NCBI GenBank assembly: GCA_964606485.1
Contig: CAZSGP010000005.1
Location: 11,649 to 75,648 of the forward strand
DNA: 64,000 bases
From: an uncultured Planctomycetia bacterium
GTDB taxonomy: Bacteria; Omnitrophota; Gorgyraeia; 2-02-FULL-51-18
Direction: 5' to 3'
Shown here: positions 1 to 64,000 of the stretch, one piece after another
How positions within the stretch are numbered: position 1 is the first letter of the stretch
How the letters are laid out: each line of letters begins with the position of its first letter
Program-made: the position numbers and the translations under genes
The notes under the pieces: model-generated
The model's input: the letters and a program-made list of their open reading frames with translations, nothing else
What the model was told of the DNA's origin: nothing
The model's database searches: none

Positions 1-148
1 AGTGCCTGGATATTTTGGGCTGCGGCTCTTTCAAGATTTTTAAGATGTCGCATACGCAAAACTCTCCTTCGCTTAAAAGATTTAAAATGCGAAGACGAGT
101 CCGATCCGACAACGCCGTAAATACTTTCTGAGTTTCCTTAAGTTTCAT
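1..148 (-). CDS. ArsR/SmtB family metal-sensing transcriptional regulator (N-terminal part only; gene runs off the window start)
   Basis: Reverse translation from ATG at 146-148 gives [49 protein letters not shown], the ArsR wHTH signature (ALSDxTRLRIL ... CVCD ... ISRHL). Absent from the ORF track because it is truncated. Confidence 0.7.
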
Positions 149-157
149 AAATATAGT

Positions 158-177
158 ATATCTGCTTAAGCAGATAT
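158..177. promoter_or_regulatory. Perfect 20-bp palindrome ATATCTGCTTAAGCAGATAT, a candidate ArsR autoregulatory operator
   Basis: The exact inverted repeat lies 10 nt upstream of the arsR-like start codon. ArsR/SmtB repressors characteristically bind dyads overlapping their own promoter. Confidence 0.5.
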
Positions 178-285
178 TTCAATGAAAAAAAAGATACCAT
201 CAAAATTGGACCCTGGTCAGGACTCGCCGCCCTCCGGCGGTCACTTTGTTTGCCCGCCTCCCGGGTCGGATATTCGCGCGCCTGG

Positions 286-324
286 CTACAAAACAAAATT
301 AGCCGCTCCCCGAAGGGAACGGCT
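286..324 (-). terminator. Rho-independent terminator hairpin downstream of tRNA-Asn (near-bidirectional)
   Basis: Plus strand AGCCGCTCCC-CGAA-GGGAACGGCT forms a stem with a tetraloop, followed on the minus strand by AATTTTGTTTTGT and on the plus strand by AATTTTTG. Confidence 0.6.
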
Positions 325-330
325 AATTTT

Positions 331-406
331 TGGCTCCCCGGCCAGGACTCGAACCTGGGACATATTCGTTAACAGCGAATCGCTCTACCAGCTGAGCTAC
401 CGGGGA
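331..406 (-). tRNA. tRNA-Asn (anticodon GTT)
   Basis: The reverse complement is a 76-nt cloverleaf TCCCCGGTAGCTCAGCTGGTAGAGCGATTCGCTGTTAACGAATATGTCCCAGGTTCGAGTCCTGGCCGGGGAGCCA. The acceptor stem is 7 bp, the anticodon loop is CTGTTAA, and CCA is encoded. Confidence 0.9.
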
Positions 407-426
407 ATAAAATTTTATTTTAAAAT

Positions 427-1275
427 TTAATCGCTATTACCTAAATAAAAACTCATCAGACTGCTCTTCGAAAAGAGGTCGATGAATAAAAATAAAAATC
501 CAAATACCACGCTCAAGCCAATCGACAGCGGACCCGAGCCCTGCAACGCTTGGGGGTTGCCCGTCGCATTTGCGATCACAAAACCCGCGACGAAAACGAT
601 CAGCGCGAACAACAAAAAGACTAACGACAAAATGGTGACAATTCCCACCACCGGCCAGAATAATTTTTTAACGATGGCTGAGCTTTCCTTAATAGAGGCC
701 ATGAGTCCTGCGTCTTTTGCGACCATCCGGTAAGGAGCAAGCGTGAAAAATAAAAACATCCAATAAACCCAAGCCGAGACAAGCGCTAGAATCAGAATAA
801 TCGCCACCGCCACTCCGAGACCGAGCCACACACCAGCGTTCGCGCCGATATTCGAAATGAGTGCCGCGACAAAAATCGAAAGAATGATGAGCACAAAAAA
901 CGCAAGGCCAAACGCAAATGAGAGTGCCACTAGTCCCAAAAAGCGAGGGAAAAACTTGGCGCCGGAATTAAAAAAAGTTTGAATGCTCGCTTTGCCATTC
1001 TTTAATTTCTCAAGCACATAACCAAACGTTCCCGCCGTGATGGCCGTATTTAAAAGAGTCGTGAGCACCACAAATAAAGCGAGATACGGCAACGCCGGAA
1101 TCACCTGCCGGATCGCCGGGGTAGAACCCCATTCTTGAGTGAGGGCTTGAAGCTTTGACGAGAGTGGGCTCATGGCTAAATTAAACACCAGGCTCACACC
1201 CAGAACTACGAGCACGATCAGCAAACTGCTGGTCGCGGCTGAAAATCCCTTTTTAATCGCTTCTGCAACCTTCAT
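427..1275 (-). CDS. Polytopic integral membrane protein, family not recognised
   Basis: 282-aa ORF with about 6-7 strongly hydrophobic segments. No catalytic motif recognised. Confidence 0.5.
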   Translation of the reverse strand: MKVAEAIKKGFSAATSSLLIVLVVLGVSLVFNLAMSPLSSKLQALTQEWGSTPAIRQVIPALPYLALFVVLTTLLNTAITAGTFGYVLEKLKNGKASIQTFFNSGAKFFPRFLGLVALSFAFGLAFFVLIILSIFVAALISNIGANAGVWLGLGVAVAIILILALVSAWVYWMFLFFTLAPYRMVAKDAGLMASIKESSAIVKKLFWPVVGIVTILSLVFLLFALIVFVAGFVIANATGNPQALQGSGPLSIGLSVVFGFLFLFIDLFSKSSLMSFYLGNSD

Positions 1276-1341
1276 AGACGGTTATTCTCCCTATAGGTTT
1301 AGTGATTTGGGGGTTAGGTTAACAAAGCCTAAAGCGGGGTG

Positions 1342-1944
1342 TCAAGACGAAACGGATTGGCGGTGTCGGAACGCTCTAGAGAGCGTCGCGCGGTCCACAA
1401 ATTCGAGCGCACTTCCCACCGGCACGCCATGGGCAAGCCGGGTTACTTTGACCTTTAAATTCTTCGTTTGTTTCATTAAATAAAGTGCGGTCGCGTCACC
1501 CTCGGTGTCAGAAGCCATGCCCAAAACCACTTCTTTGACCGCGTCTCCCTTTAAACGCTCGAGCAATTCTTTAATTTTTAAATCTTTTGGCCCAATTCCT
1601 TCAAGCGGTGACAAACTTCCCATCAACACGTGGTAAACACCACGGTAGTCCCCTGCTTTTTCGACCGCCACCACGTCTTTAGGATCCTGCACCACACATA
1701 AAAGCGAATGATCGCGCGTCGGGTCTTTGCAAATTTGGCAAATGTCCTCTTCCGATAAATTAAAACACTGCCGGCAGGAATGAATGTTGGTGTTCACCTT
1801 TAAAAGGAGTTTCGAAAAAGTTTCAACTTCATCGGCAGGGGCGGAGAGAATGTAAAACGCAAAGCGCTCAGCGGTACGACTTCCGACTCCGGGCATTTTG
1901 GCAAATTCTTCAATGAGCCGGACCATCGACTCGGGGTAAACCAT
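1342..1944 (-). CDS. recR: Recombination protein RecR
   Basis: Carries the HhH motif MPGVGSRTAERFAFYIL, the C4 zinc finger CRQCFNLSEEDICQIC and a Toprim region. The start is taken at MVYPES. It lies directly downstream of dnaX, the conserved dnaX-recR arrangement. Confidence 0.9.
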   Translation of the reverse strand: MVYPESMVRLIEEFAKMPGVGSRTAERFAFYILSAPADEVETFSKLLLKVNTNIHSCRQCFNLSEEDICQICKDPTRDHSLLCVVQDPKDVVAVEKAGDYRGVYHVLMGSLSPLEGIGPKDLKIKELLERLKGDAVKEVVLGMASDTEGDATALYLMKQTKNLKVKVTRLAHGVPVGSALEFVDRATLSRAFRHRQSVSS

Positions 1945-1948
1945 AGGA

Positions 1949-3631
1949 CTAACCCACCACTCGGCCGCCAAAGATGTTCATGGCGGATTTGATTTTATCC
2001 TGCGCTTCGGCGTCTTTAGGAATGGTGAGATTTTCAAGATTTTCTTTGGGTTTTCCGGAAAGCTCTTTCACCGATTGAAACTCGATACGGACAGATTGGC
2101 CGAGCAGTGCCGACAAATGTTTTTCAATGAGTTTTTTGTTCACATCGGTTTCCAAATACTCGCGGTGAAAACTCTGTGTGGTCGGAAATGCCAGCGTTAC
2201 CACGCCGCCTTTTAGGTTTCTCAATTCCCCCTCAGCCAAATACGAAGCGGCGGATACTTTTTCGGCTTTGACCGCTCTTAAAAGCGGAGCCCAGACGGAT
2301 TCGAGTGAAACTTCTTTGGCGACCGGTGCAATAATATCATCTTCTACGAGTTCTTCCAGGGAATCGTCCTCGTCATCTTCTTCGACGGGCGCGGTTATTT
2401 TTGATTCGACTGTTTTTGGAGTCTCAACGACTTCTGGTTTTGAGACCGCAACAGGAGTGGCTCTTACGGGCCTCTCAGGCGTTTTTTTTTGAGTGTCGCG
2501 AAGTTCTTCTAGAACTTTAGAGATATCCTGCAAAGGCGAGCGGCGTGACAGTTTTACAAGCGCTATTTCGAGCGGAATGCGCTTCTGGTCAAAGCGCTTC
2601 ATGGTTTGAAGCGTCTGCACAATCACCGCTGAGAAATAAAATAAATCATCGCGCGTCAGCACATTTTTTTGTTTTAAAAGCGATTTTTTGTGAGAGTCAG
2701 AGGCTTCGACTAAGTCGAGCAGATCATCGGACACGCTTAAAAAAAGAAGGTTACGCGTGTGTTCTAAAAATTTCTCCATGAAAATGGAAGCGTCCTTACC
2801 CTCTTTTAAAACGCCGTCGAGCAAAATGAGTGCCGCCTTCGCGTCTTGCGCGGCGAGCGAATCCACAAGCTCTACAAATCGTTGCTCCTCTAACATGCCG
2901 AGCGACTGGGTGACGTCGTTTTTCGTGACTTTCCCCTCAGAGGTCGAGGCGATCTGGTCCAAAATGGATTGGCTATCTCGCAGACTTCCGTCAGCGGCTT
3001 GCGCGGCTAAAAAGAGCGCCTCATCATCAATTTTAATTTTTTCGTCTTTGGCAATTTTTTTAAGCGTGTCGGCAATCACATTCGTAGGAATGCGCCGGAA
3101 ATCAAACCGTTGGCAACGCGAGAGAATCGTTGCTGGCACTTTGTGCGAGGACGTCGTCGCAAAAATAAATTTCACATGCGCCGGCGGCTCTTCCAGCGTT
3201 TTTAAGAGCGCGTTAAAACCGTCTGTGGTGATCTGATGCACTTCGTCGATGATATAAATTTTAAATTTACCGGCGGCAGGAGCAAATTTCACATTTTCCC
3301 GGAGCGCGCGGATTTCATCAATGCCGCGGTTTGAGGCGCCATCGATTTCCAAAACATCGAGTGCGCGCGCGTTTTCAATTTCCTGGCAGTTTTGGCATTT
3401 GCCGCAGGGCTTAACCGTAGGGCCCTCTTTGCAATTGAGCGCTTTGGCAAAAATACGCGCCATCGAGGTCTTCCCTACGCCGCGAGGACCGGTAAAAAGA
3501 TAGGCATGGCCAATACGCCCGGACGAAATGGCATTCTGAAGCGTGGTCACAATCGCGTCCTGGCCAATCACGTCCGCAAAGGTTTGGGGACGGTATTTCC
3601 GGGCTAAAACTAAGTAGGATTTGTCGGACAT
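1949..3631 (-). CDS. dnaX: DNA polymerase III subunit gamma/tau
   Basis: Contains YRPQTFADVIGQ, the Walker A motif GPRGVGKTS, the zinc module CKEGPTVKPCGKCQNC and IDEVHQ (a DEXH-type box). The proline- and glutamate-rich linker and the C-terminal ...FGGRVV are typical of dnaX. Confidence 0.9.
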   Translation of the reverse strand: MSDKSYLVLARKYRPQTFADVIGQDAIVTTLQNAISSGRIGHAYLFTGPRGVGKTSMARIFAKALNCKEGPTVKPCGKCQNCQEIENARALDVLEIDGASNRGIDEIRALRENVKFAPAAGKFKIYIIDEVHQITTDGFNALLKTLEEPPAHVKFIFATTSSHKVPATILSRCQRFDFRRIPTNVIADTLKKIAKDEKIKIDDEALFLAAQAADGSLRDSQSILDQIASTSEGKVTKNDVTQSLGMLEEQRFVELVDSLAAQDAKAALILLDGVLKEGKDASIFMEKFLEHTRNLLFLSVSDDLLDLVEASDSHKKSLLKQKNVLTRDDLFYFSAVIVQTLQTMKRFDQKRIPLEIALVKLSRRSPLQDISKVLEELRDTQKKTPERPVRATPVAVSKPEVVETPKTVESKITAPVEEDDEDDSLEELVEDDIIAPVAKEVSLESVWAPLLRAVKAEKVSAASYLAEGELRNLKGGVVTLAFPTTQSFHREYLETDVNKKLIEKHLSALLGQSVRIEFQSVKELSGKPKENLENLTIPKDAEAQDKIKSAMNIFGGRVVG

Positions 3632-3680
3632 GGGGCAATTCTACCACAGCTCTTTTTCTTGTGGTACATTACTTCCCGCC

Positions 3681-4148
3681 ATGATTGACCAAAAAGCGCT
3701 TGATAAGTTTTACATGCAACAGGCCATCAAAGAGGCTGAGAAAGCATTTGCCAGCGACGAAGTGCCGGTGGGTGCCGTGATTGTGCATGAAAAAAAAATA
3801 ATTGCGCGCGCCTATAACCAAACCCGGCTTTTGAAGGACGCCACCGCACACGCGGAAATGATTGCCATCACCCAGGCTTGTGAAACGCTCGAGAGTGATC
3901 GTTTACCCGATGTTAGCGTTTATGTTACACTCGAGCCCTGCCCGATGTGCATTGGCGCGATGATTCTCGCGCGAATCAAACGGCTTGTATATGGAACGCG
4001 GGAACCCAAAACCGGCGCGTGCGGTTCGGTGCTTCATTTACTCGCTGAAGGCAAATGGAATCACAAGTTTAAAATCGAAGAAGGTCTTTTAGAATTTGAA
4101 TCCGCAGCGTTGCTGCAGGAGTTTTTTAAGAAAAAGCGGTCTTCATGA
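3681..4148 (+). CDS. tadA: tRNA-specific adenosine deaminase TadA
   Basis: Has the HAEMIAI ... LEPCPMCIGAM zinc-binding deaminase motifs of the CDA fold. The start is taken at the ATG at 3681 (MIDQKAL), downstream of the TTG that opens the ORF-track ORF. Confidence 0.85.
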   Translation: MIDQKALDKFYMQQAIKEAEKAFASDEVPVGAVIVHEKKIIARAYNQTRLLKDATAHAEMIAITQACETLESDRLPDVSVYVTLEPCPMCIGAMILARIKRLVYGTREPKTGACGSVLHLLAEGKWNHKFKIEEGLLEFESAALLQEFFKKKRSS

Positions 4149-4165
4149 AAAATTTAATTCCCCAA

Positions 4166-4253
4166 GGAGAGGTGCGTGAGCGGTTGAAACGGCACGCCTG
4201 GAAAGCGTGTAGGCCGCAAGGTCTCGTGGGTTCGAACCCCACCCTCTCCGCCA
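4166..4253 (+). tRNA. tRNA-Ser (anticodon GGA)
   Basis: 88-nt class II tRNA GGAGAGGTGCGTGAGCGGTTGAAACGGCACGCCTGGAAAGCGTG ... GGTTCGAACCCCACCCTCTCCGCCA. The anticodon loop is CTGGAAA, it has a long variable arm, and CCA is encoded. Confidence 0.9.
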
Positions 4254-4265
4254 GTTTTTAGTTTT

Positions 4266-6272
4266 ATGCCGTCAAAACTTGAGCAATTTCTAACGCTTGT
4301 CCCTGTTGAAAACTTTGAGTCCCGCTATCAAGCGGACATCAAAGAAGATTCTTATTTTGGATTTCCCATCGACCCGCTTTTAAAAGCCGAACAAAATCTA
4401 GTTTCTCGCGCCACGGCGTCGGTTGCGTATTTTTCCATGGAATACGGTCTTTCCTCCAACACCTACAACGCGATGAGCTCCAAAAATCCACTCAATCCCA
4501 AAAATTCGTCCGGCGACCATCATGTGTTTTCCAATTTGCGGGCGATCGATTATTACGTGTCCATCAAAACGGATAGCCGCATCGACCTTCCTATATATAG
4601 CGGCGGCCTGGGCGTACTCGCAGGGGATACACTTAAAAGCTCGGCGGATCTAGCCGTGCCGATGGTGGCTATCGGGATTTTATGGAACAAAGGCTATTTC
4701 AAGCAGAATTTCTGGTTTAAAGATGGTCAAGTGCCCGAGGAAAACGATTGGGACCCGTACTCGTATCCGGGTCTTGTGCCGCTTAAAACTCAAGTCGAGT
4801 TGTCGCTTAAAAAAGAAATTATCCGCTTAAGACTTTGGAAATATTTTGTCTACAGCCACGACCACAAGTCTTGTATTCCGCTCATTTTACTCGACTCTAA
4901 TCTTCCTCAAAACAAGCCGCAGACACAAAAACTCACCGACCAACTTTACCGCAGTGATAACGCGGACTGGAAATTGCTACAGCGCGTCATTCTCGGTCAG
5001 GGCGGCGTGAAAGCACTTGAAGCGCTCGGGTATTCGATCGACCAATTTCATTTAAATGAAGGTCATGCGGCTTTAGCATTCGTTGAAAAAGCTAAAAAAA
5101 CGGACCCAGAAAAACTAACTGAACTCAAAAATCATTTTGCCTACACCTGCCACACGCCGGTTGCCGCCGGTCACGACCGATTCACCAAAAAAGTCTTTCA
5201 AGAAACCTTGTCGGACGATGATTTTGCGCTCCTTAAAAAATTCGGACAAGACCCCGTGTTTTCGGATCAGATCAATCTCACGGAACTTGCCATGAACACC
5301 TGCGCGCATGTCAATGCAGTCGCGCAAAAACACGGCGAAGTCACGCGCGCCCAGTTTCCGCAACACGCCTCAAAAATTGAGTCCATCACGAACGGGGTGC
5401 ACACGCACACGTGGGTCACAAAACCCATCGACGCGCTACTGTCGGCTGAAGAAAAAAATATCGGCCGCTGGAAAGAAAATCCGTGTCTTCTAAAAAATAT
5501 TCTCATCTTAAAAGACAACATGGCTTTCCGCCAAAATTTATGGGCAGCCCATCAGGAAAACAAAAAGAAGCTCTGCTCGTTTTTAAAAAGCTGGCGGATT
5601 GAGCCGGATGTATTCACCATTTGCTGGGCGCGGCGCATCGCGTCCTACAAACGCCCGAGTCTCATTCTGCAGGATCCTAAAAAATTGATTGATCTTGCCC
5701 GACGCATCGGACCGATTCAAATTATTCTGGCAGGCAAAGCCCACCCGAAGGACGACTTGGGATTTACTTTCGTAAATGACATTTTAACGTCTATTGATAA
5801 ACTCGAAAAAGAACGCGGACTCTTGCGCGTCGTGATGCTTGAAAATTATGACACGTATTTTGGAAAACTGCTCTCAAGCAGTGTCGACGTGTGGCTCAAC
5901 AACCCTCTCCCCCCATTTGAAGCCTCGGGGACAAGTGGCATGAAAGCCATTTTGAATGGCGTTTTGCAACTTTCAACCCTAGACGGTTGGGTTGTGGAAG
6001 CTGCGGACAAAAATGTGGGTTGGATATTCGGCTGGCAGCATCCGGGCGGCGAAATTGGAGACGAGCGGAATTTGCGTCTTTCGGAAGATTCGTCGGAACT
6101 CTATCAAATGCTCGAGCGCGTGATCGAGCTTTATTATCAAACGAATTTCAAGGGAACGCTCAACGCCTCCTCCGATTGGATCACCAAAATGATTCATGCG
6201 GTGTCGGAGGCAGGGTTTTTTAACACACACCGAATGGTTGAAGAATACCGCTCGAAAATCTGGAAGCTTTAA
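4266..6272 (+). CDS. Alpha-glucan (glycogen/maltodextrin) phosphorylase, GT35 family
   Basis: AYFSMEYGL near the N-terminus and the pyridoxal-phosphate site EASGTSGMKAILNG are GT35 hallmarks. 668 aa matches the short alpha-glucan phosphorylase subfamily. Confidence 0.85.
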   Translation: MPSKLEQFLTLVPVENFESRYQADIKEDSYFGFPIDPLLKAEQNLVSRATASVAYFSMEYGLSSNTYNAMSSKNPLNPKNSSGDHHVFSNLRAIDYYVSIKTDSRIDLPIYSGGLGVLAGDTLKSSADLAVPMVAIGILWNKGYFKQNFWFKDGQVPEENDWDPYSYPGLVPLKTQVELSLKKEIIRLRLWKYFVYSHDHKSCIPLILLDSNLPQNKPQTQKLTDQLYRSDNADWKLLQRVILGQGGVKALEALGYSIDQFHLNEGHAALAFVEKAKKTDPEKLTELKNHFAYTCHTPVAAGHDRFTKKVFQETLSDDDFALLKKFGQDPVFSDQINLTELAMNTCAHVNAVAQKHGEVTRAQFPQHASKIESITNGVHTHTWVTKPIDALLSAEEKNIGRWKENPCLLKNILILKDNMAFRQNLWAAHQENKKKLCSFLKSWRIEPDVFTICWARRIASYKRPSLILQDPKKLIDLARRIGPIQIILAGKAHPKDDLGFTFVNDILTSIDKLEKERGLLRVVMLENYDTYFGKLLSSSVDVWLNNPLPPFEASGTSGMKAILNGVLQLSTLDGWVVEAADKNVGWIFGWQHPGGEIGDERNLRLSEDSSELYQMLERVIELYYQTNFKGTLNASSDWITKMIHAVSEAGFFNTHRMVEEYRSKIWKL

Positions 6273-7912
6273 TCCGTCGCCTGACGCGCGGCATTCATGG
6301 CGTCATCTAAACCTGAAAAAAAGTTTTCCTCGCCGATCGTGTCGTAGAGACCCGATTTCACCATGGCGTCGAGCGGCTGGGAATGAATGCCCTGAATGAG
6401 TAATTTAATATTTTGTTTCTGGCAATCCACAAAAATTCCTTTTAGCGCATTGAGTCCCGAGGCGTCAATAGTGAGAACATTGGCCACGCGTAAAATGCGG
6501 ACCTTTGGTTTTTGTTCCACAAAACGCATCGCCTCCTCAAATTTTCGGGAAGCGCCGAAAAACAAGGGGCCATTCACTTCATAAATTTCGATGTCTCTTT
6601 TTTTGCGCGGCGGCCGCACTCCGCTTGCTGAGCTTTCCTCTTCTTCGGTCCCCTGAACCATCAGGCGAACATTCGTGGTCTCCGCCATACGTGCCATGAA
6701 TAAAAATGCGGCGAGCACCATGCCAATTTCAATCGCAACGGTTAAATCAACGAGCACGGTGAGGAAAAAAGTGGTTAGAATCACGAGTGCGTCGTGCCGC
6801 GGGCCCTTTAACACCGACAAAAACGAACGCCATTCGCTCATGTGATAGGCCACCACGATGAGAATACCAGCGAGACACGCCATGGGGATAAGCTTGGCCC
6901 ATTTGCCAAGAAAAATAAGAATTAAAAATAAGGTCACCGCGTGCACTAGGCCCGCGACCGGCGTGCGTCCGCCGTTTCGCACATTGGTGGCGGTGCGTGC
7001 AATCGCACCGGTGGCAGGCATTCCTCCAAAAAGACCGGAGGCAATATTTGCAAACCCCTGAGCGACAAGTTCCATGTTGGAGCGATGACGCCCGCCGATC
7101 ATGCCGTCGGCCACGACCGCAGATAACAGCGACTCAATTGCTCCTAAAAGCGCAATCGCAGTCGCAGGCTGAATCAGTGTCTGAATCAATTCCCAACGAA
7201 GCACCGGTACATGCATTTGCGGAAGTCCGTGCGGCAGCTCGCCAAATTTACTGCCAATCGTTTCAATTGGCCATTGAAAATAGGAAGCCGCCGCCGACGC
7301 CACAAGAATGGCGATGATCGATCCAGGAATTCTTCGTGAAAATCTTGACCACACCGAAACGACTAAAATCGTAAAAAGCGTTAGCCCTACGGCGTAGCCA
7401 TTGGTTTGGGCCAAATGCCCGAGCAAAACTTTCCATTTACCAAAAAATTCAGCAGGAACACTTTCAACCGGCAGTCCCAAAAAGTCTTTGATTTGAGAGG
7501 ACAAAATAATCACGGCGATACCGCTCGTAAAACCCACGACAACCGGGTAAGGAATGAATTCAATCACGCGGCCGAGGCGCGCAATTCCCATAAAAATTAA
7601 AATAAATCCGGCCATGATGGTCGCAAGAATCAGTCCGTCGACACCGTAACGCGTCACAATGCCGTATACAATGACCACAAACGCGCCGGTGGGTCCGCCA
7701 ATTTGAACGCGGCTTCCCCCAAAAGCGGAAATTATAAAACCGGCAACCACTGCGGTCACAAGACCCGCTTGAGGCGTAACGCCAGAGGCAATTCCGAATG
7801 CAATGGCGAGCGGCAACGCCACGACCCCCACGATGACGCCGGCGACTAAGTCGTTGAAAAACTGAGCGAGGGAATAATTTTTAAGGGTTGTGACAATTTT
7901 AGGGACAAACAC
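6269..7912 (-). CDS. SulP family inorganic anion transporter with C-terminal STAS domain
   Basis: SulP signature GLVTAVVAGFIISAFGGSRVQIGGPTGAF and multiple TM segments. The C-terminal ILRV...IDASGL... region is a STAS domain. Confidence 0.85.
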   Translation of the reverse strand: MFVPKIVTTLKNYSLAQFFNDLVAGVIVGVVALPLAIAFGIASGVTPQAGLVTAVVAGFIISAFGGSRVQIGGPTGAFVVIVYGIVTRYGVDGLILATIMAGFILIFMGIARLGRVIEFIPYPVVVGFTSGIAVIILSSQIKDFLGLPVESVPAEFFGKWKVLLGHLAQTNGYAVGLTLFTILVVSVWSRFSRRIPGSIIAILVASAAASYFQWPIETIGSKFGELPHGLPQMHVPVLRWELIQTLIQPATAIALLGAIESLLSAVVADGMIGGRHRSNMELVAQGFANIASGLFGGMPATGAIARTATNVRNGGRTPVAGLVHAVTLFLILIFLGKWAKLIPMACLAGILIVVAYHMSEWRSFLSVLKGPRHDALVILTTFFLTVLVDLTVAIEIGMVLAAFLFMARMAETTNVRLMVQGTEEEESSASGVRPPRKKRDIEIYEVNGPLFFGASRKFEEAMRFVEQKPKVRILRVANVLTIDASGLNALKGIFVDCQKQNIKLLIQGIHSQPLDAMVKSGLYDTIGEENFFSGLDDAMNAARQATD

Positions 7913-7919
7913 CAGGCGT

Positions 7920-10721
7920 TTAACCCGTGCTCTTCATGCCAAACGCGATGCCGTTGACCGTCAGCAGCAGCACTTCCTTCGCCTTTTGATGGTCGGCAGG
8001 ATTTTTCTGAAAAGCCTGGCTGCGAATCTCCTCTAAGAACCGCACCTGAATGTAATTGAGCGGGTCAACGTATGGATTGCGCACGTGGATGGATTCTTTG
8101 AGAACCGGATGAAAATCGAGCAGGTCTTTTTGGGAGGAAATTTGCAGCACTTTTTTGACCGTGCGTTGATACTCGGTTTGAATCAGCTGATAAATTCTAT
8201 TTCCCAAATCTTTGTCTTCAACCAGATCCGTGTAAATCCGCGCAATGTAGAGATCGGTTTTTGCGAGTGAGACCTGCGCGTTGTTGATGAGCGATTTAAA
8301 AAACGGCCATTCCTGGTACATTTCTCTTAGCTCGCCTAACCCCTCTTCCCCCCTTTGCTGGATGAAATGGTCGAGCGCGTAGCCAATGCCATACCACGCC
8401 GAAATAATATAGCGCGACTGAATCCAGCTAAACACCCACGGAATAGCGCGCAGATCCGAAAAAGTTCTTTTTTCGGTGCGCATGGTCGGACGCGAACCGA
8501 TATTGGCCATCTCTAAAACACCGATCGGCGTCGCCTGTCTGTAAAAATCTAAAAACCCTTCGGTCCCATGAATCAGACTGCGGTAAAAATGAAAGGACAA
8601 ATCTGAAATAGTTTCAAGGCGTTTTTCCCAAGCGGGAATTTTTTTGTTCGCCTCGACTTCTTTGCGGCTTACGAGATTAGTCCAAATGACAGCCGCGACG
8701 AGCTGCTCGAGATTGCGCCCGGCAATAATGGGGTTCGCGTACTTCTGAGTCACGACTTCGCCTTGCTCGGTCACCTTAATGCGTCCGTCGCTTGCTGCGT
8801 ACGGCTCAGCCAAAATAGCCTTATGACTTTCTCCGCCGCCACGGTCAATTGTCCCGCCTTTGCCGTGAAATATTTTAAGCGAGACGCCGTGAGGCTTGGC
8901 CATTTCAACGAGATTTTTTTGGGCAATATACAGCTTCCAATTCGCGGCAAGGTATCCGCCGTCTTTCGACGAGTCGGAGTAGCCGAGCATCACTTCCTGA
9001 ACATCACCACGAGCCTTTAAGTAGGAGCGGTAAACGGGATTCGAAAAAAGAGTGTTCATCACCGTGTGCGCATTTTCGAGCGCGTGAATGGTTTCAAAAA
9101 GCGGCACGACGGCGAGACGCGCCACTTTCACTTTTTTACGAACCACGTGAACCAATTTTTCTTCCTTGGCTAGATACAAAATCGACAAGATGTCTGTGGC
9201 GCTCTCCGTCATACTGAGAATGTAATCCTCAACCGAAGTAAGCCCGTTTTTGTCTTGAATGCGGCGAATGGTTAAAAGTTGCTGCAAAACGTCTCGGGAT
9301 TCGGCGCAGAGTTTTTCGGTTGCAATCTTTTTAGGAGACTGCAAAATTTTGGTGGTCAGAAAATTTTCATCCACCGTTTGCCCAGGGAAAAGCTCTTCCA
9401 TAAGCTTTCGGATTTTTTTGGAATGATCGCGAAAATCAAGCGGCGCCAAATAAAACCCGAAGGCCCGCGCTTGTCCGGACAGCCGTTCAAGATCCCCCAA
9501 GGATGACAAAACGCCTTTATTGTCGCGGAGACTGCGCTGAACGATTTGAATGTCGTTTAAAAATTCGTCGGCTGTTTCATAGCCGGGTTTTTTATCGGTG
9601 AGAGCAAGCTCAAGCTTCCGGCGCATGAATGAAAATTTCTTCCGGTAAATTTCTCCCGCCTCGTAACGCTCCATTTCCTTGGCAACCTGCGGGCACTTCA
9701 GCTTGTCCTCTTCAAGGGACTTTAAAAGTTCCTTGCTCACGGCGGCGTGTGTCACAGACTGGCTGAAGGTTCGGATGAGATTGTCGATCGCCGCGAGATA
9801 ATTTTTAATGATCAGCTGTTTTTGGGTGCGCGAGGTTTTCTGGGTAATTTCACAGGTCACAAACGGATTGCCGTCGCGATCAGCGCCAACCCAGGAGCCA
9901 AAACGAACGAAAGCCTTTTGCTCAACACTCGTGTCCGGGTAAAAACGGCCAAACTCCGCGCCCACCTTTTCATGAAAATCCGGCACTAAGTTTAAAATGG
10001 TGCGCTGAAAATAAAACAACGCGTTTTCAACTTCATCAAACACCTGAACTTTGCGCTGACGCGTTTCGGAAGTCTGCCATAGAATCTCCAGACTTTCTTT
10101 GATGCGCCGGCTTAAGTTTTTTTGCTCAAGCTCCGTGTGATCGGGCCGGTCGATTTGCGTTAAATGCGCCGAGATTCTTAACAGATGCTCGAGCACTGTG
10201 CGGCGTTTGGCCTCCGTGGGATGAGCCGTAAGCACCTGCTCCACTTCCATGGTAGACAAAAATTCCGCGACCGTTTTACCGCTTACTTTTTTGTCTTTTA
10301 AATCGGAAAAGAGTTTCCGGATCGACATCTCCTGCAAAAGCGCGCCGTCTTTTTCATAATCGCGAATGCGCCGCACACGCTGCATTTCCTCGGCAATGTT
10401 CACGAGCTGGAAATAGATCGTAAATGCGCGAGCGACTTTATAGGCTTCGTCGACGTTGAGCGACTCTACGTATTTTTTTTGCTCATCGATAAATTCCTGC
10501 TTGGGAGAGGTGCGGATTTTTTTGGCTAGATCCCGGATTTTTTCGATCTTTTCGAGGAATGGCTGACCCTCCTGCTCGCGGATGACTTCCCGGAGCAAGG
10601 TAATGAGAAACCCGATATCGTGTTTGAGACCGTCTTGGCTCTTCATAGGAGAGGACATGTTAACAAAATATTTTGCTTTAAGCCAGAAGGCGGGAAAGCG
10701 GGCCTGCTTTACACCGGACAT
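7920..10721 (-). CDS. ppc: Phosphoenolpyruvate carboxylase
   Basis: Active-site motifs VLTAHPTE, GYSDSSKDGGYLAANW and FHGKGGTIDRGGG. The true start may be the internal MSSPMKSQ at about 10661. Confidence 0.9.
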   Translation of the reverse strand: MSGVKQARFPAFWLKAKYFVNMSSPMKSQDGLKHDIGFLITLLREVIREQEGQPFLEKIEKIRDLAKKIRTSPKQEFIDEQKKYVESLNVDEAYKVARAFTIYFQLVNIAEEMQRVRRIRDYEKDGALLQEMSIRKLFSDLKDKKVSGKTVAEFLSTMEVEQVLTAHPTEAKRRTVLEHLLRISAHLTQIDRPDHTELEQKNLSRRIKESLEILWQTSETRQRKVQVFDEVENALFYFQRTILNLVPDFHEKVGAEFGRFYPDTSVEQKAFVRFGSWVGADRDGNPFVTCEITQKTSRTQKQLIIKNYLAAIDNLIRTFSQSVTHAAVSKELLKSLEEDKLKCPQVAKEMERYEAGEIYRKKFSFMRRKLELALTDKKPGYETADEFLNDIQIVQRSLRDNKGVLSSLGDLERLSGQARAFGFYLAPLDFRDHSKKIRKLMEELFPGQTVDENFLTTKILQSPKKIATEKLCAESRDVLQQLLTIRRIQDKNGLTSVEDYILSMTESATDILSILYLAKEEKLVHVVRKKVKVARLAVVPLFETIHALENAHTVMNTLFSNPVYRSYLKARGDVQEVMLGYSDSSKDGGYLAANWKLYIAQKNLVEMAKPHGVSLKIFHGKGGTIDRGGGESHKAILAEPYAASDGRIKVTEQGEVVTQKYANPIIAGRNLEQLVAAVIWTNLVSRKEVEANKKIPAWEKRLETISDLSFHFYRSLIHGTEGFLDFYRQATPIGVLEMANIGSRPTMRTEKRTFSDLRAIPWVFSWIQSRYIISAWYGIGYALDHFIQQRGEEGLGELREMYQEWPFFKSLINNAQVSLAKTDLYIARIYTDLVEDKDLGNRIYQLIQTEYQRTVKKVLQISSQKDLLDFHPVLKESIHVRNPYVDPLNYIQVRFLEEIRSQAFQKNPADHQKAKEVLLLTVNGIAFGMKSTG

Positions 10722-10747
10722 AAAAATGAGTAGAATTGTGGCTCTTT

Positions 10748-10821
<74 letters not shown>

Positions 10822-10841
10822 CACTTTTTAAGGGAAAATTT

Positions 10842-11453
10842 ATGAAAAAATTATTTATCCTCGGCTTGCTTCTAACACTCACTCAAATGGCTTCCGCCGG
10901 TCAGGCCATCGTCACAAAATCGGAAGGAGCTCCGCTCCTCATCCGCGGTACTCAAACGCTTCCAGCTTCCCAAGGTAGCATCTGTCAAACGGGTGATCAA
11001 ATCCAAACCTCTGAAAATTGCCTAGTCGATTTATCGCTGAATATCAACGTGGGTTGCAGAGTGCTTGCCTCCAGTAATTGCGCCATTGAAAATGCGGAGT
11101 CGAGCTCGATGAGTTTGAAGTTATCTAAAGGAAATGCAATTTTAAATCTAGAAAAACTCCCGAAAGGCACGAGCTTTCAGGTAGAGACTCCGACGGCCAT
11201 CGCGGCGGTTCGCGGCACACAATTTTGGGGCCGGGTAAATCCCGAAAACCCGAACAACCCTATCACAACCTTCGCAGTGCGGCGCGGACAAGTAGAAGTC
11301 CTGGCAAAATCTGAAGGAAAAAAGTTTATTCTTGAAGCAGGCCAAGCACTCGACGTCCCTAAAGATAGCGAAAAGCCTGCGGCAATGCGCAAAGCACTCG
11401 ATGAAGAAATGGCCGCCATGGCCCAAGCCGACGACGTAGAAACAAAATCTTAA
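10842..11453 (+). CDS. Secreted FecR-domain protein
   Basis: Signal peptide MKKLFILGLLLTLTQMASA. The FecR-family core includes ...TPTAIAAVRGTQFWGRV (the V/LGTxF motif). Confidence 0.6.
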   Translation: MKKLFILGLLLTLTQMASAGQAIVTKSEGAPLLIRGTQTLPASQGSICQTGDQIQTSENCLVDLSLNINVGCRVLASSNCAIENAESSSMSLKLSKGNAILNLEKLPKGTSFQVETPTAIAAVRGTQFWGRVNPENPNNPITTFAVRRGQVEVLAKSEGKKFILEAGQALDVPKDSEKPAAMRKALDEEMAAMAQADDVETKS

Positions 11454-12208
11454 TGCGGCGTCGTAGCAAACGCCACTTCTTCAACGCGGGATAATTTCTT
11501 TTTTCGGTTTGTGCACAAAAAATTCAGGCAGTACGCCCACCGTAGCGGCGTCGTGAGTCTTTTTCGCATCAGCAAATTCCGTTTTCGTCCCACATAAAAA
11601 ACCATATCGGCGATTTTGTTCGTCAGCTTGCCGCCCCTGCGGCGCACTCGCTCGACCCAGTGCGCTAAAAGCGGGGCTTGCCCCCAACCTTTAACTTCTT
11701 TCAGTTCACAGGCGCTAGAATTTAAAAATTCGGAGAAATTTTTTTGGGTAAAAAGGCCCGGGTAAATAAACGGGTGGTAAACGCGCTCGCCGGGAATACT
11801 TACAAGCAACGTTCCCCCTTCTTTTAAAACGCGCTTCATTTCCCAAAGCATGCGGTGCGGATTTTCCACGTGCTCAATGGTCTCAAGCGTGATCACTGCA
11901 TCAAAAAAACCGTCTTCATAGGGCAGAGTTTCGTTGCTTGCGTCCGCCAAAACACAAGGAATCCCCTTTTTCTTCGTTTTCTCAACACCACTCGAGGAAA
12001 TGTCAACACCCCAAACTGAATTTTTTTCAGAAAGTATTTTTAATAGCGTTCCCTCGCCGCATCCGATTTCTAAAATCTTCTGGCCAGCTGTATTTTTAAA
12101 AAAATTCTCGGCCACCCACTCAAAGCGTTCCGATCCGCCGATTGGCCCCTCAACCTGTGCATAGTACCCGTCATGCGCGGACAGATAATTTTTAGCGTGC
12201 GTTTCCAT
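11450..12208 (-). CDS. Class I SAM-dependent methyltransferase (type 11)
   Basis: Motif I ILEIGCGEGTLL, motif II FFDAVIT and motif III LKEGGTLLVSIP. Confidence 0.75.
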   Translation of the reverse strand: METHAKNYLSAHDGYYAQVEGPIGGSERFEWVAENFFKNTAGQKILEIGCGEGTLLKILSEKNSVWGVDISSSGVEKTKKKGIPCVLADASNETLPYEDGFFDAVITLETIEHVENPHRMLWEMKRVLKEGGTLLVSIPGERVYHPFIYPGLFTQKNFSEFLNSSACELKEVKGWGQAPLLAHWVERVRRRGGKLTNKIADMVFYVGRKRNLLMRKRLTTPLRWAYCLNFLCTNRKKKLSRVEEVAFATTPH

Positions 12209-13631
12209 GGCTCCTCAGAAATAATTTAAATTGCGACCCTTCATTCAGCTTCGATTGAATTTCGATCCGGCCACCGCAAGCTTCGGTGAGGTATTTGACA
12301 ATCGAAAGTCCAAGGCCGGTGCCCGCGACGTTGAGTGTGCGGTGCTTGTCGACTTGGTAAAACTCTTCGAACACGCGTTCTTGGTCTTCCGGAGGAATGC
12401 CACAGCCATTGTCGCGGACTTCGATTTCAAATCCGTCCTGTGTGCGCTTGGCGCTCAGCAAAATTTCAGCCGTTTCTTTGTCATTAAACTTAAGCGCATT
12501 TTCGATTAAGTTATTCAAAATTAAATCAAAGTATTTCCGGTTAATTTGGATCACGGCGTCCGGCGGGTCAATTTTCAAGTCAAACTTAAGTTTCCGGCCT
12601 TTGGCCTTGCGCGTCTGCGTCTCGACAATGACCGCCAAGTGTTCCCCCAGCGAAATTTCTTCAGGCGTCAGATCCCAGCGCTTGGTTTTAATCATCGTAA
12701 ACCCGAGCAATTTTTCGAAGGAGTCCACGAGCTCGCAGGATTTGTCGTACAAAATGCCCATAAACTTTTCCTGGTCGGCATTCAGCGGCCCAAAAACTTT
12801 CTGGTGAAAGAGCGCTGCGTTTTTGTGAACAATTGAAAGCGGGGTTTTGAGTTTATGCGAAATCAGGTTTAAAAAAACTTCTTCTTGGAACGATTTTTTT
12901 CGCTTCTCGGTCACGTCCTCCAAAAGGACGACCACTCCGATCACATTGCGAAACGGGTCTTTGATCACATTGGTGCGCGCTTCGAGTACGAGCGGCCTTG
13001 TATCTTTGGCTTCCGGACGCTCGAGATCAAACACGAGCGGGCCTTTTACAAGAACGACGCTGAGAGACCCTTCCACATTATTTTTAAAATCCTTTATTCG
13101 CTCTAGAAATAACGTGCTACGGTCGGTAAAAAAATCGCGAGCACGGGTGTTGGCTTTTTCGATCTCCAGTTTCTCGTTTAGGACAAGAATGCCGTCTTGC
13201 ATGGCGTCGAGCACGTGGTCAAATTTCCCGGTCTCTTCGAGTGCTCCCTGGTGGCTCGACAAAAGAAGTGCGGTGCTCACTTTAATGAGAAGCTCGTCGG
13301 GCTCGAAGGGCCTTAAAAGAAAATCCGCGCACCCGATTTCCGCCGCTTTTTGCCGTTGGGACTCTCTCGACGAAAGCATGATGAGCGGAACCTTCGCCTC
13401 GAGCGACCAAATTTCATGGCCGTAATAATCCGCGTCGACAAGCACGAGATCCGCGGGTTTATCGTCGAGCGGCGAGTAAATATCTTTCAAATTCACCACC
13501 TGAAAGACTTCACACTCAAGTGTCGAAAGATTTTTTTTAAAGGAGTTAAAAACGACCGGATCGGGACCTGAGTAGATAATCTTGTAGATGATTTTCACAA
13601 GCGCTATCTTACCACACCCGCTTTTAAGCAA
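12192..13631 (-). CDS. Hybrid sensor histidine kinase (receiver-like N-terminus, PAS, HisKA, HATPase_c)
   Basis: N-terminal receiver-like region ADLVLVDAD...LIMLSS..., the H-box LISHKLKTPLSIV, and the G2 box GTGLGLSIVKYLTEACGGRIEI. The ORF-track start is TTG, and a GTG at about 13598 (VKIIYKII) is equally plausible. Confidence 0.8.
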   Translation of the reverse strand: MLKSGCGKIALVKIIYKIIYSGPDPVVFNSFKKNLSTLECEVFQVVNLKDIYSPLDDKPADLVLVDADYYGHEIWSLEAKVPLIMLSSRESQRQKAAEIGCADFLLRPFEPDELLIKVSTALLLSSHQGALEETGKFDHVLDAMQDGILVLNEKLEIEKANTRARDFFTDRSTLFLERIKDFKNNVEGSLSVVLVKGPLVFDLERPEAKDTRPLVLEARTNVIKDPFRNVIGVVVLLEDVTEKRKKSFQEEVFLNLISHKLKTPLSIVHKNAALFHQKVFGPLNADQEKFMGILYDKSCELVDSFEKLLGFTMIKTKRWDLTPEEISLGEHLAVIVETQTRKAKGRKLKFDLKIDPPDAVIQINRKYFDLILNNLIENALKFNDKETAEILLSAKRTQDGFEIEVRDNGCGIPPEDQERVFEEFYQVDKHRTLNVAGTGLGLSIVKYLTEACGGRIEIQSKLNEGSQFKLFLRSHGNAR

Positions 13632-13662
13632 GGAATCATGGCCTCAAAGAAGCCATGATTCC
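13632..13662 (-). terminator. Perfect 11-bp inverted repeat hairpin (GGAATCATGGC-N9-GCCATGATTCC) flanked by T-runs
   Basis: It sits between the stop of the triple-repeat gene and the histidine kinase start, with T-rich sequence on both sides. Likely an intrinsic terminator or attenuator. Confidence 0.45.
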
Positions 13663-13693
13663 CACTTTTATTTTGTATATTTTAGATTTTTAT

Positions 13694-14464
13694 TTATTGA
13701 ATCACTCGGATCACCTGAACCTGCTCTTGGTTGGGAAGCAGATAGATTTGAACCTTGTCACCCGTTCGGTAACCATCGATCTGACCTTGTCTGACGAGCA
13801 CCGCGCTGTCTTTTCCGTTGGATTCGCGGACCACGATCTGGCTTCGAGCCACATCCACAGCCACGATTCGCCCTTCGAGATTTTTCACATCACGAACCGT
13901 CTCGATGGTTTTAGCTTCCTTTAAGTCCGCCATGAGATGAACGCGGACATAATCTTGCACCTTGTACGTCCCGATCATGCCCTGTTTCAACTGCACACGT
14001 CTCTCGCGACCATTGGTGTCGAGCACCATGATCTGACCTTTAGGCGTGTCCACCCGGGTGATTTCGCCTTCGAAATCTTTCGGGTTTTCTTGCACCGTGA
14101 CGAGGATTACATCCGCCGATGGATGAATACGAACGTAGTCGCCGATCCGGTAATTATTAATCAACTCCTGTTTCAACGTCACTTGCCGCTCATTGCCGTT
14201 TAAGTCCTGCACAATGATCCAGTTTTGCGAGTAATTGATCTGGGAAATTCTCCCCTCAAGATCACCCATCAACGTTTCGCTCGTAACAATCATGGGAGTT
14301 GCAATGGTTTGAACAGCAGCGCTTGGCTGAGTCACTACAACTTTGTTATTGTCATCGACCGTCACCGTTGTCGTCGCGTACGCCTTTAACGAAACAAGTA
14401 AAAGTGACGCAACAAACATTGAAATAGCTGTCTTCTTCGTCATCATTGCAATGGATGGTTTCAT
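13694..14464 (-). CDS. Periplasmic protein built from three tandem ~60-aa repeats (family unassigned)
   Basis: The signal peptide is followed by three repeats of the form EG.I..VD.....I.V.D.NG.ER.V.LKQG.I..Y..GDYVR.H. Confidence 0.7.
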   Translation of the reverse strand: MKPSIAMMTKKTAISMFVASLLLVSLKAYATTTVTVDDNNKVVVTQPSAAVQTIATPMIVTSETLMGDLEGRISQINYSQNWIIVQDLNGNERQVTLKQELINNYRIGDYVRIHPSADVILVTVQENPKDFEGEITRVDTPKGQIMVLDTNGRERRVQLKQGMIGTYKVQDYVRVHLMADLKEAKTIETVRDVKNLEGRIVAVDVARSQIVVRESNGKDSAVLVRQGQIDGYRTGDKVQIYLLPNQEQVQVIRVIQ

Positions 14465-14500
14465 AAATGTTTCCTTTTTTAATTGACCAACATTAATTTC

Positions 14501-14773
14501 TTAGATCGATCTCGCTGAGCTGACGTTGACGACTAATTTAATAAGGGTCAACAGGGCAACCGCCCCTACAAAAGCCATGAGAATTGCTCCGGTAAATCCG
14601 TAAGTCGATAGTCCAAGCGATCCAAAAATCCATCCACCAAGCTCCGCTCCGACTACACCCACAAGAATGTCGCCGAATACTCCAAAGCCACGACCTTTCA
14701 CAAATACTCCCGCGAGCCACCCAGCGACGAGGCCGATAAATAAAAATATCAAAACGCTTTCTAAGTTATTCAT
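14501..14773 (-). CDS. GlsB/YeaQ/YmgE family stress-response membrane protein (transglycosylase-associated)
   Basis: 90 aa with a glycine-zipper membrane sequence LVAGWLAGVFVKGRGFGVFGDILVGVVGAELGGWIFG. Confidence 0.8.
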   Translation of the reverse strand: MNNLESVLIFLFIGLVAGWLAGVFVKGRGFGVFGDILVGVVGAELGGWIFGSLGLSTYGFTGAILMAFVGAVALLTLIKLVVNVSSARSI

Positions 14774-14799
14774 TTTTTCTCCCTTGTTAAGTTAAATCC

Positions 14800-15417
14800 T
14801 TAAGCCGAATGGCCCCACTCTTCTTGAGCAAATTGCCAGTTGATTAATTTACTGAGAACTGCATTTAAGTATTCTTTTCGACGGTTCTGATAATCCAAAT
14901 AATAAGCGTGCTCCCAAACATCGAGCACTAAAAGCGCTTTTCCGAGCCCCAGAGACATCGGATTCTCGGCGTTGGATGTTTTGACGATCTTGAGCATGCC
15001 CCCTTTGTCCACCACAAGCCACACCCAGCCGCTGCCAAATTGCGCCGTACCCGCTTCTGAAAATTGCTCAAGAAATTTTTCAAAGCTTCCAAAACAGCCT
15101 TCAAGTTTCTGGCCGAACTCGCCCTTTGGCTTCCCGCCGCCTTCAGGGGATAAGCTTTTCCAATAAAAATCGTGATTCCAAACCTGAGCCGCATTGTTAA
15201 AAATGGCTTTATTTGCGTCGTGTCTATCCGTTTGAAGAACAATCGTTTCAAGCTCGAGTCCCTCGAATTGAGTTCCCAGTACCAGCTCATTGAGCTTATC
15301 CACGTAACCCTGGTGATGCTTGTTGTAGTGATAGCTCACCGTTTCCGAAGAGATTACGGGCGCCAGAGCATTTCGGTCGTAAGGAAGTGTCGATAAAATA
15401 AAAGGTTTGTTATTCAT
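14800..15417 (-). CDS. sod: Fe/Mn superoxide dismutase
   Basis: LPYDRNALAP...HHQGYV, AAQVWNHDFYW and metal-ligand region DVWEHAYYLDYQNRR. The start is taken at MNNKPF (15417). Confidence 0.9.
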   Translation of the reverse strand: MNNKPFILSTLPYDRNALAPVISSETVSYHYNKHHQGYVDKLNELVLGTQFEGLELETIVLQTDRHDANKAIFNNAAQVWNHDFYWKSLSPEGGGKPKGEFGQKLEGCFGSFEKFLEQFSEAGTAQFGSGWVWLVVDKGGMLKIVKTSNAENPMSLGLGKALLVLDVWEHAYYLDYQNRRKEYLNAVLSKLINWQFAQEEWGHSA

Positions 15418-16513
15418 CTTTAGAATAATCTCCAAAATAGTTAATGGTGGGATCGATGGTTTTCACAATCTTCCTGTTCTTTTTTAATTCGTACAGCTTT
15501 TCGTCTGCTTTCACCATCATGCTGTCGACCGACCAGGGATCGGACCCTCCAAAATGACAGGCGCCCATGCTCAGCGAAAGGTTATAATTGCGCGCTCCCT
15601 GCAAATTCAAAGTATTTAAACTTTTTTCAATGCGGGACACCACGACCGCCTCGCAGTTATCCGAGGTAAATGCCGTCGCAATCAAGAGGATGAATTCGTC
15701 TCCGGAAAGACGCGCGACAATGTCGGATTCGCGGACACTCTTCCTTAAGACCCGCGCCACTTCTACGAGCGCGCGGTCTCCCTCCCGGTGACCAAAAGTG
15801 TCATTGATATGTTTCAAGCCGTCCATGTCGGCAAAAAAAAGCCACAAACCTGTTTTGGCTCGGCGAGCGAGTTTCAAACGGTCTTCCGCCAAGGTCAAAA
15901 AGCCTCTCCGGTTGCAGAGATGAGTGAGGTCATCCGTAAGAGATAACTCCCGCAGTATTTCTTCGACGTGCTTACGATCGGTGACATCTTCTATGGCCAT
16001 CAGAATGAGCTGGGTTTTTCCATTGGGCGAAAGAATCGGCCGCGCATTCACAAGCATGGAACGCTTGCCGACCACATTAAAATCATGCTGAATCTCGAAA
16101 TTGTCGAAACTCGTTTGGTTTTTTTGAATTTCCCCGAACAAGCGGTGCAGCATGGGAATATTCCACTGGCCATTATTAAGTTCGAAGAGCATCGCGCCCT
16201 CTGTTTTTTCGGGCTTCAGTTTAAAAGTTTGATAAAACGAACGATTCGCACGCACCACTTTTAGATCGGGGCTCAAAATTAAAAGAGGCTCTTTTACCGC
16301 ATCCACGACGCTTTCGGCAAAAAGCCGGGCATTGGTTAAGTTGATTTGATTCCGCTTTTGTTCAAGCGCCGCGGTTTTCATCGTCTCCACTTGAGAGTGC
16401 AATTTCTCATTCTCGTCTTGATCGGATGCATTGAGACGGTTTTCAAAAGGGTTCATTTTCACTCCATTTTTACTATTCATATTGAATGTCATCCAAATAA
16501 AAGGTGATTCCAC
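15410..16513 (-). CDS. PAS-GGDEF diguanylate cyclase
   Basis: GGDEF core RRGF...FFADMDGLKHINDTFGHREGD...LSGDEF preceded by a PAS region. The true start is probably MNPFEN at about 16456. Confidence 0.85.
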   Translation of the reverse strand: MESPFIWMTFNMNSKNGVKMNPFENRLNASDQDENEKLHSQVETMKTAALEQKRNQINLTNARLFAESVVDAVKEPLLILSPDLKVVRANRSFYQTFKLKPEKTEGAMLFELNNGQWNIPMLHRLFGEIQKNQTSFDNFEIQHDFNVVGKRSMLVNARPILSPNGKTQLILMAIEDVTDRKHVEEILRELSLTDDLTHLCNRRGFLTLAEDRLKLARRAKTGLWLFFADMDGLKHINDTFGHREGDRALVEVARVLRKSVRESDIVARLSGDEFILLIATAFTSDNCEAVVVSRIEKSLNTLNLQGARNYNLSLSMGACHFGGSDPWSVDSMMVKADEKLYELKKNRKIVKTIDPTINYFGDYSKDE

Positions 16514-17078
16514 CAGGATTCACATCCAGGTTGGTCGCCCAAGAAAAACCGCCGCTGATCGAAGTTAGATTTTTACCCTGAAGGTTTATGGAATACTGTT
16601 TCCAAACGCTCGTTAAGGCGATGGGGCCAAGACTCGCCATGTCTGAGTCGGCGTATTTTCCTTCGGTCATGCCCCCGGCTTTAAACTGTTCGATTCTCTC
16701 GCCGCCTTTTTCACCACGAGCCCAAAACGTTAATTTTTTGGCACCGGTCAGATCGTAGCCACCGATTTTTGCGCCCCAGTTATTCGCAGGGTTTTGCCAA
16801 TAAATTCCTGCCCACCGGGCGCCTTGCGAGGCTTTTGGGGAATACACAATCCGGATGCACGTAAGCCCGCTGTGCGGGCCTACAGTATTTGTACCGTCAA
16901 ACTTAATGTCTCCGTAATCCCCCATAAATCCCGAAGGGACGTAGTGGTTTGTGCGCGCGGAAGATTCTGTATAAACCGGGAAGGGCGCAAAGGAAATGGC
17001 TTCCTCAGCGCGAGCCTCGACGCTCAAAAGAAACAGGGCGGCTATTAATATGAGTTTGGTCTTCACGTTTTTTTTCAT
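16473..17078 (-). CDS. Secreted protein, possibly a carbohydrate-binding-module-like beta-sandwich
   Basis: Signal peptide MKKNVKTKLILIAALFLLSVEARA. The C-terminal ...GGITFYLDDIQYE resembles the terminal strand of a carbohydrate-binding module. Its ATG overlaps the upstream small gene's TGA as ATGA. Confidence 0.4.
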   Translation of the reverse strand: MKKNVKTKLILIAALFLLSVEARAEEAISFAPFPVYTESSARTNHYVPSGFMGDYGDIKFDGTNTVGPHSGLTCIRIVYSPKASQGARWAGIYWQNPANNWGAKIGGYDLTGAKKLTFWARGEKGGERIEQFKAGGMTEGKYADSDMASLGPIALTSVWKQYSINLQGKNLTSISGGFSWATNLDVNPGGITFYLDDIQYE

Positions 17079-17218
17079 GCGGCCTTTTTGGTTCGCTTTC
17101 GTTTTTCAGCATCATCGGAATCCGCTTCACTGGGTTTGGCGTAGCATTCGTCGCAATTCGTAAATCCCGAGGGAATCTGCACTCCACAAACTCTGCATAA
17201 CTGATAAACTTTATCCAT
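17075..17218 (-). CDS. 47-aa zinc-ribbon protein (CxxC-N11-CxxC) with a basic tail
   Basis: MDKVYQLCRVCGVQIPSGFTNCDECYAKPSEADSDDAEKRKRTKKAA. An AGGAGA ribosome-binding site lies 6 nt upstream of the ATG. Its stop overlaps the next gene's start as ATGA. The 100-aa ORF-track version lacks an RBS and is rejected. Confidence 0.45.
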   Translation of the reverse strand: MDKVYQLCRVCGVQIPSGFTNCDECYAKPSEADSDDAEKRKRTKKAA

Positions 17219-17237
17219 AAATTCTCCTCTAAAATAT

Positions 17238-17465
17238 TTACCAGCGTCCGCGGTCGTCGTTTTGTAAAGACCCTTGGTTTTGAATATCTCTGCGGCCAGC
17301 ACCGTCGCCTTGCGCACGCTTAATATCCTCGTCATTTCCCTGACGCATCTGGTCGGCGTGCTGGTCTCCCTCGTCACGGGATCTATTCACATGGGACGCT
17401 GAAGCCCAGGCAACCACTCCAAAAGCAAAACCTATAAAAATGATAACTACGATTAGTTTTTTCAT
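17238..17465 (-). CDS. Small secreted or membrane-anchored low-complexity protein (hypothetical)
   Basis: The N-terminal hydrophobic stretch MKKLIVVIIFIGFAFGVVAWASA is followed by a D/E/Q/R-rich tail. Bipartite motif site a lies just upstream. Confidence 0.3.
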   Translation of the reverse strand: MKKLIVVIIFIGFAFGVVAWASASHVNRSRDEGDQHADQMRQGNDEDIKRAQGDGAGRRDIQNQGSLQNDDRGRW

Positions 17466-17499
17466 ATCACCATCCTAGGACAATGATTGGTTTTGTGAA

Positions 17500-17534
17500 A
17501 TCGGGGTAAACGCTTCTTTTTCTATAGGGGAAAT
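17500..17534 (-). promoter_or_regulatory. Bipartite direct-repeat motif, site a (ATCGGGGTAAAC-N13-TATAGGGGAAA)
   Basis: Member of the 11-copy motif family. It overlaps the stop of the giant gene and lies about 35 nt upstream of the start at 17465. Confidence 0.4.
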
Positions 17535-20500
17535 GACGCGGGGATCTGAACCTCGACCCTGTGTGTTTTGCGGTCATCGATCAGCGGTATCGTCATTTCA
17601 CTGCAAAGAACACCGTCGACTCTCACACTGCTACGCTGCTCCTCCTCGGTCTGTGAAATAGCAATCTGGTAGAGCGTCTTCTTGTAGTGATAATTCATTT
17701 TTAACGATTTCCAATCCACAGGAAGACAAGGCTTAAAAGTGAGTTTGTCTGCCTCGAGCTTTAGTCCTAGCAACGATTCGATAATCAGTCGGTACATGCC
17801 GCCTGCTGAGCCGGTATACCAGGTCCATCCGCCGCGGCCGGTGTGGGGCTCGAGCGCATAGACGTCAGCGGCGGCAACATAAGGCTCTACCTTGTAAGTC
17901 GAAATTTTTTCTGGGGTCGCCGAACGGTTGACCGGATTCATCATTCTCATGAGTTGCCAGGCGCGCTCATTATCCCCGAGATCTGCAAATGCCATCGCAG
18001 CCCAGATCGCCGCGTGCGTGTACTGTCCGCCATTTTCTCGAACACCCGGAATATACCCTTTGATATAACCGGGATTTAAATTAGATTTATCAAACGGTGG
18101 ATCAAGTAGTTGAATTAATCCGCTTTCTCTATGAATGAGACGCTGATCGAGCGCCGACATAGCTTGTTGAGCGCGTGCGTGACTGGCCGCTCCAGAGAGC
18201 ACGCTCCAACTTTGGGAGACAGAATCGATTTGGCACTCCACATTCTTTTTAGAACCGAGTGGCGAGCCATCATCAAAATAAGCACGCAGATACCACTCGC
18301 CGTCCCAACCGTACTGCTCGAGATTTTTCTGGAGTTTCTGGGCCTCGACCCGACAGCGCTCTACAAAAACGGCGTCCCCTCTTTTTTCGGCGATTTGTGC
18401 AAATTGCGTGAGCACTTCATAAAGGAAAAATCCCAGCCAAACACTTTCTCCTTTGCCGTGAATACCGACTAAATTCATGCCGTCATTCCAGTCGCCGCTT
18501 CCCATTAACGGCAAACCATGTTCACCAAATTGAAAATTTTTTAAGATGGAGCGTGTGCAGTGCTCGTACAAACTCGCTATTTCTTTTGAAGGACTAGGCG
18601 CATCGTAATACGATTCTTCTGATGCTTGAAGCGGCCGCCCCTCCAGAAAAAGAACCGGTGCATCCAATATCCCGGTGTCCCCGGTACCGCTCACGTACCG
18701 GTGCGTGGCCCACGCGAGCCAGAGAGAGTCATCCGAGCAGCGCGTGCGTACTCCGCGTCCCGACGGCGGATGCCACCAGTGCTGAACATCCCCTTCCTGA
18801 AATTGACGGCTCGCACAAAGAAGAATGTGCTCGCGCGCCAGATGCGGCTTCGCATGAATCAGTGCTGCCACGTCCTGCAATTGGTCTCGAAAACCAAAAG
18901 CTCCGCCGGATTGATAATGAGCGCTCCGGGCCCAGAGGCGGCACGCCAATGTTTGGTATAAAAGCCAGCCATTGGTGAGCACATTTAATGCCGGGTCAGG
19001 AGTTTCAATTTGAATAGTGCCAAGCGTCTCTTTCCAATATTGATTCACCTTTTCGAGCGCTTGACGCGCAGGAACAGATCCTCGGAAACGGTTCACCAAA
19101 TTTCGGACATCCTCAATACCCGACCCCGCTCCCAACATAAAAACAATTTCCCGTTCCTCTCCGCTTGCTAACCCGAAAGGAACTTGAATGGCTCCGCAGG
19201 GATCTAAAACCGCACCCACTTTTCCGGAAAGATGCGAAGATCTCATCGCAGCTGGATTTTTCATCGAGCCGTTACGCCCGATAAACTCGGTGCGATCACC
19301 ACTCACAGTACGCGATGTCTCGCTCACATCAAAAAAAGCAATGCGCTCGCCAAATTCCGGCACGTATGAATTTCGCGCGAAAAGCGCGCTCGTTTTGGAA
19401 TCTATTTCGGTCGTCACATGCATCACCGATTTTGACCGCAAGTCTCCAAGCACCCACTCCACGAAACCCGTCGCGGAAATCCGGCGCGGGCGGCCCGAAT
19501 GATTTTTTATTTTGAGTACGGAAAATTTCACCGCCGCGTCGAGCGCCACATAGACGCTTAGCTCTGAATAAAGTCCTTCTTCGAGATGTTCGAAAACACT
19601 GTATCCAAATCCGTGCCGGACAACGGAGGGTCCAAGACCTTGGGCGGGCATGGGTGTGGGAGACCAAAAGCGCCCCGTTTCTTCGTCCCGCAGGTAAATT
19701 GCCTCTCCGCTCACATCACTCACAAGATCGTTATTCCACGGCGTCAGACGAAACTCGTGAGCATTTTCATTCCAGGTATAAGCACTGCCATTTTCAGAAA
19801 TAACAGATCCAAAATGCGCATTAGCCAACACGTTTACCCACGGCAGCGGCGTTTTTTTTCCGGGCCCAAGATTCATGACGTATTCGCGCCCGTCCAATGT
19901 AAATCCACCTAGCCCATTAGAAAAAATAAGCTCGCGGCTCGGCAAACTTTTAAGTCCATCGCGCGAAATAACCGGGCTTTGAATTTTGGCAGGCAGGAAG
20001 CGTGACGTTTGCGCTTCTGTGGAAGCGCTACGATGAATTTGAACGGCTAACTTTCCTTGGTCATCCCTTATGATGGCGCGCGCGACCGATTGAAAGAGGA
20101 GTCGGTCCTCGTTGGATATTTGCTCCGAAGATCTCACAAAAATTCCTCCGGATCGATGCGATTTTTTCCCCTCTGCAATCCCGGCGATCAAACTCATAAT
20201 TTCTTCGTGAAGCGATTGTTGGTAGTCGCCATGATCTTCATTCCAGATCACGAGATCCACCGGCAAGCCCTTTAAACGCCAGTACGCGTACGCCTGAACC
20301 ATTTGACGCACAAGCTCCAAATTGACTAGCTCTCGAATCTGCACGAGAACAATCGGCAAGTCGCCCGAGATCGAATATCCCCACAAACCCGACTGACCCC
20401 TGCGATTTTTAATAAGAATATTGGGATCCGCACGCAAAGAAGCGTTGGTGTAAATCACGGAGTTCGCAATACGCCGGTACGTTTGGGCGTCCGATTCTGT

Positions 20501-23500
20501 AGCATTAATTTGCCGCAGCACCACTTGACCGTGCGTCCACGCGAGCTCCGAGACCCGATCCGCGAGCCGCCGGTCGTGATATTTCTCAATCAAACTTAAA
20601 GCCGCTTCGCGCGTTTCGCCGACACCGGTGACCATGTCCACCGTCGCCGATTGACCGGGCTCTAGAGTGAGCTGACACCGGATCGCGACAATTGGATCTA
20701 GCACTGAGCCTTGCGTCTCCGATAGCGCTGAAAGATCTTTCATTGCCTGAGGCTCCTCGAGTGTATTTCCGCGGCCGATGAATTTTAGTCGGTCCGTCTC
20801 GTAAGAAATTTTTTCAATTTTGGCTCCGTGTGCCGTCATCAAATGAAACATCCACGACACCTCTTCGTCCGAAGATCGCGGGCGGCGCGTGCAGAGAATG
20901 GATTGCAATCGGCTAATAATTTCAGTTTGGACAAAAAGATTGCTGAACGCAGGATGCAAAGCGTCCGAAGCACAGGGCGCCATCACCACCTCGGCGTAAC
21001 TTGTCACATCCAGTGTCTTGCGTGTCCGGGAACGGTTCGTGATGCGAAGCCGGCGCAATTCAATATCATCTTCCGGCGAAACAATCACCTCGTACTGGGT
21101 GTCAAAATCATGGTCGTGGCGTTGAAATTCCGCGCGGCCTTCTGAAAAAATAGCTTCGTAATTTTTTGGCCGCTTCAGAGTTGGTTGATAGGCCGCCGAC
21201 CAAAACTCTTGGCTCGTCAGATCACGGATGTAGCAAAAAGCGCCCCAGTTATCACACGTGCTATCCTCCCGCCACCGAGTCACCGCGAGATTTTTCCAAC
21301 GACTGTACCCGCCTCCCGCGTTTGTGACCATCACGTGATAACGACCGTTGGATAAAAGCTGCACTTCCGGCACCGCGGTGTCCGCATTTTTAAATCCTTG
21401 CACAGACGGCGGAGAATTACTGGAAGGCGCGCGAATTCCGGGCAGCTCAGTCGGGTGCGCGTGAAAGAGCGCCGCCTTTGGAACCCGTTCTTGGAGCAGC
21501 AACAGTGTGGCTTGAAACGGCGGGTCTGATTCAAACCGCTTTTGCATCAAAGGACCGAGCAACACATAAGCTAAGGAAAGTAAATTCATCCCCTGATGAT
21601 GTGCTAAATAAGATTGAAGAATCACTCCCTGCCCCCCGCGCCTTTTTCGGGAAGGTGTAAAATCAACCGCTTCATAAAATCCAAATTTTCCAAGCATTCC
21701 TTCGTCGGCCAGTCTCTGCAAATTTAAATAAGCGGCCTCATGGTTTACCATGAGTGCTAAATGCGTCGCATACGGAGCAATCACTAAATCGTCCGCAAGT
21801 CTCCGCTTCAGTCCCAGACCCGGCACGCCGAAAGCTCGGTACTGATAATTAAAATCGGAGTCCACCGTGTTGTAGCCGGATTCCGACACCCCCCATGGCA
21901 CCCCACGTTCTTTTCCATACTGTATTTGTTTTCTCACAACCGCTTTATAGGTCTGATTAAGGAGTGTGTTCGGATAAGCCGGCATGACTAAAAGCGGCAT
22001 GAGATATTCAAACATCGATCCGCTCCATGAAAGAAGAATGGAATCGCCTCCCGTGTTCGTTAAAAGGCGTCCGAGGGCAAACCAGTTTTCTTGCGAGATC
22101 TGACCCTGAGCAATCGCGACAAAACTACACAATCTGGCTTCCGACGCGAGCAGATCATAAAAACTCGGGTCGCGTCGCCGCTCATCGACGTTGTATCCAA
22201 TGGCTAAAAGGTGGCGTGTTTCGTCGTACAGAAAGCTGTATTCCATTCGAGCGCAATCGATGCATTGCAAAATAAGTTGCTCGATCAAGCGCAAACGATT
22301 TTTTGCGAGGACGCAGATTTCAGGGGCCGTTTCAAGCACTGACAATTCACGCAGCGTCGGAATACTAGCAAGCTTTGAGAGATCACCAAAAAAAACCAGC
22401 TCTTCTAAAGCGGAGCGACATTGAGCATCGAGCGCCCCTGACCACAAACCGGCTTGGCTGTCCCGGTGCTCGGAAAAATGTTGTTTTATTTCGCCGGCAC
22501 TTTTTGCGAGCGACTCCAAAAAATGTTTGGCAGAGACCGCTGTGATCGGTTTAAAATTCAAAGCGCTTTCCAGATCCCTCTGAAAGTTTGCGAGCGACTC
22601 CACCGTCCGGTCTTTGGCCTCCTCCCAAAAAACCTGAAAGGTATCACTCAAACCCTCGAACACGCGCGCGCTTAAAACCGGTTGGCCGCCAAGCGCCAAC
22701 AGCCCTTGTTGAAGCGTGATCAAATTAGCCGCGAGATTTCCGCTGTCCACCGTCGAGATATATCCGGGAATCAGAGGCTTAAGCGTTTGAGTGTCGTACC
22801 AATTATAGAAATGTCCCTGATGGCGCTTGAGTAGCGCCATCGTGCGCAGTGTGTTTTGAGTCCGCTCGAGCAGAACACTCATACCGGTGTAGCCAAAATC
22901 ATACGCCGACAAATTCGCGAGAAGCGAAAGTCCGATATTGGTCGGAGACGTTCGGTGAGCCACCCTCTCTAGCCGGTTTTCTTGAAAGTTATCGGGCGGC
23001 AACCAATGATCACCCGGCCCGACTAAATTCTCAAAGTAGGCCCACGTTTTTCGGCTCACCTTTCTTAAAAACCGAGCTTGGTCCTCCGTCATTTTTACAG
23101 AGTGTTGCAAAAGAGGACGGCTTATCCACCACGCCACCGCGGGTGAAACCATCCATAAAAATAAAATGGGAAGCGCCAAAACCAACACCTCACTTTTTAA
23201 TAGGAATAGATAAATCGTCATCGTCAAACTGATGAGAGGCGCTGCCCACATTAAACGGCAGGAAATCATTAAATCTTTTGAATCGTCGCAATGATGAGTA
23301 ACGGAGAGTTTCCATTCCAGAAGGCGTTTATGAGTAATCAGCATTCGGACCATCGTCCGCGCGATGGCGTCCAAACTCAGAAGCGCTTCATAAGGAAGAC
23401 AGCCTATTGCAAAAACAGCCTGAGCCAAACGTTGACCTATGGAACGAGCGAATGCGGCTAAATGATGACGCAGAAGAATTTCATCTGCTTTGCGGAAAAT

Positions 23501-26038
23501 TTCGAGAAACGAAAGTATTAAAGATGGGATTAAAATAATTCCGACGAGCAATAAAGTCCACTGCGCTGCCGCCGGCAAAACGATCCACCCGATTAAAAAT
23601 AAGAAGAGCTGCGCTACAGGGACGAGACTGCGCCGCAAATTATCAAAAATTTTCCACTGTGACAATCGGGAGATGGGGTTATTGATCCGATGCTCACCCA
23701 GACCTCGGACACTTGACCAGAGCCAGCGCACGAGTTGCCAATCGCCGCGAATCCAGCGATGCCGGCGGCGCACGTCAGTGTCGTAACGGGAAGGATATTC
23801 CTCGTAAAGCTGCACATCACTCAGTATTCCTGAGCGCAAATAACAACCCTCCAAAAGATCATGGCTTAATATTTGGCCGTTCGGGAAACGCCCTTTTAAA
23901 ACGCGTTTGAACATTTGGAGATCGTAAATGCCTTTACCCATAAACGAGCCTTCGCAAAAAACGTCCTGGTAAACATCGGAGACGGTGCGCGTATAAGGGT
24001 CAATCCCCGCTTCGCCCGCAAATAATTGTGCGTAAAGTGAGCGGCCGGCACCTGGAAGACTGACGCTCACCCGCGGCTGGAGAATTCCGTATCCTTCCAC
24101 GACGCACTGCCGAACCGCATCGTACCGGGGACGATTGAGCGGATGCGCCATGGCTCCAACCATTTGCCTCGCCGAACCACGCGGCAATTGAGTGTCTGTA
24201 TCCAAGGTGATCACGTATTTCACGTCCGATAAAACAACCGTGTCACCGACAATAAGCGAAAATCTATTTTTAAAATTACCGCACAAAAAGGAGTTTAAGT
24301 CCTCGAGTTTTCCGCGCTTTCGTTCGTGGCCCATCCAAATTTCATCTTGAGCATTCCAAACCCGCGGACGGTGAAAAAGAAAAAAGATGTCCCCTTTTTC
24401 GGACCTGTACTTTTGATTCAGGGTTTCAATATTTTTTTGGACAAGCTCGAGCAGCGGTCCATCTTCTTCAAGGTTTTTTCCCGATGCGTCTTGAAAATCC
24501 GTGAGCAGTGCAAAATGCAGATTTTCTCCCCGATTGGCCAAAAACCGGACTTCCAAAGCTTCGACTACGGCTTCAGCGCCCTGAGCGTTCGTGAGCATAG
24601 TAGGAACCACCACTAGTGTTCGAAGCTCCGGAGGAATTCCTCGAGACAAATCCATTCGCGGCAAAAGACGCGGCGCAACACACAGCATGGACAAAAAATT
24701 TACTAGCTCCACCGCGGGTTGACTCGTAAAAATAAATGTAAAAAAATAAATCAAACCCATCACCCAGGAAGGAACGCCACTCGTCAGAACGTGTGACAGA
24801 AGACCCGCAGTTAACGTTCCCGTAATCAATAAAATGACGCTTAGGTAAAGAGTGAGTGGAAATTGGGCCATCGTCTTTAAAAAACGGTCTGTCATTGACG
24901 GCCGCATTTGAACGCTGCGTTCGAGACTCAAAACCCCTTTATCGATAAGATAAAATCCAACGTCGGCCGCTCTGCCATTATCTCCTTCCGGCGGAGGACT
25001 TTCGCAGGTCAATCGGATCGCTCGACGCGCCACTTCCTCTTCGGAAAAACTGCTTTTTTTAGCAATTCTTTCCACCGCGTGCCGGTAACGGTCGCGGGTC
25101 GCAAAATCCATCTTTGAATAAATTCCGCTAGGTTCCTTTTGCAGGCACCGCTCGACGGCACTGTTGGTTTCAACAAACTCGCTCCAGTCCATCGTCCTCA
25201 GCAAACGAAGACTGCCGATGCTGTTGCTCACGGAAATTTGATCCGCCGCTTGCTTCTGATTCTCCTGAGCGACCAATTGTTGGATGGTAAAATTGGATTC
25301 GGATAACCGGTGTTTGATCCAATTGAGCGTCAGTGCCGGTTCCAGATTGTGTTCTTGCAGCAAACGCGCAAGTTCTGCCACAAACGAAGCAGACATCGGT
25401 GGGTTTGATCGCACCATGTCTGCCACCACCAACATCAGGCTTTTTGGATCTTTATGGGCCATTTCAATCATCTGATCTGCCCAAAAATTAGCTAGATTTC
25501 GATCATTCCGGTCAGCGGCAATCGAAGACCCCACTCTCCTAAAATTTTCTATAAGAGCCAAGCGCAGCATGATGGGAATCGCCCACAATTCGCCGAGCTT
25601 AAGAACCGAAATCTCCTGGTAAGATGCGATAAAACCGCCCAAACTTTCAGGGTCCACCCGCCCATCTCCATGCGAGATGGTTTCCAAAGCGATGTCGTAA
25701 ACCCGCGGAAGCATGGCAGACGGATCTTTGGCCAAACGAGGCAGCTCACGGCTGTAATTTTTTGGCAAATGTCGTTTTGCTGTTTGAATTTGTTCCTCGA
25801 TCAGATAAAAATTATCCAACAGCCATTCCTCGGCAGGTGAAATATGGCGTCCCGCCTGTGCTGTTGCGGACAAAAGGGATCCTATCTTCGTCAGGATTTT
25901 TTCATTGTTCTTGAGGCGCGCGAGAAGTAATTCTGGAGTTTTTTTGGAGACCAAGTGATGCGAGCCCGCCAGCGTTTTTCCGTGCTGCTTCATTTGATCG
26001 GTGCTAAACAATTCCGATCTTAGCGGCGGCTCGCGCAT
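17522..26038 (-). CDS. Cyclic beta-1,2-glucan synthase-like giant protein (NdvB/ChvB/Cgs family: membrane GT84 + glucoamylase-like (alpha/alpha)6 + C-terminal GH94 phosphorylase)
   Basis: Single 2838-aa ORF. The GT region has LVVVPTML...FALLTDFQDA...WMGHERKRGKLEDLN and is flanked by TM clusters. The middle region has NIGLSLLANLSAYDFGY and LLSWSGSMFEYLMP. The C-terminal GH94-like region has GWDGEWYLRAYFDDG. Length and domain order match NdvB/Cgs. Confidence 0.8.
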   Translation of the reverse strand: MREPPLRSELFSTDQMKQHGKTLAGSHHLVSKKTPELLLARLKNNEKILTKIGSLLSATAQAGRHISPAEEWLLDNFYLIEEQIQTAKRHLPKNYSRELPRLAKDPSAMLPRVYDIALETISHGDGRVDPESLGGFIASYQEISVLKLGELWAIPIMLRLALIENFRRVGSSIAADRNDRNLANFWADQMIEMAHKDPKSLMLVVADMVRSNPPMSASFVAELARLLQEHNLEPALTLNWIKHRLSESNFTIQQLVAQENQKQAADQISVSNSIGSLRLLRTMDWSEFVETNSAVERCLQKEPSGIYSKMDFATRDRYRHAVERIAKKSSFSEEEVARRAIRLTCESPPPEGDNGRAADVGFYLIDKGVLSLERSVQMRPSMTDRFLKTMAQFPLTLYLSVILLITGTLTAGLLSHVLTSGVPSWVMGLIYFFTFIFTSQPAVELVNFLSMLCVAPRLLPRMDLSRGIPPELRTLVVVPTMLTNAQGAEAVVEALEVRFLANRGENLHFALLTDFQDASGKNLEEDGPLLELVQKNIETLNQKYRSEKGDIFFLFHRPRVWNAQDEIWMGHERKRGKLEDLNSFLCGNFKNRFSLIVGDTVVLSDVKYVITLDTDTQLPRGSARQMVGAMAHPLNRPRYDAVRQCVVEGYGILQPRVSVSLPGAGRSLYAQLFAGEAGIDPYTRTVSDVYQDVFCEGSFMGKGIYDLQMFKRVLKGRFPNGQILSHDLLEGCYLRSGILSDVQLYEEYPSRYDTDVRRRHRWIRGDWQLVRWLWSSVRGLGEHRINNPISRLSQWKIFDNLRRSLVPVAQLFLFLIGWIVLPAAAQWTLLLVGIILIPSLILSFLEIFRKADEILLRHHLAAFARSIGQRLAQAVFAIGCLPYEALLSLDAIARTMVRMLITHKRLLEWKLSVTHHCDDSKDLMISCRLMWAAPLISLTMTIYLFLLKSEVLVLALPILFLWMVSPAVAWWISRPLLQHSVKMTEDQARFLRKVSRKTWAYFENLVGPGDHWLPPDNFQENRLERVAHRTSPTNIGLSLLANLSAYDFGYTGMSVLLERTQNTLRTMALLKRHQGHFYNWYDTQTLKPLIPGYISTVDSGNLAANLITLQQGLLALGGQPVLSARVFEGLSDTFQVFWEEAKDRTVESLANFQRDLESALNFKPITAVSAKHFLESLAKSAGEIKQHFSEHRDSQAGLWSGALDAQCRSALEELVFFGDLSKLASIPTLRELSVLETAPEICVLAKNRLRLIEQLILQCIDCARMEYSFLYDETRHLLAIGYNVDERRRDPSFYDLLASEARLCSFVAIAQGQISQENWFALGRLLTNTGGDSILLSWSGSMFEYLMPLLVMPAYPNTLLNQTYKAVVRKQIQYGKERGVPWGVSESGYNTVDSDFNYQYRAFGVPGLGLKRRLADDLVIAPYATHLALMVNHEAAYLNLQRLADEGMLGKFGFYEAVDFTPSRKRRGGQGVILQSYLAHHQGMNLLSLAYVLLGPLMQKRFESDPPFQATLLLLQERVPKAALFHAHPTELPGIRAPSSNSPPSVQGFKNADTAVPEVQLLSNGRYHVMVTNAGGGYSRWKNLAVTRWREDSTCDNWGAFCYIRDLTSQEFWSAAYQPTLKRPKNYEAIFSEGRAEFQRHDHDFDTQYEVIVSPEDDIELRRLRITNRSRTRKTLDVTSYAEVVMAPCASDALHPAFSNLFVQTEIISRLQSILCTRRPRSSDEEVSWMFHLMTAHGAKIEKISYETDRLKFIGRGNTLEEPQAMKDLSALSETQGSVLDPIVAIRCQLTLEPGQSATVDMVTGVGETREAALSLIEKYHDRRLADRVSELAWTHGQVVLRQINATESDAQTYRRIANSVIYTNASLRADPNILIKNRRGQSGLWGYSISGDLPIVLVQIRELVNLELVRQMVQAYAYWRLKGLPVDLVIWNEDHGDYQQSLHEEIMSLIAGIAEGKKSHRSGGIFVRSSEQISNEDRLLFQSVARAIIRDDQGKLAVQIHRSASTEAQTSRFLPAKIQSPVISRDGLKSLPSRELIFSNGLGGFTLDGREYVMNLGPGKKTPLPWVNVLANAHFGSVISENGSAYTWNENAHEFRLTPWNNDLVSDVSGEAIYLRDEETGRFWSPTPMPAQGLGPSVVRHGFGYSVFEHLEEGLYSELSVYVALDAAVKFSVLKIKNHSGRPRRISATGFVEWVLGDLRSKSVMHVTTEIDSKTSALFARNSYVPEFGERIAFFDVSETSRTVSGDRTEFIGRNGSMKNPAAMRSSHLSGKVGAVLDPCGAIQVPFGLASGEEREIVFMLGAGSGIEDVRNLVNRFRGSVPARQALEKVNQYWKETLGTIQIETPDPALNVLTNGWLLYQTLACRLWARSAHYQSGGAFGFRDQLQDVAALIHAKPHLAREHILLCASRQFQEGDVQHWWHPPSGRGVRTRCSDDSLWLAWATHRYVSGTGDTGILDAPVLFLEGRPLQASEESYYDAPSPSKEIASLYEHCTRSILKNFQFGEHGLPLMGSGDWNDGMNLVGIHGKGESVWLGFFLYEVLTQFAQIAEKRGDAVFVERCRVEAQKLQKNLEQYGWDGEWYLRAYFDDGSPLGSKKNVECQIDSVSQSWSVLSGAASHARAQQAMSALDQRLIHRESGLIQLLDPPFDKSNLNPGYIKGYIPGVRENGGQYTHAAIWAAMAFADLGDNERAWQLMRMMNPVNRSATPEKISTYKVEPYVAAADVYALEPHTGRGGWTWYTGSAGGMYRLIIESLLGLKLEADKLTFKPCLPVDWKSLKMNYHYKKTLYQIAISQTEEEQRSSVRVDGVLCSEMTIPLIDDRKTHRVEVQIPASFPL

Positions 26039-26044
26039 CGACTT

Positions 26045-26839
26045 TTATTCGATAGCCTGAAATAAACGAAAAAGATCTAGCTTGTAATCCACTACTTTAA
26101 TTTGAAACTTGTCATGACGGCCGTGAGACACCGTATAAGGCTCGACACTTTTCACAACCGTTTCAATCTTCAGACGTTTGTCGTTTATTTTCCGCGCGAG
26201 GAGAACCGCCTCTACCACGTCTCTCTTGTCGTTTGAAAAATAAATCTCCATCGCCGTATCATTTTTAAGAACCGCGGCGATTAATTTATAATTTTCAATC
26301 ACACTGGGCCGCTTTTTAGGAAACATAAAATGAGCCACGAACACTCCGCCGAGTCTTAGTTGATTAAAGAGATTATTCCAAACCCCCAAAGGATCCTCGT
26401 GGTAATACAGACCGCACATCGCGGTGATGAGGTCCGCCCCACCCGGTATAACCACTGTTTTCATATCGCCTTGAATAAACTGAAACGATTTCTTGTGGAG
26501 CAATTTTTCTAATTTCTTATCGTCATATTTTTTTCTCAAGTCAATCATGTCTTCCTCGGGAAGATTTTTCTCATCCCACGGAATCAAGTCGACGCCAACA
26601 GGGTCAATCCGGTCGCCATACTCTTCAACACCCTGATGCAAAGCCACACCCGCGCCTGACGGAACGTCGGCCCATCGTGTGCACTGTTGACCCGCCTGAC
26701 GGTGCAAGTAACTCCGGATTCTAAAATGCGATCCGCATTCCTCAAGCCTTAAATCATAATCTTCGATGGTCCGGAATTTTTGACTGTACCGCTGGACTTT
26801 CAACTGTTCTTGATAGATTTCATTCGAAGTGACACTCAT
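26045..26839 (-). CDS. Putative SAM-dependent methyltransferase-like protein
   Basis: Weak Rossmann-type motifs DVPSGAGVAL, ADLITAMCGLYY and LRLGGVFVAHF. It lies immediately upstream of the cgs-like gene with a 7-nt gap. Confidence 0.35.
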   Translation of the reverse strand: MSVTSNEIYQEQLKVQRYSQKFRTIEDYDLRLEECGSHFRIRSYLHRQAGQQCTRWADVPSGAGVALHQGVEEYGDRIDPVGVDLIPWDEKNLPEEDMIDLRKKYDDKKLEKLLHKKSFQFIQGDMKTVVIPGGADLITAMCGLYYHEDPLGVWNNLFNQLRLGGVFVAHFMFPKKRPSVIENYKLIAAVLKNDTAMEIYFSNDKRDVVEAVLLARKINDKRLKIETVVKSVEPYTVSHGRHDKFQIKVVDYKLDLFRLFQAIE

Positions 26840-27885
26840 TCTGACCCCCAGGCTTCACGGTTCGTGAATTTCCAAATAATCTCTCCTTGTTCCGTCGCCG
26901 GTCCCTTCAGCCCCAAAACAAGCCTTCGTGTTAGAGTAAATTTTTCAAGAAACTGCTGGATTATGATCGAAATCAATACGCCGCAAACCACGTACGCCGT
27001 AAACTGAACGATTGTGTTATGAAGGTGATTATTTTCAAATACGGCTCTTAAGCCCGAAACAACCATCCGGTTTAAAATGTGAATTCCAAAGGCGAAATAT
27101 CCGATGCGCGCAAGCACCCCATTTTCCGGTCTGAAATAAATCAGAAGCGGCACCGCTGAAAAACTAACTAGAAGTCCGACCATGTGATGCGCTTTCTCCG
27201 GCAAGAAAGGTTTTAGAAATAAAGCAACCCAAAGCAGTCCGCTGAAAAATGCAACCGTTCCATAAGCGATAATCGCTTTCTTTAAAAACAACTGCTTCGA
27301 AAACCGGCGGATGCCGTAGCCCATGAGAAAAAAGGGCATCAAGTAATTCACGCCAAAAAGAGAAAAAGCGTGCGGCGGCGTGATGAGCAAACTCGATGCG
27401 AGACTGAGCGTGAGCCACACAGACCACTTGAGAGGCGTGTTCAGTAAATTAAGCGCGTCCATCACGCCGATCAAAATAAAAATTTCAAAGATCGAGTAAA
27501 GAAACCAAAGCTGTTCATGCGGCCAGATATAAACCCGGTAGAGATCCTGGAGCGGCGGGTGATTTTGCATTGGAAGCAGGGAAAAAACGATGTACTGAAT
27601 AGTCGACACAACGAGAAACGGCACAAAAATCCGCGAGGCTTTTCCCTGAACGAGTCTTCTAAACCCTTCTTGGGTGGCCGGTGTTGCCGCATACAAATAC
27701 GCTGAGATGACGGTAAAAAGCGGCATTCGGATCGGGGTAAATAAATAATAAAAAAAACGAAGCGCTGAGGCCGCCATCCCCGTATGACTTGCACGCGTAA
27801 TGTCCTGAGTAATGATGTAACCTGCCACAACCAGCAATATGGCAAAACCTCTCAACGTCTCAATGGACTGGTCTTTTTGTTTCAT
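26836..27885 (-). CDS. Acyltransferase family 3 (OpgC/Cgm-like membrane O-acyltransferase)
   Basis: N-terminal signature LRGFAILLVVAGYI and about 10 TM segments. The start is taken at MKQKDQ (27885), which overlaps the galE stop as ATGA. Confidence 0.75.
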   Translation of the reverse strand: MKQKDQSIETLRGFAILLVVAGYIITQDITRASHTGMAASALRFFYYLFTPIRMPLFTVISAYLYAATPATQEGFRRLVQGKASRIFVPFLVVSTIQYIVFSLLPMQNHPPLQDLYRVYIWPHEQLWFLYSIFEIFILIGVMDALNLLNTPLKWSVWLTLSLASSLLITPPHAFSLFGVNYLMPFFLMGYGIRRFSKQLFLKKAIIAYGTVAFFSGLLWVALFLKPFLPEKAHHMVGLLVSFSAVPLLIYFRPENGVLARIGYFAFGIHILNRMVVSGLRAVFENNHLHNTIVQFTAYVVCGVLISIIIQQFLEKFTLTRRLVLGLKGPATEQGEIIWKFTNREAWGSE

Positions 27886-28865
27886 TTTGAATGACTCTGC
27901 CTTTCCCATTCCCAAGCGGAACGGATAATCTCTTGAAGTTTTTTTTGTGGGGCCCAATTTAAAATTTTTTTTGCTTTTTGGCTCGACGCGACAAGCGTTG
28001 CGGGGTCCCCAGGCCTTCTATGCCCCATTTTGAAAGAAATCTTTTTTCCGGTCACGCGCTCCGCCTCTTCCAAGATCTCCATGACCGAGTACCCGTCCCC
28101 ATTTCCCAGATTAAAAACTTCATTCTGAATTTTTTTATCGAACGCCTTCAAAGCCAGCAAATGCGCCTGGGCCAAATCTTCTACATGGATGTAATCGCGC
28201 ACACAGGTGCCGTCCTCGGTGTCGTAATCGTCACCAAAAATTGTGAGATCCTTTTTTTGGCCGGCCGCTGCCTTTAGAATGTTAGGGATGAGATGTGATT
28301 CGGGGCTATGCCGCTCACCCGTGCGCATTTTCGAATCCGCACCGCTCGCATTAAAGTAACGCAGACAAATATATTTGATATCCCCTGAACGCGCCGAGTC
28401 TTTTAGGATTTGCTCAATCATCAACTTGCTTTGTCCGTAAGGACTGGTCGGAACCGTCGGGTCTTCCTCTCGAATCGGCAAATGGCGCGGCTCTCCGTAC
28501 ACCGCCGCTGACGATGAAAAAATAAACCGCTCGACCGAATTTTTTTTCATCGCTTTTAAAAGCTGAATGCAGGCCGAGACATTGTTTTCGTAATACTTAA
28601 GCGGGTCCACCACGGATTCCCCGACAAGGCTGGACGCTGAAAAATGCATCACCGCCTGAATGGAAAAGCGCTCAAATGCCTTTGAAATCTCAGAGAAATT
28701 TTTTAGATCGCCAATAACGAGCGGCACGTCTTTAGGAACAAGCTCTCTATGTCCGGTGCTCAAGCTGTCAAATACGACCGGCTGATAATTGGCTTCGAGT
28801 AACGCTAAAACCATATGCGAGCCGATGTATCCTGCCCCTCCGACTATCAAAATCTCTTTTGACAT
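27882..28865 (-). CDS. galE: UDP-glucose 4-epimerase
   Basis: NAD-binding motif ILIVGGAGYIGSH and active-site motif YGQSKLMIEQIL. Confidence 0.85.
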   Translation of the reverse strand: MSKEILIVGGAGYIGSHMVLALLEANYQPVVFDSLSTGHRELVPKDVPLVIGDLKNFSEISKAFERFSIQAVMHFSASSLVGESVVDPLKYYENNVSACIQLLKAMKKNSVERFIFSSSAAVYGEPRHLPIREEDPTVPTSPYGQSKLMIEQILKDSARSGDIKYICLRYFNASGADSKMRTGERHSPESHLIPNILKAAAGQKKDLTIFGDDYDTEDGTCVRDYIHVEDLAQAHLLALKAFDKKIQNEVFNLGNGDGYSVMEILEEAERVTGKKISFKMGHRRPGDPATLVASSQKAKKILNWAPQKKLQEIIRSAWEWERQSHSK

Positions 28866-28867
28866 TT

Positions 28868-30268
28868 TTACTTAGCTCCCTTGGCGAATAAAACGGCCGG
28901 CACTGTTTTAAAAATTATTTCGAGATCCAACCAAATCGACCAGCGGTCGATGTAACTTAAGTCGAGCTTCATCCACTGATCAAAATCGACGATTTGATTG
29001 CGTCCTGAAATTTGCCAAAGGCAGGTGAGCCCCGGCCGCATGGAGAGGCGGCGTCTGTGCCAGCTGTCGTAACGATTGACCTCATTGGGGATCGGCGGTC
29101 GCGGCCCGACAATGCTCATGTCACCCCTAAACACATTCCAGAGCTGTGGGAGTTCATCCAGACTCGTTTTCCTTAAAAACTTTCCGAGTCTCGTCACACG
29201 CGGGTCATTCGTCATCTTGAATGCCGGCCCTTTCATTTCATTATTTTTCTGGAGTGCTGCGAGCTTTGACTCGGCATCGACTCCCATGGTTCGGAATTTA
29301 TAAAAGGCAAATTTCCGGTGATGCAGACTACAGCGCTGTTGGGTAAAAAGCACCGGACCTTCGGAAGTTAGGCGAATAGCGAGTGCAATGAGAAGCATGA
29401 GCGGCATAAACACAATGAGCGCGAGGCCCGACAAGACAATGTCCATCAGTCGTTTGAGTCCCAAATGCCAAGACATCGCCGGATCCGAGGAGCAGTTGAC
29501 CATCGGCAATCCGTAAAAATTAACTGATTGAGTTTTGGCAATCTTTAAATTGAAATGATCCACCGCCAAATTGATCCGCACGCCCTCCGTCTCACAAAAA
29601 TCCACCAATTCCTCAATCTTCGTGAGCCACATTTTCGGGACAAGGAATACGATCTCATCGACGATGTTGTTATGAATGATGTCTGGTGCATCTTTTAATG
29701 TTCCTAAAATTTTATGTCCCATGACGGATTCGCCGACTTTTTTGTCATCACCATCCAGAATCCCCACAATGTTTAAACCCCATTCCTCGTGCTGGTTCAC
29801 CGATTCTAAAAAATTCTTGGCGCGAGGTCCCGAACCCACCACCAAGACATTTTGACGAAGACCCTGTTTTCGCATACGCCTAAAAAAAACCGAAAGCACA
29901 AGAAACTCGATTAAAAGTGCTCCGATGAGTAAAACAAAAAAAATAAAAAAGGATTTTGCAAGAATGTATCTTGAGGAAATGTAAGCCATGGCGCCAAATA
30001 ATACGGTTTGAAATAAAAACGTGTTGATCATGATTCCGGTTACCTTGGAATCCTGCTTCGTGCGGAAGGCGTCGTAGAGTTTAAAAAAGTTAAGTAAATG
30101 CCAGCACAAGAGAATCGCGACGGGCACAAGCAACAGATTCGCCATTTCTGGATTTATCTGGCGCACAGCGCTCACAAAAAGCGTTGCCGCCGTGCACATC
30201 AAGAGGACGATACAGCTGTCCAAAAAAATGAGCGTTTGTTTATAAAAAACAGTGTGATCTTTGAGCAT
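28868..30268 (-). CDS. Undecaprenyl-phosphate hexose-1-phosphate transferase (polyprenyl glycosylphosphotransferase, WbaP/EpsB type)
   Basis: Four N-terminal TM segments, a Rossmann-like linker, and the C-terminal bacterial sugar transferase domain KRLMDIVLS...DELPQLWNVFRGDMSIVGPRP. Confidence 0.85.
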   Translation of the reverse strand: MLKDHTVFYKQTLIFLDSCIVLLMCTAATLFVSAVRQINPEMANLLLVPVAILLCWHLLNFFKLYDAFRTKQDSKVTGIMINTFLFQTVLFGAMAYISSRYILAKSFFIFFVLLIGALLIEFLVLSVFFRRMRKQGLRQNVLVVGSGPRAKNFLESVNQHEEWGLNIVGILDGDDKKVGESVMGHKILGTLKDAPDIIHNNIVDEIVFLVPKMWLTKIEELVDFCETEGVRINLAVDHFNLKIAKTQSVNFYGLPMVNCSSDPAMSWHLGLKRLMDIVLSGLALIVFMPLMLLIALAIRLTSEGPVLFTQQRCSLHHRKFAFYKFRTMGVDAESKLAALQKNNEMKGPAFKMTNDPRVTRLGKFLRKTSLDELPQLWNVFRGDMSIVGPRPPIPNEVNRYDSWHRRRLSMRPGLTCLWQISGRNQIVDFDQWMKLDLSYIDRWSIWLDLEIIFKTVPAVLFAKGAK

Positions 30269-30271
30269 TTT

Positions 30272-30349
30272 TTAGAAGGTCTGATTTCTTTCGTGGTACT
30301 GCTTCATGGTCAAAACGGCTCCCAAAACAACGAAAGTAATAAGTGTCAT
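30272..30349 (-). CDS. 25-aa hydrophobic micro-ORF (MTLITFVVLGAVLTMKQYHERNQTF) ending 3 nt before the PGT start; possible leader peptide
   Basis: An AGGAGA ribosome-binding site lies 7 nt upstream of the ATG. Motif site b is about 50 nt upstream. Confidence 0.25.
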   Translation of the reverse strand: MTLITFVVLGAVLTMKQYHERNQTF

Positions 30350-30399
30350 AGCGGTTCTCCTTAAGTGTTTTCAGTATAGACAGGTAAGTGAGCGCCAAC

Positions 30400-30434
30400 C
30401 ATCGGGCACAATCCCCGTTCTTTGGTAGGGGAAA
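30400..30434 (-). promoter_or_regulatory. Bipartite motif, site b (ATCGGGCACAAT-N13-TAGGGGAAAC)
   Basis: It lies in the 180-nt gap between the TagA-like stop and the PGT operon. Confidence 0.35.
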
Positions 30435-30448
30435 CTAACGGACGAGCA

Positions 30449-31222
30449 TCAGGACAAACGGTGGGTCAATTTCTGCTTTAAGATAAGCCAAAAAAAATAA
30501 GGGTCTGCAATTAAATACCGCTTCCAAAGTCTTGCCGGTTCTTGGCATAGCCGCCACAACCATTCGAAGCCCGACCGCTGCATGAATAAAGGCGCGCGCT
30601 TCACCATGCCCGCAATAAACTCAAACGTAACGCCGACTCCAATCGAAACAGGCACGCGCATTTCTTCAAGATGGTCCTTGATCCAATTTTCCTGCTTCGG
30701 ACTGCCAAGTCCCACCAACAGAATGTCTGGCGCCGCTTTTTTAATGCTCTCGACAATTGCGGCATTTTCATTTAAATCGTGTTCAAATCCAAACGGTGGT
30801 GAATAAACTCCCACGATTTGAATCCCTGGGAATTTTTGTTCTAATTTTTTGGCGGCACTTTCAGCGGCTCCTGTTCGTCCACCCAGAAAAAACAATTTAT
30901 ACCCTTTTTGGACGGCCATTGGACATAAGGCGGGCACGAGATCTGCTCCGGAAACCCTCTCTTTAAAAGTTCGCCCCAAAAAAGCTCCCGCCCAAATAAG
31001 CGGCATGCCGTCCGGCAAAACCAGAGCAGCCCGCGCGTAAATCTGTTTAAATCCGGCGCTACTTTGAAAGCGCACCACATGGTCGACATTCGGCGTCACG
31101 ACAAAGGCCGGATCCTTTTTTTGGATTAAATTTTCTATGCGGCTCACCGCTTGCGCCATGGTCACGTTATCAATCCGGACACCGGCTATTAAAATTTTTT
31201 CTTTAGCGGATAAGCTCTTCAT
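30449..31222 (-). CDS. WecB/TagA/CpsF family glycosyltransferase
   Basis: ILIAGVRIDNVTM...VVTPNVDHVV...GADLVPAL...YKLFFLGG. The start is taken at MKSLSA. Confidence 0.75.
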   Translation of the reverse strand: MKSLSAKEKILIAGVRIDNVTMAQAVSRIENLIQKKDPAFVVTPNVDHVVRFQSSAGFKQIYARAALVLPDGMPLIWAGAFLGRTFKERVSGADLVPALCPMAVQKGYKLFFLGGRTGAAESAAKKLEQKFPGIQIVGVYSPPFGFEHDLNENAAIVESIKKAAPDILLVGLGSPKQENWIKDHLEEMRVPVSIGVGVTFEFIAGMVKRAPLFMQRSGFEWLWRLCQEPARLWKRYLIADPYFFWLILKQKLTHRLS

Positions 31223-32348
31223 AAACTCCCTGGATCTGTGTTGCTGTTTTCCGGATATCAAATTGGTCCTGGCATAATTTAAAACCATTTTCGCCAATCC
31301 TTCGCGCGTGCGTGGGGTTATGGATCAAGGTGATCAGGGCCTTGGCCCAATCTTTAGTCCTTCTTGGATCCAGCAGCAACGCGTCATGATGATTCTTAAA
31401 AACTTCGCTGTTGCATCCCACGTTTTTTGAGATTACAACCGGTACTTTTTCGCTGAGCGCCTCTAAAATTGAAATGGGGTGCAGCTCCAAAAAGGATGGC
31501 AAAATCATCGCGTGGACGTGCTTTAGAATGCGGCGAATATTTTGCTGAAACCCCATAAATGAAATATGGCTTCCCAGTTTTTCGTCTAAAACCCGCTTCC
31601 GGTAAGTCTCAAGTAGCGGGCCATCGCCTGCAATTAGAAAAAAAGCTTCTGGGCATGCCCGAATAACCGGCCGGATCACTTTAAAGAGCAGATCGATATT
31701 TTTTTCCGCAGACATTCTCGCCGGCGTAAAAAAAATTTTACGGTTTTGGCTAATCACCAATCTTGCGCTCGCCTCGCCGCCCACCGGCACAGCAGAATCA
31801 TCCAGAGGAATTCCGTTTCGGATGATCCGAACGTCTTGGGGCGCGTGAAACTGATTTTCTAGAATAAACTGCTTATTTTGCTCCGTCAGCACAATCACCG
31901 CATCGGACAGATGCTTGATTTTCGATGCGTAGCGGAATTGATCAATGTTGCAACCGCCCTTTTCGCGTTCCGTCTCACGGATGTATCTAAAATCATGAAC
32001 ATGCTCCACCACTTTGCGCTGTAAGAGCCGTGCGGCAACACCTGCCCACACATGCGCGTTAAACACGTGCGTGTGCACCACGTCGATCTTATTTTTAAAG
32101 ATATAGCGAGCCAGTTTAAAAATAATTCCCGCCGTCGCAAGACTTTTGATCTTGTGACTTGAGTCAGCGTACTTAAAAAGCTGAACGCCGTTTTCCTTGA
32201 ATCGGGACTCAATTTCCCCTCCCCAAGAATAAGCCACGTGCGTTTCCACGCGCTCCGGGTCCATGGCGCCCACTAAATTGAGCAAGTTCGTTTCAGCTCC
32301 CCCGAGTCCTAAGGTTTTAATCACGTGAAGCACCTGAATTTTTTTCAT
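31203..32348 (-). CDS. Glycosyltransferase family 4 (GT-B, group 1)
   Basis: N-terminal ...HVIKTLGLGGAETNLLNL... and a C-terminal EX7E-type region. The start is taken at MKKIQV (32348) and overlaps the Wzy-like stop as ATGA. Confidence 0.75.
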   Translation of the reverse strand: MKKIQVLHVIKTLGLGGAETNLLNLVGAMDPERVETHVAYSWGGEIESRFKENGVQLFKYADSSHKIKSLATAGIIFKLARYIFKNKIDVVHTHVFNAHVWAGVAARLLQRKVVEHVHDFRYIRETEREKGGCNIDQFRYASKIKHLSDAVIVLTEQNKQFILENQFHAPQDVRIIRNGIPLDDSAVPVGGEASARLVISQNRKIFFTPARMSAEKNIDLLFKVIRPVIRACPEAFFLIAGDGPLLETYRKRVLDEKLGSHISFMGFQQNIRRILKHVHAMILPSFLELHPISILEALSEKVPVVISKNVGCNSEVFKNHHDALLLDPRRTKDWAKALITLIHNPTHARRIGENGFKLCQDQFDIRKTATQIQGVYEELIR

Positions 32349-33712
32349 ATCTTTTCGAGAGTAACCGGCCTCTGAAAACGCATGGATTTTAAGATCACTC
32401 CGAAAAAAAACCAGCAGTACCAATTGAGCGCCAAATAAGACAAAAGGTTGTCTGCGATCCCGCTCACGAGATACACCACAAGATACGCCGTCACGAGGGC
32501 GTATTCCTTCGAAAGCCCGAAAACTGTTTTTTTGATTCTGCCGCAAAACTCACGAAAAAGAATTCCGTAAATCAAAAGATAGGAAAGAAGGCCCGCCAAA
32601 CCCATCTCGAACAAAAGTTGCACAACCACACTGTGTGCTTCAGCTCCCTTCTTATTCTGGGTGAGAAAATCGCTGGAAAGCGCGCGAAACGATCCCAAGC
32701 CGTGCCCAAAAATCCACCGCTCACCAATAGAGGCAAAGCTATCTTTCCAAACCTGCAGTCTCCACGAAAACGAGTTTTCTCGTGCGCCGCCGGCTTCAAA
32801 AAGATCCGTCATTCGCGAAGCCACACCCGACAGAAAAAAACCGGCAAATAGAACCCCGATAGAAAAAAGGATGTACTTTCTTTCTTTGAAAATGCCGTAG
32901 AAAAAAAATAAAAGCCAAACACAGATCCAGGCGTTCCGGGTCCTTGTCGCTATAAGAAGTGCAACGATGTTTAAAGTGTAAGCGGACAGAAGGCCCTTTT
33001 GAATCCACGACAAACGAAAAAGACCCGACTTAAACACGACTGCCACAAGTACAACGAGCCACACCAGATAAAATCCCAGGATATTCGGGTGTGTGAAAGA
33101 TCCCATAATCCGGCTGCCGGCATCCTCAAAAACTCTGCCTCCGCGCGCTAGATCGATGTTGGCAATAATCACCGGCGCTATGGAAGAAAAAAGAAGCGCT
33201 TTGATCCAAAATTTTTTATCATTTTTTTCGGGATCTATCAGTGAGGGCAGCATCGCCATGCAAAGATAACTCAGGAGATTAGAGAAGCCTCTTGCTCCCA
33301 TCATTGGAAATGGCGAGTACACGACGGCCGCGAGACACACACCAAGAAAAAGGATCCAACTCTTAAAAAATCCCGACCGGAAAAACGGCGCCGAATAATT
33401 TTTTAAACCTAAGAATACAGTCACTAGGATAACGAGCACGTTCAGAACCGCTCCAAACCCTATGCCGCCACTGTCCGTTTTGGTGGTGTTGAGGAACGGG
33501 TCGAGTAAAACTCTCGAAAAAATTAAAAAAATGACGACCCATTTGGGTTTTGTCACAATGCCCAAAAAAAGAATGCACGCGAGTGGCAGTGCCAATAAAA
33601 AAATGGAGTGGGTATCTGCCATTGGCAAAACCCTGAGAAATAGAAACGCTATTACGGACGCACAAAAAATACTAAGAAAAATCGGAAGCTTATGGGCTTG
33701 AGCGGTCGCCAC
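32345..33712 (-). CDS. O-antigen ligase / polymerase (Wzy-type) family membrane protein
   Basis: About 12 TM segments plus the periplasmic-loop motif ERWIFGHGLGSF typical of Wzy_C proteins. Confidence 0.7.
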   Translation of the reverse strand: MATAQAHKLPIFLSIFCASVIAFLFLRVLPMADTHSIFLLALPLACILFLGIVTKPKWVVIFLIFSRVLLDPFLNTTKTDSGGIGFGAVLNVLVILVTVFLGLKNYSAPFFRSGFFKSWILFLGVCLAAVVYSPFPMMGARGFSNLLSYLCMAMLPSLIDPEKNDKKFWIKALLFSSIAPVIIANIDLARGGRVFEDAGSRIMGSFTHPNILGFYLVWLVVLVAVVFKSGLFRLSWIQKGLLSAYTLNIVALLIATRTRNAWICVWLLFFFYGIFKERKYILFSIGVLFAGFFLSGVASRMTDLFEAGGARENSFSWRLQVWKDSFASIGERWIFGHGLGSFRALSSDFLTQNKKGAEAHSVVVQLLFEMGLAGLLSYLLIYGILFREFCGRIKKTVFGLSKEYALVTAYLVVYLVSGIADNLLSYLALNWYCWFFFGVILKSMRFQRPVTLEKI

Positions 33713-34772
33713 GCGGATCTCCCCCGTTTGAAGAGAGTTTGTGAACTTGGGCGGGCTGTTTGCGTGTCTCTTGATCGAGCAGAATTTCTAGATGTTCCTT
33801 TAAAGCGCGTATCGCATCCTCCATCGGCAACTTGGGTTGCCGCGCATCTGTCGATTGAAGAATAGGATCCGGGCGCTCAAAAAGAAATGCGAGCGCTACT
33901 CCAAGAATCAGGCCGCAGATTCCAGCAATGCACATGACGAGGAGCGTCGAGTATCCGACCGCTTCCGTCGGCACCGTCGCCTCTTCTAATATTTTGGCAC
34001 TGGCCGGCCCCATACTGTCGGCGTAGGAACCCGATGGGGAACTTAAATAAGTTTCAAACCGCTGGGCATCGCTTCGAAGCTGACGAATGATATTATTTTT
34101 TTCTCCATATTTTGTGCCGAGTTCCGCCATTTGCTGCTCCAAATCAAACATGACGTAATAATGACTGACCGTGTTCGCAATCTGTGCGGCAACCGCCGGA
34201 TCAAAATCCTCGGCGGAAATACTAAAGAGGCTGGTGTTGGGAATGGGCTTAACTTTCACGCGTAAATTCAGGTCTCTCAGCGCTAATCGAAAACGGTAAG
34301 CATTATTAAATTTTGAAACTTGGGAACTCTTCCGAATAAGTCTCGATTGCAAACTCATCACTAGTTGCTTGAGAGGTGAAGCAAACTTTTTTTCATAATT
34401 AAGCGGCCGCTCATCCAGCCGCATCGCTTTGACCACCCGCTCGAGCACCGGCTTTGATTTGACAATTTCGGCTTGCGTTGACACCATCTCTGTTCGGATC
34501 GAATTGTCCAAGTCCCTGTAATACGGCGACTCGACCAATTTTTCTGCCCGGATTAAAAGTTTCACGCGCGCTTGGTAGGTCGGCGTGTGGAGCTTGAAAC
34601 CGACGTAAACCACAAAAATCGTCATAAAAAATGCCGCGAGGATAATATTTTTTTGTTTGATCAGAACCTGAAGTGGGTCTCTCGCCGGAGCTAAGTGAAC
34701 ATCATTAAATGCAATTTCCTGGTTGGAATATTCCTTCAAAGATGAATTTCGGACGACCATATTTCGATTCAT
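33690..34772 (-). CDS. Polysaccharide chain-length determinant (Wzz/PCP family)
   Basis: An N-terminal TM and a C-terminal TM flank a roughly 280-aa coiled periplasmic region. Confidence 0.65.
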   Translation of the reverse strand: MNRNMVVRNSSLKEYSNQEIAFNDVHLAPARDPLQVLIKQKNIILAAFFMTIFVVYVGFKLHTPTYQARVKLLIRAEKLVESPYYRDLDNSIRTEMVSTQAEIVKSKPVLERVVKAMRLDERPLNYEKKFASPLKQLVMSLQSRLIRKSSQVSKFNNAYRFRLALRDLNLRVKVKPIPNTSLFSISAEDFDPAVAAQIANTVSHYYVMFDLEQQMAELGTKYGEKNNIIRQLRSDAQRFETYLSSPSGSYADSMGPASAKILEEATVPTEAVGYSTLLVMCIAGICGLILGVALAFLFERPDPILQSTDARQPKLPMEDAIRALKEHLEILLDQETRKQPAQVHKLSSNGGDPRGDRSSP

Positions 34773-35372
34773 TTAAAAAATTCCCTCCGACACCACAACC
34801 ATGTCTCCTGAATGGAGCAAAGGATCTTGCTCGCTATCTCCCTCTCGAGCTTGTTCGACATTCACACGGACCGTCTCATACCCTTTTCCACCCGGCTTCT
34901 GCCGAAGAACTTTTACGTGACTGGCATTGCCGTATTTCGAAAATCCTCCGGCAATGGAGATTGCCTGAAGAACGGTAATGTTGCCTTCCAAAGGATACGA
35001 ACCGGGCTTCATCACCTCTCCGGATACGAGGTATTTTTTGCTTTTAACTTCCTTCAAATAAACCGTGAGCACCGGATATTTTAGATAACCATCTTCCAAT
35101 CTCTTTTGAATTTCGTCCTGCGCCTGGGACAGGCTAAGACCCAACACTTTGACACTGCCGATGTAAGGAAACGAGATATTCCCGTCAGGCGCAACGGTTG
35201 TGTTGACGATAAACACGTCCGGCTTTAGCACGTTGATTTCCAATTCATCTCCGACGCCCACGGTATAGTCTGCGGCGGCCGACGCGGCCTGCAAAAATCC
35301 CGCAACGATTAAAAAGCTCACTGCGAAAAGGACGCGGATCCTATGCATTCTTCTTAATTTTAAAAATTCCAT
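34773..35372 (-). CDS. Polysaccharide export protein (Wza-like periplasmic Poly_export + SLBB domains)
   Basis: YTVGVGDELEINV...ISFPYIGSVKVLGLSLSQAQDEIQKRL... Confidence 0.8.
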   Translation of the reverse strand: MEFLKLRRMHRIRVLFAVSFLIVAGFLQAASAAADYTVGVGDELEINVLKPDVFIVNTTVAPDGNISFPYIGSVKVLGLSLSQAQDEIQKRLEDGYLKYPVLTVYLKEVKSKKYLVSGEVMKPGSYPLEGNITVLQAISIAGGFSKYGNASHVKVLRQKPGGKGYETVRVNVEQAREGDSEQDPLLHSGDMVVVSEGIF

Positions 35373-36478
35373 TTAAACCCCAAGAAAACAACATTTTTCT
35401 GGTACTCACGCGTGGAAATCTCCGAACTCACATCCGTAAAATTGTATTGGATCTTTACTTCTAAATTTTTGGTGAGATCGTAAGACACTGAGGCATTCGC
35501 GCCCACGAGCTTATCTTCAACGGCACTTACAACATACTTTCCATCCCCATAAAAAAACGATATGACCGACCGTAGACGCTTGGTCCATTCCTTTTTCAGA
35601 GAAGATGAAATTTGCCAGTGATTAAAAACATCTTCGGCATAGGCGTTGAGAGAATGTTGCTTTTCGAAGGCAAGATCGAGGGTGGTTGTAGGGTTAATTT
35701 CATCCGTGAGCCTCGCTTCCAAACGGGGTTCGCTTAAACTTTTCCCAACAAAGGGGTCAATTAAATCCGCTCCGAACTTCCCATCAAAATAAAACCACTG
35801 TGTGAAGTGGCGGCGCACGCCGGCCATAAGCCGATGATCGTTCGCACTCGACCCGCCGTCAAAATCCCTCATCTCAAAATCATAATCGAACGACAAATCC
35901 GTCATGGAGTCCAGATGATAAAGAGCTCCCGCCCCCACGGTGTTCATCGTGGTGTCTCGAAAAACATTTGATGAAAAAATCGTAAACTCATTCCCGTAGC
36001 GAGCCGTTCCGCTCCACTGGGAGGTAAAATCATGTTCGCCACTCAATTGAAACGAGTTTGTCTGGTACGCAAATCTTCCGGCGCGTGAGTTAAAAGCATC
36101 GGCAAACGAGACCGGTTCGTCCGAATGCACATACGTGTCTCGAAGTTCGATCCGGTCGTACATGGAAAGCTCCTGTTTCCAGTCAAACGAAAGATCTCCG
36201 GAGACATTGCTAAACTCATCGTGAGACGCAAACTGGTTATAGTGCAACGTGCCTAGCAGCTCAACCGTCGAAAGATGAGTCTCGTAGCTCGCGGCGAGGC
36301 CCCCGTCGAAAGAGGTGATGAAATCACTAACAGTGTTGTCTTTTTGAAAGGTAACGTTATCATCAAAGGTTTCGGATAAACCCGCATAAGGCTTGAGTCG
36401 AATGCCATTCCATACCGCCGAATAACTGATCGAAGCACTCAACAAAAAGAACGCTAAAATTAAACTAGCGAGCTTCAT
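35360..36478 (-). CDS. Outer-membrane beta-barrel protein of the polysaccharide locus
   Basis: Signal peptide MKLASLILAFFLLSASISYSA. Alternating amphipathic beta-strands and a C-terminal ...FLGFKWNF with terminal F. Confidence 0.6.
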   Translation of the reverse strand: MKLASLILAFFLLSASISYSAVWNGIRLKPYAGLSETFDDNVTFQKDNTVSDFITSFDGGLAASYETHLSTVELLGTLHYNQFASHDEFSNVSGDLSFDWKQELSMYDRIELRDTYVHSDEPVSFADAFNSRAGRFAYQTNSFQLSGEHDFTSQWSGTARYGNEFTIFSSNVFRDTTMNTVGAGALYHLDSMTDLSFDYDFEMRDFDGGSSANDHRLMAGVRRHFTQWFYFDGKFGADLIDPFVGKSLSEPRLEARLTDEINPTTTLDLAFEKQHSLNAYAEDVFNHWQISSSLKKEWTKRLRSVISFFYGDGKYVVSAVEDKLVGANASVSYDLTKNLEVKIQYNFTDVSSEISTREYQKNVVFLGFKWNF

Positions 36479-36554
36479 AATAAATATTCTTTTTGGTAAT
36501 AAAATCATATTCCCCTCTCTTTTTTGGCTTAAAGCCGCTCATTCGACATCATAA

Positions 36555-36610
36555 AATAGGGGCGGCGTTCGAACAATCGGGGGCGGCCCCTAAACTGCTA
36601 TCAGGGAATC
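36555..36610 (-). promoter_or_regulatory. Bipartite motif, site k (three half-sites ATAGGGGCGGCG / ATCGGGGGCGGC / TATCAGGGAATC)
   Basis: It lies between the cupin stop and the outer-membrane barrel start. Confidence 0.35.
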
Positions 36611-36952
36611 TACGCGTCCAAAATCATCCTCGAAGCGGACAATATCCTCTTCCTCCAAGATCTCTCCAAGCTGGAGCTCCATGAACACAAGCGGCAAGCT
36701 TCCGATGTTTTGCATCCGGTGAATTTCTCCGACCGCAATTTCTACAAATGCCCCTGCCACAACCTCCCACTGGTGATTTTCGACCGTCACAAGGCCGCGG
36801 CCAGACACGATGAGCCACTTCTCAGAACGACTTAAGTGTTTTTGCAGACTAAAACGCAGTCCGGCATTCACCTCTATTCGCTTGGTCAGCGCGCCGTTTT
36901 CTATTCCGCACACCTCAAAATTTCCCCACGGCCGTAATTGTTTAAATGGCAT
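36590..36952 (-). CDS. Cupin domain protein (mannose-6-phosphate isomerase type II C-terminal-like)
   Basis: Cupin motifs ...LQKHLSRSEKWLIVSGRG...GEIHRMQN. Confidence 0.65.
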   Translation of the reverse strand: MPFKQLRPWGNFEVCGIENGALTKRIEVNAGLRFSLQKHLSRSEKWLIVSGRGLVTVENHQWEVVAGAFVEIAVGEIHRMQNIGSLPLVFMELQLGEILEEEDIVRFEDDFGRVDSLIAV

Positions 36953-37850
36953 TTAGAACCTCCTCTGGATTCTTCTGGATACAACCCTGAAAAAACCCGA
37001 TCGCCCAATAAAAAAGTCCCAGCATAAAAAGAGGCGATACGGATAGAAAGGGAACGATGTTTTTACGCTGCTTTAAAATTCTCTGCGCAATTCTTAAAAA
37101 TTTAATAAAAACAAAAACTGGAATGAGGGGGATCGCAAGCCACGCGTTGGCTAAGAACTTTTGAGGACCCATCCTGCGATAAAACAAAATATATTTTCCG
37201 AGCAAAATCTGATTATTTAAATACGAGGCGAGTTGATTTCTAAAAATATGATAAACCTTAATTTCAGGATGAAAGTTGACGGCGGACACGGAGTTTGCGA
37301 GGCGGCCAAACAAAACGTCTTCAGACGCCCGGATATTCGGAAATCCACCGATCAATTTAAAAATATTATTTTCACAAAATAGATTGCAGGACGGCACGAA
37401 AAAAATGCCTCGTTTTTTATCCGGTCCCATAAATTCGTTAAATTGGAGATAGTACTGCGCCAGCGCCAGTCGGTTGTCTCTTTGAAAATCCGGCAGACCG
37501 ATCGCGCCACCTCCCACCACACTGCCCATCCGTCTAGCATGGACAATTTCTTCAACCCAATTGGAGGCCGGAAATGCGTCGGAATCTATAAAAGCGAGCG
37601 TTTCACCGGAAGCAAGCTTTGCCCCCGCATTGCGCGCAAGCGCGGGGTTTGTTTTTTTCTCCAAATGAACCAGGCGGATTTTTCCGGAGTACTGGCTCAA
37701 AATTATTTTGGTTTCTTCGTCATCCGAAGAGTCTGCGACAACTATTTCTTTGAGATATTGAGAAGGCTTTCTTAATAAGCTATCTAAGGTGTATCGAATT
37801 GTCGGCGCGGAATTGTATGAAGGCACAATGACTGAAATGTTAATCCGCAT
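36942..37850 (-). CDS. Glycosyltransferase family 2
   Basis: ISVIVPSYNS...VVADSSDDE (DxD-type). The start is taken at MRINIS. Confidence 0.75.
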   Translation of the reverse strand: MRINISVIVPSYNSAPTIRYTLDSLLRKPSQYLKEIVVADSSDDEETKIILSQYSGKIRLVHLEKKTNPALARNAGAKLASGETLAFIDSDAFPASNWVEEIVHARRMGSVVGGGAIGLPDFQRDNRLALAQYYLQFNEFMGPDKKRGIFFVPSCNLFCENNIFKLIGGFPNIRASEDVLFGRLANSVSAVNFHPEIKVYHIFRNQLASYLNNQILLGKYILFYRRMGPQKFLANAWLAIPLIPVFVFIKFLRIAQRILKQRKNIVPFLSVSPLFMLGLFYWAIGFFQGCIQKNPEEVLNAI

Positions 37851-38778
37851 GACGAAGCACGCTCCAGGAGGCAGATAAACTGGTGAGAAATTTTTGGAGC
37901 TGTCGTTTTTTGAAACTTGCAAGGAGCTCCAGTAAGTCAATAAACACGAGCCCCGCTAAGGAATAACTAAAAAGGAATTCCGGCCACCAACCGCGTCCCT
38001 TGAATTTTCGGAAGACGTAGCGGGTATTTTTGATTTCCATAATCTTTTGCTCTATGGGCGCAAGTCGATTGGCAACAGAATGATTATGACAAAGCTTCGC
38101 TTCGGGAATCATCGAAAGAGAACATAGACGGGATAAAGCATAAGAAAAATCAGCGTCCTCGCGGTAACTGTATCCAACAAACCATTCATCAAACTTCCGA
38201 TCCTGAATGTATTTGGCCCGGTAATTCATGTCGCAGCCCGGAAGCATTTCCACCGCGGTCTCTTTCTTGATCGTTCTCTCAAATATCGGGTACCCGAATC
38301 CAGAGAGAGTCATCTTTCCGTCAAAGTGACTGATTAAAAATAACTGAAGCAAAACTTTTCGCAGCTGCCAACGCCATCCTTTAAATCCATGATCAGCCTC
38401 GTCGCTTCCACTCACACCTCCGACCAGCGGATGTTCGCGCAGATAACGCTCAATGTGTTCAAAATAATTTCGGTCGAGCACCACGTCGTCATCAATAAAC
38501 GAAATGATGTCCCCTTTAACCACTGACAAGCCACGGTTACGCGCTTGAACAGCACTCTTTTCTTCCTGCTTCATATAAACAAACCGAAGACCGCCTCTAA
38601 CCTGCTTTTCAAATTGCGCGGTCAACTCCTCGGTTTTTTTGTCCGGGCTTTGATCAACGATAATAATTTCCGTGGGCTTGAGCGTCTGTAAAAGAACCGA
38701 GTCCAACGCTTTTTTTAAATCTTCAGACCGGTTTAAAGTGGCGATGATAACGCTGATGGCTAATTTATTAGAATTCAT
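37840..38778 (-). CDS. Glycosyltransferase family 2
   Basis: ISVIIATLNRSEDL...IIIVDQSPD...SFIDDDV. Confidence 0.75.
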   Translation of the reverse strand: MNSNKLAISVIIATLNRSEDLKKALDSVLLQTLKPTEIIIVDQSPDKKTEELTAQFEKQVRGGLRFVYMKQEEKSAVQARNRGLSVVKGDIISFIDDDVVLDRNYFEHIERYLREHPLVGGVSGSDEADHGFKGWRWQLRKVLLQLFLISHFDGKMTLSGFGYPIFERTIKKETAVEMLPGCDMNYRAKYIQDRKFDEWFVGYSYREDADFSYALSRLCSLSMIPEAKLCHNHSVANRLAPIEQKIMEIKNTRYVFRKFKGRGWWPEFLFSYSLAGLVFIDLLELLASFKKRQLQKFLTSLSASWSVLRHAD

Positions 38779-40336
38779 GCGTTTGCCTAATGACGGAAAA
38801 ACCGAGCCTAGAAGTAACTGCTCTAATTAGCCGCTCCAGATAATTTTTATCTTTGGGGCTAAATACCCACACATAACAGACCGCCGCGTAAAGCGCCCCG
38901 AGCAGAGAAACAAGCAGTATAAAATCAGGCAGATCCTGCCTTCCTTGATGAAGCTGTCGCAGGGCCATCAAACCGCCACCCCAAACCAGAAGGGACCAAA
39001 AAAAAGTTTTAAGAAACGCTTCTTTCCAAAATTGCCATAGCGGAATCTTGGAGAGATGACACGCATACGTCACATTAAAAAATCCGTAATACATCACTTT
39101 GATTGCGGACGTCGCTAATACAAAACCGGTCAGACCCATTCCAAGCGGTTTGGCTAATAAATAACCGACGCCCACGCACAGCGCCGTGCTGACCGTATCC
39201 ACAATGGTCGGCCATTTGAGTTTGGCGTAGGCGGTTGCTAGATTGCCGCTAGCCGCCAGCGGCACCGAAAATAGGGTTGCGATCAAACTCAAAACCATAA
39301 TCCGAGAGGACAGCTCATAACCGCTTCCAATCCACAACCGGATCACAGGACCTGCGTAGATCATCAAAAATATGCAGATTGGGATACAAATGAGCGATAA
39401 CGCTTTGGTATAAACGAAGTAGAGCTCTTTTAATTTTTCATTCTCCCCTTTGGCCGCAAGCTCCGTAAAAGTCGGCGCTAGCGTCCAGGCCGGCTCTTTG
39501 AACAGCCGGTCCATAAGAGCGGCACATTTAATGCCGATGGCGTAAATGGCGTTTGACGCCGGCCCCCATAAAATATTGATAAGAATGTTAACGGTGTTGT
39601 CATACAAAATCGCATTGCTATGACCCAAAAGCGTAAAAAAGCTAAAAGAAACCATCGAGCGAACTTTATTCCATCTAAAAAGACTCAAGCGAATCTTAAG
39701 ATCGGGGACGATTTTTTTAGACCAGAAAAATACGAAAAAGTTCTGCGCCCATGTCATCGCAAGATACACCACGCCGTAAGTCGGAAGGGATACGTATTTT
39801 TCAGGCAAGACGGAAAAAGCGATGAAGATCACCACCGCGCGCAAGACTAGTCCCGCGGAGTCGGATATATTGATCAAATCAAAACGTTGTTTGGCAAATA
39901 GCACCGACCAGAAAACAATATTGGGGATCGTAATGGCAAATGCGACCGTCATGATCGAAAAAAGAATCACGCTCTGGGAGTGATACGCATCCGGCACGCT
40001 GAAAATCGCCGGCACTAAACGGCTAAACGCCAATCCGCCCACGAGCACCACCGCCGACAACACAAAAAATATGCCGCGGCCGGTTGAAAGATACTGCGAG
40101 AATTCTTCCGAATCGCCCTGCGCCAGTGAAAAAGTTGCGTATCGCGACAGCGCCACGCGGATGCTCGTGCTAAACATCTCCACAAAACGCATCAGCGATT
40201 CAAATAGGACAATGAGCCCAAAAACTTCCAGGCCTAGTTTAACGATTAAAAAAGGGACGAGAAAAAATCCGAGAGCCATGCCAATGCCACGACCAATGTA
40301 GGTGCTGAAAATATTGATAAAAATCTGTTTTTTCAT
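38768..40336 (-). CDS. Wzx-type oligosaccharide flippase (MOP superfamily)
   Basis: 522 aa with about 14 TM segments. The ATG overlaps the upstream gene's stop as ATGA. Confidence 0.7.
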   Translation of the reverse strand: MKKQIFINIFSTYIGRGIGMALGFFLVPFLIVKLGLEVFGLIVLFESLMRFVEMFSTSIRVALSRYATFSLAQGDSEEFSQYLSTGRGIFFVLSAVVLVGGLAFSRLVPAIFSVPDAYHSQSVILFSIMTVAFAITIPNIVFWSVLFAKQRFDLINISDSAGLVLRAVVIFIAFSVLPEKYVSLPTYGVVYLAMTWAQNFFVFFWSKKIVPDLKIRLSLFRWNKVRSMVSFSFFTLLGHSNAILYDNTVNILINILWGPASNAIYAIGIKCAALMDRLFKEPAWTLAPTFTELAAKGENEKLKELYFVYTKALSLICIPICIFLMIYAGPVIRLWIGSGYELSSRIMVLSLIATLFSVPLAASGNLATAYAKLKWPTIVDTVSTALCVGVGYLLAKPLGMGLTGFVLATSAIKVMYYGFFNVTYACHLSKIPLWQFWKEAFLKTFFWSLLVWGGGLMALRQLHQGRQDLPDFILLVSLLGALYAAVCYVWVFSPKDKNYLERLIRAVTSRLGFSVIRQTHEF

Positions 40337-41583
40337 TGAACATTCTTAGAGAAAATTTCGGAGTAGATTAATTTCTGTTGGTATTCGAGCCGCGCATGGC
40401 AGTCGGTTAATTTTTGTCTCAGCTCTTTCCTTTGTTCAAAAAGACTGACAAACTTTTCTCCCATCTGGTCAAACTCGGCTGACGGCAGCGCAAATCGTTC
40501 CATGCCATACGACTGGAAAAGCCCCGTAATCTTGCGCTGCATGTAGCCATTCGTATAAAGTCCAAGCGACGGAACACCCTGAGACAACGCAAACACATTG
40601 GCATGAAAGCGCGTCCCGATAAAAAGATCCATCCCGGCAATGCGCGCGCGGCGATCTGCCACAGACCCTACCTCGACGGGAGGGTAATATTCAAACTGCT
40701 TCCCTTGAACCGCTTCGATTGACGCACTTTCCTTGCGATCGTCCGCAAAATTTCCAGTCTCCATGGGAATAAACTCCACTTTTAAAACGGAGGGCTTTAT
40801 CGCGATAGCCAGCCGGTTGAGTGCCTCGACAACCAGCTGATAGTAATTTATCGATTTTGAGTAGGCGGCTAGGTTAAGCCCCACCCTGACCGCTCCGGAC
40901 TGAGCAACGCCCCGCTCAGAAATCGGCAAAAATGAGGCTTCATCCATTCCGACCCACAAATTTTTATGCTCGCCTGAAATCTCTGTCATGGAAAAATTCT
41001 CGCGAAGCAGTACGACATTTGCGCGGCCCAGCATGTCATCCACCATCGACCGTTCGCCTGCCCGCCAATCCGGTCCGATCGTGTGACCTAAGTAATAGAC
41101 GCGTTTTTTCGCGTCCTCAGCCAACATCGAAAGATAGTGCGTCTCGATCACGTTGTAGGGACTGGTCAGATAACCGCCGCCGACAAAAATGACGCACTCT
41201 GATTGGCGCATTCGCTCACAAATTAATTCCCCATGCCGAAGCAATTTCCGAAAAGCAAGTGATGCGACCGGGTACAAAACACGATAAATCTGACGAAGTT
41301 TTCCGGACAAGCGATGAGGGCGGCGCAACCAAGGAAGAACCTTGAAAGAAACAGTCTCGCAAGGCACGCCTTCGGGAACCCACAGCTTTTCGGTTCCCGG
41401 TTCTGTCCAGATCACAAAACGACTTTCCGGAAAAAGGGCTCTAATCCGAAGAATAGTGGCATGCAAAATAGCCTGATCGCCGGGATTGTTGCAGGTATAC
41501 CCGCCAATCAGAAAAAATGTTTTTACGCGGATACTTCCCTCCAGTCCTTTGTGACCCATAGAGATTTTATAAATCTCCACCAT
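40333..41583 (-). CDS. Polysaccharide pyruvyl transferase family protein (WcaK/CsaB-like)
   Basis: N-terminal FFLIGGYTCNNPGDQAILHATI and overall PS_pyruv_trans-like organisation. Confidence 0.6.
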   Translation of the reverse strand: MVEIYKISMGHKGLEGSIRVKTFFLIGGYTCNNPGDQAILHATILRIRALFPESRFVIWTEPGTEKLWVPEGVPCETVSFKVLPWLRRPHRLSGKLRQIYRVLYPVASLAFRKLLRHGELICERMRQSECVIFVGGGYLTSPYNVIETHYLSMLAEDAKKRVYYLGHTIGPDWRAGERSMVDDMLGRANVVLLRENFSMTEISGEHKNLWVGMDEASFLPISERGVAQSGAVRVGLNLAAYSKSINYYQLVVEALNRLAIAIKPSVLKVEFIPMETGNFADDRKESASIEAVQGKQFEYYPPVEVGSVADRRARIAGMDLFIGTRFHANVFALSQGVPSLGLYTNGYMQRKITGLFQSYGMERFALPSAEFDQMGEKFVSLFEQRKELRQKLTDCHARLEYQQKLIYSEIFSKNVQ

Positions 41584-42794
41584 TTCCCAAGTTGCATTTT
41601 TAGACTCAATTGTGTCGAAAATAATCTTGAAAGAACTGGATTTTGACGCGCTTTAATTTTTTTAAACTTTAGGAACCAACTAAAGAACGCCCGGGAGCCG
41701 TATTGGTCCTCGAGTGTTACGAGGCTGATTTTTTCCTGGATCGTTCGCCAATAATCGAGCGCGCTCTCTCCCCCAAAAAAAATGTAATAGTCGTTTAAGA
41801 TTCTTTTTTTGAGATCTGAAAGCGTATCGGTCGTCATTTTAAAATTGCAAAGAGCCGGATCGATGTTATTGATCAGAAGTTCGCAGATCGTCCGCAGGCA
41901 TTTCTCGCACTTGCCGCAATTTAAACTTTCAAACTGCATCCAACACACTCTTAACTGAGAGTAATATTTCGGTTGGCTTTTCAAATACGTGAGTATCTTC
42001 TCAGCGCGACTCAAGTGGTGATTGTCCGCCACAACACCGGTGCCCGCCCATTGGATCTGCCTCACCAGATCTTTTTCGCTTCCGCAGGTATAGACACAAC
42101 CGGCTCGGTGCGAGCAGCTAGCGAGCATCAAGGTTTTCACCGAATCGTACGCAACCGGCGCAACAAGCGCCGACAAAAGGAGTCCGTGTGCAACTTCGCC
42201 GTACCAATTTTTAGAGTAAGGTTTTAAATGGTCCAAATTCCATATCTCCCGCACGTCCGTGTGGATGGATTCAATGGAGGTGTTCTCACTCGTCGCAAAG
42301 CTTTTCAGTTTATTTTTATAAGACTCGATAAATGTCTGACGCGACAAAGGAATGTCCGCTCCAAAAATCGTAAAAAGTCGCGGATTTTTATCTTTATGAT
42401 GCAGATACGTGGTCATCGAATCCAGTCCGCCGCTAAAAAGCATGGCATGGCGCGTCGGTGCAAATGTATTTTTTACTAAGTGCGCATCCAGTCTCGTTTT
42501 AAAAGACCATTTTTTAGAAAACCATTTTTTAAAATGCTCGGTGCAGCGCTCAAGACTGAGCGCGTAGTCTTTATCAAGCTCCGGCAAGATCAGTTCGGCA
42601 CCGGTCGCCCAAGCAATGGGCGCCATGACAGCGGCAAAAGGAATGGAATTAATGCTTTCGACCGGGTTTTCAATGGGCCGGTCGTATTCGATGAAAAAAC
42701 TTTTTTGGTTAAATACTTTGAGTGAACTTGAAAATTTATACGTCAGTCTGTTTTCTTCGCAGAGCGTTTTTTCTAGTCGAATCACGTGTTTCAT
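41523..42794 (-). CDS. PP-loop ATP pyrophosphatase superfamily enzyme (N-acetyl-sugar amidotransferase-like)
   Basis: SGGLDS PP-loop (AMLFSGGLDSMTT) plus C-terminal CGKCEKCLRT. Confidence 0.5.
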   Translation of the reverse strand: MKHVIRLEKTLCEENRLTYKFSSSLKVFNQKSFFIEYDRPIENPVESINSIPFAAVMAPIAWATGAELILPELDKDYALSLERCTEHFKKWFSKKWSFKTRLDAHLVKNTFAPTRHAMLFSGGLDSMTTYLHHKDKNPRLFTIFGADIPLSRQTFIESYKNKLKSFATSENTSIESIHTDVREIWNLDHLKPYSKNWYGEVAHGLLLSALVAPVAYDSVKTLMLASCSHRAGCVYTCGSEKDLVRQIQWAGTGVVADNHHLSRAEKILTYLKSQPKYYSQLRVCWMQFESLNCGKCEKCLRTICELLINNIDPALCNFKMTTDTLSDLKKRILNDYYIFFGGESALDYWRTIQEKISLVTLEDQYGSRAFFSWFLKFKKIKARQNPVLSRLFSTQLSLKMQLGKWWRFIKSLWVTKDWREVSA

Positions 42795-44863
42795 GAAGAT
42801 TTGCCTCCGGAAATGAGTGCCATCGAATAAACCGATCCTGTGTCACGGGTTAAAAATAAAGCGGAACCGTCCGGTTTAAACGTCATGGCCGCAGCGCCCG
42901 ACCCATAAGGCAGATTGGCTGTGATGTCTGTCCACGTGACTCCTTTATCTGAACTCAAATAAACCGCACTCGGCACGCCGCCATTCCATTTCACGACGCT
43001 GACAGCAATTTGATTGGAGTTAACCGGATTAATCGCAATCGCTTCACAGGTGCCGCTGCCTTCAAATTTTTTTAAAACGCTCCAGGTAGACCCTTTGTTG
43101 GTTGAAACGTGAAGAGTTGGTCCGTTCGAGTCCGCGGCCGCATAGACCGTTTGGTCGCGAGCAACCACCAAATCAAAAATAGCTCCGGAAAAAACTTGTG
43201 ACCAGCTTGCTCCATAATTTTCACTGCGGTAAATGCCGCCACCGCTACCGGAAGCATTTGGAACCGCCGTCCAATAAATGCGAGAAGGTTCGACAGGATC
43301 TACGGCTAAACCGTTATAAATTCGAAGGGAGCCGGGCTGACTCACTGGCCGCGTCCAATGCGCGCCGCCATCCAGAGACGAAAAAAATCCTCCACCGTCA
43401 TCTCCGTCTATTCCACAGTAATAACGGTTGGGATTTAGCGGGTCACGCGCGAGCGCGCGCATATACCCTTTGTCCCACACCGTGTTCACTTGGGGATAAG
43501 CAGACGGCAAGCCCTCATGCACCGCCCGAAAAGTTCTGCCACCATTTTCGCTAAGAAGGATTTGATTCGCTGGACCATTCCAAGGAGAATTTGTCGCGAC
43601 AATTTTTTTGCCGTTCACATTCACGCGCCATACGTGTCCCGCAACGGTGCTATCATAAAAAGCGCCTGGAATGAGCGATCCGAAAGTAACCCCTTCGTCG
43701 CTCGAGGAAAGAAGACCCTGATCCATTGTGCCTAAAAATAATTGATTGCCCGAAAAGGCAATGTCGGACCCGACAGTGTTGGAAGAGCCTTTAATTTTTT
43801 CGATCCAGCTTAGTCCACCGTCGTCTGAGCGGAATACACTCCAGTAATCGCTGAAATACAAAATGTTTGGATTAAATGGATCAAACACAGCTGACAGCGG
43901 CCAGGTGAGCCCCTTTTTCCAGATCCGCGTCGGATTGGCGGCTAAATCATAACGAATATTTTTTCCCGTGTCGGTCCAAGTAGATCCTCCATCCGCGCTC
44001 AGAAACATTTGACCGCTCCATCCGTCGCGCCAACCCACAAAAATTTTAACCGCGCCGGTTGCGTCGCCCGCAACAGACAGCCGGTATGCTTCTCCGCTAG
44101 ACGCAGAGATAGGGGCGGTCGTGTTCCATGTCACGCCCCGCGTAGAACTCCACGCGATTTTTTTACCGGTTGTCACATAAATCGTCTTATTAAAAGAGAC
44201 GATGTCATAAATTTTATTGGCTTGAATCGGCGGTGTGTTCCACATGCTACTCTTAAAATTAAAACGTCTTAAGCCCGAAGCAGAGCCCGCAAACAAAACA
44301 CCGTTGTCGCTAGAAAGACACAGCGCGCTGATCGCGACACTTTTTTCAAAAGGTTTTTCAACGCCGCCTAAATTTTTCCAGGTGTTTCCATGATCCAGCG
44401 AAATAAGCACTCGTCCGTCGTTCGTACCGGCCATCACTTTTCCTGAGTCAGTGGGATCTACAACCAGCGCGCGATAATTATTTGCGCGCGTAAAATGCAT
44501 TTTGTTTGTGGAGGCGAGATTCATCCAATCCGCGCCGGCGTTCATTGAGCGCTGAATGCCCGCGGCACTTGCCGCATATAAGACGTTCGAGTCAGAAGGC
44601 GCAACCGCTAATGCCACCATGTGAATATTCGCAAGGCCCCTGCTCTTAGAAACCCACTGATCGCCGTGATTATCGCTGCGCCAGTTGCCTCCGACATCCG
44701 AAATGAGATAAACCCGTCCGTTCACCCGTGGATCGGGTGTCACCATGGGATACGCGCCACCACCGTTCCAACCTGAAAAATGCCATTTTAAATTTTTAGG
44801 CAATGCCGCCCACGTCGGAGAAGCGGCTAACAACAACACGAGAAGCGCAATTATCTTTTTCAT
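42791..44863 (-). CDS. Secreted BNR/Asp-box repeat protein (sialidase / GH74-like beta-propeller)
   Basis: Signal peptide MKKIIALLVLLLAASPTWA and 8 or more S-x-D-x-G-x-T-W repeats (SADGGSTWTD, SDDGGLSWIE, SLDGGAHWTR, STNKGSTWSV, SSDKGVTWTD and others). Confidence 0.8.
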   Translation of the reverse strand: MKKIIALLVLLLAASPTWAALPKNLKWHFSGWNGGGAYPMVTPDPRVNGRVYLISDVGGNWRSDNHGDQWVSKSRGLANIHMVALAVAPSDSNVLYAASAAGIQRSMNAGADWMNLASTNKMHFTRANNYRALVVDPTDSGKVMAGTNDGRVLISLDHGNTWKNLGGVEKPFEKSVAISALCLSSDNGVLFAGSASGLRRFNFKSSMWNTPPIQANKIYDIVSFNKTIYVTTGKKIAWSSTRGVTWNTTAPISASSGEAYRLSVAGDATGAVKIFVGWRDGWSGQMFLSADGGSTWTDTGKNIRYDLAANPTRIWKKGLTWPLSAVFDPFNPNILYFSDYWSVFRSDDGGLSWIEKIKGSSNTVGSDIAFSGNQLFLGTMDQGLLSSSDEGVTFGSLIPGAFYDSTVAGHVWRVNVNGKKIVATNSPWNGPANQILLSENGGRTFRAVHEGLPSAYPQVNTVWDKGYMRALARDPLNPNRYYCGIDGDDGGGFFSSLDGGAHWTRPVSQPGSLRIYNGLAVDPVEPSRIYWTAVPNASGSGGGIYRSENYGASWSQVFSGAIFDLVVARDQTVYAAADSNGPTLHVSTNKGSTWSVLKKFEGSGTCEAIAINPVNSNQIAVSVVKWNGGVPSAVYLSSDKGVTWTDITANLPYGSGAAAMTFKPDGSALFLTRDTGSVYSMALISGGKSS

Positions 44864-44896
44864 TCGATCATCGTAAAACAAAGGGATGCACTATGA

Positions 44897-44930
44897 AATC
44901 AGGGGAAAGTCCCTATCTGTTATAGGGGAA
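44897..44930 (-). promoter_or_regulatory. Bipartite motif, site c (ATCAGGGGAAAG-N13-TATAGGGGAAT)
   Basis: It overlaps the ferritin-like stop and lies about 35 nt upstream of the BNR-protein start. Confidence 0.4.
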
Positions 44931-45465
44931 TTGCGGTCGAAAGAATGCTCGCGAGATCATTTGCGTGCTCTTCTTCCATGGCAAGAATCGTCTCTAACAT
45001 TCTTCGTGTTGTAGAATCTTTCTCGCCGATGTATTGAATCATTTCAGTGTACGACTCGATCGCGATTCTTTCCGCAATCAGATCCTCCTTAACCATATCG
45101 ACCAGCGAATTTCCTTCTCGGTATTCGGCATGACTGCGTGTGGAGAGTCCATCGGGATTAAAATCGGGCTCGCCTCCGAGTTGAGCAATCCGCGTGGCGA
45201 TCAGGTCCGCATGGGCCTGCTCTTCACTCGCGTGCTGAAGAAATTCCTGCCGAACGGGCTCGGCATGAATGCCGCCCGCCATAAAATAATGGCGTTTGTA
45301 GCGCAGCACGCAAACAAGCTCGGTCGCCAACGCCTCGTTTAAAATCTTAACGACTTGCTCCCGATCGCCAAGATACCCTTGGGTGACTGCCCCGTTTTCG
45401 ATGTGACGCCTCGCGCGATTACGCAGCTCTAGAATATCCGTCAAAAAGGGCGTTTCCGTTTTCAT
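44920..45465 (-). CDS. Ferritin-like (bacterioferritin/DPS superfamily) four-helix-bundle protein
   Basis: Di-iron ligand pattern ...ELVCVLRYKRHYF...EEQAHADLIA...ESYTEMI...EEEHANDL. Confidence 0.65.
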   Translation of the reverse strand: MKTETPFLTDILELRNRARRHIENGAVTQGYLGDREQVVKILNEALATELVCVLRYKRHYFMAGGIHAEPVRQEFLQHASEEQAHADLIATRIAQLGGEPDFNPDGLSTRSHAEYREGNSLVDMVKEDLIAERIAIESYTEMIQYIGEKDSTTRRMLETILAMEEEHANDLASILSTAIPL

Positions 45466-45593
45466 CGGCTTGCCGTTTTTTGAATATTATGCCCGGTGTC
45501 TTCTATGTCTCTTCCGGCACCTTTCATCGTCTCGCAACCCACGAGCGATACGGCACACGCAAAAAAAATGATTCCCGCAATTAATCTCTTCAT
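45462..45593 (-). CDS. Entericidin A/B-like small lipoprotein (43 aa), absent from ORF track
   Basis: MKRLIAGIIFFACAVSLVGCETMKGAGRDIEDTGHNIQKTASR has a lipobox LVGC and the entericidin-type G.G.DIE..G motif. Its TGA overlaps the ferritin-like ATG as ATGA. Confidence 0.65.
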   Translation of the reverse strand: MKRLIAGIIFFACAVSLVGCETMKGAGRDIEDTGHNIQKTASR

Positions 45594-45656
45594 AAAGTCT
45601 GATCTCCTGTTTTATTTTCGTCACGGGGATAGAATAGCTTAGGCAGACCAAGCCCA

Positions 45657-45693
45657 CTATCAGGGTAAATTCTTATTTTTTTATAGGGGAAAA
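45657..45693 (-). promoter_or_regulatory. Bipartite motif, site d (CTATCAGGGTAAAT-N13-TATAGGGGAAAA)
   Basis: It lies 60 nt upstream of the entericidin-like start, downstream of the response-regulator stop. Confidence 0.45.
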
Positions 45694-45705
45694 TACGAAC
45701 TTAAG

Positions 45706-46365
45706 CTAACTATTGCTTTGCAGCCACTGGATGGCGCTTTGGACGAGTTCGGAGGAATCCTTCAGGTCTAACTTGAGTTTTATATGTTCTCGATACGTTT
45801 CCACCGTTTTCACACTGCGCGAAAGTTTTTCGGCAATTTGACGCGTCCCAAGGCCCGTTCCGATCAACCGGTAGACCTGCAGTTCGCGGTCGCTCAAATT
45901 TTCTACAGGGGATGCGGTTTTTTTTGAATTTTCACCAGTAAAGTTTCTTAAAATCTTAGAGGAGATAGCGTCGCTTAAGTAAACCTCTCCGCCGAGAATT
46001 CGGCGGATCGCCAATAGAACCTGGTCGGTCGCCTGCTGCTTCATGATATAGCCTTTGGCGCCAGCCCTTAGCACGCGTTCGGCATAAAATGATTCGTCGT
46101 GCATGGAAAGAGCCAACATCAAAACTTCGGGGTGTCTCGCCTTAATGTCTTTGATGAGTTCTAGGCCGCTCTCATTTTTTAGAGACAAATCCACCATCAC
46201 GAGATTCGGCTTGGAAGTTTTCATAAGCTCCAACGCACTTTGGATGTTGTCTGCCTCTCCGCAAGCCACAAGATCTTTTTCTAGATTGATCAGTTGCGCC
46301 AAACCCCGACGCAAAACCGGGTGGTCGTCCACGATTAAAATCTTTATTTTTTCAACTTTTTTCAT
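45706..46365 (-). CDS. NarL/FixJ (LuxR) family response regulator
   Basis: Receiver domain KILIVDDHPVLRRG...VMVDLSL plus C-terminal LuxR HTH LSDRELQVYRLIGTGLGTRQIAEKLSRSVKTVETYR. Confidence 0.9.
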   Translation of the reverse strand: MKKVEKIKILIVDDHPVLRRGLAQLINLEKDLVACGEADNIQSALELMKTSKPNLVMVDLSLKNESGLELIKDIKARHPEVLMLALSMHDESFYAERVLRAGAKGYIMKQQATDQVLLAIRRILGGEVYLSDAISSKILRNFTGENSKKTASPVENLSDRELQVYRLIGTGLGTRQIAEKLSRSVKTVETYREHIKLKLDLKDSSELVQSAIQWLQSNS

Positions 46366-47468
46366 ATCGAGACTTCCTTTTTCACCGATTTATCCTCATG
46401 CGGAAAAGCGCAAGTCACAATTGTTCCTCCGCCCGCAATCGGGCCGATCTTGAACTTGGCGTTGATCATTCTGGACCGATGGCGCATGCTCCTTAGGCCC
46501 AAACCCGGTTTTGTGATAAGGTCAACTGGTACACCCGTCCCGTCGTCACGAATCGTCAAAAACCCTTCGTTTTGGACTTTTTTCAACGTGATACTGACAT
46601 TTTTGGCTTTTCCGTGTCGAGTTGCATTGTTGACGGCTTCTTGAGCAATTCGGTACAAATGCGTGGTCAAAAGCGGCTGATTCGGATATTCAAATTGAGC
46701 GTGCTCATCGTACGTAAAGGTGCAGGTGATGTGATGGAGCCGCTCGACTTGAGTCGCTAATTTTTGCAGAGCAATCACAAGCCCTTCTCCTTCCACCTCT
46801 ACCGGCGAAAGGCCTCTGGCAAGATCGCGTGTTTGAGTGATGGATTGGCTGATTAAATTGGCGATCTCGGTCACTTCGGCCGATTCTGCGGGCAAGGTGA
46901 GCGTTAACTTTTGCGCCAACGCCTTCGCTAAAAGTGCTACCCCTGCTAATTGCTGGCACAAACCATCGTGTAAATCCTGACCAATGCGTCGCTGTTCTTC
47001 TTCGACCGTTTCTAAAATCGCCTTTCCCACTTCAATATGTTTACGCTCGGTAATGTCGCGGATATTGCATTGAATCACCTGAATGCCGCCGGCCCAGTAA
47101 ACATTGCTCACAAACTCGACGTCAATGATACGACCATCCCTCGTCTCTAGCGGCAAATCTTCGTAGCGGATATAGCCCTTTTGTTGCAATTCTATAAATG
47201 CGAGCCTCGATTTTTCTGCGTCGCGGAACAAGCCAATTTCCCAAAGTTCTTTTCCCAAAAATTTACTGCGCGTGAGGCCTAACAACTTCACGAGGAACGG
47301 GTTCACGTCCGTAATGCGGCCTTTTTTTGCGTCGAGAATTAAAATACCATCCTGCGCGGCTTCAAAGAGGCGCCGGTACCGGATTTCGGAATCGCGACGA
47401 TCCGCTTGGATTTGTTTTTTTTGAATATTCGAAGCCCGAGAAGACGGGGCTTTTTTGCGCTTCATCAT
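46362..47468 (-). CDS. Cytoplasmic PAS sensor histidine kinase (HisKA_3 / HATPase_c)
   Basis: PAS region, the H-box LHDGLCQQL and the ATPase box TIRDDGTGV. There are no TM segments. It overlaps the response-regulator start as ATGA. Confidence 0.85.
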   Translation of the reverse strand: MMKRKKAPSSRASNIQKKQIQADRRDSEIRYRRLFEAAQDGILILDAKKGRITDVNPFLVKLLGLTRSKFLGKELWEIGLFRDAEKSRLAFIELQQKGYIRYEDLPLETRDGRIIDVEFVSNVYWAGGIQVIQCNIRDITERKHIEVGKAILETVEEEQRRIGQDLHDGLCQQLAGVALLAKALAQKLTLTLPAESAEVTEIANLISQSITQTRDLARGLSPVEVEGEGLVIALQKLATQVERLHHITCTFTYDEHAQFEYPNQPLLTTHLYRIAQEAVNNATRHGKAKNVSITLKKVQNEGFLTIRDDGTGVPVDLITKPGLGLRSMRHRSRMINAKFKIGPIAGGGTIVTCAFPHEDKSVKKEVSI

Positions 47469-47508
47469 AATCCTTATCTTAGGCCTATTTGGGTGATATA
47501 CCTACGTC

Positions 47509-47572
47509 TATCATAGGTCGTGCACCCGCCTCTGGGTATCGGGGGAAGTCCCTAATCTTGTATCAGGCAGAG
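47509..47572 (-). promoter_or_regulatory. Bipartite motif, site e (TATCATAGGTCG ... TATCGGGGGAAGT-N13-TATCAGGCAGAG)
   Basis: It lies between the PA2778-like stop and the histidine kinase start. Confidence 0.35.
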
Positions 47573-48543
47573 CTTATTAGCCCTGCGTCTTTGCATGCAT
47601 TCATATGCATCTGTATCATCCCAAGCGTCTGGGAGTCGTCAGCGGGTATTTTGCTCAGCGCTTCGGAAAAAGCGTTTTGTGCGTCGCGTGTTCGGCCAAG
47701 CCGACAATCAATCATTCCTAACGTATCCAAAATATCATAATTTCTTTGAGCGCCATTTTTAAAGGCCGTCTCAATCACACTGAGTGCCTTTTCGGAGTTT
47801 CCTTCTTGATAATAAACCCAGGCTAAGTTGTTGCTAATTTCCGCACGGCTTGGATTTTTTTCTAAAAGTTCGTTGTAAATTATTTTTGCGCGTTCCAAAC
47901 GGCCGGATTTTAGGTAAAGAGTGGCGAGATTAAATTTTTCGGATTCGTTTAATTCCCAATCTACTTTTTCGAGTGGTGAGGCAATGAGACTCCAAGACCC
48001 TGCTTTTTTCCACCGCTTGTCGAACTCTTTATAATCGATGGCTTGCGTCTCGGCCTCACCGGTATTGGCGTAAAAAATTTTAAGACCGTCGTCAAAACCT
48101 TTAAGAACAACAAAGTGATACGTTCGGGCCCATAAAACACCGGAGTCGAGCATCACAATCGGTGGAATGCCTTTACGAAGCCACTGCTTTAGATTCTCCG
48201 CACTCGACTCTTCGTGAATCTCACTCCAAAAGCCGATCGATTTCATGTATTGCGACAAACTAAAATTAAAAACTCCGCGTGTGCCAGATTTGTAAATGGT
48301 CTTACCAATCAAATCTGCGTCAGCACTCTCTCCCCAGTAACGAATCACCGACTCGAGAGCTGCTGGGCCGCATTGATACGCTTTTTGCGAAACAGCTGGC
48401 ACGCTTTCTAGGTAAAGAGATTCATGGGTGCTAAATGTCGAAGGGGGTTTAACTTGATGAGTAAAAGAGGTCGCACAGCCTGCTAAAAAAAACGGGCAGG
48501 ACAACAAAGCGATTAGCCTCATCATCCTGCCCTTCTGACTCAC
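47563..48543 (-). CDS. PA2778-like lipoprotein: C39-like papain-fold cysteine peptidase domain + TPR repeats
   Basis: Lipobox FLAGC. Catalytic Cys context YQCGPAALESVIRYWG. C-terminal TPRs NLAWVYYQEGNSEKAL... Confidence 0.6.
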   Translation of the reverse strand: MSQKGRMMRLIALLSCPFFLAGCATSFTHQVKPPSTFSTHESLYLESVPAVSQKAYQCGPAALESVIRYWGESADADLIGKTIYKSGTRGVFNFSLSQYMKSIGFWSEIHEESSAENLKQWLRKGIPPIVMLDSGVLWARTYHFVVLKGFDDGLKIFYANTGEAETQAIDYKEFDKRWKKAGSWSLIASPLEKVDWELNESEKFNLATLYLKSGRLERAKIIYNELLEKNPSRAEISNNLAWVYYQEGNSEKALSVIETAFKNGAQRNYDILDTLGMIDCRLGRTRDAQNAFSEALSKIPADDSQTLGMIQMHMNACKDAGLISSA

Positions 48544-48551
48544 TTCCCGAT

Positions 48552-48947
48552 TTAATTTATTCTTTGATGGTTGGACAATCTGACAAAAATAATTGCCAGA
48601 ATCGCAATCACCAAAATCGTAATGATAATTCCAAGACCCGCGTCTCCTGCCACTTTCACCTGATTCGACTTTTGCGCCACACTAGCGAGCTGCTCATCAT
48701 CAAGCTGGGCGAGCTGCTCTCTCAGTTCGATCGGGCTAACTCCCATCATCATCATGTGAGCCCTCGCTTGAGGACCGGACAAATCAGCCACAATGTGACT
48801 AATTTGAGCTTGCCGGATCGAAGCGTTGTCAAACGTTGCTACCGACGCGCTTGGCATTGCAAAAGCATTGGAAGGAGGAATGCTAATTAGAATCGTCCAC
48901 ACTGCCAATGTCATCACCAACTTACGGTTCAGTAAGAATTTTCTCAT
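48552..48947 (-). CDS. PA2779-like secreted protein with C-terminal membrane anchor
   Basis: Signal peptide, MMMMGVSPIELREQLAQLDDEQL, and a C-terminal TM GLGIIITILVIAILAIIFV. It is paired with the PA2778-like gene 8 nt downstream. Confidence 0.5.
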   Translation of the reverse strand: MRKFLLNRKLVMTLAVWTILISIPPSNAFAMPSASVATFDNASIRQAQISHIVADLSGPQARAHMMMMGVSPIELREQLAQLDDEQLASVAQKSNQVKVAGDAGLGIIITILVIAILAIIFVRLSNHQRIN

Positions 48948-48996
48948 AGTTGTTTCTCCTTAGGCTCCCATCATAGTTGAAGCACGGCGCTTACGA

Positions 48997-49032
48997 ATAT
49001 CGGGGCGATTCCTTTATTTGCTATCGGGAATG
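48997..49032 (-). promoter_or_regulatory. Bipartite motif, site f (ATATCGGGGCGATT-N11-CTATCGGGAATG)
   Basis: It lies 50 nt upstream of the PA2779-like start and overlaps the stop of the 811-aa gene. Confidence 0.35.
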
Positions 49033-51405
49033 AGACGATACCAAAACCACTTCCGCTTGAAGATCAGCAATCAGCGGCAAGTGATCGGATGCTATTTTTT
49101 CAAGCTCCGTTCTAGGCGCTTGGATATGGGTTGCGCGAAACCCAGGTCCCATAAAAATATGATCCACAAGACCGAGCGGGTAAAAACTGGGGAGTGTCTT
49201 TAAGGGTCGGTTGTCTTTAAATTCAGAATGAGTATTCTTAAGCATTTTTTCGAGCTCTTTGCAGATCTTGGAATGAGGCAGTGCGTTCAAGTCTCCACAA
49301 AATAAAATGGGGCCTAGGCCCGCGGCGGCTCCCATCCACTCCGGACCGCAGAGCGCTTTGACCTGCAGAAGTCCTTCTGTTGGCGAAAGACTCAAGTGAG
49401 TGTTGAAAATTTGCACCTTTAGCCCATGCCACTCCAATTCTATCCACAACGCCCCGCGCGGTTCTAAAAAGGATCTCTGCGAAAGCTTCGGTAAATTTCC
49501 ATTTTTGATAAGCTTCATTGGAAACTTACTAAAAAACGCGTTCCCGTGTTTGCCTTTCTCGGTGGAGATGGCCGGGTGAAAATGAAAAGCCATGCTTAAT
49601 TTTTGCGCAATGAGTTGCGCCTGATAAACCTGCTCGTTCGACTTAAGTTCCTGCAGTGCGATCAGATCCGGACGGTGTCTTGCGATAATCCCGGCGATTC
49701 GACTCGGCGAAATTTTTCCGTCGCGGCCCATGCATCCGTGGACGTTATACGTCATGATTCGTAAACTCGGCGGGCTGGCAAGAGACACTCCGTTTTTTGG
49801 TGAGGCGTCTCCCCGCTCTTGTGCGCGAAAGGCAGCATCCCGAAGATCCTGCGTGTAAAGCGTCTCTTTGCCGAAGAATGTTCCCATGGGGAGCATTGCA
49901 AAAGCACTGGTTTCTTCGGGCCCTGGTCCCGCGTGACTTCCTTGCTCGTCACAAAATGTGAGTGATTTAAAACCCTTTCTCCAACCTAAAATCACAAGCT
50001 CCCCCGAATCTGGATGATGGCAGAGCTCCACCAAGTCCCGCACGACTTCTTTGAAAAAGGGGTGACTCGTTTCCAAAACTTTCTCGGCGTCTTCCGGAAA
50101 TCTAAATTTTCCATCAGCGTTCCAAACAAGCGCGTGTTCCGGCCCGTCGGGAATCATGACGATGGGAATCTTGGCTTGAGCGACAAGTTGCAAGCAAATA
50201 ACCTCTTTTTCCTCGATTGGAATCGCTTCGGGTAAATAAACATGCCCCACCGATCCGAGACTCGTGATAATAGACCGTGAAGAGAGTTCCTTATTTTCAA
50301 CACTTTCTGATTCTGATTTTTTTAAGGGGCTGTTCCTGAGTAAATGAGAGCGCCAATGATGGCTATGGGAATTAAATTGTGTCGACCATTTTCGTGAGGC
50401 GCTCACTTCTTTTAAAACTTGATGGACAGCTTCTTGCGCCGGGCGGCCGTACTCCTCCTGGTAGTTTGAGGTTTCTTCCTGTCCATGATCTGAATAAATA
50501 AAAACATCGTAATGACGCACGTCGGATCGTTGCGCCGCTTTCCAAACTTTTGCGATGGCGCTGTCGATTCCCCTCAAAGACCAATGCGCGAAAGCCGACT
50601 TCGGTCCTTGGTGATGGGCTTGCTCGTCATAGCCGGCTAGGTTCATGTGAATCACCGGTAGTCCTCGGGCAATATCGATCCTAACACCCGTCGCAATCAC
50701 CTCTCGCAGTACAATGCACACAGCCACTCTCATTGCGACATAATTCATTTCGCTTAATAATTTTTTTCCGGACAGTATTCCCCGGATGGAATCCACAACG
50801 GCCAATATAAATTCTAAAAATACGAGGAATAAAGCCCGGAAAAAAATATGAAAATTTAAAAGCATCGTGAGAGGCCCGGCAAGTGGATTCGCCGCGGTCC
50901 ATAAACTTCCCCACCCGACCGAAGACGCGCAGAAATGAGCTTCTTTGGCGCCCCCTGTAAAAATATTGCCGTATGCGCTCCCGTCTTTTAAGAGAGGCTC
51001 CCGTTGGTCTTTCAAACGGTTTTCAACGGCGGCGGCGGAAGCGGGGCTAAACATATTAAAAAGTTCCCCCGTTTGACTGTCTTTATAACTAAACGCGGGC
51101 ACGCAAGACTTCACCCCATAAAAAAGAGCGCCTTGCACCGCCGGTGTATTGGAAGGCACGCCGCTGTAATGCCGGTAGATCTCGTAGCTTTCTTTTTTCA
51201 AGAGGCGCGCACAAAATGGCATATTTCTTTTTTGAATGGCGCGCTTCAGCTGAGTGAGCGAGAGACCATCTACCTGAATCATGACGAGCCCCGGAGCCTG
51301 AGACGCATTTTTTATTTTAGGAAGATTTAAAAGACGCGCCATCCAATCTTGCGGATTAAATACCCGCCAAAACTTTCTAAAGGCGGCTTCAATTCTAACG
51401 ATCAT
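49021..51405 (-). CDS. Membrane-anchored fusion of an alkaline-phosphatase-superfamily (NPP / type I phosphodiesterase-like) domain with a C-terminal endonuclease/exonuclease/phosphatase (EEP) domain
   Basis: N-terminal LVMIQVDGLSL...SGVPSNTP (NPP-like metal/nucleophile motifs). Central TM helix LLNFHIFFRALFLVFLEFILAVV. C-terminal MTYNVHGC...LIALQELK...GDLNALPHS...SDHLPLIADL (EEP motifs). The start is taken at MIVRIE and overlaps the GT4 stop as ATGA. Confidence 0.6.
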   Translation of the reverse strand: MIVRIEAAFRKFWRVFNPQDWMARLLNLPKIKNASQAPGLVMIQVDGLSLTQLKRAIQKRNMPFCARLLKKESYEIYRHYSGVPSNTPAVQGALFYGVKSCVPAFSYKDSQTGELFNMFSPASAAAVENRLKDQREPLLKDGSAYGNIFTGGAKEAHFCASSVGWGSLWTAANPLAGPLTMLLNFHIFFRALFLVFLEFILAVVDSIRGILSGKKLLSEMNYVAMRVAVCIVLREVIATGVRIDIARGLPVIHMNLAGYDEQAHHQGPKSAFAHWSLRGIDSAIAKVWKAAQRSDVRHYDVFIYSDHGQEETSNYQEEYGRPAQEAVHQVLKEVSASRKWSTQFNSHSHHWRSHLLRNSPLKKSESESVENKELSSRSIITSLGSVGHVYLPEAIPIEEKEVICLQLVAQAKIPIVMIPDGPEHALVWNADGKFRFPEDAEKVLETSHPFFKEVVRDLVELCHHPDSGELVILGWRKGFKSLTFCDEQGSHAGPGPEETSAFAMLPMGTFFGKETLYTQDLRDAAFRAQERGDASPKNGVSLASPPSLRIMTYNVHGCMGRDGKISPSRIAGIIARHRPDLIALQELKSNEQVYQAQLIAQKLSMAFHFHPAISTEKGKHGNAFFSKFPMKLIKNGNLPKLSQRSFLEPRGALWIELEWHGLKVQIFNTHLSLSPTEGLLQVKALCGPEWMGAAAGLGPILFCGDLNALPHSKICKELEKMLKNTHSEFKDNRPLKTLPSFYPLGLVDHIFMGPGFRATHIQAPRTELEKIASDHLPLIADLQAEVVLVSSHSR

Positions 51406-52622
51406 GTGAAGACCCCTGCGCCGACAGACTTCGTGAAGTTCGAAAAAAGATCCCACTCCGCGTTCGCGTGTTGGAGAATTGGAAACCGCCGCTTTTTGGT
51501 TTTTAAGCTTCGGTACTCTTCGAGCGCTTTGGACGCACTTAGCTCAACGGAATAATTTTTGGCGGTTTCTTTGGCAGCCTCCATTAATCTTTTTTTCTGT
51601 GTTGGCGAGCGGTCCAAAACCCACGTTAAGCATTTTGAAAATTCTGCTTCGCTCTCCCTCGCCACCAAGCGGCCGTTGACTTTATCGATCACGATATCCC
51701 GCACACCCGGTGCGTCGACAGCCACCACAGGCGCTCCCGCGGCCATGGCTTCGTTGAGCACCATGCCCTGCGTTTCACTCTGAGAAGCAAAAGCAAACAC
51801 GTCGATCGCTTGATAGGCTTCGATCAGTTTCTTTCCTTTCATCTCGCCGGCAAATCGCAGCTGTCTTTCTAAATTGCATTCTTTAAAATGCAGCGTGATG
51901 GCTTCTTCGAGCGGCCCGCTTCCCACCACTAAAAAAAGAGCGTTTTTTTGATTCATTAAAAAACGGGCAACGGCCTTCATTAAAAAAGGGAGATTTTTTT
52001 CCTCGGCAAGCCGGCCGACATAACCCACCACAAATGCCTTCTCGGGGATGTCATTATCTTCTTTGAAATTCTTGCTCGTTCCATTGAATTGATTCAAGTG
52101 AAGACCCGTCGGAATAACGGCAATGGGAGTTTTAACCCCATGTCCTTTGATCATTTCGGAAACGCTTTCACTCGGCGCAATCACCCGGTCACAAAAATTG
52201 GCGTAGCCCGTGGAAAGACGAATGATAAATTTTCTGAGTGGCCCTTGCGCCCACGGCATCCAGTGAATATTTTCTTCGTAAAGTGAGTGATGCGTAAAAA
52301 CAAGCGGCACGTTGTGAGCGTACGCCAACCGCAGCGCCGTGTCGCCCATCAAAAACGGATGGTGCGTGTGAACGATATCCGGCTTAAATTTTCCAAGGCT
52401 CTTGATAAAAAACACGGGCATGGGGAGCTTGATTGAATATTTAGACCCATTAAAATTTTGAATCGCCGGCACGCGGATCACATCAAGCTCTTTTTCGGAA
52501 GCGTCTTTAAATTCCGGCGCAACAATCACAACGCGGTGTCCGCGCTTGCGGTATTCCGCCGAAAATGAGGCGATTGAAAGCTCAAGCCCGCCGACAATCG
52601 GCAAATACGTGTTGGTGACCAT
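51402..52622 (-). CDS. Glycosyltransferase family 4 (GT-B)
   Basis: MVTNTYLPIVGGLELSIASFS...RGHRVVIVAP and C-terminal ...ETQGMVLNEAMAAGAPVVA. Confidence 0.8.
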   Translation of the reverse strand: MVTNTYLPIVGGLELSIASFSAEYRKRGHRVVIVAPEFKDASEKELDVIRVPAIQNFNGSKYSIKLPMPVFFIKSLGKFKPDIVHTHHPFLMGDTALRLAYAHNVPLVFTHHSLYEENIHWMPWAQGPLRKFIIRLSTGYANFCDRVIAPSESVSEMIKGHGVKTPIAVIPTGLHLNQFNGTSKNFKEDNDIPEKAFVVGYVGRLAEEKNLPFLMKAVARFLMNQKNALFLVVGSGPLEEAITLHFKECNLERQLRFAGEMKGKKLIEAYQAIDVFAFASQSETQGMVLNEAMAAGAPVVAVDAPGVRDIVIDKVNGRLVARESEAEFSKCLTWVLDRSPTQKKRLMEAAKETAKNYSVELSASKALEEYRSLKTKKRRFPILQHANAEWDLFSNFTKSVGAGVFT

Positions 52623-52630
52623 TAAAATAT

Positions 52631-54901
52631 TCACAGCGAGATTTCGACCGCGCTGTTGCCTATTTGGACTGGGACGTTCGCTAAGCCGGGGAAGCGGATT
52701 TCGATCACTGGCTCTTTGCCGTCCCGCCACTGCCCCGACCACTGAACTCTCACTTTTTTATTTTGGGTCTGAATCTGGATTTTAATCGGGCCGAAACGAG
52801 TGAGCGTGGGACCTAGCGATAAGTTAGTGCCGTTCGTTAACCATTCTTTGGGAATTCCAGAACACAGGACTAACTTTCCATCGGACTCTTCTTCGCGTAC
52901 AAAGCAATTCCGGATCATCTGCACCCATTCTGAAGCGGCCCACAAGTGCTGCCCGTCGCCCATGCATCCGCCTTTTGTCCGGGGATGAATGGCTTCAGGC
53001 CACTGACCCGTCGGCGAGGCAAGCGACGCAATCGCGTTCATCAAATCAAAAAAACGGGGATCTCCCGCTCTCAAAAAAACCTGGGCGATGTGCAGTGTAA
53101 GATACGGGTTAATCCCCGAGTGGCTGATTTCCTGATAAAACCCACCCTCAAAAAAACATTCCTTAAATAAATAATCAACCGTATTCAAGAGTCTTGCGTC
53201 GTTCGCCTTAAAAAGTTGTAAGGGGTATCCTGCGGCAACAGACCCGATCGCCCCAGCGTCCATTCTTCGATGAGGAGACGCCGGCATAAACGGCCCCCCG
53301 ATTTGTCCGCGCAGATTCTTAAGGCTTTTTTCGATGCATTCCATAAATTCCAAAGACTCGCCTAAAAGATTTTCCGCAAAACTCTTATCACCGTATGCGG
53401 CTGTCAAATAACGACCCGCTTGAAAACCCGCAACGCCCCAAAAATCGTCCCAGTAGTAATAGTCATTGTGACCCAGATGTTCGGCGCTAAAACCGATGGG
53501 TAGCAAACCAAAATAAGGGCTATCTTTCTTTTTAATTCGTCTTGCTTTGAGCCACTGCACGGCTTTATAAATGGGTTTGCGCCATTTTGGTTTTGGTTTT
53601 GTTCCGGTGAGTTCGCAAAAGCGTTGCATAATCCACAAAGCTTCTCCGTTAGAGTCCCACTCCCCGTCTTGCGACAGAAAATATCCGCTCCTGGTTTGAC
53701 GCGAGGGAAAGCGGTCGATGACTTTTTCAACGCGGTCGATCATTCCGACACATAGCATGGTGTGCAGCATGAAAGCCGCGTCGCGAAACCAAAATCGTTT
53801 GTAGGTGAAAGGTCCCGGATAAATATCTAGAGGCGAATGCAAAATCAAAGATCGGATCGCGGCGTCATAAAGAAATTGAAACTGTTTGTTGGGGATCTCG
53901 AGCTCACAAAGACCTTTTAAATTTTCGTCCCATTTTTGAATGGGGAAATCTTCCGAGTGCTGGCTGGGCTCGCGATCAAAATCCTTTTTGAGAGGAATGG
54001 AGACGATGATTTGCCGCTCTCTATTTGGTTCGAGCTCGAAAAGTGCAACCGCTGTCGCAAGGCCCACATTGCACTCGACCTGCGACGCTTCAGTGGACAC
54101 AGCGAGCTGCCCAAATACATCCCCATCCCAGTAGCGGGAAAAATTAACCCGGTCGGGCTTCGCATTAAAATGAATAAAAGAATGTCCGTTTACTTTCCAT
54201 CCGCGTCGGCTTTCAAGCAGCGCAATTTTATCGATGAAGCTAATCCCCTCCGGATTGTAAGGTCTTAGCGAGACCGCGAGCCACCCGCCTTTCGGAGAAA
54301 ACGCAGACAGTTTGATCCGACAAATCGTCACCGGCTCTTCCTGATATGAGTCGACGTTTGAGCGAAGAACAATGCCTTGATCATCGGCGATCGTTTGAAT
54401 CTGAGGATTTCCCTTAAGAATAAATTCCTGCTGAACTTTTTTTAATCGCGAAGGAACGAGTGCCGTGCCATCCGTTTTTACAATCCACTGATCGATGGAC
54501 CACCCGTCAAAAAAGGGAGTTACAAGACCCCTTGGGTCCACAATTGTAAAATCAACCGAATCCGGAACGCCGATCGCCGTCCAATTGCGATGTGTCAGAT
54601 TTAAATCCGCTAAATTAAAAGCGCGGGGAAGAAACGATTCGTCGTTTGGGTCAAACTGGCGCTCGACCCAGTAAGGCCAAACCCAGTCCATGTTGTGTTG
54701 AATGGCCTGACTATTGATGAGACCTCTGGCTTGCATCACAGCACCCGCCCGAAGCAGTTCCTTGGGGGCTGTTAATTCGGACACTTGAGCAAAACGTCTT
54801 AAGTGAGATAAAAGAAGGATGGGGTCAGGAAAGCCTTCCGCGGCTGCAACAATCCTGACAATAAAATTCCACAAACGCCACTGCAATTTTTTCCAAATCA
54901 C
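52631..54901 (-). CDS. (alpha/alpha)6-barrel glycoside hydrolase, clan GH-L-like (GH15/GH63/amylo-alpha-1,6-glucosidase-type)
   Basis: YKRFWFRDAAFM (the WxRD motif of GH15/GDE-type enzymes) and later acidic residues in GFYQEISHSG / WPEAIHP context. There is an N-terminal beta-sandwich. Confidence 0.5.
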   Translation of the reverse strand: MIWKKLQWRLWNFIVRIVAAAEGFPDPILLLSHLRRFAQVSELTAPKELLRAGAVMQARGLINSQAIQHNMDWVWPYWVERQFDPNDESFLPRAFNLADLNLTHRNWTAIGVPDSVDFTIVDPRGLVTPFFDGWSIDQWIVKTDGTALVPSRLKKVQQEFILKGNPQIQTIADDQGIVLRSNVDSYQEEPVTICRIKLSAFSPKGGWLAVSLRPYNPEGISFIDKIALLESRRGWKVNGHSFIHFNAKPDRVNFSRYWDGDVFGQLAVSTEASQVECNVGLATAVALFELEPNRERQIIVSIPLKKDFDREPSQHSEDFPIQKWDENLKGLCELEIPNKQFQFLYDAAIRSLILHSPLDIYPGPFTYKRFWFRDAAFMLHTMLCVGMIDRVEKVIDRFPSRQTRSGYFLSQDGEWDSNGEALWIMQRFCELTGTKPKPKWRKPIYKAVQWLKARRIKKKDSPYFGLLPIGFSAEHLGHNDYYYWDDFWGVAGFQAGRYLTAAYGDKSFAENLLGESLEFMECIEKSLKNLRGQIGGPFMPASPHRRMDAGAIGSVAAGYPLQLFKANDARLLNTVDYLFKECFFEGGFYQEISHSGINPYLTLHIAQVFLRAGDPRFFDLMNAIASLASPTGQWPEAIHPRTKGGCMGDGQHLWAASEWVQMIRNCFVREEESDGKLVLCSGIPKEWLTNGTNLSLGPTLTRFGPIKIQIQTQNKKVRVQWSGQWRDGKEPVIEIRFPGLANVPVQIGNSAVEISL

Positions 54902-55602
54902 CCTATCTCCCCTTTTCCGGAGGGATTTCCATCAGCCGTTTCGATGCTTCTCTGTTCCAAAACGGGTAGATGAGGACTGATGGGATAAACGCTTTGCTCA
55001 AATTCATCTCTCCTAAGAATTGTTTCGTACAAAAGTCGTCGGGCATCCATGTATCCGGGGTTCATTTGAAGGGCTCGAACACTGTCGGAGAGCGCTGCGT
55101 CAATATAGCCGCTCAGCATGAACGCCAGACCGCGCATGAAATAAAGTTGGGGATCCTCCGGAGAAAGTTTTATGGCAATTGAACTATCGGCAATAGCGCC
55201 TTCGAAATCATTTTTGACGATCCGCGCATTGCACCGCTCGAAGTAATAACCGGATTGGGTTTGATTGAGCTCAATGGCCTTTGAAAAATCAGAAATCGCC
55301 GCGTCGATCTTGTGTTGCCGCCGGTAACTCGCACCCCGGTTGAAGTACACGTCCGGCGCATTGGGTTCTATTGCAATCGCCCGCGATAAATCAGCGATCG
55401 CCGCGTCGTATTCCCCTTTTTCAAAGTAGCCCGTGCCGCGGTTAAAGTAGGCCTTTGCGTCTTGGGGGTCCGTTTTTAAAATTTGATTGGATTCAGCGAT
55501 CCATTCATCAGGACTTTTTTCGTCCGCGTAAACCGGCGCAACACCCGCACCGATCACCGCACAAAAAAGAGACAATGCTATCCATCGGACTAATCTTTTC
55601 AT
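54898..55602 (-). CDS. Secreted TPR-repeat protein
   Basis: Signal peptide. Five or more TPR units (AKAYFNRGTGYFEKGEYDAAIADLSRAIAIEP...). Confidence 0.8.
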   Translation of the reverse strand: MKRLVRWIALSLFCAVIGAGVAPVYADEKSPDEWIAESNQILKTDPQDAKAYFNRGTGYFEKGEYDAAIADLSRAIAIEPNAPDVYFNRGASYRRQHKIDAAISDFSKAIELNQTQSGYYFERCNARIVKNDFEGAIADSSIAIKLSPEDPQLYFMRGLAFMLSGYIDAALSDSVRALQMNPGYMDARRLLYETILRRDEFEQSVYPISPHLPVLEQRSIETADGNPSGKGEIG

Positions 55603-55635
55603 AACGTCATGTTAAAGCAGGCGTCGTTTTTTAGA

Positions 55636-55671
55636 AATCAGGTCAAGCGCCTAAGTTTCTATCGGGGGAAC
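55636..55671 (-). promoter_or_regulatory. Bipartite motif, site g (AAATCAGGTCAAGC-N10-CTATCGGGGGAAC)
   Basis: It lies 35 nt upstream of the TPR gene start and overlaps the DUF3108 stop. Confidence 0.4.
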
Positions 55672-56508
55672 GCCTTTTGGAGGGGTAGGGTGTTTCAACA
55701 CGCCTTCCACAGAGCCGAACGGAGTTTGGAATTTTATAAAGACAGGTGTGTGAAACTTGTCGTTCTTTAAATAAATCAATGCTTTTCCTTTTTTTGCCCT
55801 CTCCCCTTTAAGCTGAGTCTTGGGCTCAATTATGAAAACGTCCACAAGGCCCTGCCCGCGGAGCTCAACCCTCTTTCTCGAGAGAACATTCACATCCAGA
55901 GTCCAATCCACTTGATTGCAGCTAAGCACCACTTTCATAGATTGGCCGGGGACAAGCGCCTGGCGCCGCACCCAGTAAAAAACACTCAAAACATCTTGCA
56001 CAGGTGTCGTGACATCAAACTCTTTTTTTCGGCCCGTCTCAAAAGATTCGCTGCGGCCTTTTCGGCGAGAAGCATAAAACTCGTCCTTTTCATCGGCATG
56101 AGTCTTGCCTTCGTCCATTTTCTTTTGAAACTGAAGGGATTGGAGTGTGTGGACGTCGATCCAGCTGTGTGCTTCATTTTTAACCGGATAAAACTTTGAA
56201 AGAAATGGGTTCGCTTGCACCTTCCCAACAACATGAAATACTTTCCTTCCGCGCAAAACAGTCTTTTCTTTGACCCACACTTCGCCCACGCCTACCGGAA
56301 TCCCAATCCAAAACACGTCGTAAATAAAACGTTCACCCACGCGAATCGTCTGATCGGGAGAAACTAGCTCGCCGGATTTGGTCACACGAGCATTCGTAGA
56401 AAAATTAGTCGCAGAAAAAAGAACCTGGCCCGGAGCAAATAAAAGGAAAAGGAAGAAAAGTAAGGTCGTAAGATAACGCTTCATACTTTCGTTTCCTTTT
56501 CCTATCAA
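55651..56508 (-). CDS. DUF3108-like secreted protein
   Basis: Signal peptide followed by GERFIYDVFWIGIPVGVGEVWVKEK..., the GE.L.Y.V.W.G..AG pattern typical of DUF3108. Confidence 0.5.
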   Translation of the reverse strand: MIGKGNESMKRYLTTLLFFLFLLFAPGQVLFSATNFSTNARVTKSGELVSPDQTIRVGERFIYDVFWIGIPVGVGEVWVKEKTVLRGRKVFHVVGKVQANPFLSKFYPVKNEAHSWIDVHTLQSLQFQKKMDEGKTHADEKDEFYASRRKGRSESFETGRKKEFDVTTPVQDVLSVFYWVRRQALVPGQSMKVVLSCNQVDWTLDVNVLSRKRVELRGQGLVDVFIIEPKTQLKGERAKKGKALIYLKNDKFHTPVFIKFQTPFGSVEGVLKHPTPPKGVPPIET

Positions 56509-56541
56509 TCACACCGGGCCCAGACCCCTTTAAGCGTGCTG

Positions 56542-56715
56542 CTATTCGCCTGCCGTGGTGTGTTTCACATTCGTATACGGCAGGTAGGCTCCATTTTTCA
56601 AACTGTCGTCCATCGGTGAAGAGCGTCCTGATTCGTCGTTGAAATCATACGCATAGGGCCTCTGCGGTTTGCGCCATGGAGACTCGTTCTTTTTTCGTGT
56701 CGGCTTTTGACTCAT
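56542..56715 (-). CDS. 57-aa hydrophilic hypothetical protein (MSQKPTRKKNESPWRKPQRPYAYDFNDESGRSSPMDDSLKNGAYLPYTNVKHTTAGE)
   Basis: It follows the DUF3309 gene by 14 nt on the same strand. Below the ORF-track length cutoff. Confidence 0.3.
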   Translation of the reverse strand: MSQKPTRKKNESPWRKPQRPYAYDFNDESGRSSPMDDSLKNGAYLPYTNVKHTTAGE

Positions 56716-56729
56716 AATTCTTCCTTTCG

Positions 56730-56885
56730 TTACGTTAACCGTCCGCTAACTGCAAGCACAATCAAAACAATAAAAATAATTGAGAACACGCCGCTCGGCG
56801 CATATCCCCAATGCATGCTATAAGGCCAAGTCGGAAGCGCTCCAACCAGCAAAAGCACTAGTAGCACTAGTAAAATAGTTCTCAT
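56730..56885 (-). CDS. DUF3309 family small membrane protein (51 aa)
   Basis: MRTILLVLLVLLLVGALPTWPYSMHWGYAPSGVFSIIFIVLIVLAVSGRLT contains the GALPTWPYS..WGY signature. Motif site h is 50 nt upstream. Confidence 0.65.
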   Translation of the reverse strand: MRTILLVLLVLLLVGALPTWPYSMHWGYAPSGVFSIIFIVLIVLAVSGRLT

Positions 56886-56932
56886 GATGACTCTCCTTTT
56901 TTTGCTCACGATTCCATATTAGGCTAAGCATG

Positions 56933-56969
56933 GGAGTCGTAAAATCAGGGTAAATGCGCAATTCGTCAT
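56933..56969 (-). promoter_or_regulatory. Bipartite motif, site h (AAATCAGGGTAAAT-N11-CATCGGGGAAAT)
   Basis: It lies in the intergenic region between the autotransporter stop and the DUF3309 start. Confidence 0.45.
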
Positions 56970-57028
56970 CGGGGAAATATTCTCTGCCAGCGGAATCTGG
57001 CGTATCAATTCAGAGGACCGGCTTTGAC

Positions 57029-59176
57029 TTAAAATGTCCACCGTACGGTCGCAAGACCCGTGTGTGAAGAGAAATCATTTGCGAACTTATAGTCGTAGGT
57101 CCCAGTGACACTGACATTGCCCTTTGAATAAAAGGTCAAACCGGTTCCGACATTATAAGTGCTTTTTTCAGGATCCAGACCATTGGTGTTAAAGGACGCG
57201 CCGCCACCCGTGAACGTAGACGTCGTGGCAACCGCATCACCGATAAAATCATACAGCCAGCGCGCATGCACTTCGGGCACCCACTTTCCGGAAGCGTCGT
57301 CTTTGAGAGTTCCATCAATTCTCACGCCTAGAGCCGACAAAAGTTGGTCGTAATTCTGGCTATTAACGTTTAGATTCACATCCCCCGCGCCGGTCTCTGT
57401 GTATTTGCTAATTTCGGTATGAGAATAGGTAAGGCCCGCGATCGGTGTGATATTCCAATCTGGATTGATCGGAACCACATAACCCACATCCCAGAATCCG
57501 GTATAGGTCTGCCCGTCAGGACTTGAGGTCGCCGTGCGATTGACACCCGGAAACACAATATTGCGGGTGGTATCGTAGGAATTCCACGTGAACATAAAAC
57601 CCATGTCGCCGTACCAGGGGCTCGGATCATCGAAACTCACATAGACTGTTCCAATGTAGCTATCAATATTCGTTCCACCGGTTGTCCCTTCGTTGTCAAC
57701 ATTGGTCGCCGCGTACCCGCCGGCAATCCCCAGGAGCACCTCACGGGTAAGAATGCCATCCACGCCGCCAATGATTCCGCCCGTGGTTGAATCATAGCCG
57801 CTAACACCTTTGTGCGTATCTTGCGTAGCACTTTCACCAAATCCTTTGATCCAAATACCGTTGTTCTTCCAAAAATCTCCCGTCGAAATGCCACTGCGAC
57901 CGGGAGATGGATTATTACCAGCCTCACCCAAATGCGTGGTCAAAGCACCCATCGCCTCATTCGTCGTATTAAAAGCCACCTGTGTCGTAACGCCATTATT
58001 CGTTGGATCGAGTTGTGCGACAGCATTGGCAACTACAATGGGGTCAGAAAGAGCATTGATGGGAGCAAAAATATCAGAATTAGGAATCGTCGCTAAAACG
58101 GCCGCTGCCGGCGTTGTCGCAGTCGTGAGTGGTATACCAGTCACTCTCACTGTCACAATACCATTTAGGGTGCTCGCAAGCGGCACCGGGGCAAACGTAT
58201 AAAGAGGATTGGTTGGATTCTGAACGGTCACAGCCACAACGCTTCCGCTAGTTCCACTTGTGGCTTGAACAATATTAAACTGAGTTCCGACTGGAATAGA
58301 GGATGTCGCAGGAACCAGCACGTTGACTCCCAGCGTCGCCGGAAGCGTTACAGCTCCCACCGGAACAATGCGACCAAAAACCGTCGCGCTCGCCAAGGTT
58401 GTATTGATACTGCTGGGTCCAGGATTGTCGATCGCCAGAGCTCCGGTAATATTCAGCGTGTTAGTGCCCAAAGAAAAGGAATAGGCTTCTACCGCGCCAT
58501 CTATGGTGGCCGTCACCCCAGCAATATTGCTTCCCCCAACGACGTTGATCGCCTTAAGATCAAATGCACCGCCGCCGACTGCGCCGAGCCAGGTACTCCC
58601 GCTTGCAAGAGATAGCGTTCCGGTATTGTCCGTGCCTGTGATTAGCGCGCCAATATTTTGCGTATTAGCCGCGAGACTGACGGTGCCATCGCCGGTAAAA
58701 GTCACAGCTCCGCGGTTTGTGATGGTACCGCTATTAAAGTTCACCGTACCCGTCCCAACATTCATTGTCGTCGCAAAAACGGTTCCTTGAAAATTTGTCG
58801 TGGCGTTTCCGGCAGCAGTTACGTTGAAGAAGGAGAGTAAGTTCGTCCCCAAATCCCCACTCACAGTCGATGTCACGAGGTCATTGAATAGGATGCTGTC
58901 CGAGTTGTTAACGTCTGTTGAGACGGAAGGACCGCCAATAGCACCGATATTTGGGAAGCCGACTCCTACGGTCAAGGTTCCAACGCCACCTGTCATATCA
59001 ACACCGTCTGTCTGACCGGCTGCGTTCACCGTGCCGCTGGCGACAACAGGTTGCCTTATGGCAAAACTTGGTGCACACCAAGTAATCATGACTATCACGA
59101 TCATGAAAAAAGAAAAAATCCGCTTGAGCGAAGCGGATATATTTAAATTTTTATAATTTACGTTCACATAGGTCAT
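57029..59176 (-). CDS. Autotransporter (type Va) with Gly/Thr/Asn-rich repetitive passenger and C-terminal 12-strand beta-barrel
   Basis: Extended signal peptide. Passenger rich in TG/GT/NxT repeats. C-terminal barrel ending ...GLATVRWTF. Confidence 0.8.
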   Translation of the reverse strand: MTYVNVNYKNLNISASLKRIFSFFMIVIVMITWCAPSFAIRQPVVASGTVNAAGQTDGVDMTGGVGTLTVGVGFPNIGAIGGPSVSTDVNNSDSILFNDLVTSTVSGDLGTNLLSFFNVTAAGNATTNFQGTVFATTMNVGTGTVNFNSGTITNRGAVTFTGDGTVSLAANTQNIGALITGTDNTGTLSLASGSTWLGAVGGGAFDLKAINVVGGSNIAGVTATIDGAVEAYSFSLGTNTLNITGALAIDNPGPSSINTTLASATVFGRIVPVGAVTLPATLGVNVLVPATSSIPVGTQFNIVQATSGTSGSVVAVTVQNPTNPLYTFAPVPLASTLNGIVTVRVTGIPLTTATTPAAAVLATIPNSDIFAPINALSDPIVVANAVAQLDPTNNGVTTQVAFNTTNEAMGALTTHLGEAGNNPSPGRSGISTGDFWKNNGIWIKGFGESATQDTHKGVSGYDSTTGGIIGGVDGILTREVLLGIAGGYAATNVDNEGTTGGTNIDSYIGTVYVSFDDPSPWYGDMGFMFTWNSYDTTRNIVFPGVNRTATSSPDGQTYTGFWDVGYVVPINPDWNITPIAGLTYSHTEISKYTETGAGDVNLNVNSQNYDQLLSALGVRIDGTLKDDASGKWVPEVHARWLYDFIGDAVATTSTFTGGGASFNTNGLDPEKSTYNVGTGLTFYSKGNVSVTGTYDYKFANDFSSHTGLATVRWTF

Positions 59177-59282
59177 AATGACCTCCTTTTTGAAAAATAA
59201 TTTAATGTCGTCGATCGTCGGCTGGGTACTTCCCTAGTTTAATTTTCATGTTTGATATCCTAGAACGAAGACGCTTACGGAA

Positions 59283-59319
59283 AAATCAGGGCAAACCCTT
59301 AAATGTCTATCAGTGAAAC
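59283..59319 (-). promoter_or_regulatory. Bipartite motif, site i (AAATCAGGGCAAAC-N10-CTATCAGTGAAAC)
   Basis: It lies about 100 nt upstream of the autotransporter start and abuts the TVP38 stop. Confidence 0.4.
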
Positions 59320-59939
59320 TACTCAATTGTGGAAGCTTGTAAGGCTTTTTTGACAACCAGCGCCGAATAAATGCCAATTGTGAGCGTCACAGCAAAACCA
59401 AATCCGACGAGCACCCATTCAAGCGAAGTTTTTTGAGCGGAAGTTTTTTCGAACACAATTTTTCCGGCGAGTGTGCCCAGATAAACGTATAAGAGCGCCC
59501 CCGGGATCATGCCGATTCCGGAAACTAAAAAATATCTCTTAAAACTAATTTTACTGAGCCCGAGAATGTAATTCAGAATGGTAAAAGGAAGAATTCCCGA
59601 AAGACGCAGAAGTAAAACCATCTTCCACCCGGCTTTGTTGACCGCGTTGTCCAGCGCCCTGACTTTTGGGCTTGCGACAATTTTTCTAGAGACCCATCCC
59701 CTCGACAAATTTCGACCCGCCAAAAAGCCGCCGGAGGCACCGATGAGTGAAGCAATGAGAACCACGGCAACACCCATAGGGATACCAAAAAGCGCTCCTG
59801 CCATCAGCGTCAAAAGCACAGTTGGCATGAAAAAAACGGTTAAAATGACAAAAACAGGAATGAACACTAAGGGCGCAAAAAAACCGACATGCTTCACCGC
59901 GTGCATCACCTGTTCGAGAAAAATCCTGAGATGCTCCAT
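59319..59939 (-). CDS. TVP38/TMEM64 (DedA-related) family membrane protein
   Basis: Multi-TM protein with ...LTLMAGALFG...LRLSGILPFTILNYILGLS... The true start is possibly MHAVKH at about 59906. Confidence 0.7.
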   Translation of the reverse strand: MEHLRIFLEQVMHAVKHVGFFAPLVFIPVFVILTVFFMPTVLLTLMAGALFGIPMGVAVVLIASLIGASGGFLAGRNLSRGWVSRKIVASPKVRALDNAVNKAGWKMVLLLRLSGILPFTILNYILGLSKISFKRYFLVSGIGMIPGALLYVYLGTLAGKIVFEKTSAQKTSLEWVLVGFGFAVTLTIGIYSALVVKKALQASTIE

Positions 59940-59970
59940 GCATAATGATACGTCGAGCTTTCAGACGTAA

Positions 59971-60008
59971 AAATAGGGGGAAATACTTGAATACCTATCG
60001 GGGGCGTT
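59971..60008 (-). promoter_or_regulatory. Bipartite motif, site j (AAATAGGGGGAAAT-N11-CTATCGGGGGCGTT)
   Basis: It lies in the divergent intergenic region upstream of TVP38, with no minus-strand gene upstream. This supports a promoter-side role. Confidence 0.45.
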
Positions 60009-60245
60009 GATGAGCTCGGGCAAAGACCTTTGATTTTTTATGGAATTTACATCCGGAAATGGGATAATAATATTTAGTTGTAACTTGCTCTTTTAGATTT
60101 TCCGTATTTCGGGCGGCATGTCCTCACCATTTCTTGCCCGTTACTCCCAGTCGAGCCCACCTCGGCGAAAACCTTGATAATTGAAGCACCTCCTCCAAAA
60201 CCAAAACAGTAAAGCTATTTTCACAAAAAAAGAAAGGCTCTAATT

Positions 60246-60779
60246 ATGTCCAAAATGAAATCTATTCCAGTCACAACGTTTATTTCAAATGAAAGAATCG
60301 AAAGGAAGATTTACTTCTTAAGAGGCGCGAAGATCATGTTTGATAGGGATCTAGCCGCTTTGTATGAAGTCTCGACGAGTTACCTCAATCGTCAGGTTAG
60401 ACGCAATATCGACCGATTCCCAGACGATTTCATGTTCCAATTAACCCCGAAAGAGTTCAAAAACTTGATATGCCAATTTGGCACATCAAGTTGGGGTGGT
60501 GTTCGCAAGAGACCGTTGGCATTCTCCGATTACGGAATCTTAATGCTGTCATCTGTTTTGAATAGTAAGAGAGCTATTCATGTGAATATTCAAATCATGC
60601 GTATTTTTAAGGACCTTCGGGATTTTTTGCATAGCCACAAAAATCTCCAAAAGAAAATTGAAGACATGGAAAAACGATACGACTCTCAATTTAAAATTGT
60701 CTTCGATGCCATCCGGGAGATTCTAGAGCCAAAAGTTACTCGGTCCAAAAAACCCATCGGCTTTCACGTTAAATACTAA
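60246..60779 (+). CDS. ORF6N domain protein (KilA-N-related DNA-binding domain common on mobile elements)
   Basis: IYFLRGAKIMFDRDLAALYEVSTSYLNRQVRRNIDRFPDDFMFQLT...FSDYGILMLSSVLNS matches the ORF6N consensus. The local GC is visibly lower than the rest of the window. Confidence 0.75.
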   Translation: MSKMKSIPVTTFISNERIERKIYFLRGAKIMFDRDLAALYEVSTSYLNRQVRRNIDRFPDDFMFQLTPKEFKNLICQFGTSSWGGVRKRPLAFSDYGILMLSSVLNSKRAIHVNIQIMRIFKDLRDFLHSHKNLQKKIEDMEKRYDSQFKIVFDAIREILEPKVTRSKKPIGFHVKY

Positions 60780-60792
60780 GGAGGAGAGCAGA

Positions 60793-60817
60793 AAAAATTC
60801 GGAGAGAAGAGGATTCG
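60793..60817. repeat. Direct repeat copy 1 (AAAAATTCGGAGAGAAGAGGATTCG), a duplicate of the tRNA-Ser(CGA) 3' end (att-like)
   Basis: 25-nt exact match to 60931-60954, which is the 3' acceptor/T-arm of the adjacent tRNA. Confidence 0.6.
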
Positions 60818-60930
60818 GCGCCCTCCGCGTCACCGCGGTGTCTGCTGTGGGTCGGCCACTCGCCGCATTGATGCTCCTCATGGTCGCATCAATATGCGCG
60901 GCTCACTTCGAATCATTTGTTAATCGATCA

Positions 60931-60954
60931 AAAATTCGGAGAGAAGAGGATTCG
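60931..60954. repeat. Direct repeat copy 2 (within or at the tRNA-Ser 3' end)
   Basis: It is identical to 60793-60817. Confidence 0.6.
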
Positions 60955-61021
60955 AACCTCTGAAACCTTGCGGTTTACACGCTTTCGAGGCGCGCGCATT
61001 CGACCACTCTGCCATCTCTCC
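60937..61021 (-). tRNA. tRNA-Ser (anticodon CGA)
   Basis: Reverse complement GGAGAGATGGCAGAGTGGTCGAATGCGCGCGCCTCGAAAGCGTGTAAACCGCAAGGTTTCAGAGGTTCGAATCCTCTTCTCTCCG. The anticodon loop is CTCGAAA, it has a long variable arm, and the discriminator is G. No CCA is encoded. Confidence 0.85.
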
Positions 61022-61067
61022 TGAAAGTGGTTTTTGAGGCCTCTTTTATACCATAACTGTGGCGAAA

Positions 61068-61076
61068 TGGTATAAT
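61068..61076 (+). promoter_or_regulatory. Extended -10 promoter element TGGTATAAT for pepF (leaderless or near-leaderless transcript)
   Basis: A canonical TGnTATAAT ends 8 nt before the pepF ATG at 61085. No Shine-Dalgarno sequence is possible in that gap. Confidence 0.5.
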
Positions 61077-61084
61077 CGCTTCTC

Positions 61085-62881
61085 ATGTCAAACACTCAAG
61101 CCAAAGGCGTTACCTGGGATCTGTCGGATCTGTATTCCTCGCTCTCTGATCCGCGACTTGAATCCGATTTGAAGCTTGCCGAACAAAAAGCGGCGGCCTT
61201 CGAGAAGCAGTACAAACCCCTTTTTAGCAGTTCGGCTACACCAAACCCTTCGGCGCTTGAGAATTTGCTCAAAGACTTCAAAGCCATCGTCGATCTCATG
61301 ACAAAACTCGGCACTTTTTCGCACTTGTCGTTTGCAGAGAAAACTGATGACGCTGCGCGCGGCGCATTTTTACAAAAAATTCAGACCGTGCTCACTGACG
61401 TGCAAGCGCATCTTTTATTTTTTGAGGTGAGCTGGAATAAACTGGACGAAAAACAAGTTTCCGAGTGGATGAAAAATCCAAACCTTGACGCGGACCGTCA
61501 CTTTTTAGAAAAAACCCGCAGCTTCGCGCCCTACACGCTCGCCGAAGGCGAAGAAAAAATCATGGCCATTAAGTCCAACACCGGCTCGTCGGCTTTTTCG
61601 CGGCTTTTTGACGAGACGATGAATAGCATTCCTTTTTTCATCACTACAAACGGCAAGCGAGAGAAAAAAACGGAAGGCGAAGTTCTTTCTCTGTTGCACT
61701 CCCCCGACCGTTCTGTTCGTAAGGCAGCGTCCGATAGTCTGACGGAAGGGTTAAAAGAACATTCGCGGCTTTTGGTTTATATTTTTAATATGATTTTAGC
61801 CGATCACCGCTCTTCACTTAAAATCCGCAGCTACCAGCACCCGATGGACGCGCGCAATCTGTCGAATGAAATTGATTTAAAGAGTGTCATGAATTTAGTC
61901 GAAAGTGTCAAAGCGGCCTACCCGCTTGCCGCGCGCTACTATCGTTTGAAGAAAAAGCTGCTGGGTTTAAACGAGCTCTACGACTACGATCGCTACGCGT
62001 CGCTCGAGTCCACCGAAGAAAAAATTTCATTTGAGGAATGCAAAAAAATCGTGCTCGACGGCTACCAAGCCTTCTCCCCTAAAACGGCGGAAATTGCCTC
62101 GCTCTTTTTTGAAAAACGCTGGATCGACGCCGAAGTGCGTCCCGGCAAACAAGGGGGCGGATTTTGCTGTGCCACCACGCCCACACTTCACCCTTATATT
62201 TTAGTGAATTTTACCGGCACGCTGCGTGACGTGATGACGGTCGCCCACGAACTCGGCCACGGCATTCACCAATACTTGGCGCGCAAGGTAGGAATTTTGG
62301 AATCCGACGCGCCGCTCACCATGGCTGAAACCGCGTCTGTGTTCGGCGAAATGCTGATTTTTGAAAAGATTCTTGAGAAGGAAAAAGATCCTAAAAAACG
62401 CCTTAATTTAATTTGCGGGAAAATTGATGATAATTTCGCGACCGTGTTCCGTCAAATTGCCATGTCTGACTTTGAAATCATGGCGCATGACGCGGGATTA
62501 AAAGAGGGCGAGCTTTCTGAGCAAGCGTTGTCGGATTTGTGGATCAAAGCCAATGGCGCGCTTTACGGCGACAGTGTGATTTTGACCGATAACTACCGCC
62601 ACGGCTGGAAATACATTCCCCATTTTATTCATTCGCCGTTTTATGTGTACGCTTACGCGTTCGCCCAACTCTTTGTGCTTTGTCTTTATCAGAAATACAA
62701 AGAAGATAAAGCGGCCTTTTTGCCCATTTACTTTGAAATGCTCTCGCTTGGCGGCTCAAAGAAGCCGGTTGAGATTGCGCGCCTTGCGGGGATTGATCTC
62801 GCCGACGCCGCAATCTGGAAAAAGGGCATTCTCCTCCTAGAAACACTGGTCACCGAAGCCGAAAAACTGGCCGTGGTATAA
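61085..62881 (+). CDS. pepF: Oligoendopeptidase F (M3B family)
   Basis: HExxH zinc site VAHELGHGIHQYLA. The length and N-terminal WDLSDLY match PepF. Confidence 0.85.
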   Translation: MSNTQAKGVTWDLSDLYSSLSDPRLESDLKLAEQKAAAFEKQYKPLFSSSATPNPSALENLLKDFKAIVDLMTKLGTFSHLSFAEKTDDAARGAFLQKIQTVLTDVQAHLLFFEVSWNKLDEKQVSEWMKNPNLDADRHFLEKTRSFAPYTLAEGEEKIMAIKSNTGSSAFSRLFDETMNSIPFFITTNGKREKKTEGEVLSLLHSPDRSVRKAASDSLTEGLKEHSRLLVYIFNMILADHRSSLKIRSYQHPMDARNLSNEIDLKSVMNLVESVKAAYPLAARYYRLKKKLLGLNELYDYDRYASLESTEEKISFEECKKIVLDGYQAFSPKTAEIASLFFEKRWIDAEVRPGKQGGGFCCATTPTLHPYILVNFTGTLRDVMTVAHELGHGIHQYLARKVGILESDAPLTMAETASVFGEMLIFEKILEKEKDPKKRLNLICGKIDDNFATVFRQIAMSDFEIMAHDAGLKEGELSEQALSDLWIKANGALYGDSVILTDNYRHGWKYIPHFIHSPFYVYAYAFAQLFVLCLYQKYKEDKAAFLPIYFEMLSLGGSKKPVEIARLAGIDLADAAIWKKGILLLETLVTEAEKLAVV

Positions 62882-62900
62882 TTGCCTTAAGAGGCAAATT

Positions 62901-63551
62901 ATGAAGTGGCAAACACCGCTTGTTATCGCCCTACTGATTCTCATCACAAAAGCCTCTTTTGCCCTTAACCCGGTTTACACCTATCTCTACGATTACGACG
63001 GAAATGTTAGCGTGACCTACAAAGGCGTCACTCAGCCCGCGCGGCAAGATTTTCCGTTTTTGGACGGCAGCGTTCTGCGCACCGACGTCAATGGCAGCGC
63101 CGATATCACGATGAACGGAATTATCGGCGTACGAATTTCGGCATCCAGCGAACTCGAATTTATAAAAGTGAATCGCAGCGACATGCAAGTTCGTCTCAAC
63201 AAAGGAACTGCGCTCATCAACATGAAAGCGATTCCGGCGGGCTGGAATCTTCAGTTCAAAACTCCGGCTGGTGACGCCATTGTGCGGGAGTATTTGCTCT
63301 GCAAATTTTTTGTAAAGGCTTACAAAAACGAAAAAAACGTGAACACCAGTTTTTTTGTTTCGAAAGTGGGAATTCTAGACGTGCGTGCCAACAACTCCGG
63401 GGCTGTGGTCAAAGTTTTTGAGACAAGATCTCTTCTTGTGAGCGACGACGTCAGCGTTCCCAATCAACGCAACGCCACCGACGAAGAAATGGCGCTCACT
63501 AAGAAAATTAATTCTGTTCTGATTGACGTCGAAAGCGGCCCCAAGCCTTAA
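62901..63551 (+). CDS. Secreted FecR-domain-like protein (paralog of 10842..11453)
   Basis: Signal peptide. LNKGTALINMKAIPAGWNLQFKTPAGDAIV parallels LSKGNAILNLEKLPKGTSFQVETPTAIAAV in the first FecR-like protein. Confidence 0.45.
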   Translation: MKWQTPLVIALLILITKASFALNPVYTYLYDYDGNVSVTYKGVTQPARQDFPFLDGSVLRTDVNGSADITMNGIIGVRISASSELEFIKVNRSDMQVRLNKGTALINMKAIPAGWNLQFKTPAGDAIVREYLLCKFFVKAYKNEKNVNTSFFVSKVGILDVRANNSGAVVKVFETRSLLVSDDVSVPNQRNATDEEMALTKKINSVLIDVESGPKP

Positions 63552-64000
63552 CGCTTGATTTCCCGCGGGTTGAAATAACCGGTTTTTAACTTCGGAAATT
63601 CCTTTTTTATCCGTGAAATAATTTCAGCCATCCCTAGCATCTCATTTTGGGGAATTTCAATTTTCAAATCCTTAAAATAAAGAATCGGGTCGTAATTTAA
63701 ATTGCGCCACTGAATCATGTCGATCCGGTGCTTGCGGATAAATTTTTCAAGCGCCTCAAATTCGTCCCGCGAATCCGTAAATCCTGGCATCGATAAGTAG
63801 TTGAGCGACACAAACGCGCCGTATTTTTTTGCCAGATCAATTGACTCCATAACATTTTTCAGGCTGTACCCCTTCGGCTGATAATACCGCGAGTAATACG
63901 GCTCGCGGACGCTGTTTAGGCTCACACGAATGCTGTTGAGTCCGGCTTTTAGAAGTTTTTCGATAAGCTCGGGACGGCTGGCGTTGGAGTTGATATTGAT
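63548..64000 (-). CDS. Radical SAM domain protein (C-terminal part; start lies beyond window end)
   Basis: The frame stays open to position 64000. Translation of 63926-64000 gives ...AGLNSIRVSLNS and the C-terminal region is typical of radical-SAM auxiliary domains. Confidence 0.55.
   Translation of the reverse strand: MNINSNASRPELIEKLLKAGLNSIRVSLNSVREPYYSRYYQPKGYSLKNVMESIDLAKKYGAFVSLNYLSMPGFTDSRDEFEALEKFIRKHRIDMIQWRNLNYDPILYFKDLKIEIPQNEMLGMAEIISRIKKEFPKLKTGYFNPREIKR

Follow-up and report, generated by a model that had tools for sequence, protein, structure and literature searches.

In the dormancy regulon of Mycobacterium tuberculosis, the NarL-family regulator DevR/DosR acts on tandem boxes, of which one is conserved and the other degenerate, at -42.5 and -63.5 (PMC3177182), and DosR contacts sigma region 4 as well as the alpha C-terminal domain (PMC13486717). 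The NreBC system of staphylococci likewise combines a cytoplasmic PAS and HisKA_3 kinase with a NarL-type regulator, which binds a GC-rich palindrome (PMC8139620). A NarL-family regulator and a HisKA_3-type kinase are also found in DesK/DesR and related systems of Bacillus and Staphylococcus (Pdes-type promoters), where DesK is a membrane thermosensor serving one or a few operons. In general, most NarL-family dimers favour inverted repeats 9-10 bp apart. Direct repeats just upstream of the -10 element, the lack of a -35 element and a multi-operon regulon are instead traits of PhoB/PmrA-type promoters, whose regulators are winged-helix proteins of the OmpR family with an 11-bp repeat period.

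The window analysed here, a 64-kb stretch of DNA from an uncultured bacterium of an Omnitrophota-like group, carries eleven copies of a repeat motif and a kinase-regulator operon that most resemble DevR/DosR. Shared features are a cytoplasmic kinase with a PAS/GAF-type sensory domain and HisKA_3, an apparently autoregulated operon, tandem boxes of which the proximal one takes the place of the -35 element, half-sites that are G/C-triplet palindromes, a regulon of stress and persistence genes, one well-conserved box or half-box beside a degenerate neighbour (PMC3177182) and, as proposed here, activation through sigma region 4 and the alpha C-terminal domain (PMC13486717). However, the window regulator shares no more than family-level identity with DevR/DosR and thus does not count as its orthologue. 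The heptamer reads CCCYGAT where DevR/DosR has GGGACT, and in place of a full palindrome the two strongest elements form direct repeats. With a distance of 24 bp, or some 2.3 helical turns, these are out of phase; in DevR/DosR the distance is 21 bp. Polysaccharide, autotransporter and entericidin genes set the regulon content apart, and the PAS domain of the sensor has no obvious cofactor motif. Compared with DesK, the window kinase is soluble and is proposed to serve at least 11 operons, and the DesK/DesR repeat sequences are unrelated. The palindrome bound in NreBC systems, TAGGGN4CCCTA, is similar to TAGGGACTTTCCCCTGA of the window, yet spacing and half-site sequence differ and nitrate-respiration genes are not among the targets; the single cysteine in the window PAS domain means that there is no NreB-type four-cysteine Fe-S site. 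With PhoB/PmrA-type promoters the window sites share the missing -35 element, the direct repeats just upstream of the -10 element and the presence at several operons, but the proposed regulator is of the GerE helix-turn-helix type, the repeat distance is 24 bp, and an inverted copy separates the two repeats.

An earlier sequence-only reading had listed eleven sites, and all of them are found in intergenic gaps on the minus strand (Table 1), although two of its coordinates, 36555 and 47509, fall downstream of the repeats by 20-30 nt; the repeats themselves span 36576-36609 and 47538-47571. Its variable spacer of 10-13 nt did not hold, as the CCCYKAT-to-CCCYKAT register is 24 nt in 11/11 sites. 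The two-part motif is real but incomplete: the conserved block upstream of -10 comprises 34 bp, with direct CCCYGAT heptamers at -65..-59 and -41..-35 and, between them, a degenerate inverted copy at -53..-47 (the best reverse-orientation match), which in low-GC lineages is perfect (ATCAGGG or AACAGGG). G at -72/-71 is the sole hint of a possible fourth copy near -77..-71. All 11 sites have a TAnnAT or TAnnCT hexamer exactly 22 nt (once 23) downstream of the proximal repeat; this -10-type hexamer was absent from the earlier description and is new, as are the leaderless mRNAs implied at four of the sites. The spacers separating the conserved blocks are not conserved. Short GGG..CCC palindromes made by the middle and proximal heptamers are flagged by a terminator scan of the plus strand.

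Table 1. Promoter modules and two-component genes of the window. Module coordinates run from the distal repeat to the -10 hexamer; starts and leaderless mRNAs are predicted.
Feature	Coordinates	Strand	-10	Gene context	Source
Module 1	17472..17533	-	TAGGAT	Start 17465 is A of ATG of 75-aa secreted protein, leaderless; operon probably runs on through GGDEF, SOD and GlsB genes (Pfam)	
Module 2	30373..30434	-	TATACT	25-aa membrane peptide (30349-30272), then sugar-transferase/polysaccharide operon	Pfam
Module 3	36548..36609	-	TATGAT	Beta-barrel porin (BBP2) gene at 36508, then polysaccharide-export operon	Pfam
Module 4	44870..44931	-	TACGAT	Start 44863 is ATG of 690-aa BNR/sortilin-like exported protein, leaderless	Pfam
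Module 5	45631..45692	-	TATTCT	Entericidin-like lipoprotein (45593-45462) and Dps-like ferritin (45465-44920)	
Module 6	47510..47571	-	TATGAT	PAS histidine kinase and response regulator operon	
Module 7	48970..49032	-	TATGAT	DUF6627 and C39-like/TPR genes; sole site with 23-nt spacer	Pfam
Module 8	55609..55670	-	TAACAT	Start 55602 is ATG of TPR lipoprotein, leaderless; then 756-aa protein, GT4 glycosyltransferase, phosphodiesterase/EEP protein	
Module 9	56916..56977	-	TAATAT	DUF3309-like small membrane protein (56885-56730) and DUF3108	
Module 10	59257..59318	-	TAGGAT	Autotransporter gene (start 59176); leader ~74 nt	Pfam
Module 11	59945..60006	-	TATCAT	TVP38/VTT-domain protein, ATG (59939) 5 nt past hexamer, leaderless; divergent intergenic region	Pfam
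Response regulator, NarL/FixJ family	45706..46365	-		Receiver and GerE helix-turn-helix	Pfam
Sensor histidine kinase, cytoplasmic	46362..47468	-		PAS, HisKA_3 and HATPase_c	Pfam

The motif is highly specific within the 64 kb of this genome that were scanned. A pattern of proximal repeat plus hexamer gave 12 matches in the window, 12/12 on the minus strand, and a pattern of the two repeats also gave 12 (11/12 minus), as opposed to 1.8 +/- 1.3 and 0.8 +/- 0.9 in dinucleotide shuffles and 1.1 and 1.8 per 64 kb in unrelated genomes totalling 1.29 Mb. A matrix built on 41 nt of the repeat region, of the kind suggested by the sequence-only reading, recovered the 11 sites and nothing else on both strands of the window, including site 48997 (19.1 bits), which had been left out of training; both strands of the 1.29 Mb yielded one match of at least 5 bits. 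Between 17.4 and 60 kb, every minus-strand intergenic gap above 38 nt holds a site except 56508-56730 (221 nt). The matrix found none in the left 17.4 kb, previously described as motif-free over 11 kb, nor at pepF, dnaX or the tRNAs. Instead, pepF, dnaX and one tRNA have a TGnTAnAAT promoter, that of pepF being TGGTATAAT, canonical as already noted.

Related metagenome loci (L numbers) retain this geometry. In a pattern scan, 57/76 exact matches had the single 14+22 spacing, for which the chance expectation is one in six, and a scan using the motif only gave ~55 identically spaced sites, mostly in syntenic regions. Operons orthologous to that of module 8 carry the motif in L082, L100, L135, L151, L154, L162 and L163, members of the DUF3309 family are encoded in 12 motif loci, and the stress proteins of relatives include SOD, GlsB, HSP20 and hemerythrin-like proteins. 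No motif sites were present at the ATP-synthase operon of L153 or in the closest pepF-relative loci, L002-L006 (~53 kb). These data support the earlier view of a specific stress and envelope regulon, distinct from the housekeeping TGnTAnAAT promoters.

Several lines of evidence support the sites being promoter or operator elements rather than 3' elements, as had been argued from site 59971, which indeed lies in a divergent gap and faces an ORF6N gene. At four sites (modules 1, 4, 8 and 11) the annotated ATG begins 5-6 nt past the hexamer, implying leaderless mRNAs; together with the fixed hexamer, this identifies the sites as sigma-70-type promoters without a -35 box. Among 88 non-redundant sites, T-12, A-11 and T-7 each reach 0.89-0.90, C at -13, G at -6 and A at +1 are enriched, and an in-frame start codon coincides with the predicted +1 in 18 (a few being GTG with a likelier ATG downstream). 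A same-strand ORF of at least 40 aa follows within 250 nt in 82/88. The hexamer was also present in 25/29 metagenome sites found by the repeat matrix alone, in which it was not used, and divergent back-to-back site pairs exist in metagenome loci. Transcription would thus start ~7 nt past the hexamer, and the element probably activates rather than represses. That the sites are instead a dispersed REP- or MITE-like repeat, or a terminator-associated element of upstream genes, is very improbable: several do overlap or abut the upstream stop codon, and the palindromes do match a terminator scan, but the inter-block spacers vary, all copies face the downstream ORF, sites occur in divergent gaps without any upstream gene (59971; L093, L139, L151), hexamer and leaderless ATGs are in exact register, and no Rfam family matched the element.

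Of the candidate factors named earlier, the comparative evidence favours the adjacent LuxR-type response regulator, though its fold is GerE/LuxR-type and not winged-helix as had been stated. It matches NarL (5e-30) and DevR (3c3w, 2e-25), and the structural matches of the kinase, the proposed sensor, are DesK (best, 3e-14), VraS and DosT. Regulator orthologues (at least 60% identity) occur in 12/71 motif-selected loci as opposed to 0/80 control loci, and the regulator and kinase are the only recurrent regulatory genes in the motif-selected loci. The motif immediately precedes the kinase gene in L101, L113, L116 and L148 as well as in the window, where this implies autoregulation. In reverse, six loci picked by regulator orthology alone (at least 65% identity; L153-L155, L158, L162, L163) all have sites both upstream of the kinase-regulator operon and directly after the regulator gene, the latter being the position of module 5, which relatives keep; much of this linkage comes from orthologous, syntenic loci, so the samples are not independent. 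We consider it reasonably probable that the sites are activator-dependent sigma-70-type promoters of an autoregulated, DosR-like tandem-box regulon run by this pair, the regulator being the proposed activator that binds the heptamers.

The conserved neighbourhood and autoregulation-like placement tie regulator and motif by association, and the same co-location would be expected of a regulon member other than the regulator. The most serious alternative, unlikely in our view, is therefore that a transcription factor encoded elsewhere binds the sites and the kinase-regulator operon is merely a conserved target. Direct repeats in a 24-bp register, with a degenerate inverted middle copy, speak against a NarL-family dimer, for which they are unusual. 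Moreover, in loci of 58-60% identity homologues the motif is weak, diverged or absent, yet the recognition helix KTVETYREHIK is nearly unchanged (E to A; SRS to (Y/H)LS), so that binding specificity is not readable from sequence. On the other hand, no other DNA-binding family recurs in the 71 motif-selected loci, the motif tracks regulator orthology in 6/6 regulator-picked loci, and in a distant lineage with a related motif a NarL-type regulator gene again lies immediately upstream of the site.

It appears improbable that RNA polymerase reads the block directly, in which case the sites would form a lineage-specific promoter class served by an alternative (stress) sigma factor or by an alpha C-terminal domain of unusual type, and the repeats would stand in for a -35 element in a displaced position or for a UP-like element. 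The nearly invariant distance to the hexamer, the enriched C-13 and G-6, gene content like that of general-stress sigma regulons and two identical repeats that could suit two identical alpha C-terminal domains would fit. However, the -10 is of the housekeeping TAnnAT type, and the conserved GAT stops 22 nt short of it, beyond the 15-18 nt at which -35 elements lie. The core is CCC, whereas UP elements are A/T-rich, and the AAC and CGT motifs of ECF promoters are absent. No sigma gene recurs near the sites (a single ECF gene, in L156), which disfavours the ECF or alternative sigma option of the sequence-only reading. Overall, the observation made in that reading is confirmed and its interpretation partly supported.

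For the DosR-like regulon, a mechanism may be envisaged in which the -10 is normal (TAnnAT, usually with C at -13) and the 34-bp block takes the place of the -35 hexamer, the heptamer at -41..-35 abutting the position of sigma region 4. Once phosphorylated by the PAS kinase, the NarL-family regulator would bind cooperatively to the heptamers, where two dimers would probably occupy boxes centred near -44 and -68, and would recruit RNA polymerase through contacts with sigma region 4 and the alpha C-terminal domain, like DevR/DosR. The system could thereby turn on the operon that encodes it and a contiguous island of 11 operons spanning 43 kb, with stress targets (entericidin, Dps-like ferritin, DUF3309) and envelope or surface targets (polysaccharide clusters, an autotransporter, a giant surface protein and the TPR/glycosyltransferase operon). 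With eleven consecutive operons behind one promoter type, the locus would offer this Omnitrophota-like group a first regulon of stress and cell-envelope genes that can be put to the test.

The sequence-only reading had described a bipartite direct repeat upstream of minus-strand genes, and the same layout is found at all 11 of its positions when the minus strand is read. Each site comprises a distal repeat, TTTCCCC[G/T]AT, and a proximal repeat, TTnCCC[C/T]GAT, in a constant register of 24 nt. Two of the positions proposed there, 36555 and 47509, fall slightly downstream of the repeats on this strand, and the corresponding spans are given in the table. Regular expressions for the proximal repeat with its downstream hexamer and for the two repeats each returned 12 matches in the window (12/12 and 11/12 on the minus strand, respectively), against 1.8 ± 1.3 and 0.8 ± 0.9 in dinucleotide shuffles and 1.1 and 1.8 matches per 64 kb in 1.29 Mb of unrelated bacterial loci. 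A weight matrix covering 41 nt of the repeat block, searched on both strands, recovered exactly 11 sites in the window, including site 48997, which had been excluded from its training, and gave one match of at least 5 bits on both strands of the 1.29 Mb of control loci. No matrix copies lie within genes of the window. Of the minus-strand intergenic gaps above 38 nt in length that lie between 17.4 and 60 kb, only one, of 221 nt, has no site. Sites are also missing from the plus-strand genes and the left 17.4 kb of the window, as well as from ~2.7 kb beyond its right edge, covered by one Logan contig, and no motif-bearing relatives were found among loci retrieved from the genome collection through pepF (1.3 Mb of control DNA).

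Coordinates of the motif sites and other features in the window
Feature	Position (nt)	Strand	Remark
Motif sites 1-11	17472..60006	minus	distal repeat to -10 hexamer
Repeats of the site quoted as 36555	36576-36609	minus
Repeats of the site quoted as 47509	47538-47571	minus
Site directly upstream of the kinase gene	47510-47571	minus
Start codons 5-6 nt past the hexamer	17465, 44863, 55602, 59939	minus	annotated ATGs
Intergenic gap without a site	56508-56730	minus	221 nt
Response regulator, NarL/FixJ family	45706-46365	minus
PAS/HisKA_3 sensor histidine kinase	46362-47468	minus
Secreted protein behind promoter 1	17238-17465	minus	75 aa
Giant ORF	17522-26038	minus	2838 aa
Short ORF	30349-30272	minus	25-aa hydrophobic peptide
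Short ORF	36542-36465	minus	25 aa
Short ORF	59249-59202	minus	15 codons
dnaX promoter	3631-3660	minus	extended -10, TGGTAGAAT
tRNA-Arg promoter	10715-10747		extended -10, TGAGTAGAAT
pepF promoter	61050-61087		extended -10, TGGTATAAT
tRNA-Ser(gga)	4166-4253		ARAGORN
ORF6N-domain gene	60246-60779
Direct repeat, 25 nt	60793-60817, 60930-60954		perfect, 137 nt apart
tRNA-Ser(cga)	60937-61021	minus

All 11 window sites also carry a feature absent from the earlier description, a TAnnAT or TAnnCT hexamer located 22 nt (once 23) past the GAT of the proximal repeat. Four of the sites have the annotated start codon 5-6 nt past this hexamer, which looks like a leaderless mRNA starting ~7 nt after a -10 box. 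When the hexamer is numbered -12 to -7, the proximal CCCYGAT occupies -41 to -35 and the distal one -65 to -59. As at class II promoters, the proximal site abuts or overlaps the -35 position, with a -10 hexamer present and a poor -35; no conserved -35 hexamer is found among the sites, in which only TT at -35/-34 is kept. A generic sigma-70 consensus scan of 44000-60300 reported 23 sites, none of them among the eight modules located there. The fixed hexamer, the register of the leaderless ATGs and the ORFs downstream support the proposal of the sequence-only reading that the motif is a promoter element of a regulon. Extended -10 boxes of the form TGnTAnAAT, without the motif, are found at pepF, dnaX and the tRNA-Arg gene, and at pepF and dnaX the ATG lies 6-8 nt past the hexamer. 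Leaderless mRNAs seem to be common in this organism, and both they and promoters without a -35 box appear to be common in its lineage. Short minus-strand ORFs occur at or just past three predicted starts and could encode small proteins or leader peptides: one has a Shine-Dalgarno sequence (30349), a second begins at about +1 (36542), and a third precedes the autotransporter gene (59249).

The motif is conserved well beyond the window. Scanning JGI metagenome contigs with a strict pattern of the motif letters only yielded 71 loci with a G+C content of 0.29 to 0.61. Although six spacing combinations were permitted, 57 of the 76 pattern matches showed the single 14+22 spacing, so that about 50 or more of the matches are genuine. 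In these loci the repeat matrix detected 96 sites, among them 29 unique ones that had not been selected by the pattern. This matrix contains no hexamer information, yet TAnnnT was present exactly 22 nt downstream in 25 of the 29, which is an independent confirmation of the site geometry. The profile of 88 non-redundant sites reads GG(-72/-71) .. TTTCCCC[G/T]AT[A/G]GAAAAT[c][a]AGnGnTT[g]CCC[T/C]GATT[t][c] in its upstream part and TTG(-18..-16) .. C(-13) TAnnAT(-12..-7) G(-6) .. A(+1) in its downstream part. The TTG, C-13 and G-6 are weakly conserved additions, and the TTG sits two bases further upstream than the classical TGn extension. A same-strand ORF of at least 40 aa begins within 250 nt downstream of 82/88 sites, and a start codon coincides with the predicted start at 18/88, a few of these being GTGs with a likelier ATG downstream. 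Divergent back-to-back pairs of sites occur in five of the fetched loci (L093, L139, L151, L121 and L082). Judged by database labels of pepF and regulator homologues only, pepF has its closest relatives within the genome collection in MAGs assigned to Candidatus Omnitrophota (66-68% identity) and to 'uncultured Planctomycetia' (71%). The named close regulator homologues bear the label Omnitrophota/Omnitrophica (66-72%), in one case Lindowbacteria (68%) and in another Planctomycetota (61%).

Gene order in the motif-selected loci largely matches that of the window. The genes recurring downstream of the sites, in the window and its relatives, comprise an operon of TPR, 756-aa, GT4 and phosphodiesterase-EEP genes; entericidin and a Dps-like ferritin; DUF3309 and a GlsB/Transglycosylase-associated protein; Fe/Mn superoxide dismutase and HSP20; a hemerythrin-like protein and a Gly-zipper lipoprotein; DUF6627 with a C39-like TPR protein; and small secreted proteins, a giant 2838-aa protein, polysaccharide clusters, an autotransporter and a TVP38 protein. 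Such gene content is that of a general stress response combined with an envelope response. The giant ORF lies inside the motif-bearing island and has a 75%-identical orthologue in locus L091, with its own motif promoter. The secreted protein behind promoter 1 has a weak, sub-threshold NCBIfam match to Bdellovibrio Bd0108 ('predatory lifecycle switch protein'; E = 7e-5, N-terminal 45 residues only), which may reflect signal-peptide similarity only.

A candidate for the factor acting at these sites is the two-component system encoded within the island. The regulator carries Response_reg and GerE domains and the kinase HisKA_3, HATPase_c and PAS domains. As in DevR/DosR-like systems, a receiver protein with a helix-turn-helix of the GerE/LuxR type is coupled to a kinase of the HisKA_3 type. 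Similarity of the regulator to NarL (5e-30), DevR (2e-25) and VraR is at family level. For the kinase, which is soluble, the only sensory domain is one PAS domain with one cysteine and no recognisable cofactor motif; an NreB-like Fe-S oxygen sensor was rejected on account of this single cysteine. Orthologues of this kinase and regulator are the sole recurrent regulatory genes in the motif-selected loci, 12/71 of which encode a regulator of at least 60% identity, versus 0/80 control loci (1.34 Mb). The kinase gene is directly preceded by a site in the window and in four motif-selected loci (L101, L113, L116 and L148), one of these being leaderless. In the reverse test, contigs were fetched through a regulator protein search with the motif disregarded, and all six loci with a regulator orthologue of at least 65% identity (L153, L154, L155, L158, L162 and L163) have sites, both upstream of the operon that includes the kinase-regulator pair and directly downstream of the regulator gene. 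The site at the system's own operon in the window, the four motif loci and 6/6 regulator-chosen loci points to autoregulation. Of the loci with regulator homologues of 58-60% identity, where the kinases differ in domain structure, L156 has a weak motif, L159 a diverged one, and L160 and L161 none. Co-localisation, the enrichment and the reverse test all speak for the adjacent LuxR-type regulator, one of the two candidates put forward by the sequence-only reading. It is rather unlikely, but conceivable given that the regulator evidence is association, that a different, unlinked transcription factor binds the sites and that the two-component system is merely one of its targets. Attempts to read DNA specificity from the recognition helix were uninformative.

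A related motif with a 26-nt register, TTCCCCGAT..AAAAATAcGAGC..TTTTCCCCGATAG plus a third upstream ATCCCTGATA copy, occurs in loci of a distant soil lineage (L098, L102, L106, L122, L127, L129 and L145; G+C about 0.55). In L098, L102, L106, L127 and L145 it is found directly downstream of a gene for a NarL-type regulator, which is only 32-36% identical overall to that of the window but resembles it in the recognition helix (TVERHCEHIK compared with TVETYREHIK). The receiver of the soil regulator looks atypical, as VGDT replaces the acidic pair. The soil motif and its regulator may be a sister system of another lineage.

The putative box architecture of the block resembles that of NarL-family targets. 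When the reverse complement of the heptamer was scored along the 88 aligned sites, the best position was -53 to -47, the exact midpoint of the two direct heptamers, with a mean score that is still negative and hence a degenerate element. The middle element is a perfect ATCAGGG or AACAGGG in low-GC lineages, and ATTAGGG or ATAGGG in the window. With this inverted copy at the midpoint, the block is readable as heptamers placed every 12 bp in alternating orientation. It can thus be read, from the alignment, as a pair of boxes of 19 bp with centres near -44 and -68, in which the promoter-proximal half would be strong and the distal half weak; a fourth half-site is hinted at by G -72/-71 only. Read in this way, the layout is close to the documented sites of NarL-family activators such as DevR/DosR and NreC. 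In promoters of the DevR/DosR regulon, two Dev boxes stand in tandem at -42.5 and -63.5; binding is nucleated at a conserved primary box and extends cooperatively to its degenerate neighbour (PMC3177182). The target of NreC is a GC-rich palindrome (PMC8139620). The DosR activation complex touches sigma region 4 and both the C-terminal and N-terminal domains of alpha (PMC13486717). Starting from boxes that exist and sit at -35 to -68, we infer that the PAS domain of the kinase would sense a signal, upon which the kinase would phosphorylate the NarL-family regulator. Regulator dimers are predicted to bind the boxes and would recruit polymerase with the housekeeping sigma factor to promoters without a -35 element, leading to transcription of the island and the system's own operon.

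It is improbable that an alternative stress sigma factor or a divergent alpha C-terminal domain reads the motif directly, as a new promoter class of the lineage. CCCYGAT would then be recognised at -41 to -35 and again at -65 to -59, and the two-component system would be no more than a regulon member. Rigid spacing and stress-gene content would fit, but the -10 is of the housekeeping type, the element lies 22 nt from it, the core is GC-rich and no sigma gene is linked in the motif loci. No sigma family is known to use a geometry with 22 nt between element and -10. ECF promoters combine an AAC-type -35 with a CGT-type -10, 15-18 nt apart, and are linked to an autoregulated sigma/anti-sigma pair. 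The ECF candidate of the sequence-only reading was rejected on three grounds: a -10 (TAnnAT) of another type, an unsuitable spacing, with the conserved repeat ending 22 nt upstream of it, and the absence of a recurrent sigma gene from the motif loci. Sigma-28 was considered owing to the resemblance of CCGATA in the repeat to its -10, GCCGATAA, but it was rejected: no TAAA is found at the right distance, and the TAnnAT located 22 nt further downstream, aligned with the leaderless ATGs, is the actual -10. A plain housekeeping promoter, suggested by the presence of sites in the gaps of 17-60 kb, was likewise rejected, as pepF, dnaX and the tRNAs of the window lack the motif, and so do the ATP-synthase operon adjoining the system in L153 and, in the closest relatives (L002-L006), ~53 kb of pepF surroundings.

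REP and MITE elements are conserved over their whole length including spacers, form a hairpin and have no fixed relation to gene starts; a dispersed repeat of this kind, or a 3'-end element, is thus very hard to reconcile with unconserved spacers between the conserved blocks, strict orientation to downstream ORFs (82/88), sites in divergent gaps and register with leaderless ATGs, or, for a repeat, with the lack of copies inside window genes. An RNA element or attenuator, suggested by the GGG/CCC palindromes, was dismissed, as the block lies upstream of the inferred start and has no Rfam match, an Rfam search of the window returning no family besides tRNA. IHF sites consist of a WATCAANNNNTTR core with an A/T-rich tract on the 5' side, and the 88-site consensus at -54 to -42, AATCAAGnGnTTG after AGAAA (A-tract), matches this core. 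This consensus is carried, for example, by L100, L108 and L152, but the window's own sites (ATTAGGG..) do not match, and G-48, the best-conserved middle base (0.92), falls in the unspecified positions of IHF; the match is probably coincidental.

Two further features of the window involve tRNA genes. Through the perfect direct repeat of 25 nt, the 3' end of tRNA-Ser(cga) is present a second time, 137 nt away and next to the ORF6N-domain gene, which looks like the scar of an integration at this tRNA. The tRNA-Ser(gga) found by ARAGORN is not in the Rfam gathering-threshold results for the window.

Omnitrophota and related bacteria are uncultured; they are often ultra-small and may depend on hosts. 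In the literature searched, no promoter, transcription start, regulon or transcription-factor site was found for Omnitrophota, and nothing on this sequence motif. Two-component activators of the NarL family whose tandem sites take the place of the -35 box, the kind of system proposed here, are well known, and an activator next to the -35 position is a conventional mechanism; the element, its geometry and its regulon are new. The system is probably a stress and surface-remodelling switch of an uncultured lineage. The analysis yields a precise, widely conserved cis-element, a candidate sensor-regulator pair and a defined set of targets, which includes stress proteins and surface and polysaccharide genes, among them the giant surface protein and the autotransporter. 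Together, these make a DosR-like stress or persistence switch testable without cultivation.

What the first reader, a model, noticed from the sequence alone, without database searches (positions are those of the whole stretch)
17522..44881. 27-kb single-strand envelope polysaccharide super-operon that ends in a cyclic-glucan-synthase-like giant gene and lacks an NdvA/Cgt-type ABC exporter
A complete Wzx/Wzy-dependent toolkit lies on one strand with very tight spacing. It includes a BNR protein, a PP-loop amidotransferase-like enzyme, a pyruvyl transferase, Wzx, two GT2 enzymes, a cupin, an outer-membrane barrel, Wza, Wzz, Wzy, a GT4, TagA, a PGT and GalE. At least seven gene junctions overlap as ATGA. 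Directly downstream and co-oriented are an acyltransferase-3, a methyltransferase-like gene and the 2838-aa NdvB/Cgs-like GT84-GH94 gene. In characterised systems (Brucella, rhizobia) cgs/ndvB pairs with the ABC exporter ndvA/cgt and the OpgC-like succinyltransferase cgm. Here the exporter is absent from the neighbourhood and the gene is embedded in a Wzy-type pathway. This may indicate a different export route or product, for example a periplasmic or surface beta-1,2-glucan linked to the exopolysaccharide/LPS pathway.
Basis: partly seen in the sequence, partly recalled or inferred. Interest (0 to 1): 0.65.

Follow-up and report, generated by a model that had tools for sequence, protein, structure and literature searches.

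The report
Cyclic-glucan synthase ending an exopolysaccharide operon

Summary
Eighteen co-oriented, tightly packed minus-strand genes (17522-44881) form a standard Wzx/Wzy-dependent exopolysaccharide (EPS) toolkit. It is followed by GalE, an acyltransferase-3 (AT3), a divergent SAM-methyltransferase-like gene and a 2838-aa protein.

That protein is a genuine full-length Cgs/NdvB/ChvB. It matches the A. tumefaciens Cgs cryo-EM chain end to end (2017 bits). All ten residues named as functionally important in the structure paper, plus S1101, are conserved.

No ABC ATPase exists anywhere in the 64-kb window. That is not unusual:
- Only 2 of the 80 nearest cgs loci have a fused ABC-exporter-like ORF within 10 kb.
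- Annotated plasmid copies in Azospirillum and Serratia stand alone.
- In Brucella, cgs (BAB1_0108) and cgt (BAB1_1017) are unlinked.

So the inference of a different export route or product is unsupported.

What is unusual is the context. None of the 80 loci has any homolog of the 17 EPS-cluster genes near cgs. Here cgs starts 6 nt after the upstream stop, in a PGT-GalE-AT3-MT-cgs run with junctions of 6 nt or less.

Most likely this is a lineage-specific co-transcription arrangement, with an unlinked exporter. It is a new member of a known kind and of modest interest.

The parts
17522..26038 (-). [quoted passage not shown] N-terminal domain, transmembrane (TM) segments, GT84 glycosyltransferase, cyclase (CY/GH189, which Pfam calls 'Glycoamylase'), and GH94 phosphorylase.
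   Evidence: phmmer against PDB: 8rf0/8rf9 A. tumefaciens Cgs, 2017 bits, query 40-2809 against chain 60-2818. Pfam: GH94 supersandwich 576 bits, Glyco_hydro_94 425 bits, Glycoamylase 67.6 bits. Key residues conserved, with the A. tumefaciens (Atu) equivalent in brackets: D514 (D527), D613/D615 (D624/D626), Y682 (Y694), D727 (D739), R761-W762 (R773 RW motif), S1095/D1098 (S1101/D1104), E1300 (E1300), D2385 (D2393), D2519 (D2528). Hydrophobic segments at about 391-415, 805-847 and 929-972.
26045..26839 (-). 264-aa cytoplasmic protein, a divergent class-I SAM-methyltransferase-like protein. Its stop lies 6 nt before the cgs start, and its start overlaps the AT3 stop (ATGA).
   Evidence: Own Pfam hit is weak (Methyltransf_31, E=0.006). 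Its few homologs hit Methyltransf_23/31/11/12: 90 at E<1e-3 among 1.8 billion representatives, best 51% identity. No predicted TM segment.
26836..27885 (-). 349-aa integral-membrane acyltransferase-3 (AT3) family O-acyltransferase.
   Evidence: Pfam Acyl_transf_3, 90.9 bits. No OpgC_C hit even at E<=10. At least 6 hydrophobic segments. ATGA overlaps on both sides.
27882..28865 (-). GalE, UDP-glucose 4-epimerase.
   Evidence: TIGR01179, 431 bits against a cut-off of 262. Pfam Epimerase 206 bits.
28868..30268 (-). Priming polyprenyl-phosphate hexose-1-phosphate transferase (PGT).
   Evidence: TIGR03025 EPS_sugtrans, 421 bits against a cut-off of 296. Bac_transf 236 bits.
30449..31222 (-). WecG/TagA/CpsF-family glycosyltransferase.
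   Evidence: PF03808 217 bits and TIGR00696 152 bits.
31203..32348 (-). GT4 glycosyltransferase.
   Evidence: Glycos_transf_1 103.7 bits, Glyco_transf_4 64 bits.
32345..33622 (-). Wzy-type polymerase.
   Evidence: Wzy_C 61.9 bits against a cut-off of 31.7. About 10 hydrophobic segments.
33690..34772 (-). Wzz/PCP-like chain-length protein without a kinase domain.
   Evidence: Wzz 24.5 bits and GNVR 25.4 bits, both just below Pfam cut-offs. EpsF 49 bits. TM segments at the N and C ends.
34773..35348 (-). Short Wza/OPX-type polysaccharide export protein.
   Evidence: Poly_export 75 bits, SLBB 50 bits, TIGR03027-like 101 bits (below cut-off).
35360..36508 (-). Outer-membrane beta-barrel, BBP2_2 type, resembling the PEP-CTERM-associated TIGR03016/EpsL proteins.
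   Evidence: PF10082 58 bits. TIGR03016 62 bits (below cut-off).
36590..36952 (-). 120-aa cupin resembling the C-terminal part of mannose-6-phosphate isomerase.
   Evidence: PF01050 93 bits.
36942..38778 (-). Two GT2 glycosyltransferases (36942-37850 and 37840-38778).
   Evidence: Glycos_transf_2 86.9 and 80.8 bits.
38768..40336 (-). Wzx/MOP-family flippase.
   Evidence: Polysacc_synt_3 36.9 bits against a cut-off of 23. At least 9 hydrophobic segments.
40333..41559 (-). Polysaccharide pyruvyl transferase.
   Evidence: PF04230 90 bits. CsaB/WcaK-like.
41523..42794 (-). 423-aa protein with an SGGLDS PP-loop motif and a C-terminal CGKCEKC motif. Function unresolved.
   Evidence: Motif read from the translation. 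Only a sub-threshold QueC hit (E=0.15) at the motif. No PDB hit. AlphaFold2 pLDDT 37, so the model is unusable.
42791..44863 (-). 690-aa secreted or membrane-anchored BNR/sortilin-Vps10-type beta-propeller, a putative glycoside hydrolase.
   Evidence: Sortilin-Vps10 86 bits. F510_1955 glycosylhydrolase-like 124.5 bits (below cut-off). N-terminal hydrophobic segment.
15410..17465 (-).
   Evidence: Gene calls on the identical Logan contig. GGDEF 120 bits. No Pfam or PDB hit for the 201-aa protein, and its AlphaFold2 pLDDT is 39.

Best explanation

By analogy with A. tumefaciens Cgs, it would work as follows. It autoglucosylates Tyr682. Its GT84 domain extends a beta-1,2 chain from UDP-glucose on the cytoplasmic face of the membrane. 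Its GH94 phosphorylase domain trims chain length. Its cyclase domain releases a ring into the cytoplasm.

The Cgs transmembrane domain forms no channel, so a separate exporter is needed. As in Brucella and in almost all compared cgs loci, that exporter is simply encoded elsewhere in the genome.

In this uncultured, probably Omnitrophota, lineage cgs has become the last gene of a tightly packed Wzx/Wzy-dependent, probably pyruvylated, exopolysaccharide (EPS) cluster. It is most likely co-transcribed at least with PGT-GalE-AT3-methyltransferase. Cyclic glucan and EPS, which both draw on UDP-glucose, would then be expressed together. The two pathways remain mechanistically separate.

Shown here: gene content, family membership, conserved residues, junction spacing, absence of an ABC gene in 64 kb, and lack of this synteny elsewhere.

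Inferred: co-transcription, the product, an unlinked exporter, and the taxon.
For: - Cgs membership. End-to-end match to 8rf0/8rf9, with all residues that PMC10901819 names as key conserved.
- Need for a separate exporter. [quoted passage not shown]
- Unlinked exporters are the norm. 2 of 80 loci have a fused ABC-like ORF within 10 kb. No ABC family appears among the 25 most frequent Pfam families listed for the 120 immediate neighbours. Azospirillum and Serratia copies are solitary. Brucella has BAB1_0108 versus BAB1_1017.
- Tight coupling. cgs starts 6 nt after the upstream stop, and the PGT/GalE/AT3/MT junctions are +2, -4 and -4 nt. No intergenic terminator-like site was found, and terminator-like hits are no more frequent than in shuffled sequence.
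- Lineage-specific linkage. tblastn with all 17 cluster proteins found nothing near cgs in 80 loci, even at E<=0.05, apart from one marginal GT2 hit. The 447 neighbouring proteins fall into 296 clusters.
- cgs is compositionally native. GC3 is 0.521 against a window mean of 0.521 +/- 0.029.
- Taxon. 7 of 8 named top PEPC hits are Candidatus Omnitrophica, at about 61% identity.
Against: - Co-transcription is inferred from spacing only. Internal promoters inside upstream coding sequence cannot be excluded, and the sigma-70 scan is uninformative for this phylum.
- The rest of the genome could not be searched, so an NdvA/Cgt homolog is assumed, not shown.
- The AT3 and methyltransferase lie immediately next to cgs and could act on the glucan rather than on the EPS. 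That would make the linkage functional rather than merely regulatory.
- The taxon rests on one marker at about 61% identity.
Confidence: 0.6

Rival explanations
1. Dedicated modification module. The membrane AT3 O-acyltransferase and the cytoplasmic methyltransferase-like protein directly upstream of cgs act on the cyclic glucan. AT3 would O-acylate it in the periplasm, as Cgm/OpgC does. The methyltransferase would O-methylate it in the cytoplasm. PGT-GalE-AT3-MT-cgs, or at least AT3-MT-cgs, would then be a functional unit producing a substituted cyclic glucan.
For: - AT3, MT and cgs are joined by ATGA, ATGA and a 6-nt gap.
- Brucella modifies its cyclic glucan with a membrane protein, Cgm (PMC2995898; PMC11071196).
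- AT3 proteins are membrane O-acyltransferases of extracytoplasmic glycans (family knowledge).
Against: - The AT3 shows no OpgC_C (Cgm-type) signal even at E<=10.
- No AT3 or u264 homolog lies within 10 kb of cgs in any of 80 loci.
- AT3 and methyltransferase genes are routine components of EPS and O-antigen clusters, so they may equally decorate the EPS.
Confidence: 0.2
2. Fortuitous adjacency. cgs landed next to the EPS cluster by rearrangement or old horizontal transfer. It is expressed from a promoter inside the upstream coding sequence, with no regulatory or functional tie to the cluster.
For: - cgs has no conserved neighbours across taxa and behaves as a solitary, mobile gene. It sits on 174 plasmid records, and its closest relatives span several phyla at 52-64% identity.
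- The whole 48-kb stretch is single-stranded anyway.
Against: - A 6-nt gap leaves no intergenic promoter.
- Four consecutive junctions of 6 nt or less are typical of translationally coupled operon genes.
- GC3 is identical to the surroundings, so the arrangement is not recent.
Confidence: 0.13
3. The enzyme feeds a beta-1,2-glucan, periplasmic or surface-bound, into the Wzx/Wzy/Wza route or onto the EPS/LPS, without an NdvA-type ABC exporter.
For: - No ABC ATPase in 64 kb.
- Physical embedding in the cluster, next to Wzx, Wza and an outer-membrane barrel.
Against: - Absence of a linked exporter is the family norm.
- All residues for tyrosine-primed synthesis, cyclisation and phosphorolysis are kept, which predicts a free cyclic product rather than a lipid-linked one.
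- Wzx flippases act on undecaprenyl-PP-linked repeat units, not free cyclic glucans (family knowledge).
- No other cgs locus shows this linkage.
Confidence: 0.05

Closest known systems
Agrobacterium tumefaciens ChvB/Cgs (PDB 8RF0, 8RF9; PMC10901819) and its orthologs NdvB (Sinorhizobium) and Cgs (Brucella)
   Same: - Same length class (2838 aa, against a 2818-residue deposited chain).
- Collinear over residues 40-2809.
- Same domain order: N-terminal domain, TM, GT84, cyclase, GH94.
- All named catalytic residues, the UDP-binding residues, the RW motif and the Tyr primer site are conserved.
   Different: - More distant from alphaproteobacterial copies than from an environmental clade. tblastn identity is 35-42% to alphaproteobacterial plasmid or chromid copies and 52-64% to the environmental clade spanning Beta-, Gamma- and Deltaproteobacteria and other phyla.
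- The host is probably Omnitrophota.
- It is the terminal gene of an EPS cluster rather than lying next to chvA/ndvA.
Brucella Cgs-Cgt-Cgm three-protein cyclic glucan system
   Same: - A synthase that needs a separate exporter.
- Synthase and exporter genes are not adjacent in Brucella either (BAB1_0108 versus BAB1_1017).
- A membrane acyltransferase-type protein is available nearby in this window.
   Different: - No Cgt homolog is visible in the 64 kb.
- The adjacent AT3 matches PF01757, not the OpgC_C family.
- A methyltransferase-like gene with no counterpart in Brucella lies between the AT3 and cgs.
Wzx/Wzy-dependent EPS clusters with pyruvyl and acyl decoration (for example colanic acid wca, succinoglycan exo, Lactobacillus/Methylobacillus eps)
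   Same: Priming PGT, GT2/GT4/WecG glycosyltransferases, Wzx, Wzy, PCP, OPX, pyruvyl transferase, AT3 and GalE in one tight co-oriented cluster.
   Different: - Ends in a cgs gene. I did not find this in 80 cgs loci or in the searched literature.
- The PCP lacks a tyrosine-kinase domain.
- The OPX is short (191 aa) and paired with a BBP2_2/EpsL-like barrel.
Thermoanaerobacter italicus CGS cyclisation domain (GH189; PDB 8WY1; PMC10834661)
   Same: Residues 983-1521 match at E=2.6e-124, which identifies the middle region as the transglycosylase/cyclase domain.
   Different: 8WY1 is a solved isolated domain of a Gram-positive enzyme. Here the domain is part of a full three-activity protein.

Membership tests
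[quoted passage not shown] | Full-length collinear architecture: N-terminal domain, TM, GT84, cyclase (GH189), GH94 | tested here: met
   One phmmer alignment, query 40-2809 against 8rf0 chain 60-2818, 2017 bits. 8wy1 cyclase domain E=2.6e-124. GH94 Pfam domains present.
[quoted passage not shown] | GT84 active-site residues, in A. tumefaciens (Atu) numbering: D527, D624, D626, catalytic base D739 and the R773 RW motif | tested here: met
   Window D514, D613, D615, D727 and R761-W762 align to them.
[quoted passage not shown] | Autoglucosylated primer tyrosine (Atu Y694) in the IF1h loop | tested here: met
   Window Y682 in GIDPY aligns to Atu IDPY.
[quoted passage not shown] | Cyclase-domain acidic residues (Atu D1104, E1300; S1101) | tested here: met
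   Window S1095, D1098 and E1300.
[quoted passage not shown] | GH94 phosphorylase catalytic residues (Atu D2393, D2528) | tested here: met
   Window D2385 (FRDQ) and D2519 (GDWND).
[quoted passage not shown] | Six transmembrane helices flanking the GT domain | tested here: inconclusive
   A Kyte-Doolittle scan finds hydrophobic blocks at about 391-415, 805-847 and 929-972, consistent with paired helices. No dedicated topology predictor was run.
[quoted passage not shown] | Product is cyclic beta-1,2-glucan (DP about 17-25) | not testable with these tools
   Needs expression and TLC/MS/NMR.
Rhizobiaceae-type chvA/ndvA-chvB/ndvB linked locus | HlyB/MsbA-like ABC exporter gene adjacent to or within a few genes of cgs | tested here: not met
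   No ABC signature or ABC Pfam domain in the 64-kb window. The same is true of 78 of 80 related loci.
Cgm/OpgC cyclic-glucan succinyltransferase | OpgC_C-type membrane acyltransferase | tested here: not met
   The AT3 matches only PF01757 Acyl_transf_3, with no OpgC_C hit at E<=10. It belongs to the same broad kind of enzyme but not that family.
Wzx/Wzy-dependent polysaccharide cluster | Priming PGT, Wzx flippase and Wzy polymerase | tested here: met
   TIGR03025 421 bits, Polysacc_synt_3 36.9 bits, Wzy_C 61.9 bits. All are above their cut-offs.
Wzx/Wzy-dependent polysaccharide cluster | PCP (Wzz/Wzc) and OPX (Wza) export pair | tested here: met
   OPX: Poly_export 75 bits. PCP: Wzz and GNVR just below Pfam cut-offs, but with the typical two-TM topology and EpsF similarity. 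The PCP assignment is the weaker of the two.
Single transcription unit ('super-operon') | One transcript spanning 44.9 kb down to 17.5 kb | not testable with these tools
   Only spacing is available. There are about ten overlaps (nine measured exactly), five junctions with gaps of 0-11 nt, and three gaps of 67-180 nt where internal promoters could sit.

The most novel reading that the evidence does not exclude
In an Omnitrophota-like bacterium, cgs has been recruited into an envelope-polysaccharide operon as a functional module with a non-OpgC acyltransferase and a rare methyltransferase. The module would yield a new O-acylated and/or O-methylated cyclic beta-1,2-glucan, co-produced with a pyruvylated EPS and exported by something other than an NdvA/Cgt-type transporter.
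Probability: 0.1. Interest if true: 0.55.

Novelty: new member of a known kind. Interest (0 to 1): 0.3.

Why it matters
[quoted passage not shown] This locus shows an intact Cgs in a candidate-phylum organism, wired into an EPS operon.

The comparison also shows that outside Rhizobiaceae cgs is typically a solitary gene, without a linked exporter or modifier. That is useful for annotation: 'no adjacent ndvA' should not be read as a new pathway.

If the adjacent acyltransferase and methyltransferase act on the glucan, the locus would offer new decorated cyclic glucans. These molecules have biotechnological uses as solubilisers (PMC11071196). Otherwise the finding is an ordinary new family member in an unusual context.

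Tried and rejected
1. The search for homologous proteins with the whole 2838-aa protein failed. The GT84 segment worked, but the hits were only gene fragments of 1026 aa or less. Two look-ups showed these are frameshift-split full-length cgs genes with no EPS or ABC context.
2. Retrieval of the 206-kb NCBI contig failed. Exact-protein look-ups returned only Logan contigs from SRR12487046, of 49, 10 and 6 kb. The region beyond the window could therefore not be searched for ndvA. The 3 kb beyond the right-hand end (L083) has no ABC gene.
3. The metagenome scan with a u264 alignment gave one 1.4-kb contig, so no context.
4. Synteny around PEPC in the closest PEPC-bearing contigs is not conserved, so no close relative is available.
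5. The listing of cluster members gave no organism names.
6. AlphaFold2 single-sequence models of the 423-aa and 201-aa proteins had pLDDT 37 and 39. They were unusable, so no fold search was run.
7. PDB sequence searches for those two proteins gave only noise.
8. Rfam found only three tRNAs and no riboswitch upstream of the cluster.
9. Recent horizontal transfer of cgs was considered and rejected on composition (GC3 equals the window mean). Ancient transfer remains likely, because the closest homologs are in unrelated phyla.
10. I looked for a positive control for ABC adjacency in a rhizobial replicon (H13, L090). That copy is also solitary and the record is unannotated. The motif scan did detect ABC ATPases in L014, L018, L039 and L047.

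Full report
**1. What is in the sequence**

All ORFs of interest lie on the minus strand. In transcription order the genes are:
- a secreted BNR/sortilin-type propeller (42791-44863)
- a 423-aa protein whose only recognisable feature is an SGGLDS PP-loop motif (41523-42794)
- a pyruvyl transferase
- Wzx
- two GT2 enzymes
- a cupin
- a BBP2_2/EpsL-like outer-membrane barrel
- a short Wza/OPX
- a kinase-less Wzz/PCP
- Wzy
- a GT4
- a WecG/TagA transferase
- a priming phosphoglycosyl transferase, PGT (TIGR03025, 421 bits)
- GalE (TIGR01179, 431 bits)
- an Acyl_transf_3 membrane protein, AT3
- a 264-aa methyltransferase-like protein (u264)
- the 2838-aa gene at 17522-26038

With start codons refined against the gene calls on an identical Logan contig, the junctions from BNR to cgs are -4, about -37, -4, -11, -11, -11, +81, +11, 0, +67, -4, -20, +180, +2, -4, -4 and +6 nt. 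About ten junctions overlap in some form.

No intergenic terminator-like hairpin lies on the coding strand. Terminator-like matches are no more frequent than in shuffled sequence.

Co-orientation by itself means little here. Every real gene from 11450 to 59939 is on the minus strand, including unrelated housekeeping genes.

**2. [quoted passage not shown]

Against PDB sequences it gives one alignment covering residues 40-2809 to the A. tumefaciens Cgs cryo-EM chains 8RF0 and 8RF9 (2017 bits). Residues 983-1521 match the T. italicus cyclisation domain 8WY1 (E=2.6e-124). The C-terminal third matches GH94 phosphorylases.

I took the functionally important residues from the structure paper (PMC10901819) and located each one in residue-level alignments. 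A. tumefaciens (Atu) residues and their window equivalents are:

| Atu residue | Window residue |
|---|---|
| D527 | D514 |
| D624 / D626 | D613 / D615 |
| Y694 (autoglucosylated primer site) | Y682 |
| D739 | D727 |
| R773 (RW motif) | R761-W762 |
| S1101 / D1104 | S1095 / D1098 |
| E1300 | E1300 |
| D2393 | D2385 |
| D2528 | D2519 |

Nothing suggests a degenerate or re-purposed enzyme.

**3. The exporter argument**

There is no ABC transporter in the window. No Pfam ABC domain was found in any gene. A six-frame motif scan finds a Walker A only in DnaX and no LSGGQ signature anywhere.

This absence is what one expects for the family:
- The structure paper states that the Cgs membrane domain forms no export channel and that Cgt exports the product. 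An exporter is therefore needed, but it need not be adjacent.
- In B. abortus, cgs is BAB1_0108 and the transporter is BAB1_1017. In O. anthropi they are Oant_0124 and Oant_2082 (PMC2691993). Close linkage is documented for Ensifer and Sinorhizobium (PMC4051167).
- I fetched the 80 best cgs loci from one genome per GTDB species (52-64% identity, up to 10 kb of flank on each side). Only two (L018, L039) contain a fused ABC-exporter-sized ORF with both motifs.
- Pfam scanning of the 120 immediately flanking genes found 93 families. None of the 25 most frequent families listed was an ABC family, and Acyl_transf_3 was not among them either.
- Annotated plasmid-borne copies in Azospirillum B510 and Serratia proteamaculans also stand alone.

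So 'no ndvA next door' carries no information about export route or product.

**4. What is unusual**

The context is unusual. tblastn with all 17 upstream cluster proteins against the 80 loci returns nothing at E<=1e-5. At E<=0.05 it returns a single marginal GT2 hit. The 447 genes flanking cgs in those loci fall into 296 similarity clusters, with shared neighbours only within Oxalobacteraceae. cgs is thus normally a solitary gene.

Here it begins 6 nt after the stop of u264. It is preceded by three further junctions of 4 nt or less, back to the priming transferase. That leaves no intergenic room for a promoter. I infer co-transcription of at least PGT-GalE-AT3-u264-cgs. The 180-nt gap upstream of PGT is the most likely place for an internal promoter.

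The arrangement is not a fresh insertion, because cgs GC3 (0.521) equals the mean of the other 41 genes (0.521 +/- 0.029).

**5. The organism**

Window proteins are singletons at 90% identity. They occur on a 206-kb NCBI contig and in Logan assemblies of SRR12487046. The PEP carboxylase in the window is 57-63% identical to its best database hits, and 7 of the 8 hits that carry an organism name are 'Candidatus Omnitrophica' MAGs. I take the host to be an Omnitrophota-affiliated bacterium, tentatively.

The closest Cgs proteins come from Proteobacteria, Desulfobacterota-type lineages, a Dehalococcoidia MAG, Bacteroidota and Verrucomicrobiota. The gene also sits on 174 plasmid records. Ancient horizontal spread of cgs is therefore likely. 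Synteny around PEPC is not conserved in the nearest available contigs, so no close relative could be used to test conservation of the arrangement.

**6. The two genes between GalE and cgs**

The AT3 protein is a polytopic membrane acyltransferase (PF01757, 91 bits). It has no OpgC_C signal, so it is not a Cgm/OpgC ortholog.

u264 is cytoplasmic and very rare: 90 homologs at E<1e-3 among 1.8 billion representatives. Its closest relatives score on class-I SAM-methyltransferase models.

Either gene could decorate the EPS, which is the usual role of such genes in Wzx/Wzy clusters, or the glucan. The data do not decide between these. I give the glucan-modification reading about 0.2.

**7. Mechanism proposed**

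Inferred from the conserved residues and the Agrobacterium model:
- UDP-glucose-dependent autoglucosylation of Y682.
- GT84 elongation.
- GH94 length control.
- Cyclase release of a cytoplasmic ring.
- Export by an unlinked transporter.

Separately, the upstream genes would assemble an undecaprenyl-PP-linked repeat unit (PGT, WecG, GT4 and two GT2 enzymes, with pyruvylation). Wzx would flip it, Wzy and the PCP would polymerise it, and the OPX and barrel pair would secrete it. GalE and the shared UDP-glucose pool give a metabolic rationale for co-expression.

**8. Verdict**

The family assignment is confirmed. The interpretation that the missing exporter implies a new route or product is not supported.

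The locus is a new, divergent member of a known enzyme family in an unusual, lineage-specific genomic context and a poorly known phylum. Interest is modest (0.3). It would rise only if the AT3/methyltransferase pair proves to act on the glucan, or if a complete genome lacks any Cgt-type exporter.

Noticed in passing
window 15410-16456; loci L005, L016, L029, L042, L054, L060, L078: A GGDEF (often GGDEF-EAL-HAMP) protein is the first co-oriented gene downstream of cgs in 7 of about 56 loci from several classes. A PAS-GGDEF gene is the third gene downstream of cgs in the window. This may be a recurrent link between cyclic-glucan synthesis and c-di-GMP signalling, although Cgs lacks a PilZ domain (PMC10901819).
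   Followed up: partly
window 30274-30351 (minus strand), in the 180-nt TagA-PGT gap: A 25-codon ORF (MTLITFVVLGAVLTMKQYHERNQTF) lies behind an AAGGAG Shine-Dalgarno-like motif. It could be a small hydrophobic peptide or a leader in the only sizeable gap of the downstream half of the cluster.
   Followed up: no
window 16473-17465: Two small secreted proteins lie directly after cgs: a 75-aa peptide (17238-17465) and a 201-aa protein with a signal peptide and a beta-rich C-terminus ending in YLDDIQYE, which resembles a carbohydrate-binding module. Neither has a Pfam or PDB hit, and the AlphaFold2 model of the 201-aa protein has pLDDT 39. No homolog lies near cgs in the 80 other loci.
   Followed up: partly
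window 26045-26839 and proteins P0252-P0273: The rare u264 methyltransferase-like domain recurs mostly as an internal domain of giant proteins of 1300-7200 aa. One of these also carries protein-kinase and Kdo/WaaP-like kinase domains (P0257). Another carries a uridine-kinase-like domain (P0252).
   Followed up: partly
window 47563-56508: A second co-oriented envelope-type gene set lies upstream: a C39-like peptidase with TPR repeats, DUF6627, a 794-aa phosphodiesterase/EEP fusion, a GT4, a 756-aa protein with no Pfam hit, a TPR protein and DUF3108. An autotransporter follows at 57029-59176. This may be a further surface-glycan or secretion module.
   Followed up: no
search of PLSDB plasmids: Full-length cgs homologs (44-49% identity) are carried on large plasmids of Enterobacterales, including Serratia, Klebsiella, Pantoea, Enterobacter and even E. 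coli. They are annotated only as 'glucoamylase family protein' or 'GH94 protein'. This is a systematic under-annotation of cyclic glucan synthases.
   Followed up: partly
window 11450-59939: About 40 consecutive genes over 48 kb all lie on the minus strand, and GC skew is uniformly negative across the window. This is a strong strand bias that makes co-orientation uninformative for operon calls in this genome.
   Followed up: no
window 44920-45600: A Dps/ferritin-like gene and a 43-aa entericidin-like gene sit only about 56 nt upstream of the first EPS gene. They lie downstream of a PAS-HisKA_3 kinase / LuxR-type response-regulator pair (45706-47468) that could regulate the cluster.
   Followed up: no

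What the first reader, a model, noticed from the sequence alone, without database searches (positions are those of the whole stretch)
17522..26038. 8.5-kb ORF encoding a 2838-aa GT84 + glucoamylase-like + GH94 multidomain membrane protein
Uninterrupted giant ORF with the three-module architecture of cyclic beta-1,2-glucan synthases. It has a membrane-embedded GT-A domain (DxD context LLTDFQDA, HERKRGKLEDLN), a central (alpha/alpha)6 module and a C-terminal cellobiose-phosphorylase-like GH94 module. The first roughly 390 residues are soluble and precede the first TM cluster. The N-terminal organisation therefore deserves comparison with Brucella Cgs, where the TMs start earlier.
Basis: partly seen in the sequence, partly recalled or inferred. 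Interest (0 to 1): 0.55.

Follow-up and report, generated by a model that had tools for sequence, protein, structure and literature searches.

The report

Summary
The ORF is real: window 17522..26038, minus strand, 2838 codons with no internal stop. It aligns end to end, in one collinear stretch, with the cryo-EM-solved Agrobacterium tumefaciens Cgs/ChvB (8RF0/8RF9, 2017 bits). Every residue shown or proposed to matter in that enzyme and in the T. italicus cyclization domain is conserved:
- GT84: D514, D613/D615, D727, R761-W762.
- Primer tyrosine: Y682.
- Cyclase (GH189): E1300 and E1386.
- GH94: D2385 and D2519.

Hydropathy gives three TM hairpins, at about 395-445, 805-847 and 929-969. This is the reference topology.

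The roughly 390-aa soluble N-terminus is the family's NTD:
- On its own it hits AtCgs residues 60-402 at E=3e-48.
- AtCgs TM1 (409-427) aligns to query 396-414.
- It matches 6038 cluster representatives, at the N-terminus in all 150 listed.

Full-length relatives at 52-71% identity occur in many phyla. Verdict: an ordinary new member of a known family, of low interest.

Two minor side notes. The gene sits at the end of a Wzy-type exopolysaccharide locus in a probably Omnitrophota-like genome. No Cgt-type exporter lies within the window.

The parts
17522..26038 (-). [quoted passage not shown]
   Evidence: ORF and translation. Full-length collinear match to 8RF0/8RF9 at 2017 bits. An identical protein is present in NCBI and in a Logan contig.
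24869..26038 (-). Residues 1-390: cytoplasmic N-terminal domain (NTD). In AtCgs this is the scaffold whose TPR-like part holds the Tyr-linked glucan primer.
   Evidence: Alone it hits AtCgs 60-402 at E=3.4e-48. It matches 6038 representative clusters at E<=1e-3, and all 150 listed hits match at their N-terminus. Identity is 64.5% to 17 close relatives and 29% to AtCgs. It contains no TM-grade segment except a buried helix at 145-163, which aligns within the stretch matched to AtCgs 60-402, upstream of AtCgs TM1.
24704..24856 (-). Residues about 395-445: TM1-TM2 hairpin
   Evidence: Kyte-Doolittle 19-residue maxima are 1.89 (395-413) and 1.46 (418-436). The connecting loop has no K/R and both flanks are K/R-rich. 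The segment aligns to AtCgs native 409-451.
23639..24673 (-). Residues about 456-800: GT84 glycosyltransferase domain. It includes D514, R573, D613/D615, primer Tyr Y682 (GIDPY), D727, R761-W762 and R764.
   Evidence: Residue-by-residue alignment to AtCgs D527, R586, D624/D626, Y694, D739, R773-W and R776, verified on the sequence. Identity to AtCgs is 45%. The roles of these residues come from PMC10901819.
23132..23626 (-). Residues about 805-969: TM3-TM4 hairpin, an ~80-aa cytoplasmic helix/loop insert (848-928), and the TM5-TM6 hairpin
   Evidence: Hydropathy peaks at 805-823 (2.20), 829-847 (2.58), 929-947 (1.89) and 951-969 (2.39). The amphipathic segment at 871-892 matches the stretch between TM4 and TM5 described for AtCgs.
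21434..23122 (-). Residues about 973-1535: cyclization (CY) domain. It is an (alpha/alpha)6 transglycosylase of family GH189, with S1095, D1098, E1300 (acid/base), E1344, E1386 (nucleophile) and H1480/H1481.
   Evidence: It hits the T. italicus CGS cyclization domain 8WY1 at E=1e-126 and aligns to AtCgs 995-1522. Pfam PF10091 covers 1293-1503. The catalytic residues are taken from PMC10834661 and PMC11842490.
17525..21433 (-). Residues about 1536-2838: GH94 phosphorylase (GP) region that trims chain length, with D2385 and catalytic acid D2519 (GDWNDG)
   Evidence: Pfam GH94 supersandwich (7.5e-174) and GH94 catalytic domain (3.4e-127). It aligns to AtCgs through to the C-terminus. PDB cellobiose/chitobiose phosphorylases hit at about 1e-80.
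20009..20503 (-). Residues about 1846-2010: Rossmann-fold-like subdomain inserted between GP1 and GP2
   Evidence: Collinear with AtCgs 1847-2012 in the alignments. The subdomain is defined in PMC10901819. Identity to close relatives is 67.6%.

Best explanation
[quoted passage not shown] By homology with the A. tumefaciens enzyme, the mechanism is inferred as follows.
1. The protein sits in the inner membrane through three TM hairpins, with all large domains in the cytoplasm.
2. The GT84 domain uses UDP-glucose to build a beta-1,2-glucan on a tyrosine of its own IF1h loop (Y682 here). The N-terminal domain cradles this primer.
3. The C-terminal GH94 domain trims over-long chains by phosphorolysis.
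4. The central GH189 domain (E1386 as nucleophile, E1300 as acid/base) releases the chain as a ring of roughly 17-25 glucoses by intramolecular transglycosylation.

Shown here: architecture, collinearity, conservation of every named catalytic residue, and topology by hydropathy. Inferred: enzymatic activity, product size, and export and physiological role. The likely role is a periplasmic osmoprotectant or surface/host-interaction glucan.
For: - Full-length collinear phmmer match to AtCgs structures 8RF0/8RF9: 2017 bits, query 40-2809 against 60-2818.
- The cyclization domain matches 8WY1 at 1e-126.
- Pfam GH94 domains score 1e-127 to 1e-174.
- All functional residues are conserved: D514, R573, D613/D615, Y682, D727, R761-W762, R764, S1095, D1098, E1300, E1344, E1386, H1480/H1481, D2385, D2519. 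They map onto residues mutated or described in PMC10901819, PMC10834661 and PMC11842490.
- Hydropathy shows six hydrophobic segments as three hairpins with a positive-inside charge pattern.
- More than 8000 homologues were scored, and the top 120 are full-length at 63-71% identity.
- 80 GTDB loci carry full-length relatives.
- The NTD is conserved family-wide.
Against: - No biochemical data exist for this protein.
- No Cgt/ChvA-type ABC exporter is encoded in the 64-kb window, although in Brucella cgs and cgt are, from memory, also unlinked.
- TM2 has only a modest hydropathy score of 1.46.
- The protein lacks about 17-30 N-terminal residues and two ~13-aa pieces of the CY helical insert that most close relatives have.
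- Pfam and NCBIfam have no model that names it directly.
Confidence: 0.93

Rival explanations
1. It is a Cgs-family protein, but its product in this lineage is not a free periplasmic cyclic glucan. Instead, the glucan (cyclic or linear) would be acylated or methylated by the co-transcribed upstream genes. It would then be secreted through, or incorporated into, the exopolysaccharide made by the adjacent Wzx/Wzy/Wza locus.
For: - cgs is the last large gene of a same-strand EPS cluster: pyruvyl transferase, flippase, GT2 x2, porin, Wza-like, Wzz-like, Wzy_C, GT4, WecG, Bac_transf and epimerase.
- An Acyl_transf_3 gene and a 264-aa ORF lie directly upstream. The 264-aa ORF has only sub-threshold methyltransferase hits. 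The two overlap by 4 nt, and the 264-aa ORF ends 6 nt before the cgs start.
- In the closest NCBI relative (67% identity), cgs directly follows Wza/Wzz/Wzy genes that are 50-52% identical to those in the window.
- No Cgt-type exporter lies in the window.
Against: - Gene adjacency is weak evidence. The other neighbours are not syntenic in 80 related loci or in the 71%-identical relative.
- All residues for cyclization and length control are intact, so the enzyme itself looks canonical.
- Substituted cyclic glucans (succinyl, phosphoglycerol) are already known in Rhizobiales, so even this reading would be a variation on known biology.
- The methyltransferase hits are below threshold, at E=0.006-0.03.
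Confidence: 0.1
2. The gene is an inactive remnant or a scaffold-only protein, for example with GH94 or GT activity lost, or an assembly chimera of separate GT and GH94 genes.
For: The protein is 30-100 aa shorter than most close relatives. The contig comes from a metagenome assembly.
Against: - There are no internal stops over 2838 codons.
- The same protein occurs on both the Logan contig (SRR12487046) and the 206-kb NCBI contig.
- It is collinear with AtCgs across every domain junction.
- All catalytic residues are present.
- Identity to relatives is even across domains at 63-70%, which indicates purifying selection on all of them.
Confidence: 0.02

Closest known systems
Agrobacterium tumefaciens Cgs (ChvB), cryo-EM structures 8RF0/8RF9/8RFE/8RFG (Sedzicki et al. 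2024, PMC10901819)
   Same: The domain order is identical: NTD, TM1-2, GT84, TM3-4, an ~80-aa insert, TM5-6, CY, and GP with a Rossmann-like insert. The two proteins align collinearly from residue 40 to residue 2809. All mutated or annotated residues are conserved, including primer Tyr (Y694 -> Y682) and catalytic acid D2528 -> D2519. TM1 falls at the same aligned position.
   Different: Sequence divergence is moderate: 29% identity in the NTD, 45% in GT84, and about 21-31% in the TM regions. There are small indels, for example a 9-aa insertion after the RW motif and differences in the CY four-helix insert. chvB is, from memory, adjacent to the exporter gene chvA in Agrobacterium. Here no exporter gene is nearby, and the neighbours are EPS genes.
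Brucella abortus Cgs and Sinorhizobium meliloti NdvB
   Same: They belong to the same family and have the same three catalytic activities. Brucella Cgs was the enzyme used to define the initiation, elongation, length-control and cyclization steps (summarised in PMC10834661, PMC2995898).
   Different: They could not be aligned directly here, because the sequences were not obtainable with these tools. From memory of Ciocchini et al. 2004, Brucella TM I is at residues 419-441, that is after a ~418-aa cytoplasmic N-terminus. This is the same layout as here, not an earlier TM start.
Thermoanaerobacter italicus CGS cyclization domain (GH189; PDB 8WY1; Tanaka et al. 2024, PMC10834661)
   Same: Query residues 985-1521 align at E=1e-126. 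Nucleophile E1442, acid/base E1356, E1400 and H1536/H1537 correspond to E1386, E1300, E1344 and H1480/H1481.
   Different: The helical insert between the conserved halves differs in length and sequence. 8WY1 is an isolated domain from a Gram-positive thermophile.
GH94 phosphorylases (cellobiose/chitobiose phosphorylases such as 3QDE and 1V7V; L. phytofermentans 1,2-beta-oligoglucan phosphorylase 5H3Z)
   Same: The C-terminal ~800 residues align over the full length of cellobiose phosphorylases at about 1e-80. The catalytic Asp lies in a GDWNDG context.
   Different: Those are soluble stand-alone enzymes. Here the module is duplicated in part, with two supersandwich stretches. It is fused to the synthase and acts as a length-control and scaffold domain.

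Membership tests
[quoted passage not shown] | A single polypeptide of about 2800-2900 aa with collinear NTD, GT84, cyclase and GH94 modules | tested here: met
   One phmmer stretch covers query 40-2809 against 8RF0 60-2818 at 2017 bits. Segment searches confirm each part.
[quoted passage not shown] | Six TM helices arranged as three hairpins, with a ~400-aa cytoplasmic N-terminal domain before TM1 | tested here: met
   Hydropathy peaks lie at 395-413, 418-436 (weaker, 1.46), 805-823, 829-847, 929-947 and 951-969, with a positive-inside pattern. AtCgs TM1 at 409-427 aligns to query 396-414. No dedicated topology predictor was available.
CAZy GT84 (glucan-elongating GT-A domain of Cgs) | UDP-coordinating Asp residues, catalytic base Asp and the RW motif (At D527, D624/D626, D739, R773-W) | tested here: met
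   D514, D613/D615, D727 and R761-W762 align exactly and were verified on the sequence. Pfam returned no GT84-specific match, only a sub-threshold GT2_3 hit.
[quoted passage not shown] | Autoglucosylated primer tyrosine in the IF1h loop (At Y694) | tested here: met
   Y682 sits in a conserved GIDPY motif and is invariant in 18 aligned family members. Glycosylation itself cannot be tested here.
CAZy GH189 (Cgs cyclization / transglycosylase domain) | An (alpha/alpha)6 domain with a nucleophile Glu and an acid/base Glu (Ti E1442/E1356; At E1386/E1300) | tested here: met
   E1386 and E1300 are conserved, together with E1344 and H1480/H1481. The domain hits 8WY1 at E=1e-126.
CAZy GH94 (inverting phosphorylases) | GH94 supersandwich plus catalytic (alpha/alpha)6 domain with a catalytic Asp (At D2528) and D2393 | tested here: met
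   PF06165 scores 7.5e-174 and PF17167 scores 3.4e-127. D2519 and D2385 are aligned.
[quoted passage not shown] | Makes cyclic beta-1,2-glucan from UDP-glucose | not testable with these tools
   This needs an in vitro assay or complementation of a chvB/ndvB/cgs mutant.
Cgs-Cgt-Cgm cyclic glucan pathway (accessory, not defining for the enzyme) | A linked ABC exporter (Cgt/ChvA/NdvA) and a glucan-modifying enzyme | tested here: not met
   Every ORF of 500 aa or more in the window was scanned, and none carries ABC exporter domains. An Acyl_transf_3 gene lies two genes upstream, but its substrate is unknown. Linkage to the exporter is, from memory, not universal; Brucella lacks it.

The most novel reading that the evidence does not exclude
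In a poorly sampled, probably Omnitrophota-like (PVC) lineage, cgs has been recruited into a Wzx/Wzy/Wza exopolysaccharide operon, next to an acyltransferase and a possible methyltransferase. On this reading the cyclic (or linear) beta-1,2-glucan would be chemically modified. It would then leave the cell through an EPS export route rather than through the classical Cgt ABC exporter.
Probability: 0.08. Interest if true: 0.4.

Novelty: new member of a known kind. Interest (0 to 1): 0.12.

Why it matters
It matters little beyond annotation. [quoted passage not shown]

It adds one more data point that this giant enzyme is spread far beyond the Rhizobiales and Brucella, where it was studied. It is highly conserved across phyla: 63-71% identity to the closest full-length proteins in the protein search and 52-64% in the GTDB genome loci.

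It also confirms that the N-terminal domain resolved in the 2024 structure is a conserved family feature: the 150 best-scoring of its 6038 cluster hits all match it at their N-terminus.

The suggested anomaly, a late start of the TM helices, is not an anomaly.

Tried and rejected
1. Brucella topology. I tried to read the Brucella topology and mapping papers (Ciocchini 2004, Ciocchini 2007, Guidolin 2009, Roset 2006). None is held in the library, so the Brucella TM positions rest on memory. A literature search for 'six transmembrane' with Cgs returned only unrelated Candida papers.
2. Source organism. Exact look-up of 13 window proteins returned only unnamed singleton or tiny clusters. The genome-contig scan did not return the source genome. 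A PEP carboxylase search gave Candidatus Omnitrophica and Chlamydiae MAGs as the best named relatives at 58-61% identity. The taxonomic placement is therefore tentative and rests on one gene.
3. Conserved synteny. tblastn of nine neighbouring proteins against 80 related loci found only scattered GGDEF hits. Only the closest NCBI relative shares the Wza/Wzz/Wzy neighbours.
4. Cgt/ChvA exporter. None was found in the window.
5. Small flanking ORFs. NCBIfam and Pfam scans of the 264, 100 and 201 aa ORFs gave only sub-threshold hits.
6. RNA and terminators. The Rfam scan of the window found only three tRNAs. The promoter/terminator scan downstream of cgs gave nothing above the shuffled expectation.
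7. Frameshift or chimera. I considered and rejected this (see rival explanations).
8. The 145-163 segment. I considered whether this hydrophobic segment of the NTD is a TM helix and rejected it. It aligns within the stretch matched to AtCgs 60-402, upstream of AtCgs TM1.
9. Structure prediction. I did not run it. The protein exceeds the 1200-aa limit, and the sequence match to a solved structure is already decisive.
Full report
OBSERVATION. The ORF exists exactly where stated, at window 17522..26038, but on the minus strand. It starts with ATG and runs for 2838 codons with one terminal stop. Stop codons are expected at 4.8% per codon from this strand's composition, so a stop-free run of this length has a chance of about 3e-61. 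The identical protein is encoded on a 206-kb NCBI contig and on a separately assembled 49-kb Logan contig from run SRR12487046. The upstream gene's TAA lies 6 nt before the cgs ATG, and no extension of the ORF is possible.

WHAT IT IS. Pfam finds two GH94 supersandwich stretches (7.5e-174), a GH94 catalytic domain at 2334-2758 (3.4e-127) and PF10091 'putative glucoamylase' at 1293-1503. The only GT signal is a sub-threshold GT2_3 hit at 735-832, and Pfam returned no GT84-specific match. NCBIfam gives nothing useful. [quoted passage not shown] Segment searches confirm every part:
- CY plus GP1.
- GP2-3 to the C-terminus.
- The cyclization domain against the T. italicus crystal structure 8WY1, at 1e-126.
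- The N-terminal 390 residues alone, at 3.4e-48.

FUNCTIONAL RESIDUES. I used the numbering of Sedzicki et al. 2024 (PMC10901819), which equals 8RF0 chain numbering. The aligned query residues are listed below and were verified on the sequence.
- GT84: D527 -> D514 (LLTDFQDA), R586 -> R573 (HERKRGK), D624/D626 -> D613/D615 (TLDTDT), catalytic base D739 -> D727 (SHDLLEG), R773-W -> R761-W762, R776 -> R764.
- Primer tyrosine: Y694 -> Y682 (GIDPY).
- CY: S1101/D1104 -> S1095/D1098, and E1300 -> E1300.
- GP: D2393 -> D2385, and catalytic acid D2528 -> D2519 (GDWNDG).
- GH189 cyclization domain (Tanaka et al. 2024, PMC10834661; review PMC11842490): nucleophile Ti E1442 / At E1386 -> E1386; acid/base Ti E1356 / At E1300 -> E1300; E1400 -> E1344; H1536/H1537 -> H1480/H1481.
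All of these are also invariant among the 18 aligned family members.

TOPOLOGY AND THE N-TERMINAL DOMAIN. Kyte-Doolittle scanning gives hydrophobic segments at 395-413, 418-436 (weaker), 805-823, 829-847, 929-947 and 951-969. The loops inside each pair are very short and free of K/R, and the flanks are rich in K/R. This indicates three hairpins with N-terminus and all large domains cytoplasmic. It is the six-helix layout reported for AtCgs, including the ~80-residue cytoplasmic stretch between TM4 and TM5.

They are not, for four reasons.
- The AtCgs structure has a cytoplasmic NTD before TM1. It is an elongated scaffold whose TPR-like part binds the Tyr-linked glucan primer.
- AtCgs's own first hydrophobic helix (native 409-427) aligns to query 396-414.
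- The NTD used alone as a query finds 6038 50%-identity cluster representatives at E<=1e-3 and 1308 at E<=1e-30. All 150 listed hits match it at their N-terminus. The full-length ones are 2800-2980 aa, and the many shorter ones look like contig-truncated fragments.
- Against 17 close relatives the NTD is 64.5% identical, within the 63-70% range of the catalytic domains.
If anything, the query is slightly shorter at the extreme N-terminus, lacking about 17-30 residues that relatives have. It also lacks two ~13-aa pieces of the CY helical insert. For Brucella Cgs I could not obtain the sequence or the topology paper. From memory, TM I is at 419-441, which agrees with the layout here.

DISTRIBUTION. 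More than 8000 homologues were scored. The best 120 are full-length at 63-71% identity and come from MAGs labelled NC10, Nitrospirae, Sulfuricaulis, Burkholderiales, Aminicenantales and others. A scan of GTDB species genomes returned 80 loci with full-length relatives at 52-64% identity. These come from Gamma- and Betaproteobacteria, Desulfobacterota, Bacteroidia, Verrucomicrobiota and Dehalococcoidia, including cultured Massilia, Duganella and Perlucidibaca. The family is therefore widespread and well sampled.

CONTEXT. cgs is the last large gene of a minus-strand run that reads as a Wzx/Wzy-type exopolysaccharide locus. In order, the run contains:
- pyruvyl transferase and flippase;
- two GT2 genes;
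- a beta-barrel porin;
- Wza-like Poly_export;
- a chain-length determinant;
- Wzy_C;
- GT4, WecG and Bac_transf;
- an NAD-dependent epimerase;
- Acyl_transf_3;
- a 264-aa ORF with only sub-threshold methyltransferase similarity;
- then cgs.
Downstream lie two small unknown ORFs, a PAS-GGDEF diguanylate cyclase and a superoxide dismutase.

No Cgt/ChvA-type ABC exporter is present in the window. These neighbours are not syntenic in the 80 related loci. In the closest NCBI relative (67% identity), however, cgs directly follows Wza/Wzz/Wzy genes that are 50-52% identical to those of the window.

The window's PEP carboxylase has Candidatus Omnitrophica and Chlamydiae MAGs as its best named relatives, at 58-61% identity. 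Window proteins are unnamed singletons in the protein collection. The source is therefore probably a poorly sampled PVC/Omnitrophota-like bacterium, but this rests on a single gene.

MECHANISM (inferred by homology). UDP-glucose is used by the GT84 domain to extend a beta-1,2-glucan attached to Y682. The chain is handed between the GT, GH94 and GH189 sites in the chamber formed with the NTD. GH94 phosphorolysis limits the length. GH189 forms a glycosyl-enzyme intermediate on E1386 and resolves it with the chain's own 2-OH, releasing a cyclic glucan and leaving the primer for the next cycle (PMC10901819, PMC10834661). Architecture and residues are shown here. Activity, product size, export route and physiological role are inferred.

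VERDICT. The suggested peculiarity of the N-terminus is not supported. This is an ordinary, intact member of a well-characterised and structurally solved family, of low interest. The only mildly unusual aspects are contextual: the linkage to an EPS locus, the upstream acyltransferase and unknown ORF, the absence of a nearby exporter, and the probable non-proteobacterial host. None of them changes what the gene is.

Noticed in passing
window 26045-42794 (minus strand); L082 3254-6914: cgs sits at the distal end of a same-strand Wzx/Wzy/Wza-type exopolysaccharide gene cluster. In the closest NCBI relative (Cgs 67% identical, GCA_964628355.1), cgs directly follows Poly_export/Wzz/Wzy_C genes that are 50-52% identical to window 34773-35372, 33690-34772 and 32345-33712. 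The cgs-EPS linkage is therefore shared by two related genomes.
   Followed up: partly
window 26045-26839 (minus strand): A 264-aa ORF ends 6 nt before the cgs ATG and overlaps the upstream Acyl_transf_3 gene (26836-27957) by 4 nt. It has no Pfam or NCBIfam family, only sub-threshold methyltransferase hits (Methyltransf_31 at E=0.006), and it is a singleton in the protein collection. It could be a glucan- or EPS-modifying enzyme.
   Followed up: partly
window 7920-10721 (minus strand): The best named relatives of the PEP carboxylase are Candidatus Omnitrophica MAGs (59-61%) and a Chlamydiae MAG (58%), and its closest hit overall is only 63% identical. The window probably comes from a poorly sampled PVC/Omnitrophota-like lineage. 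By contrast, the best named relatives of its Cgs are Proteobacteria, NC10 and Nitrospirae at 64%.
   Followed up: partly
window 15410-16513 (minus strand); L078 6343-8714, L054 10768-11235: A PAS-GGDEF diguanylate cyclase lies about 1 kb downstream of cgs. GGDEF-domain genes also lie just downstream of cgs in at least two unrelated loci (Deltaproteobacteria and Syntrophaceae MAGs). This may be coincidence, or it may hint at c-di-GMP-linked regulation.
   Followed up: no
window 1-64000: No Cgt/ChvA/NdvA-type ABC exporter is encoded anywhere in the window. Every ORF of 500 aa or more was scanned against Pfam.
   Followed up: yes
window 52631-54901, 41523-42794 and 16473-17377 (minus strand): Several ORFs have no family assignment: 756 aa, 423 aa, 201 aa and 100 aa. 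The 696-aa ORF at 42791-44881 carries a Sortilin/Vps10-like repeat hit, and 57029-59176 encodes an autotransporter beta-domain protein.
   Followed up: no
window 26038-26060 (minus strand): There is no recognisable Shine-Dalgarno sequence ahead of the cgs ATG (…GAATAAAAGTCGATG…). Translation may be coupled to the upstream ORF, or the lineage may make little use of SD sequences.
   Followed up: no
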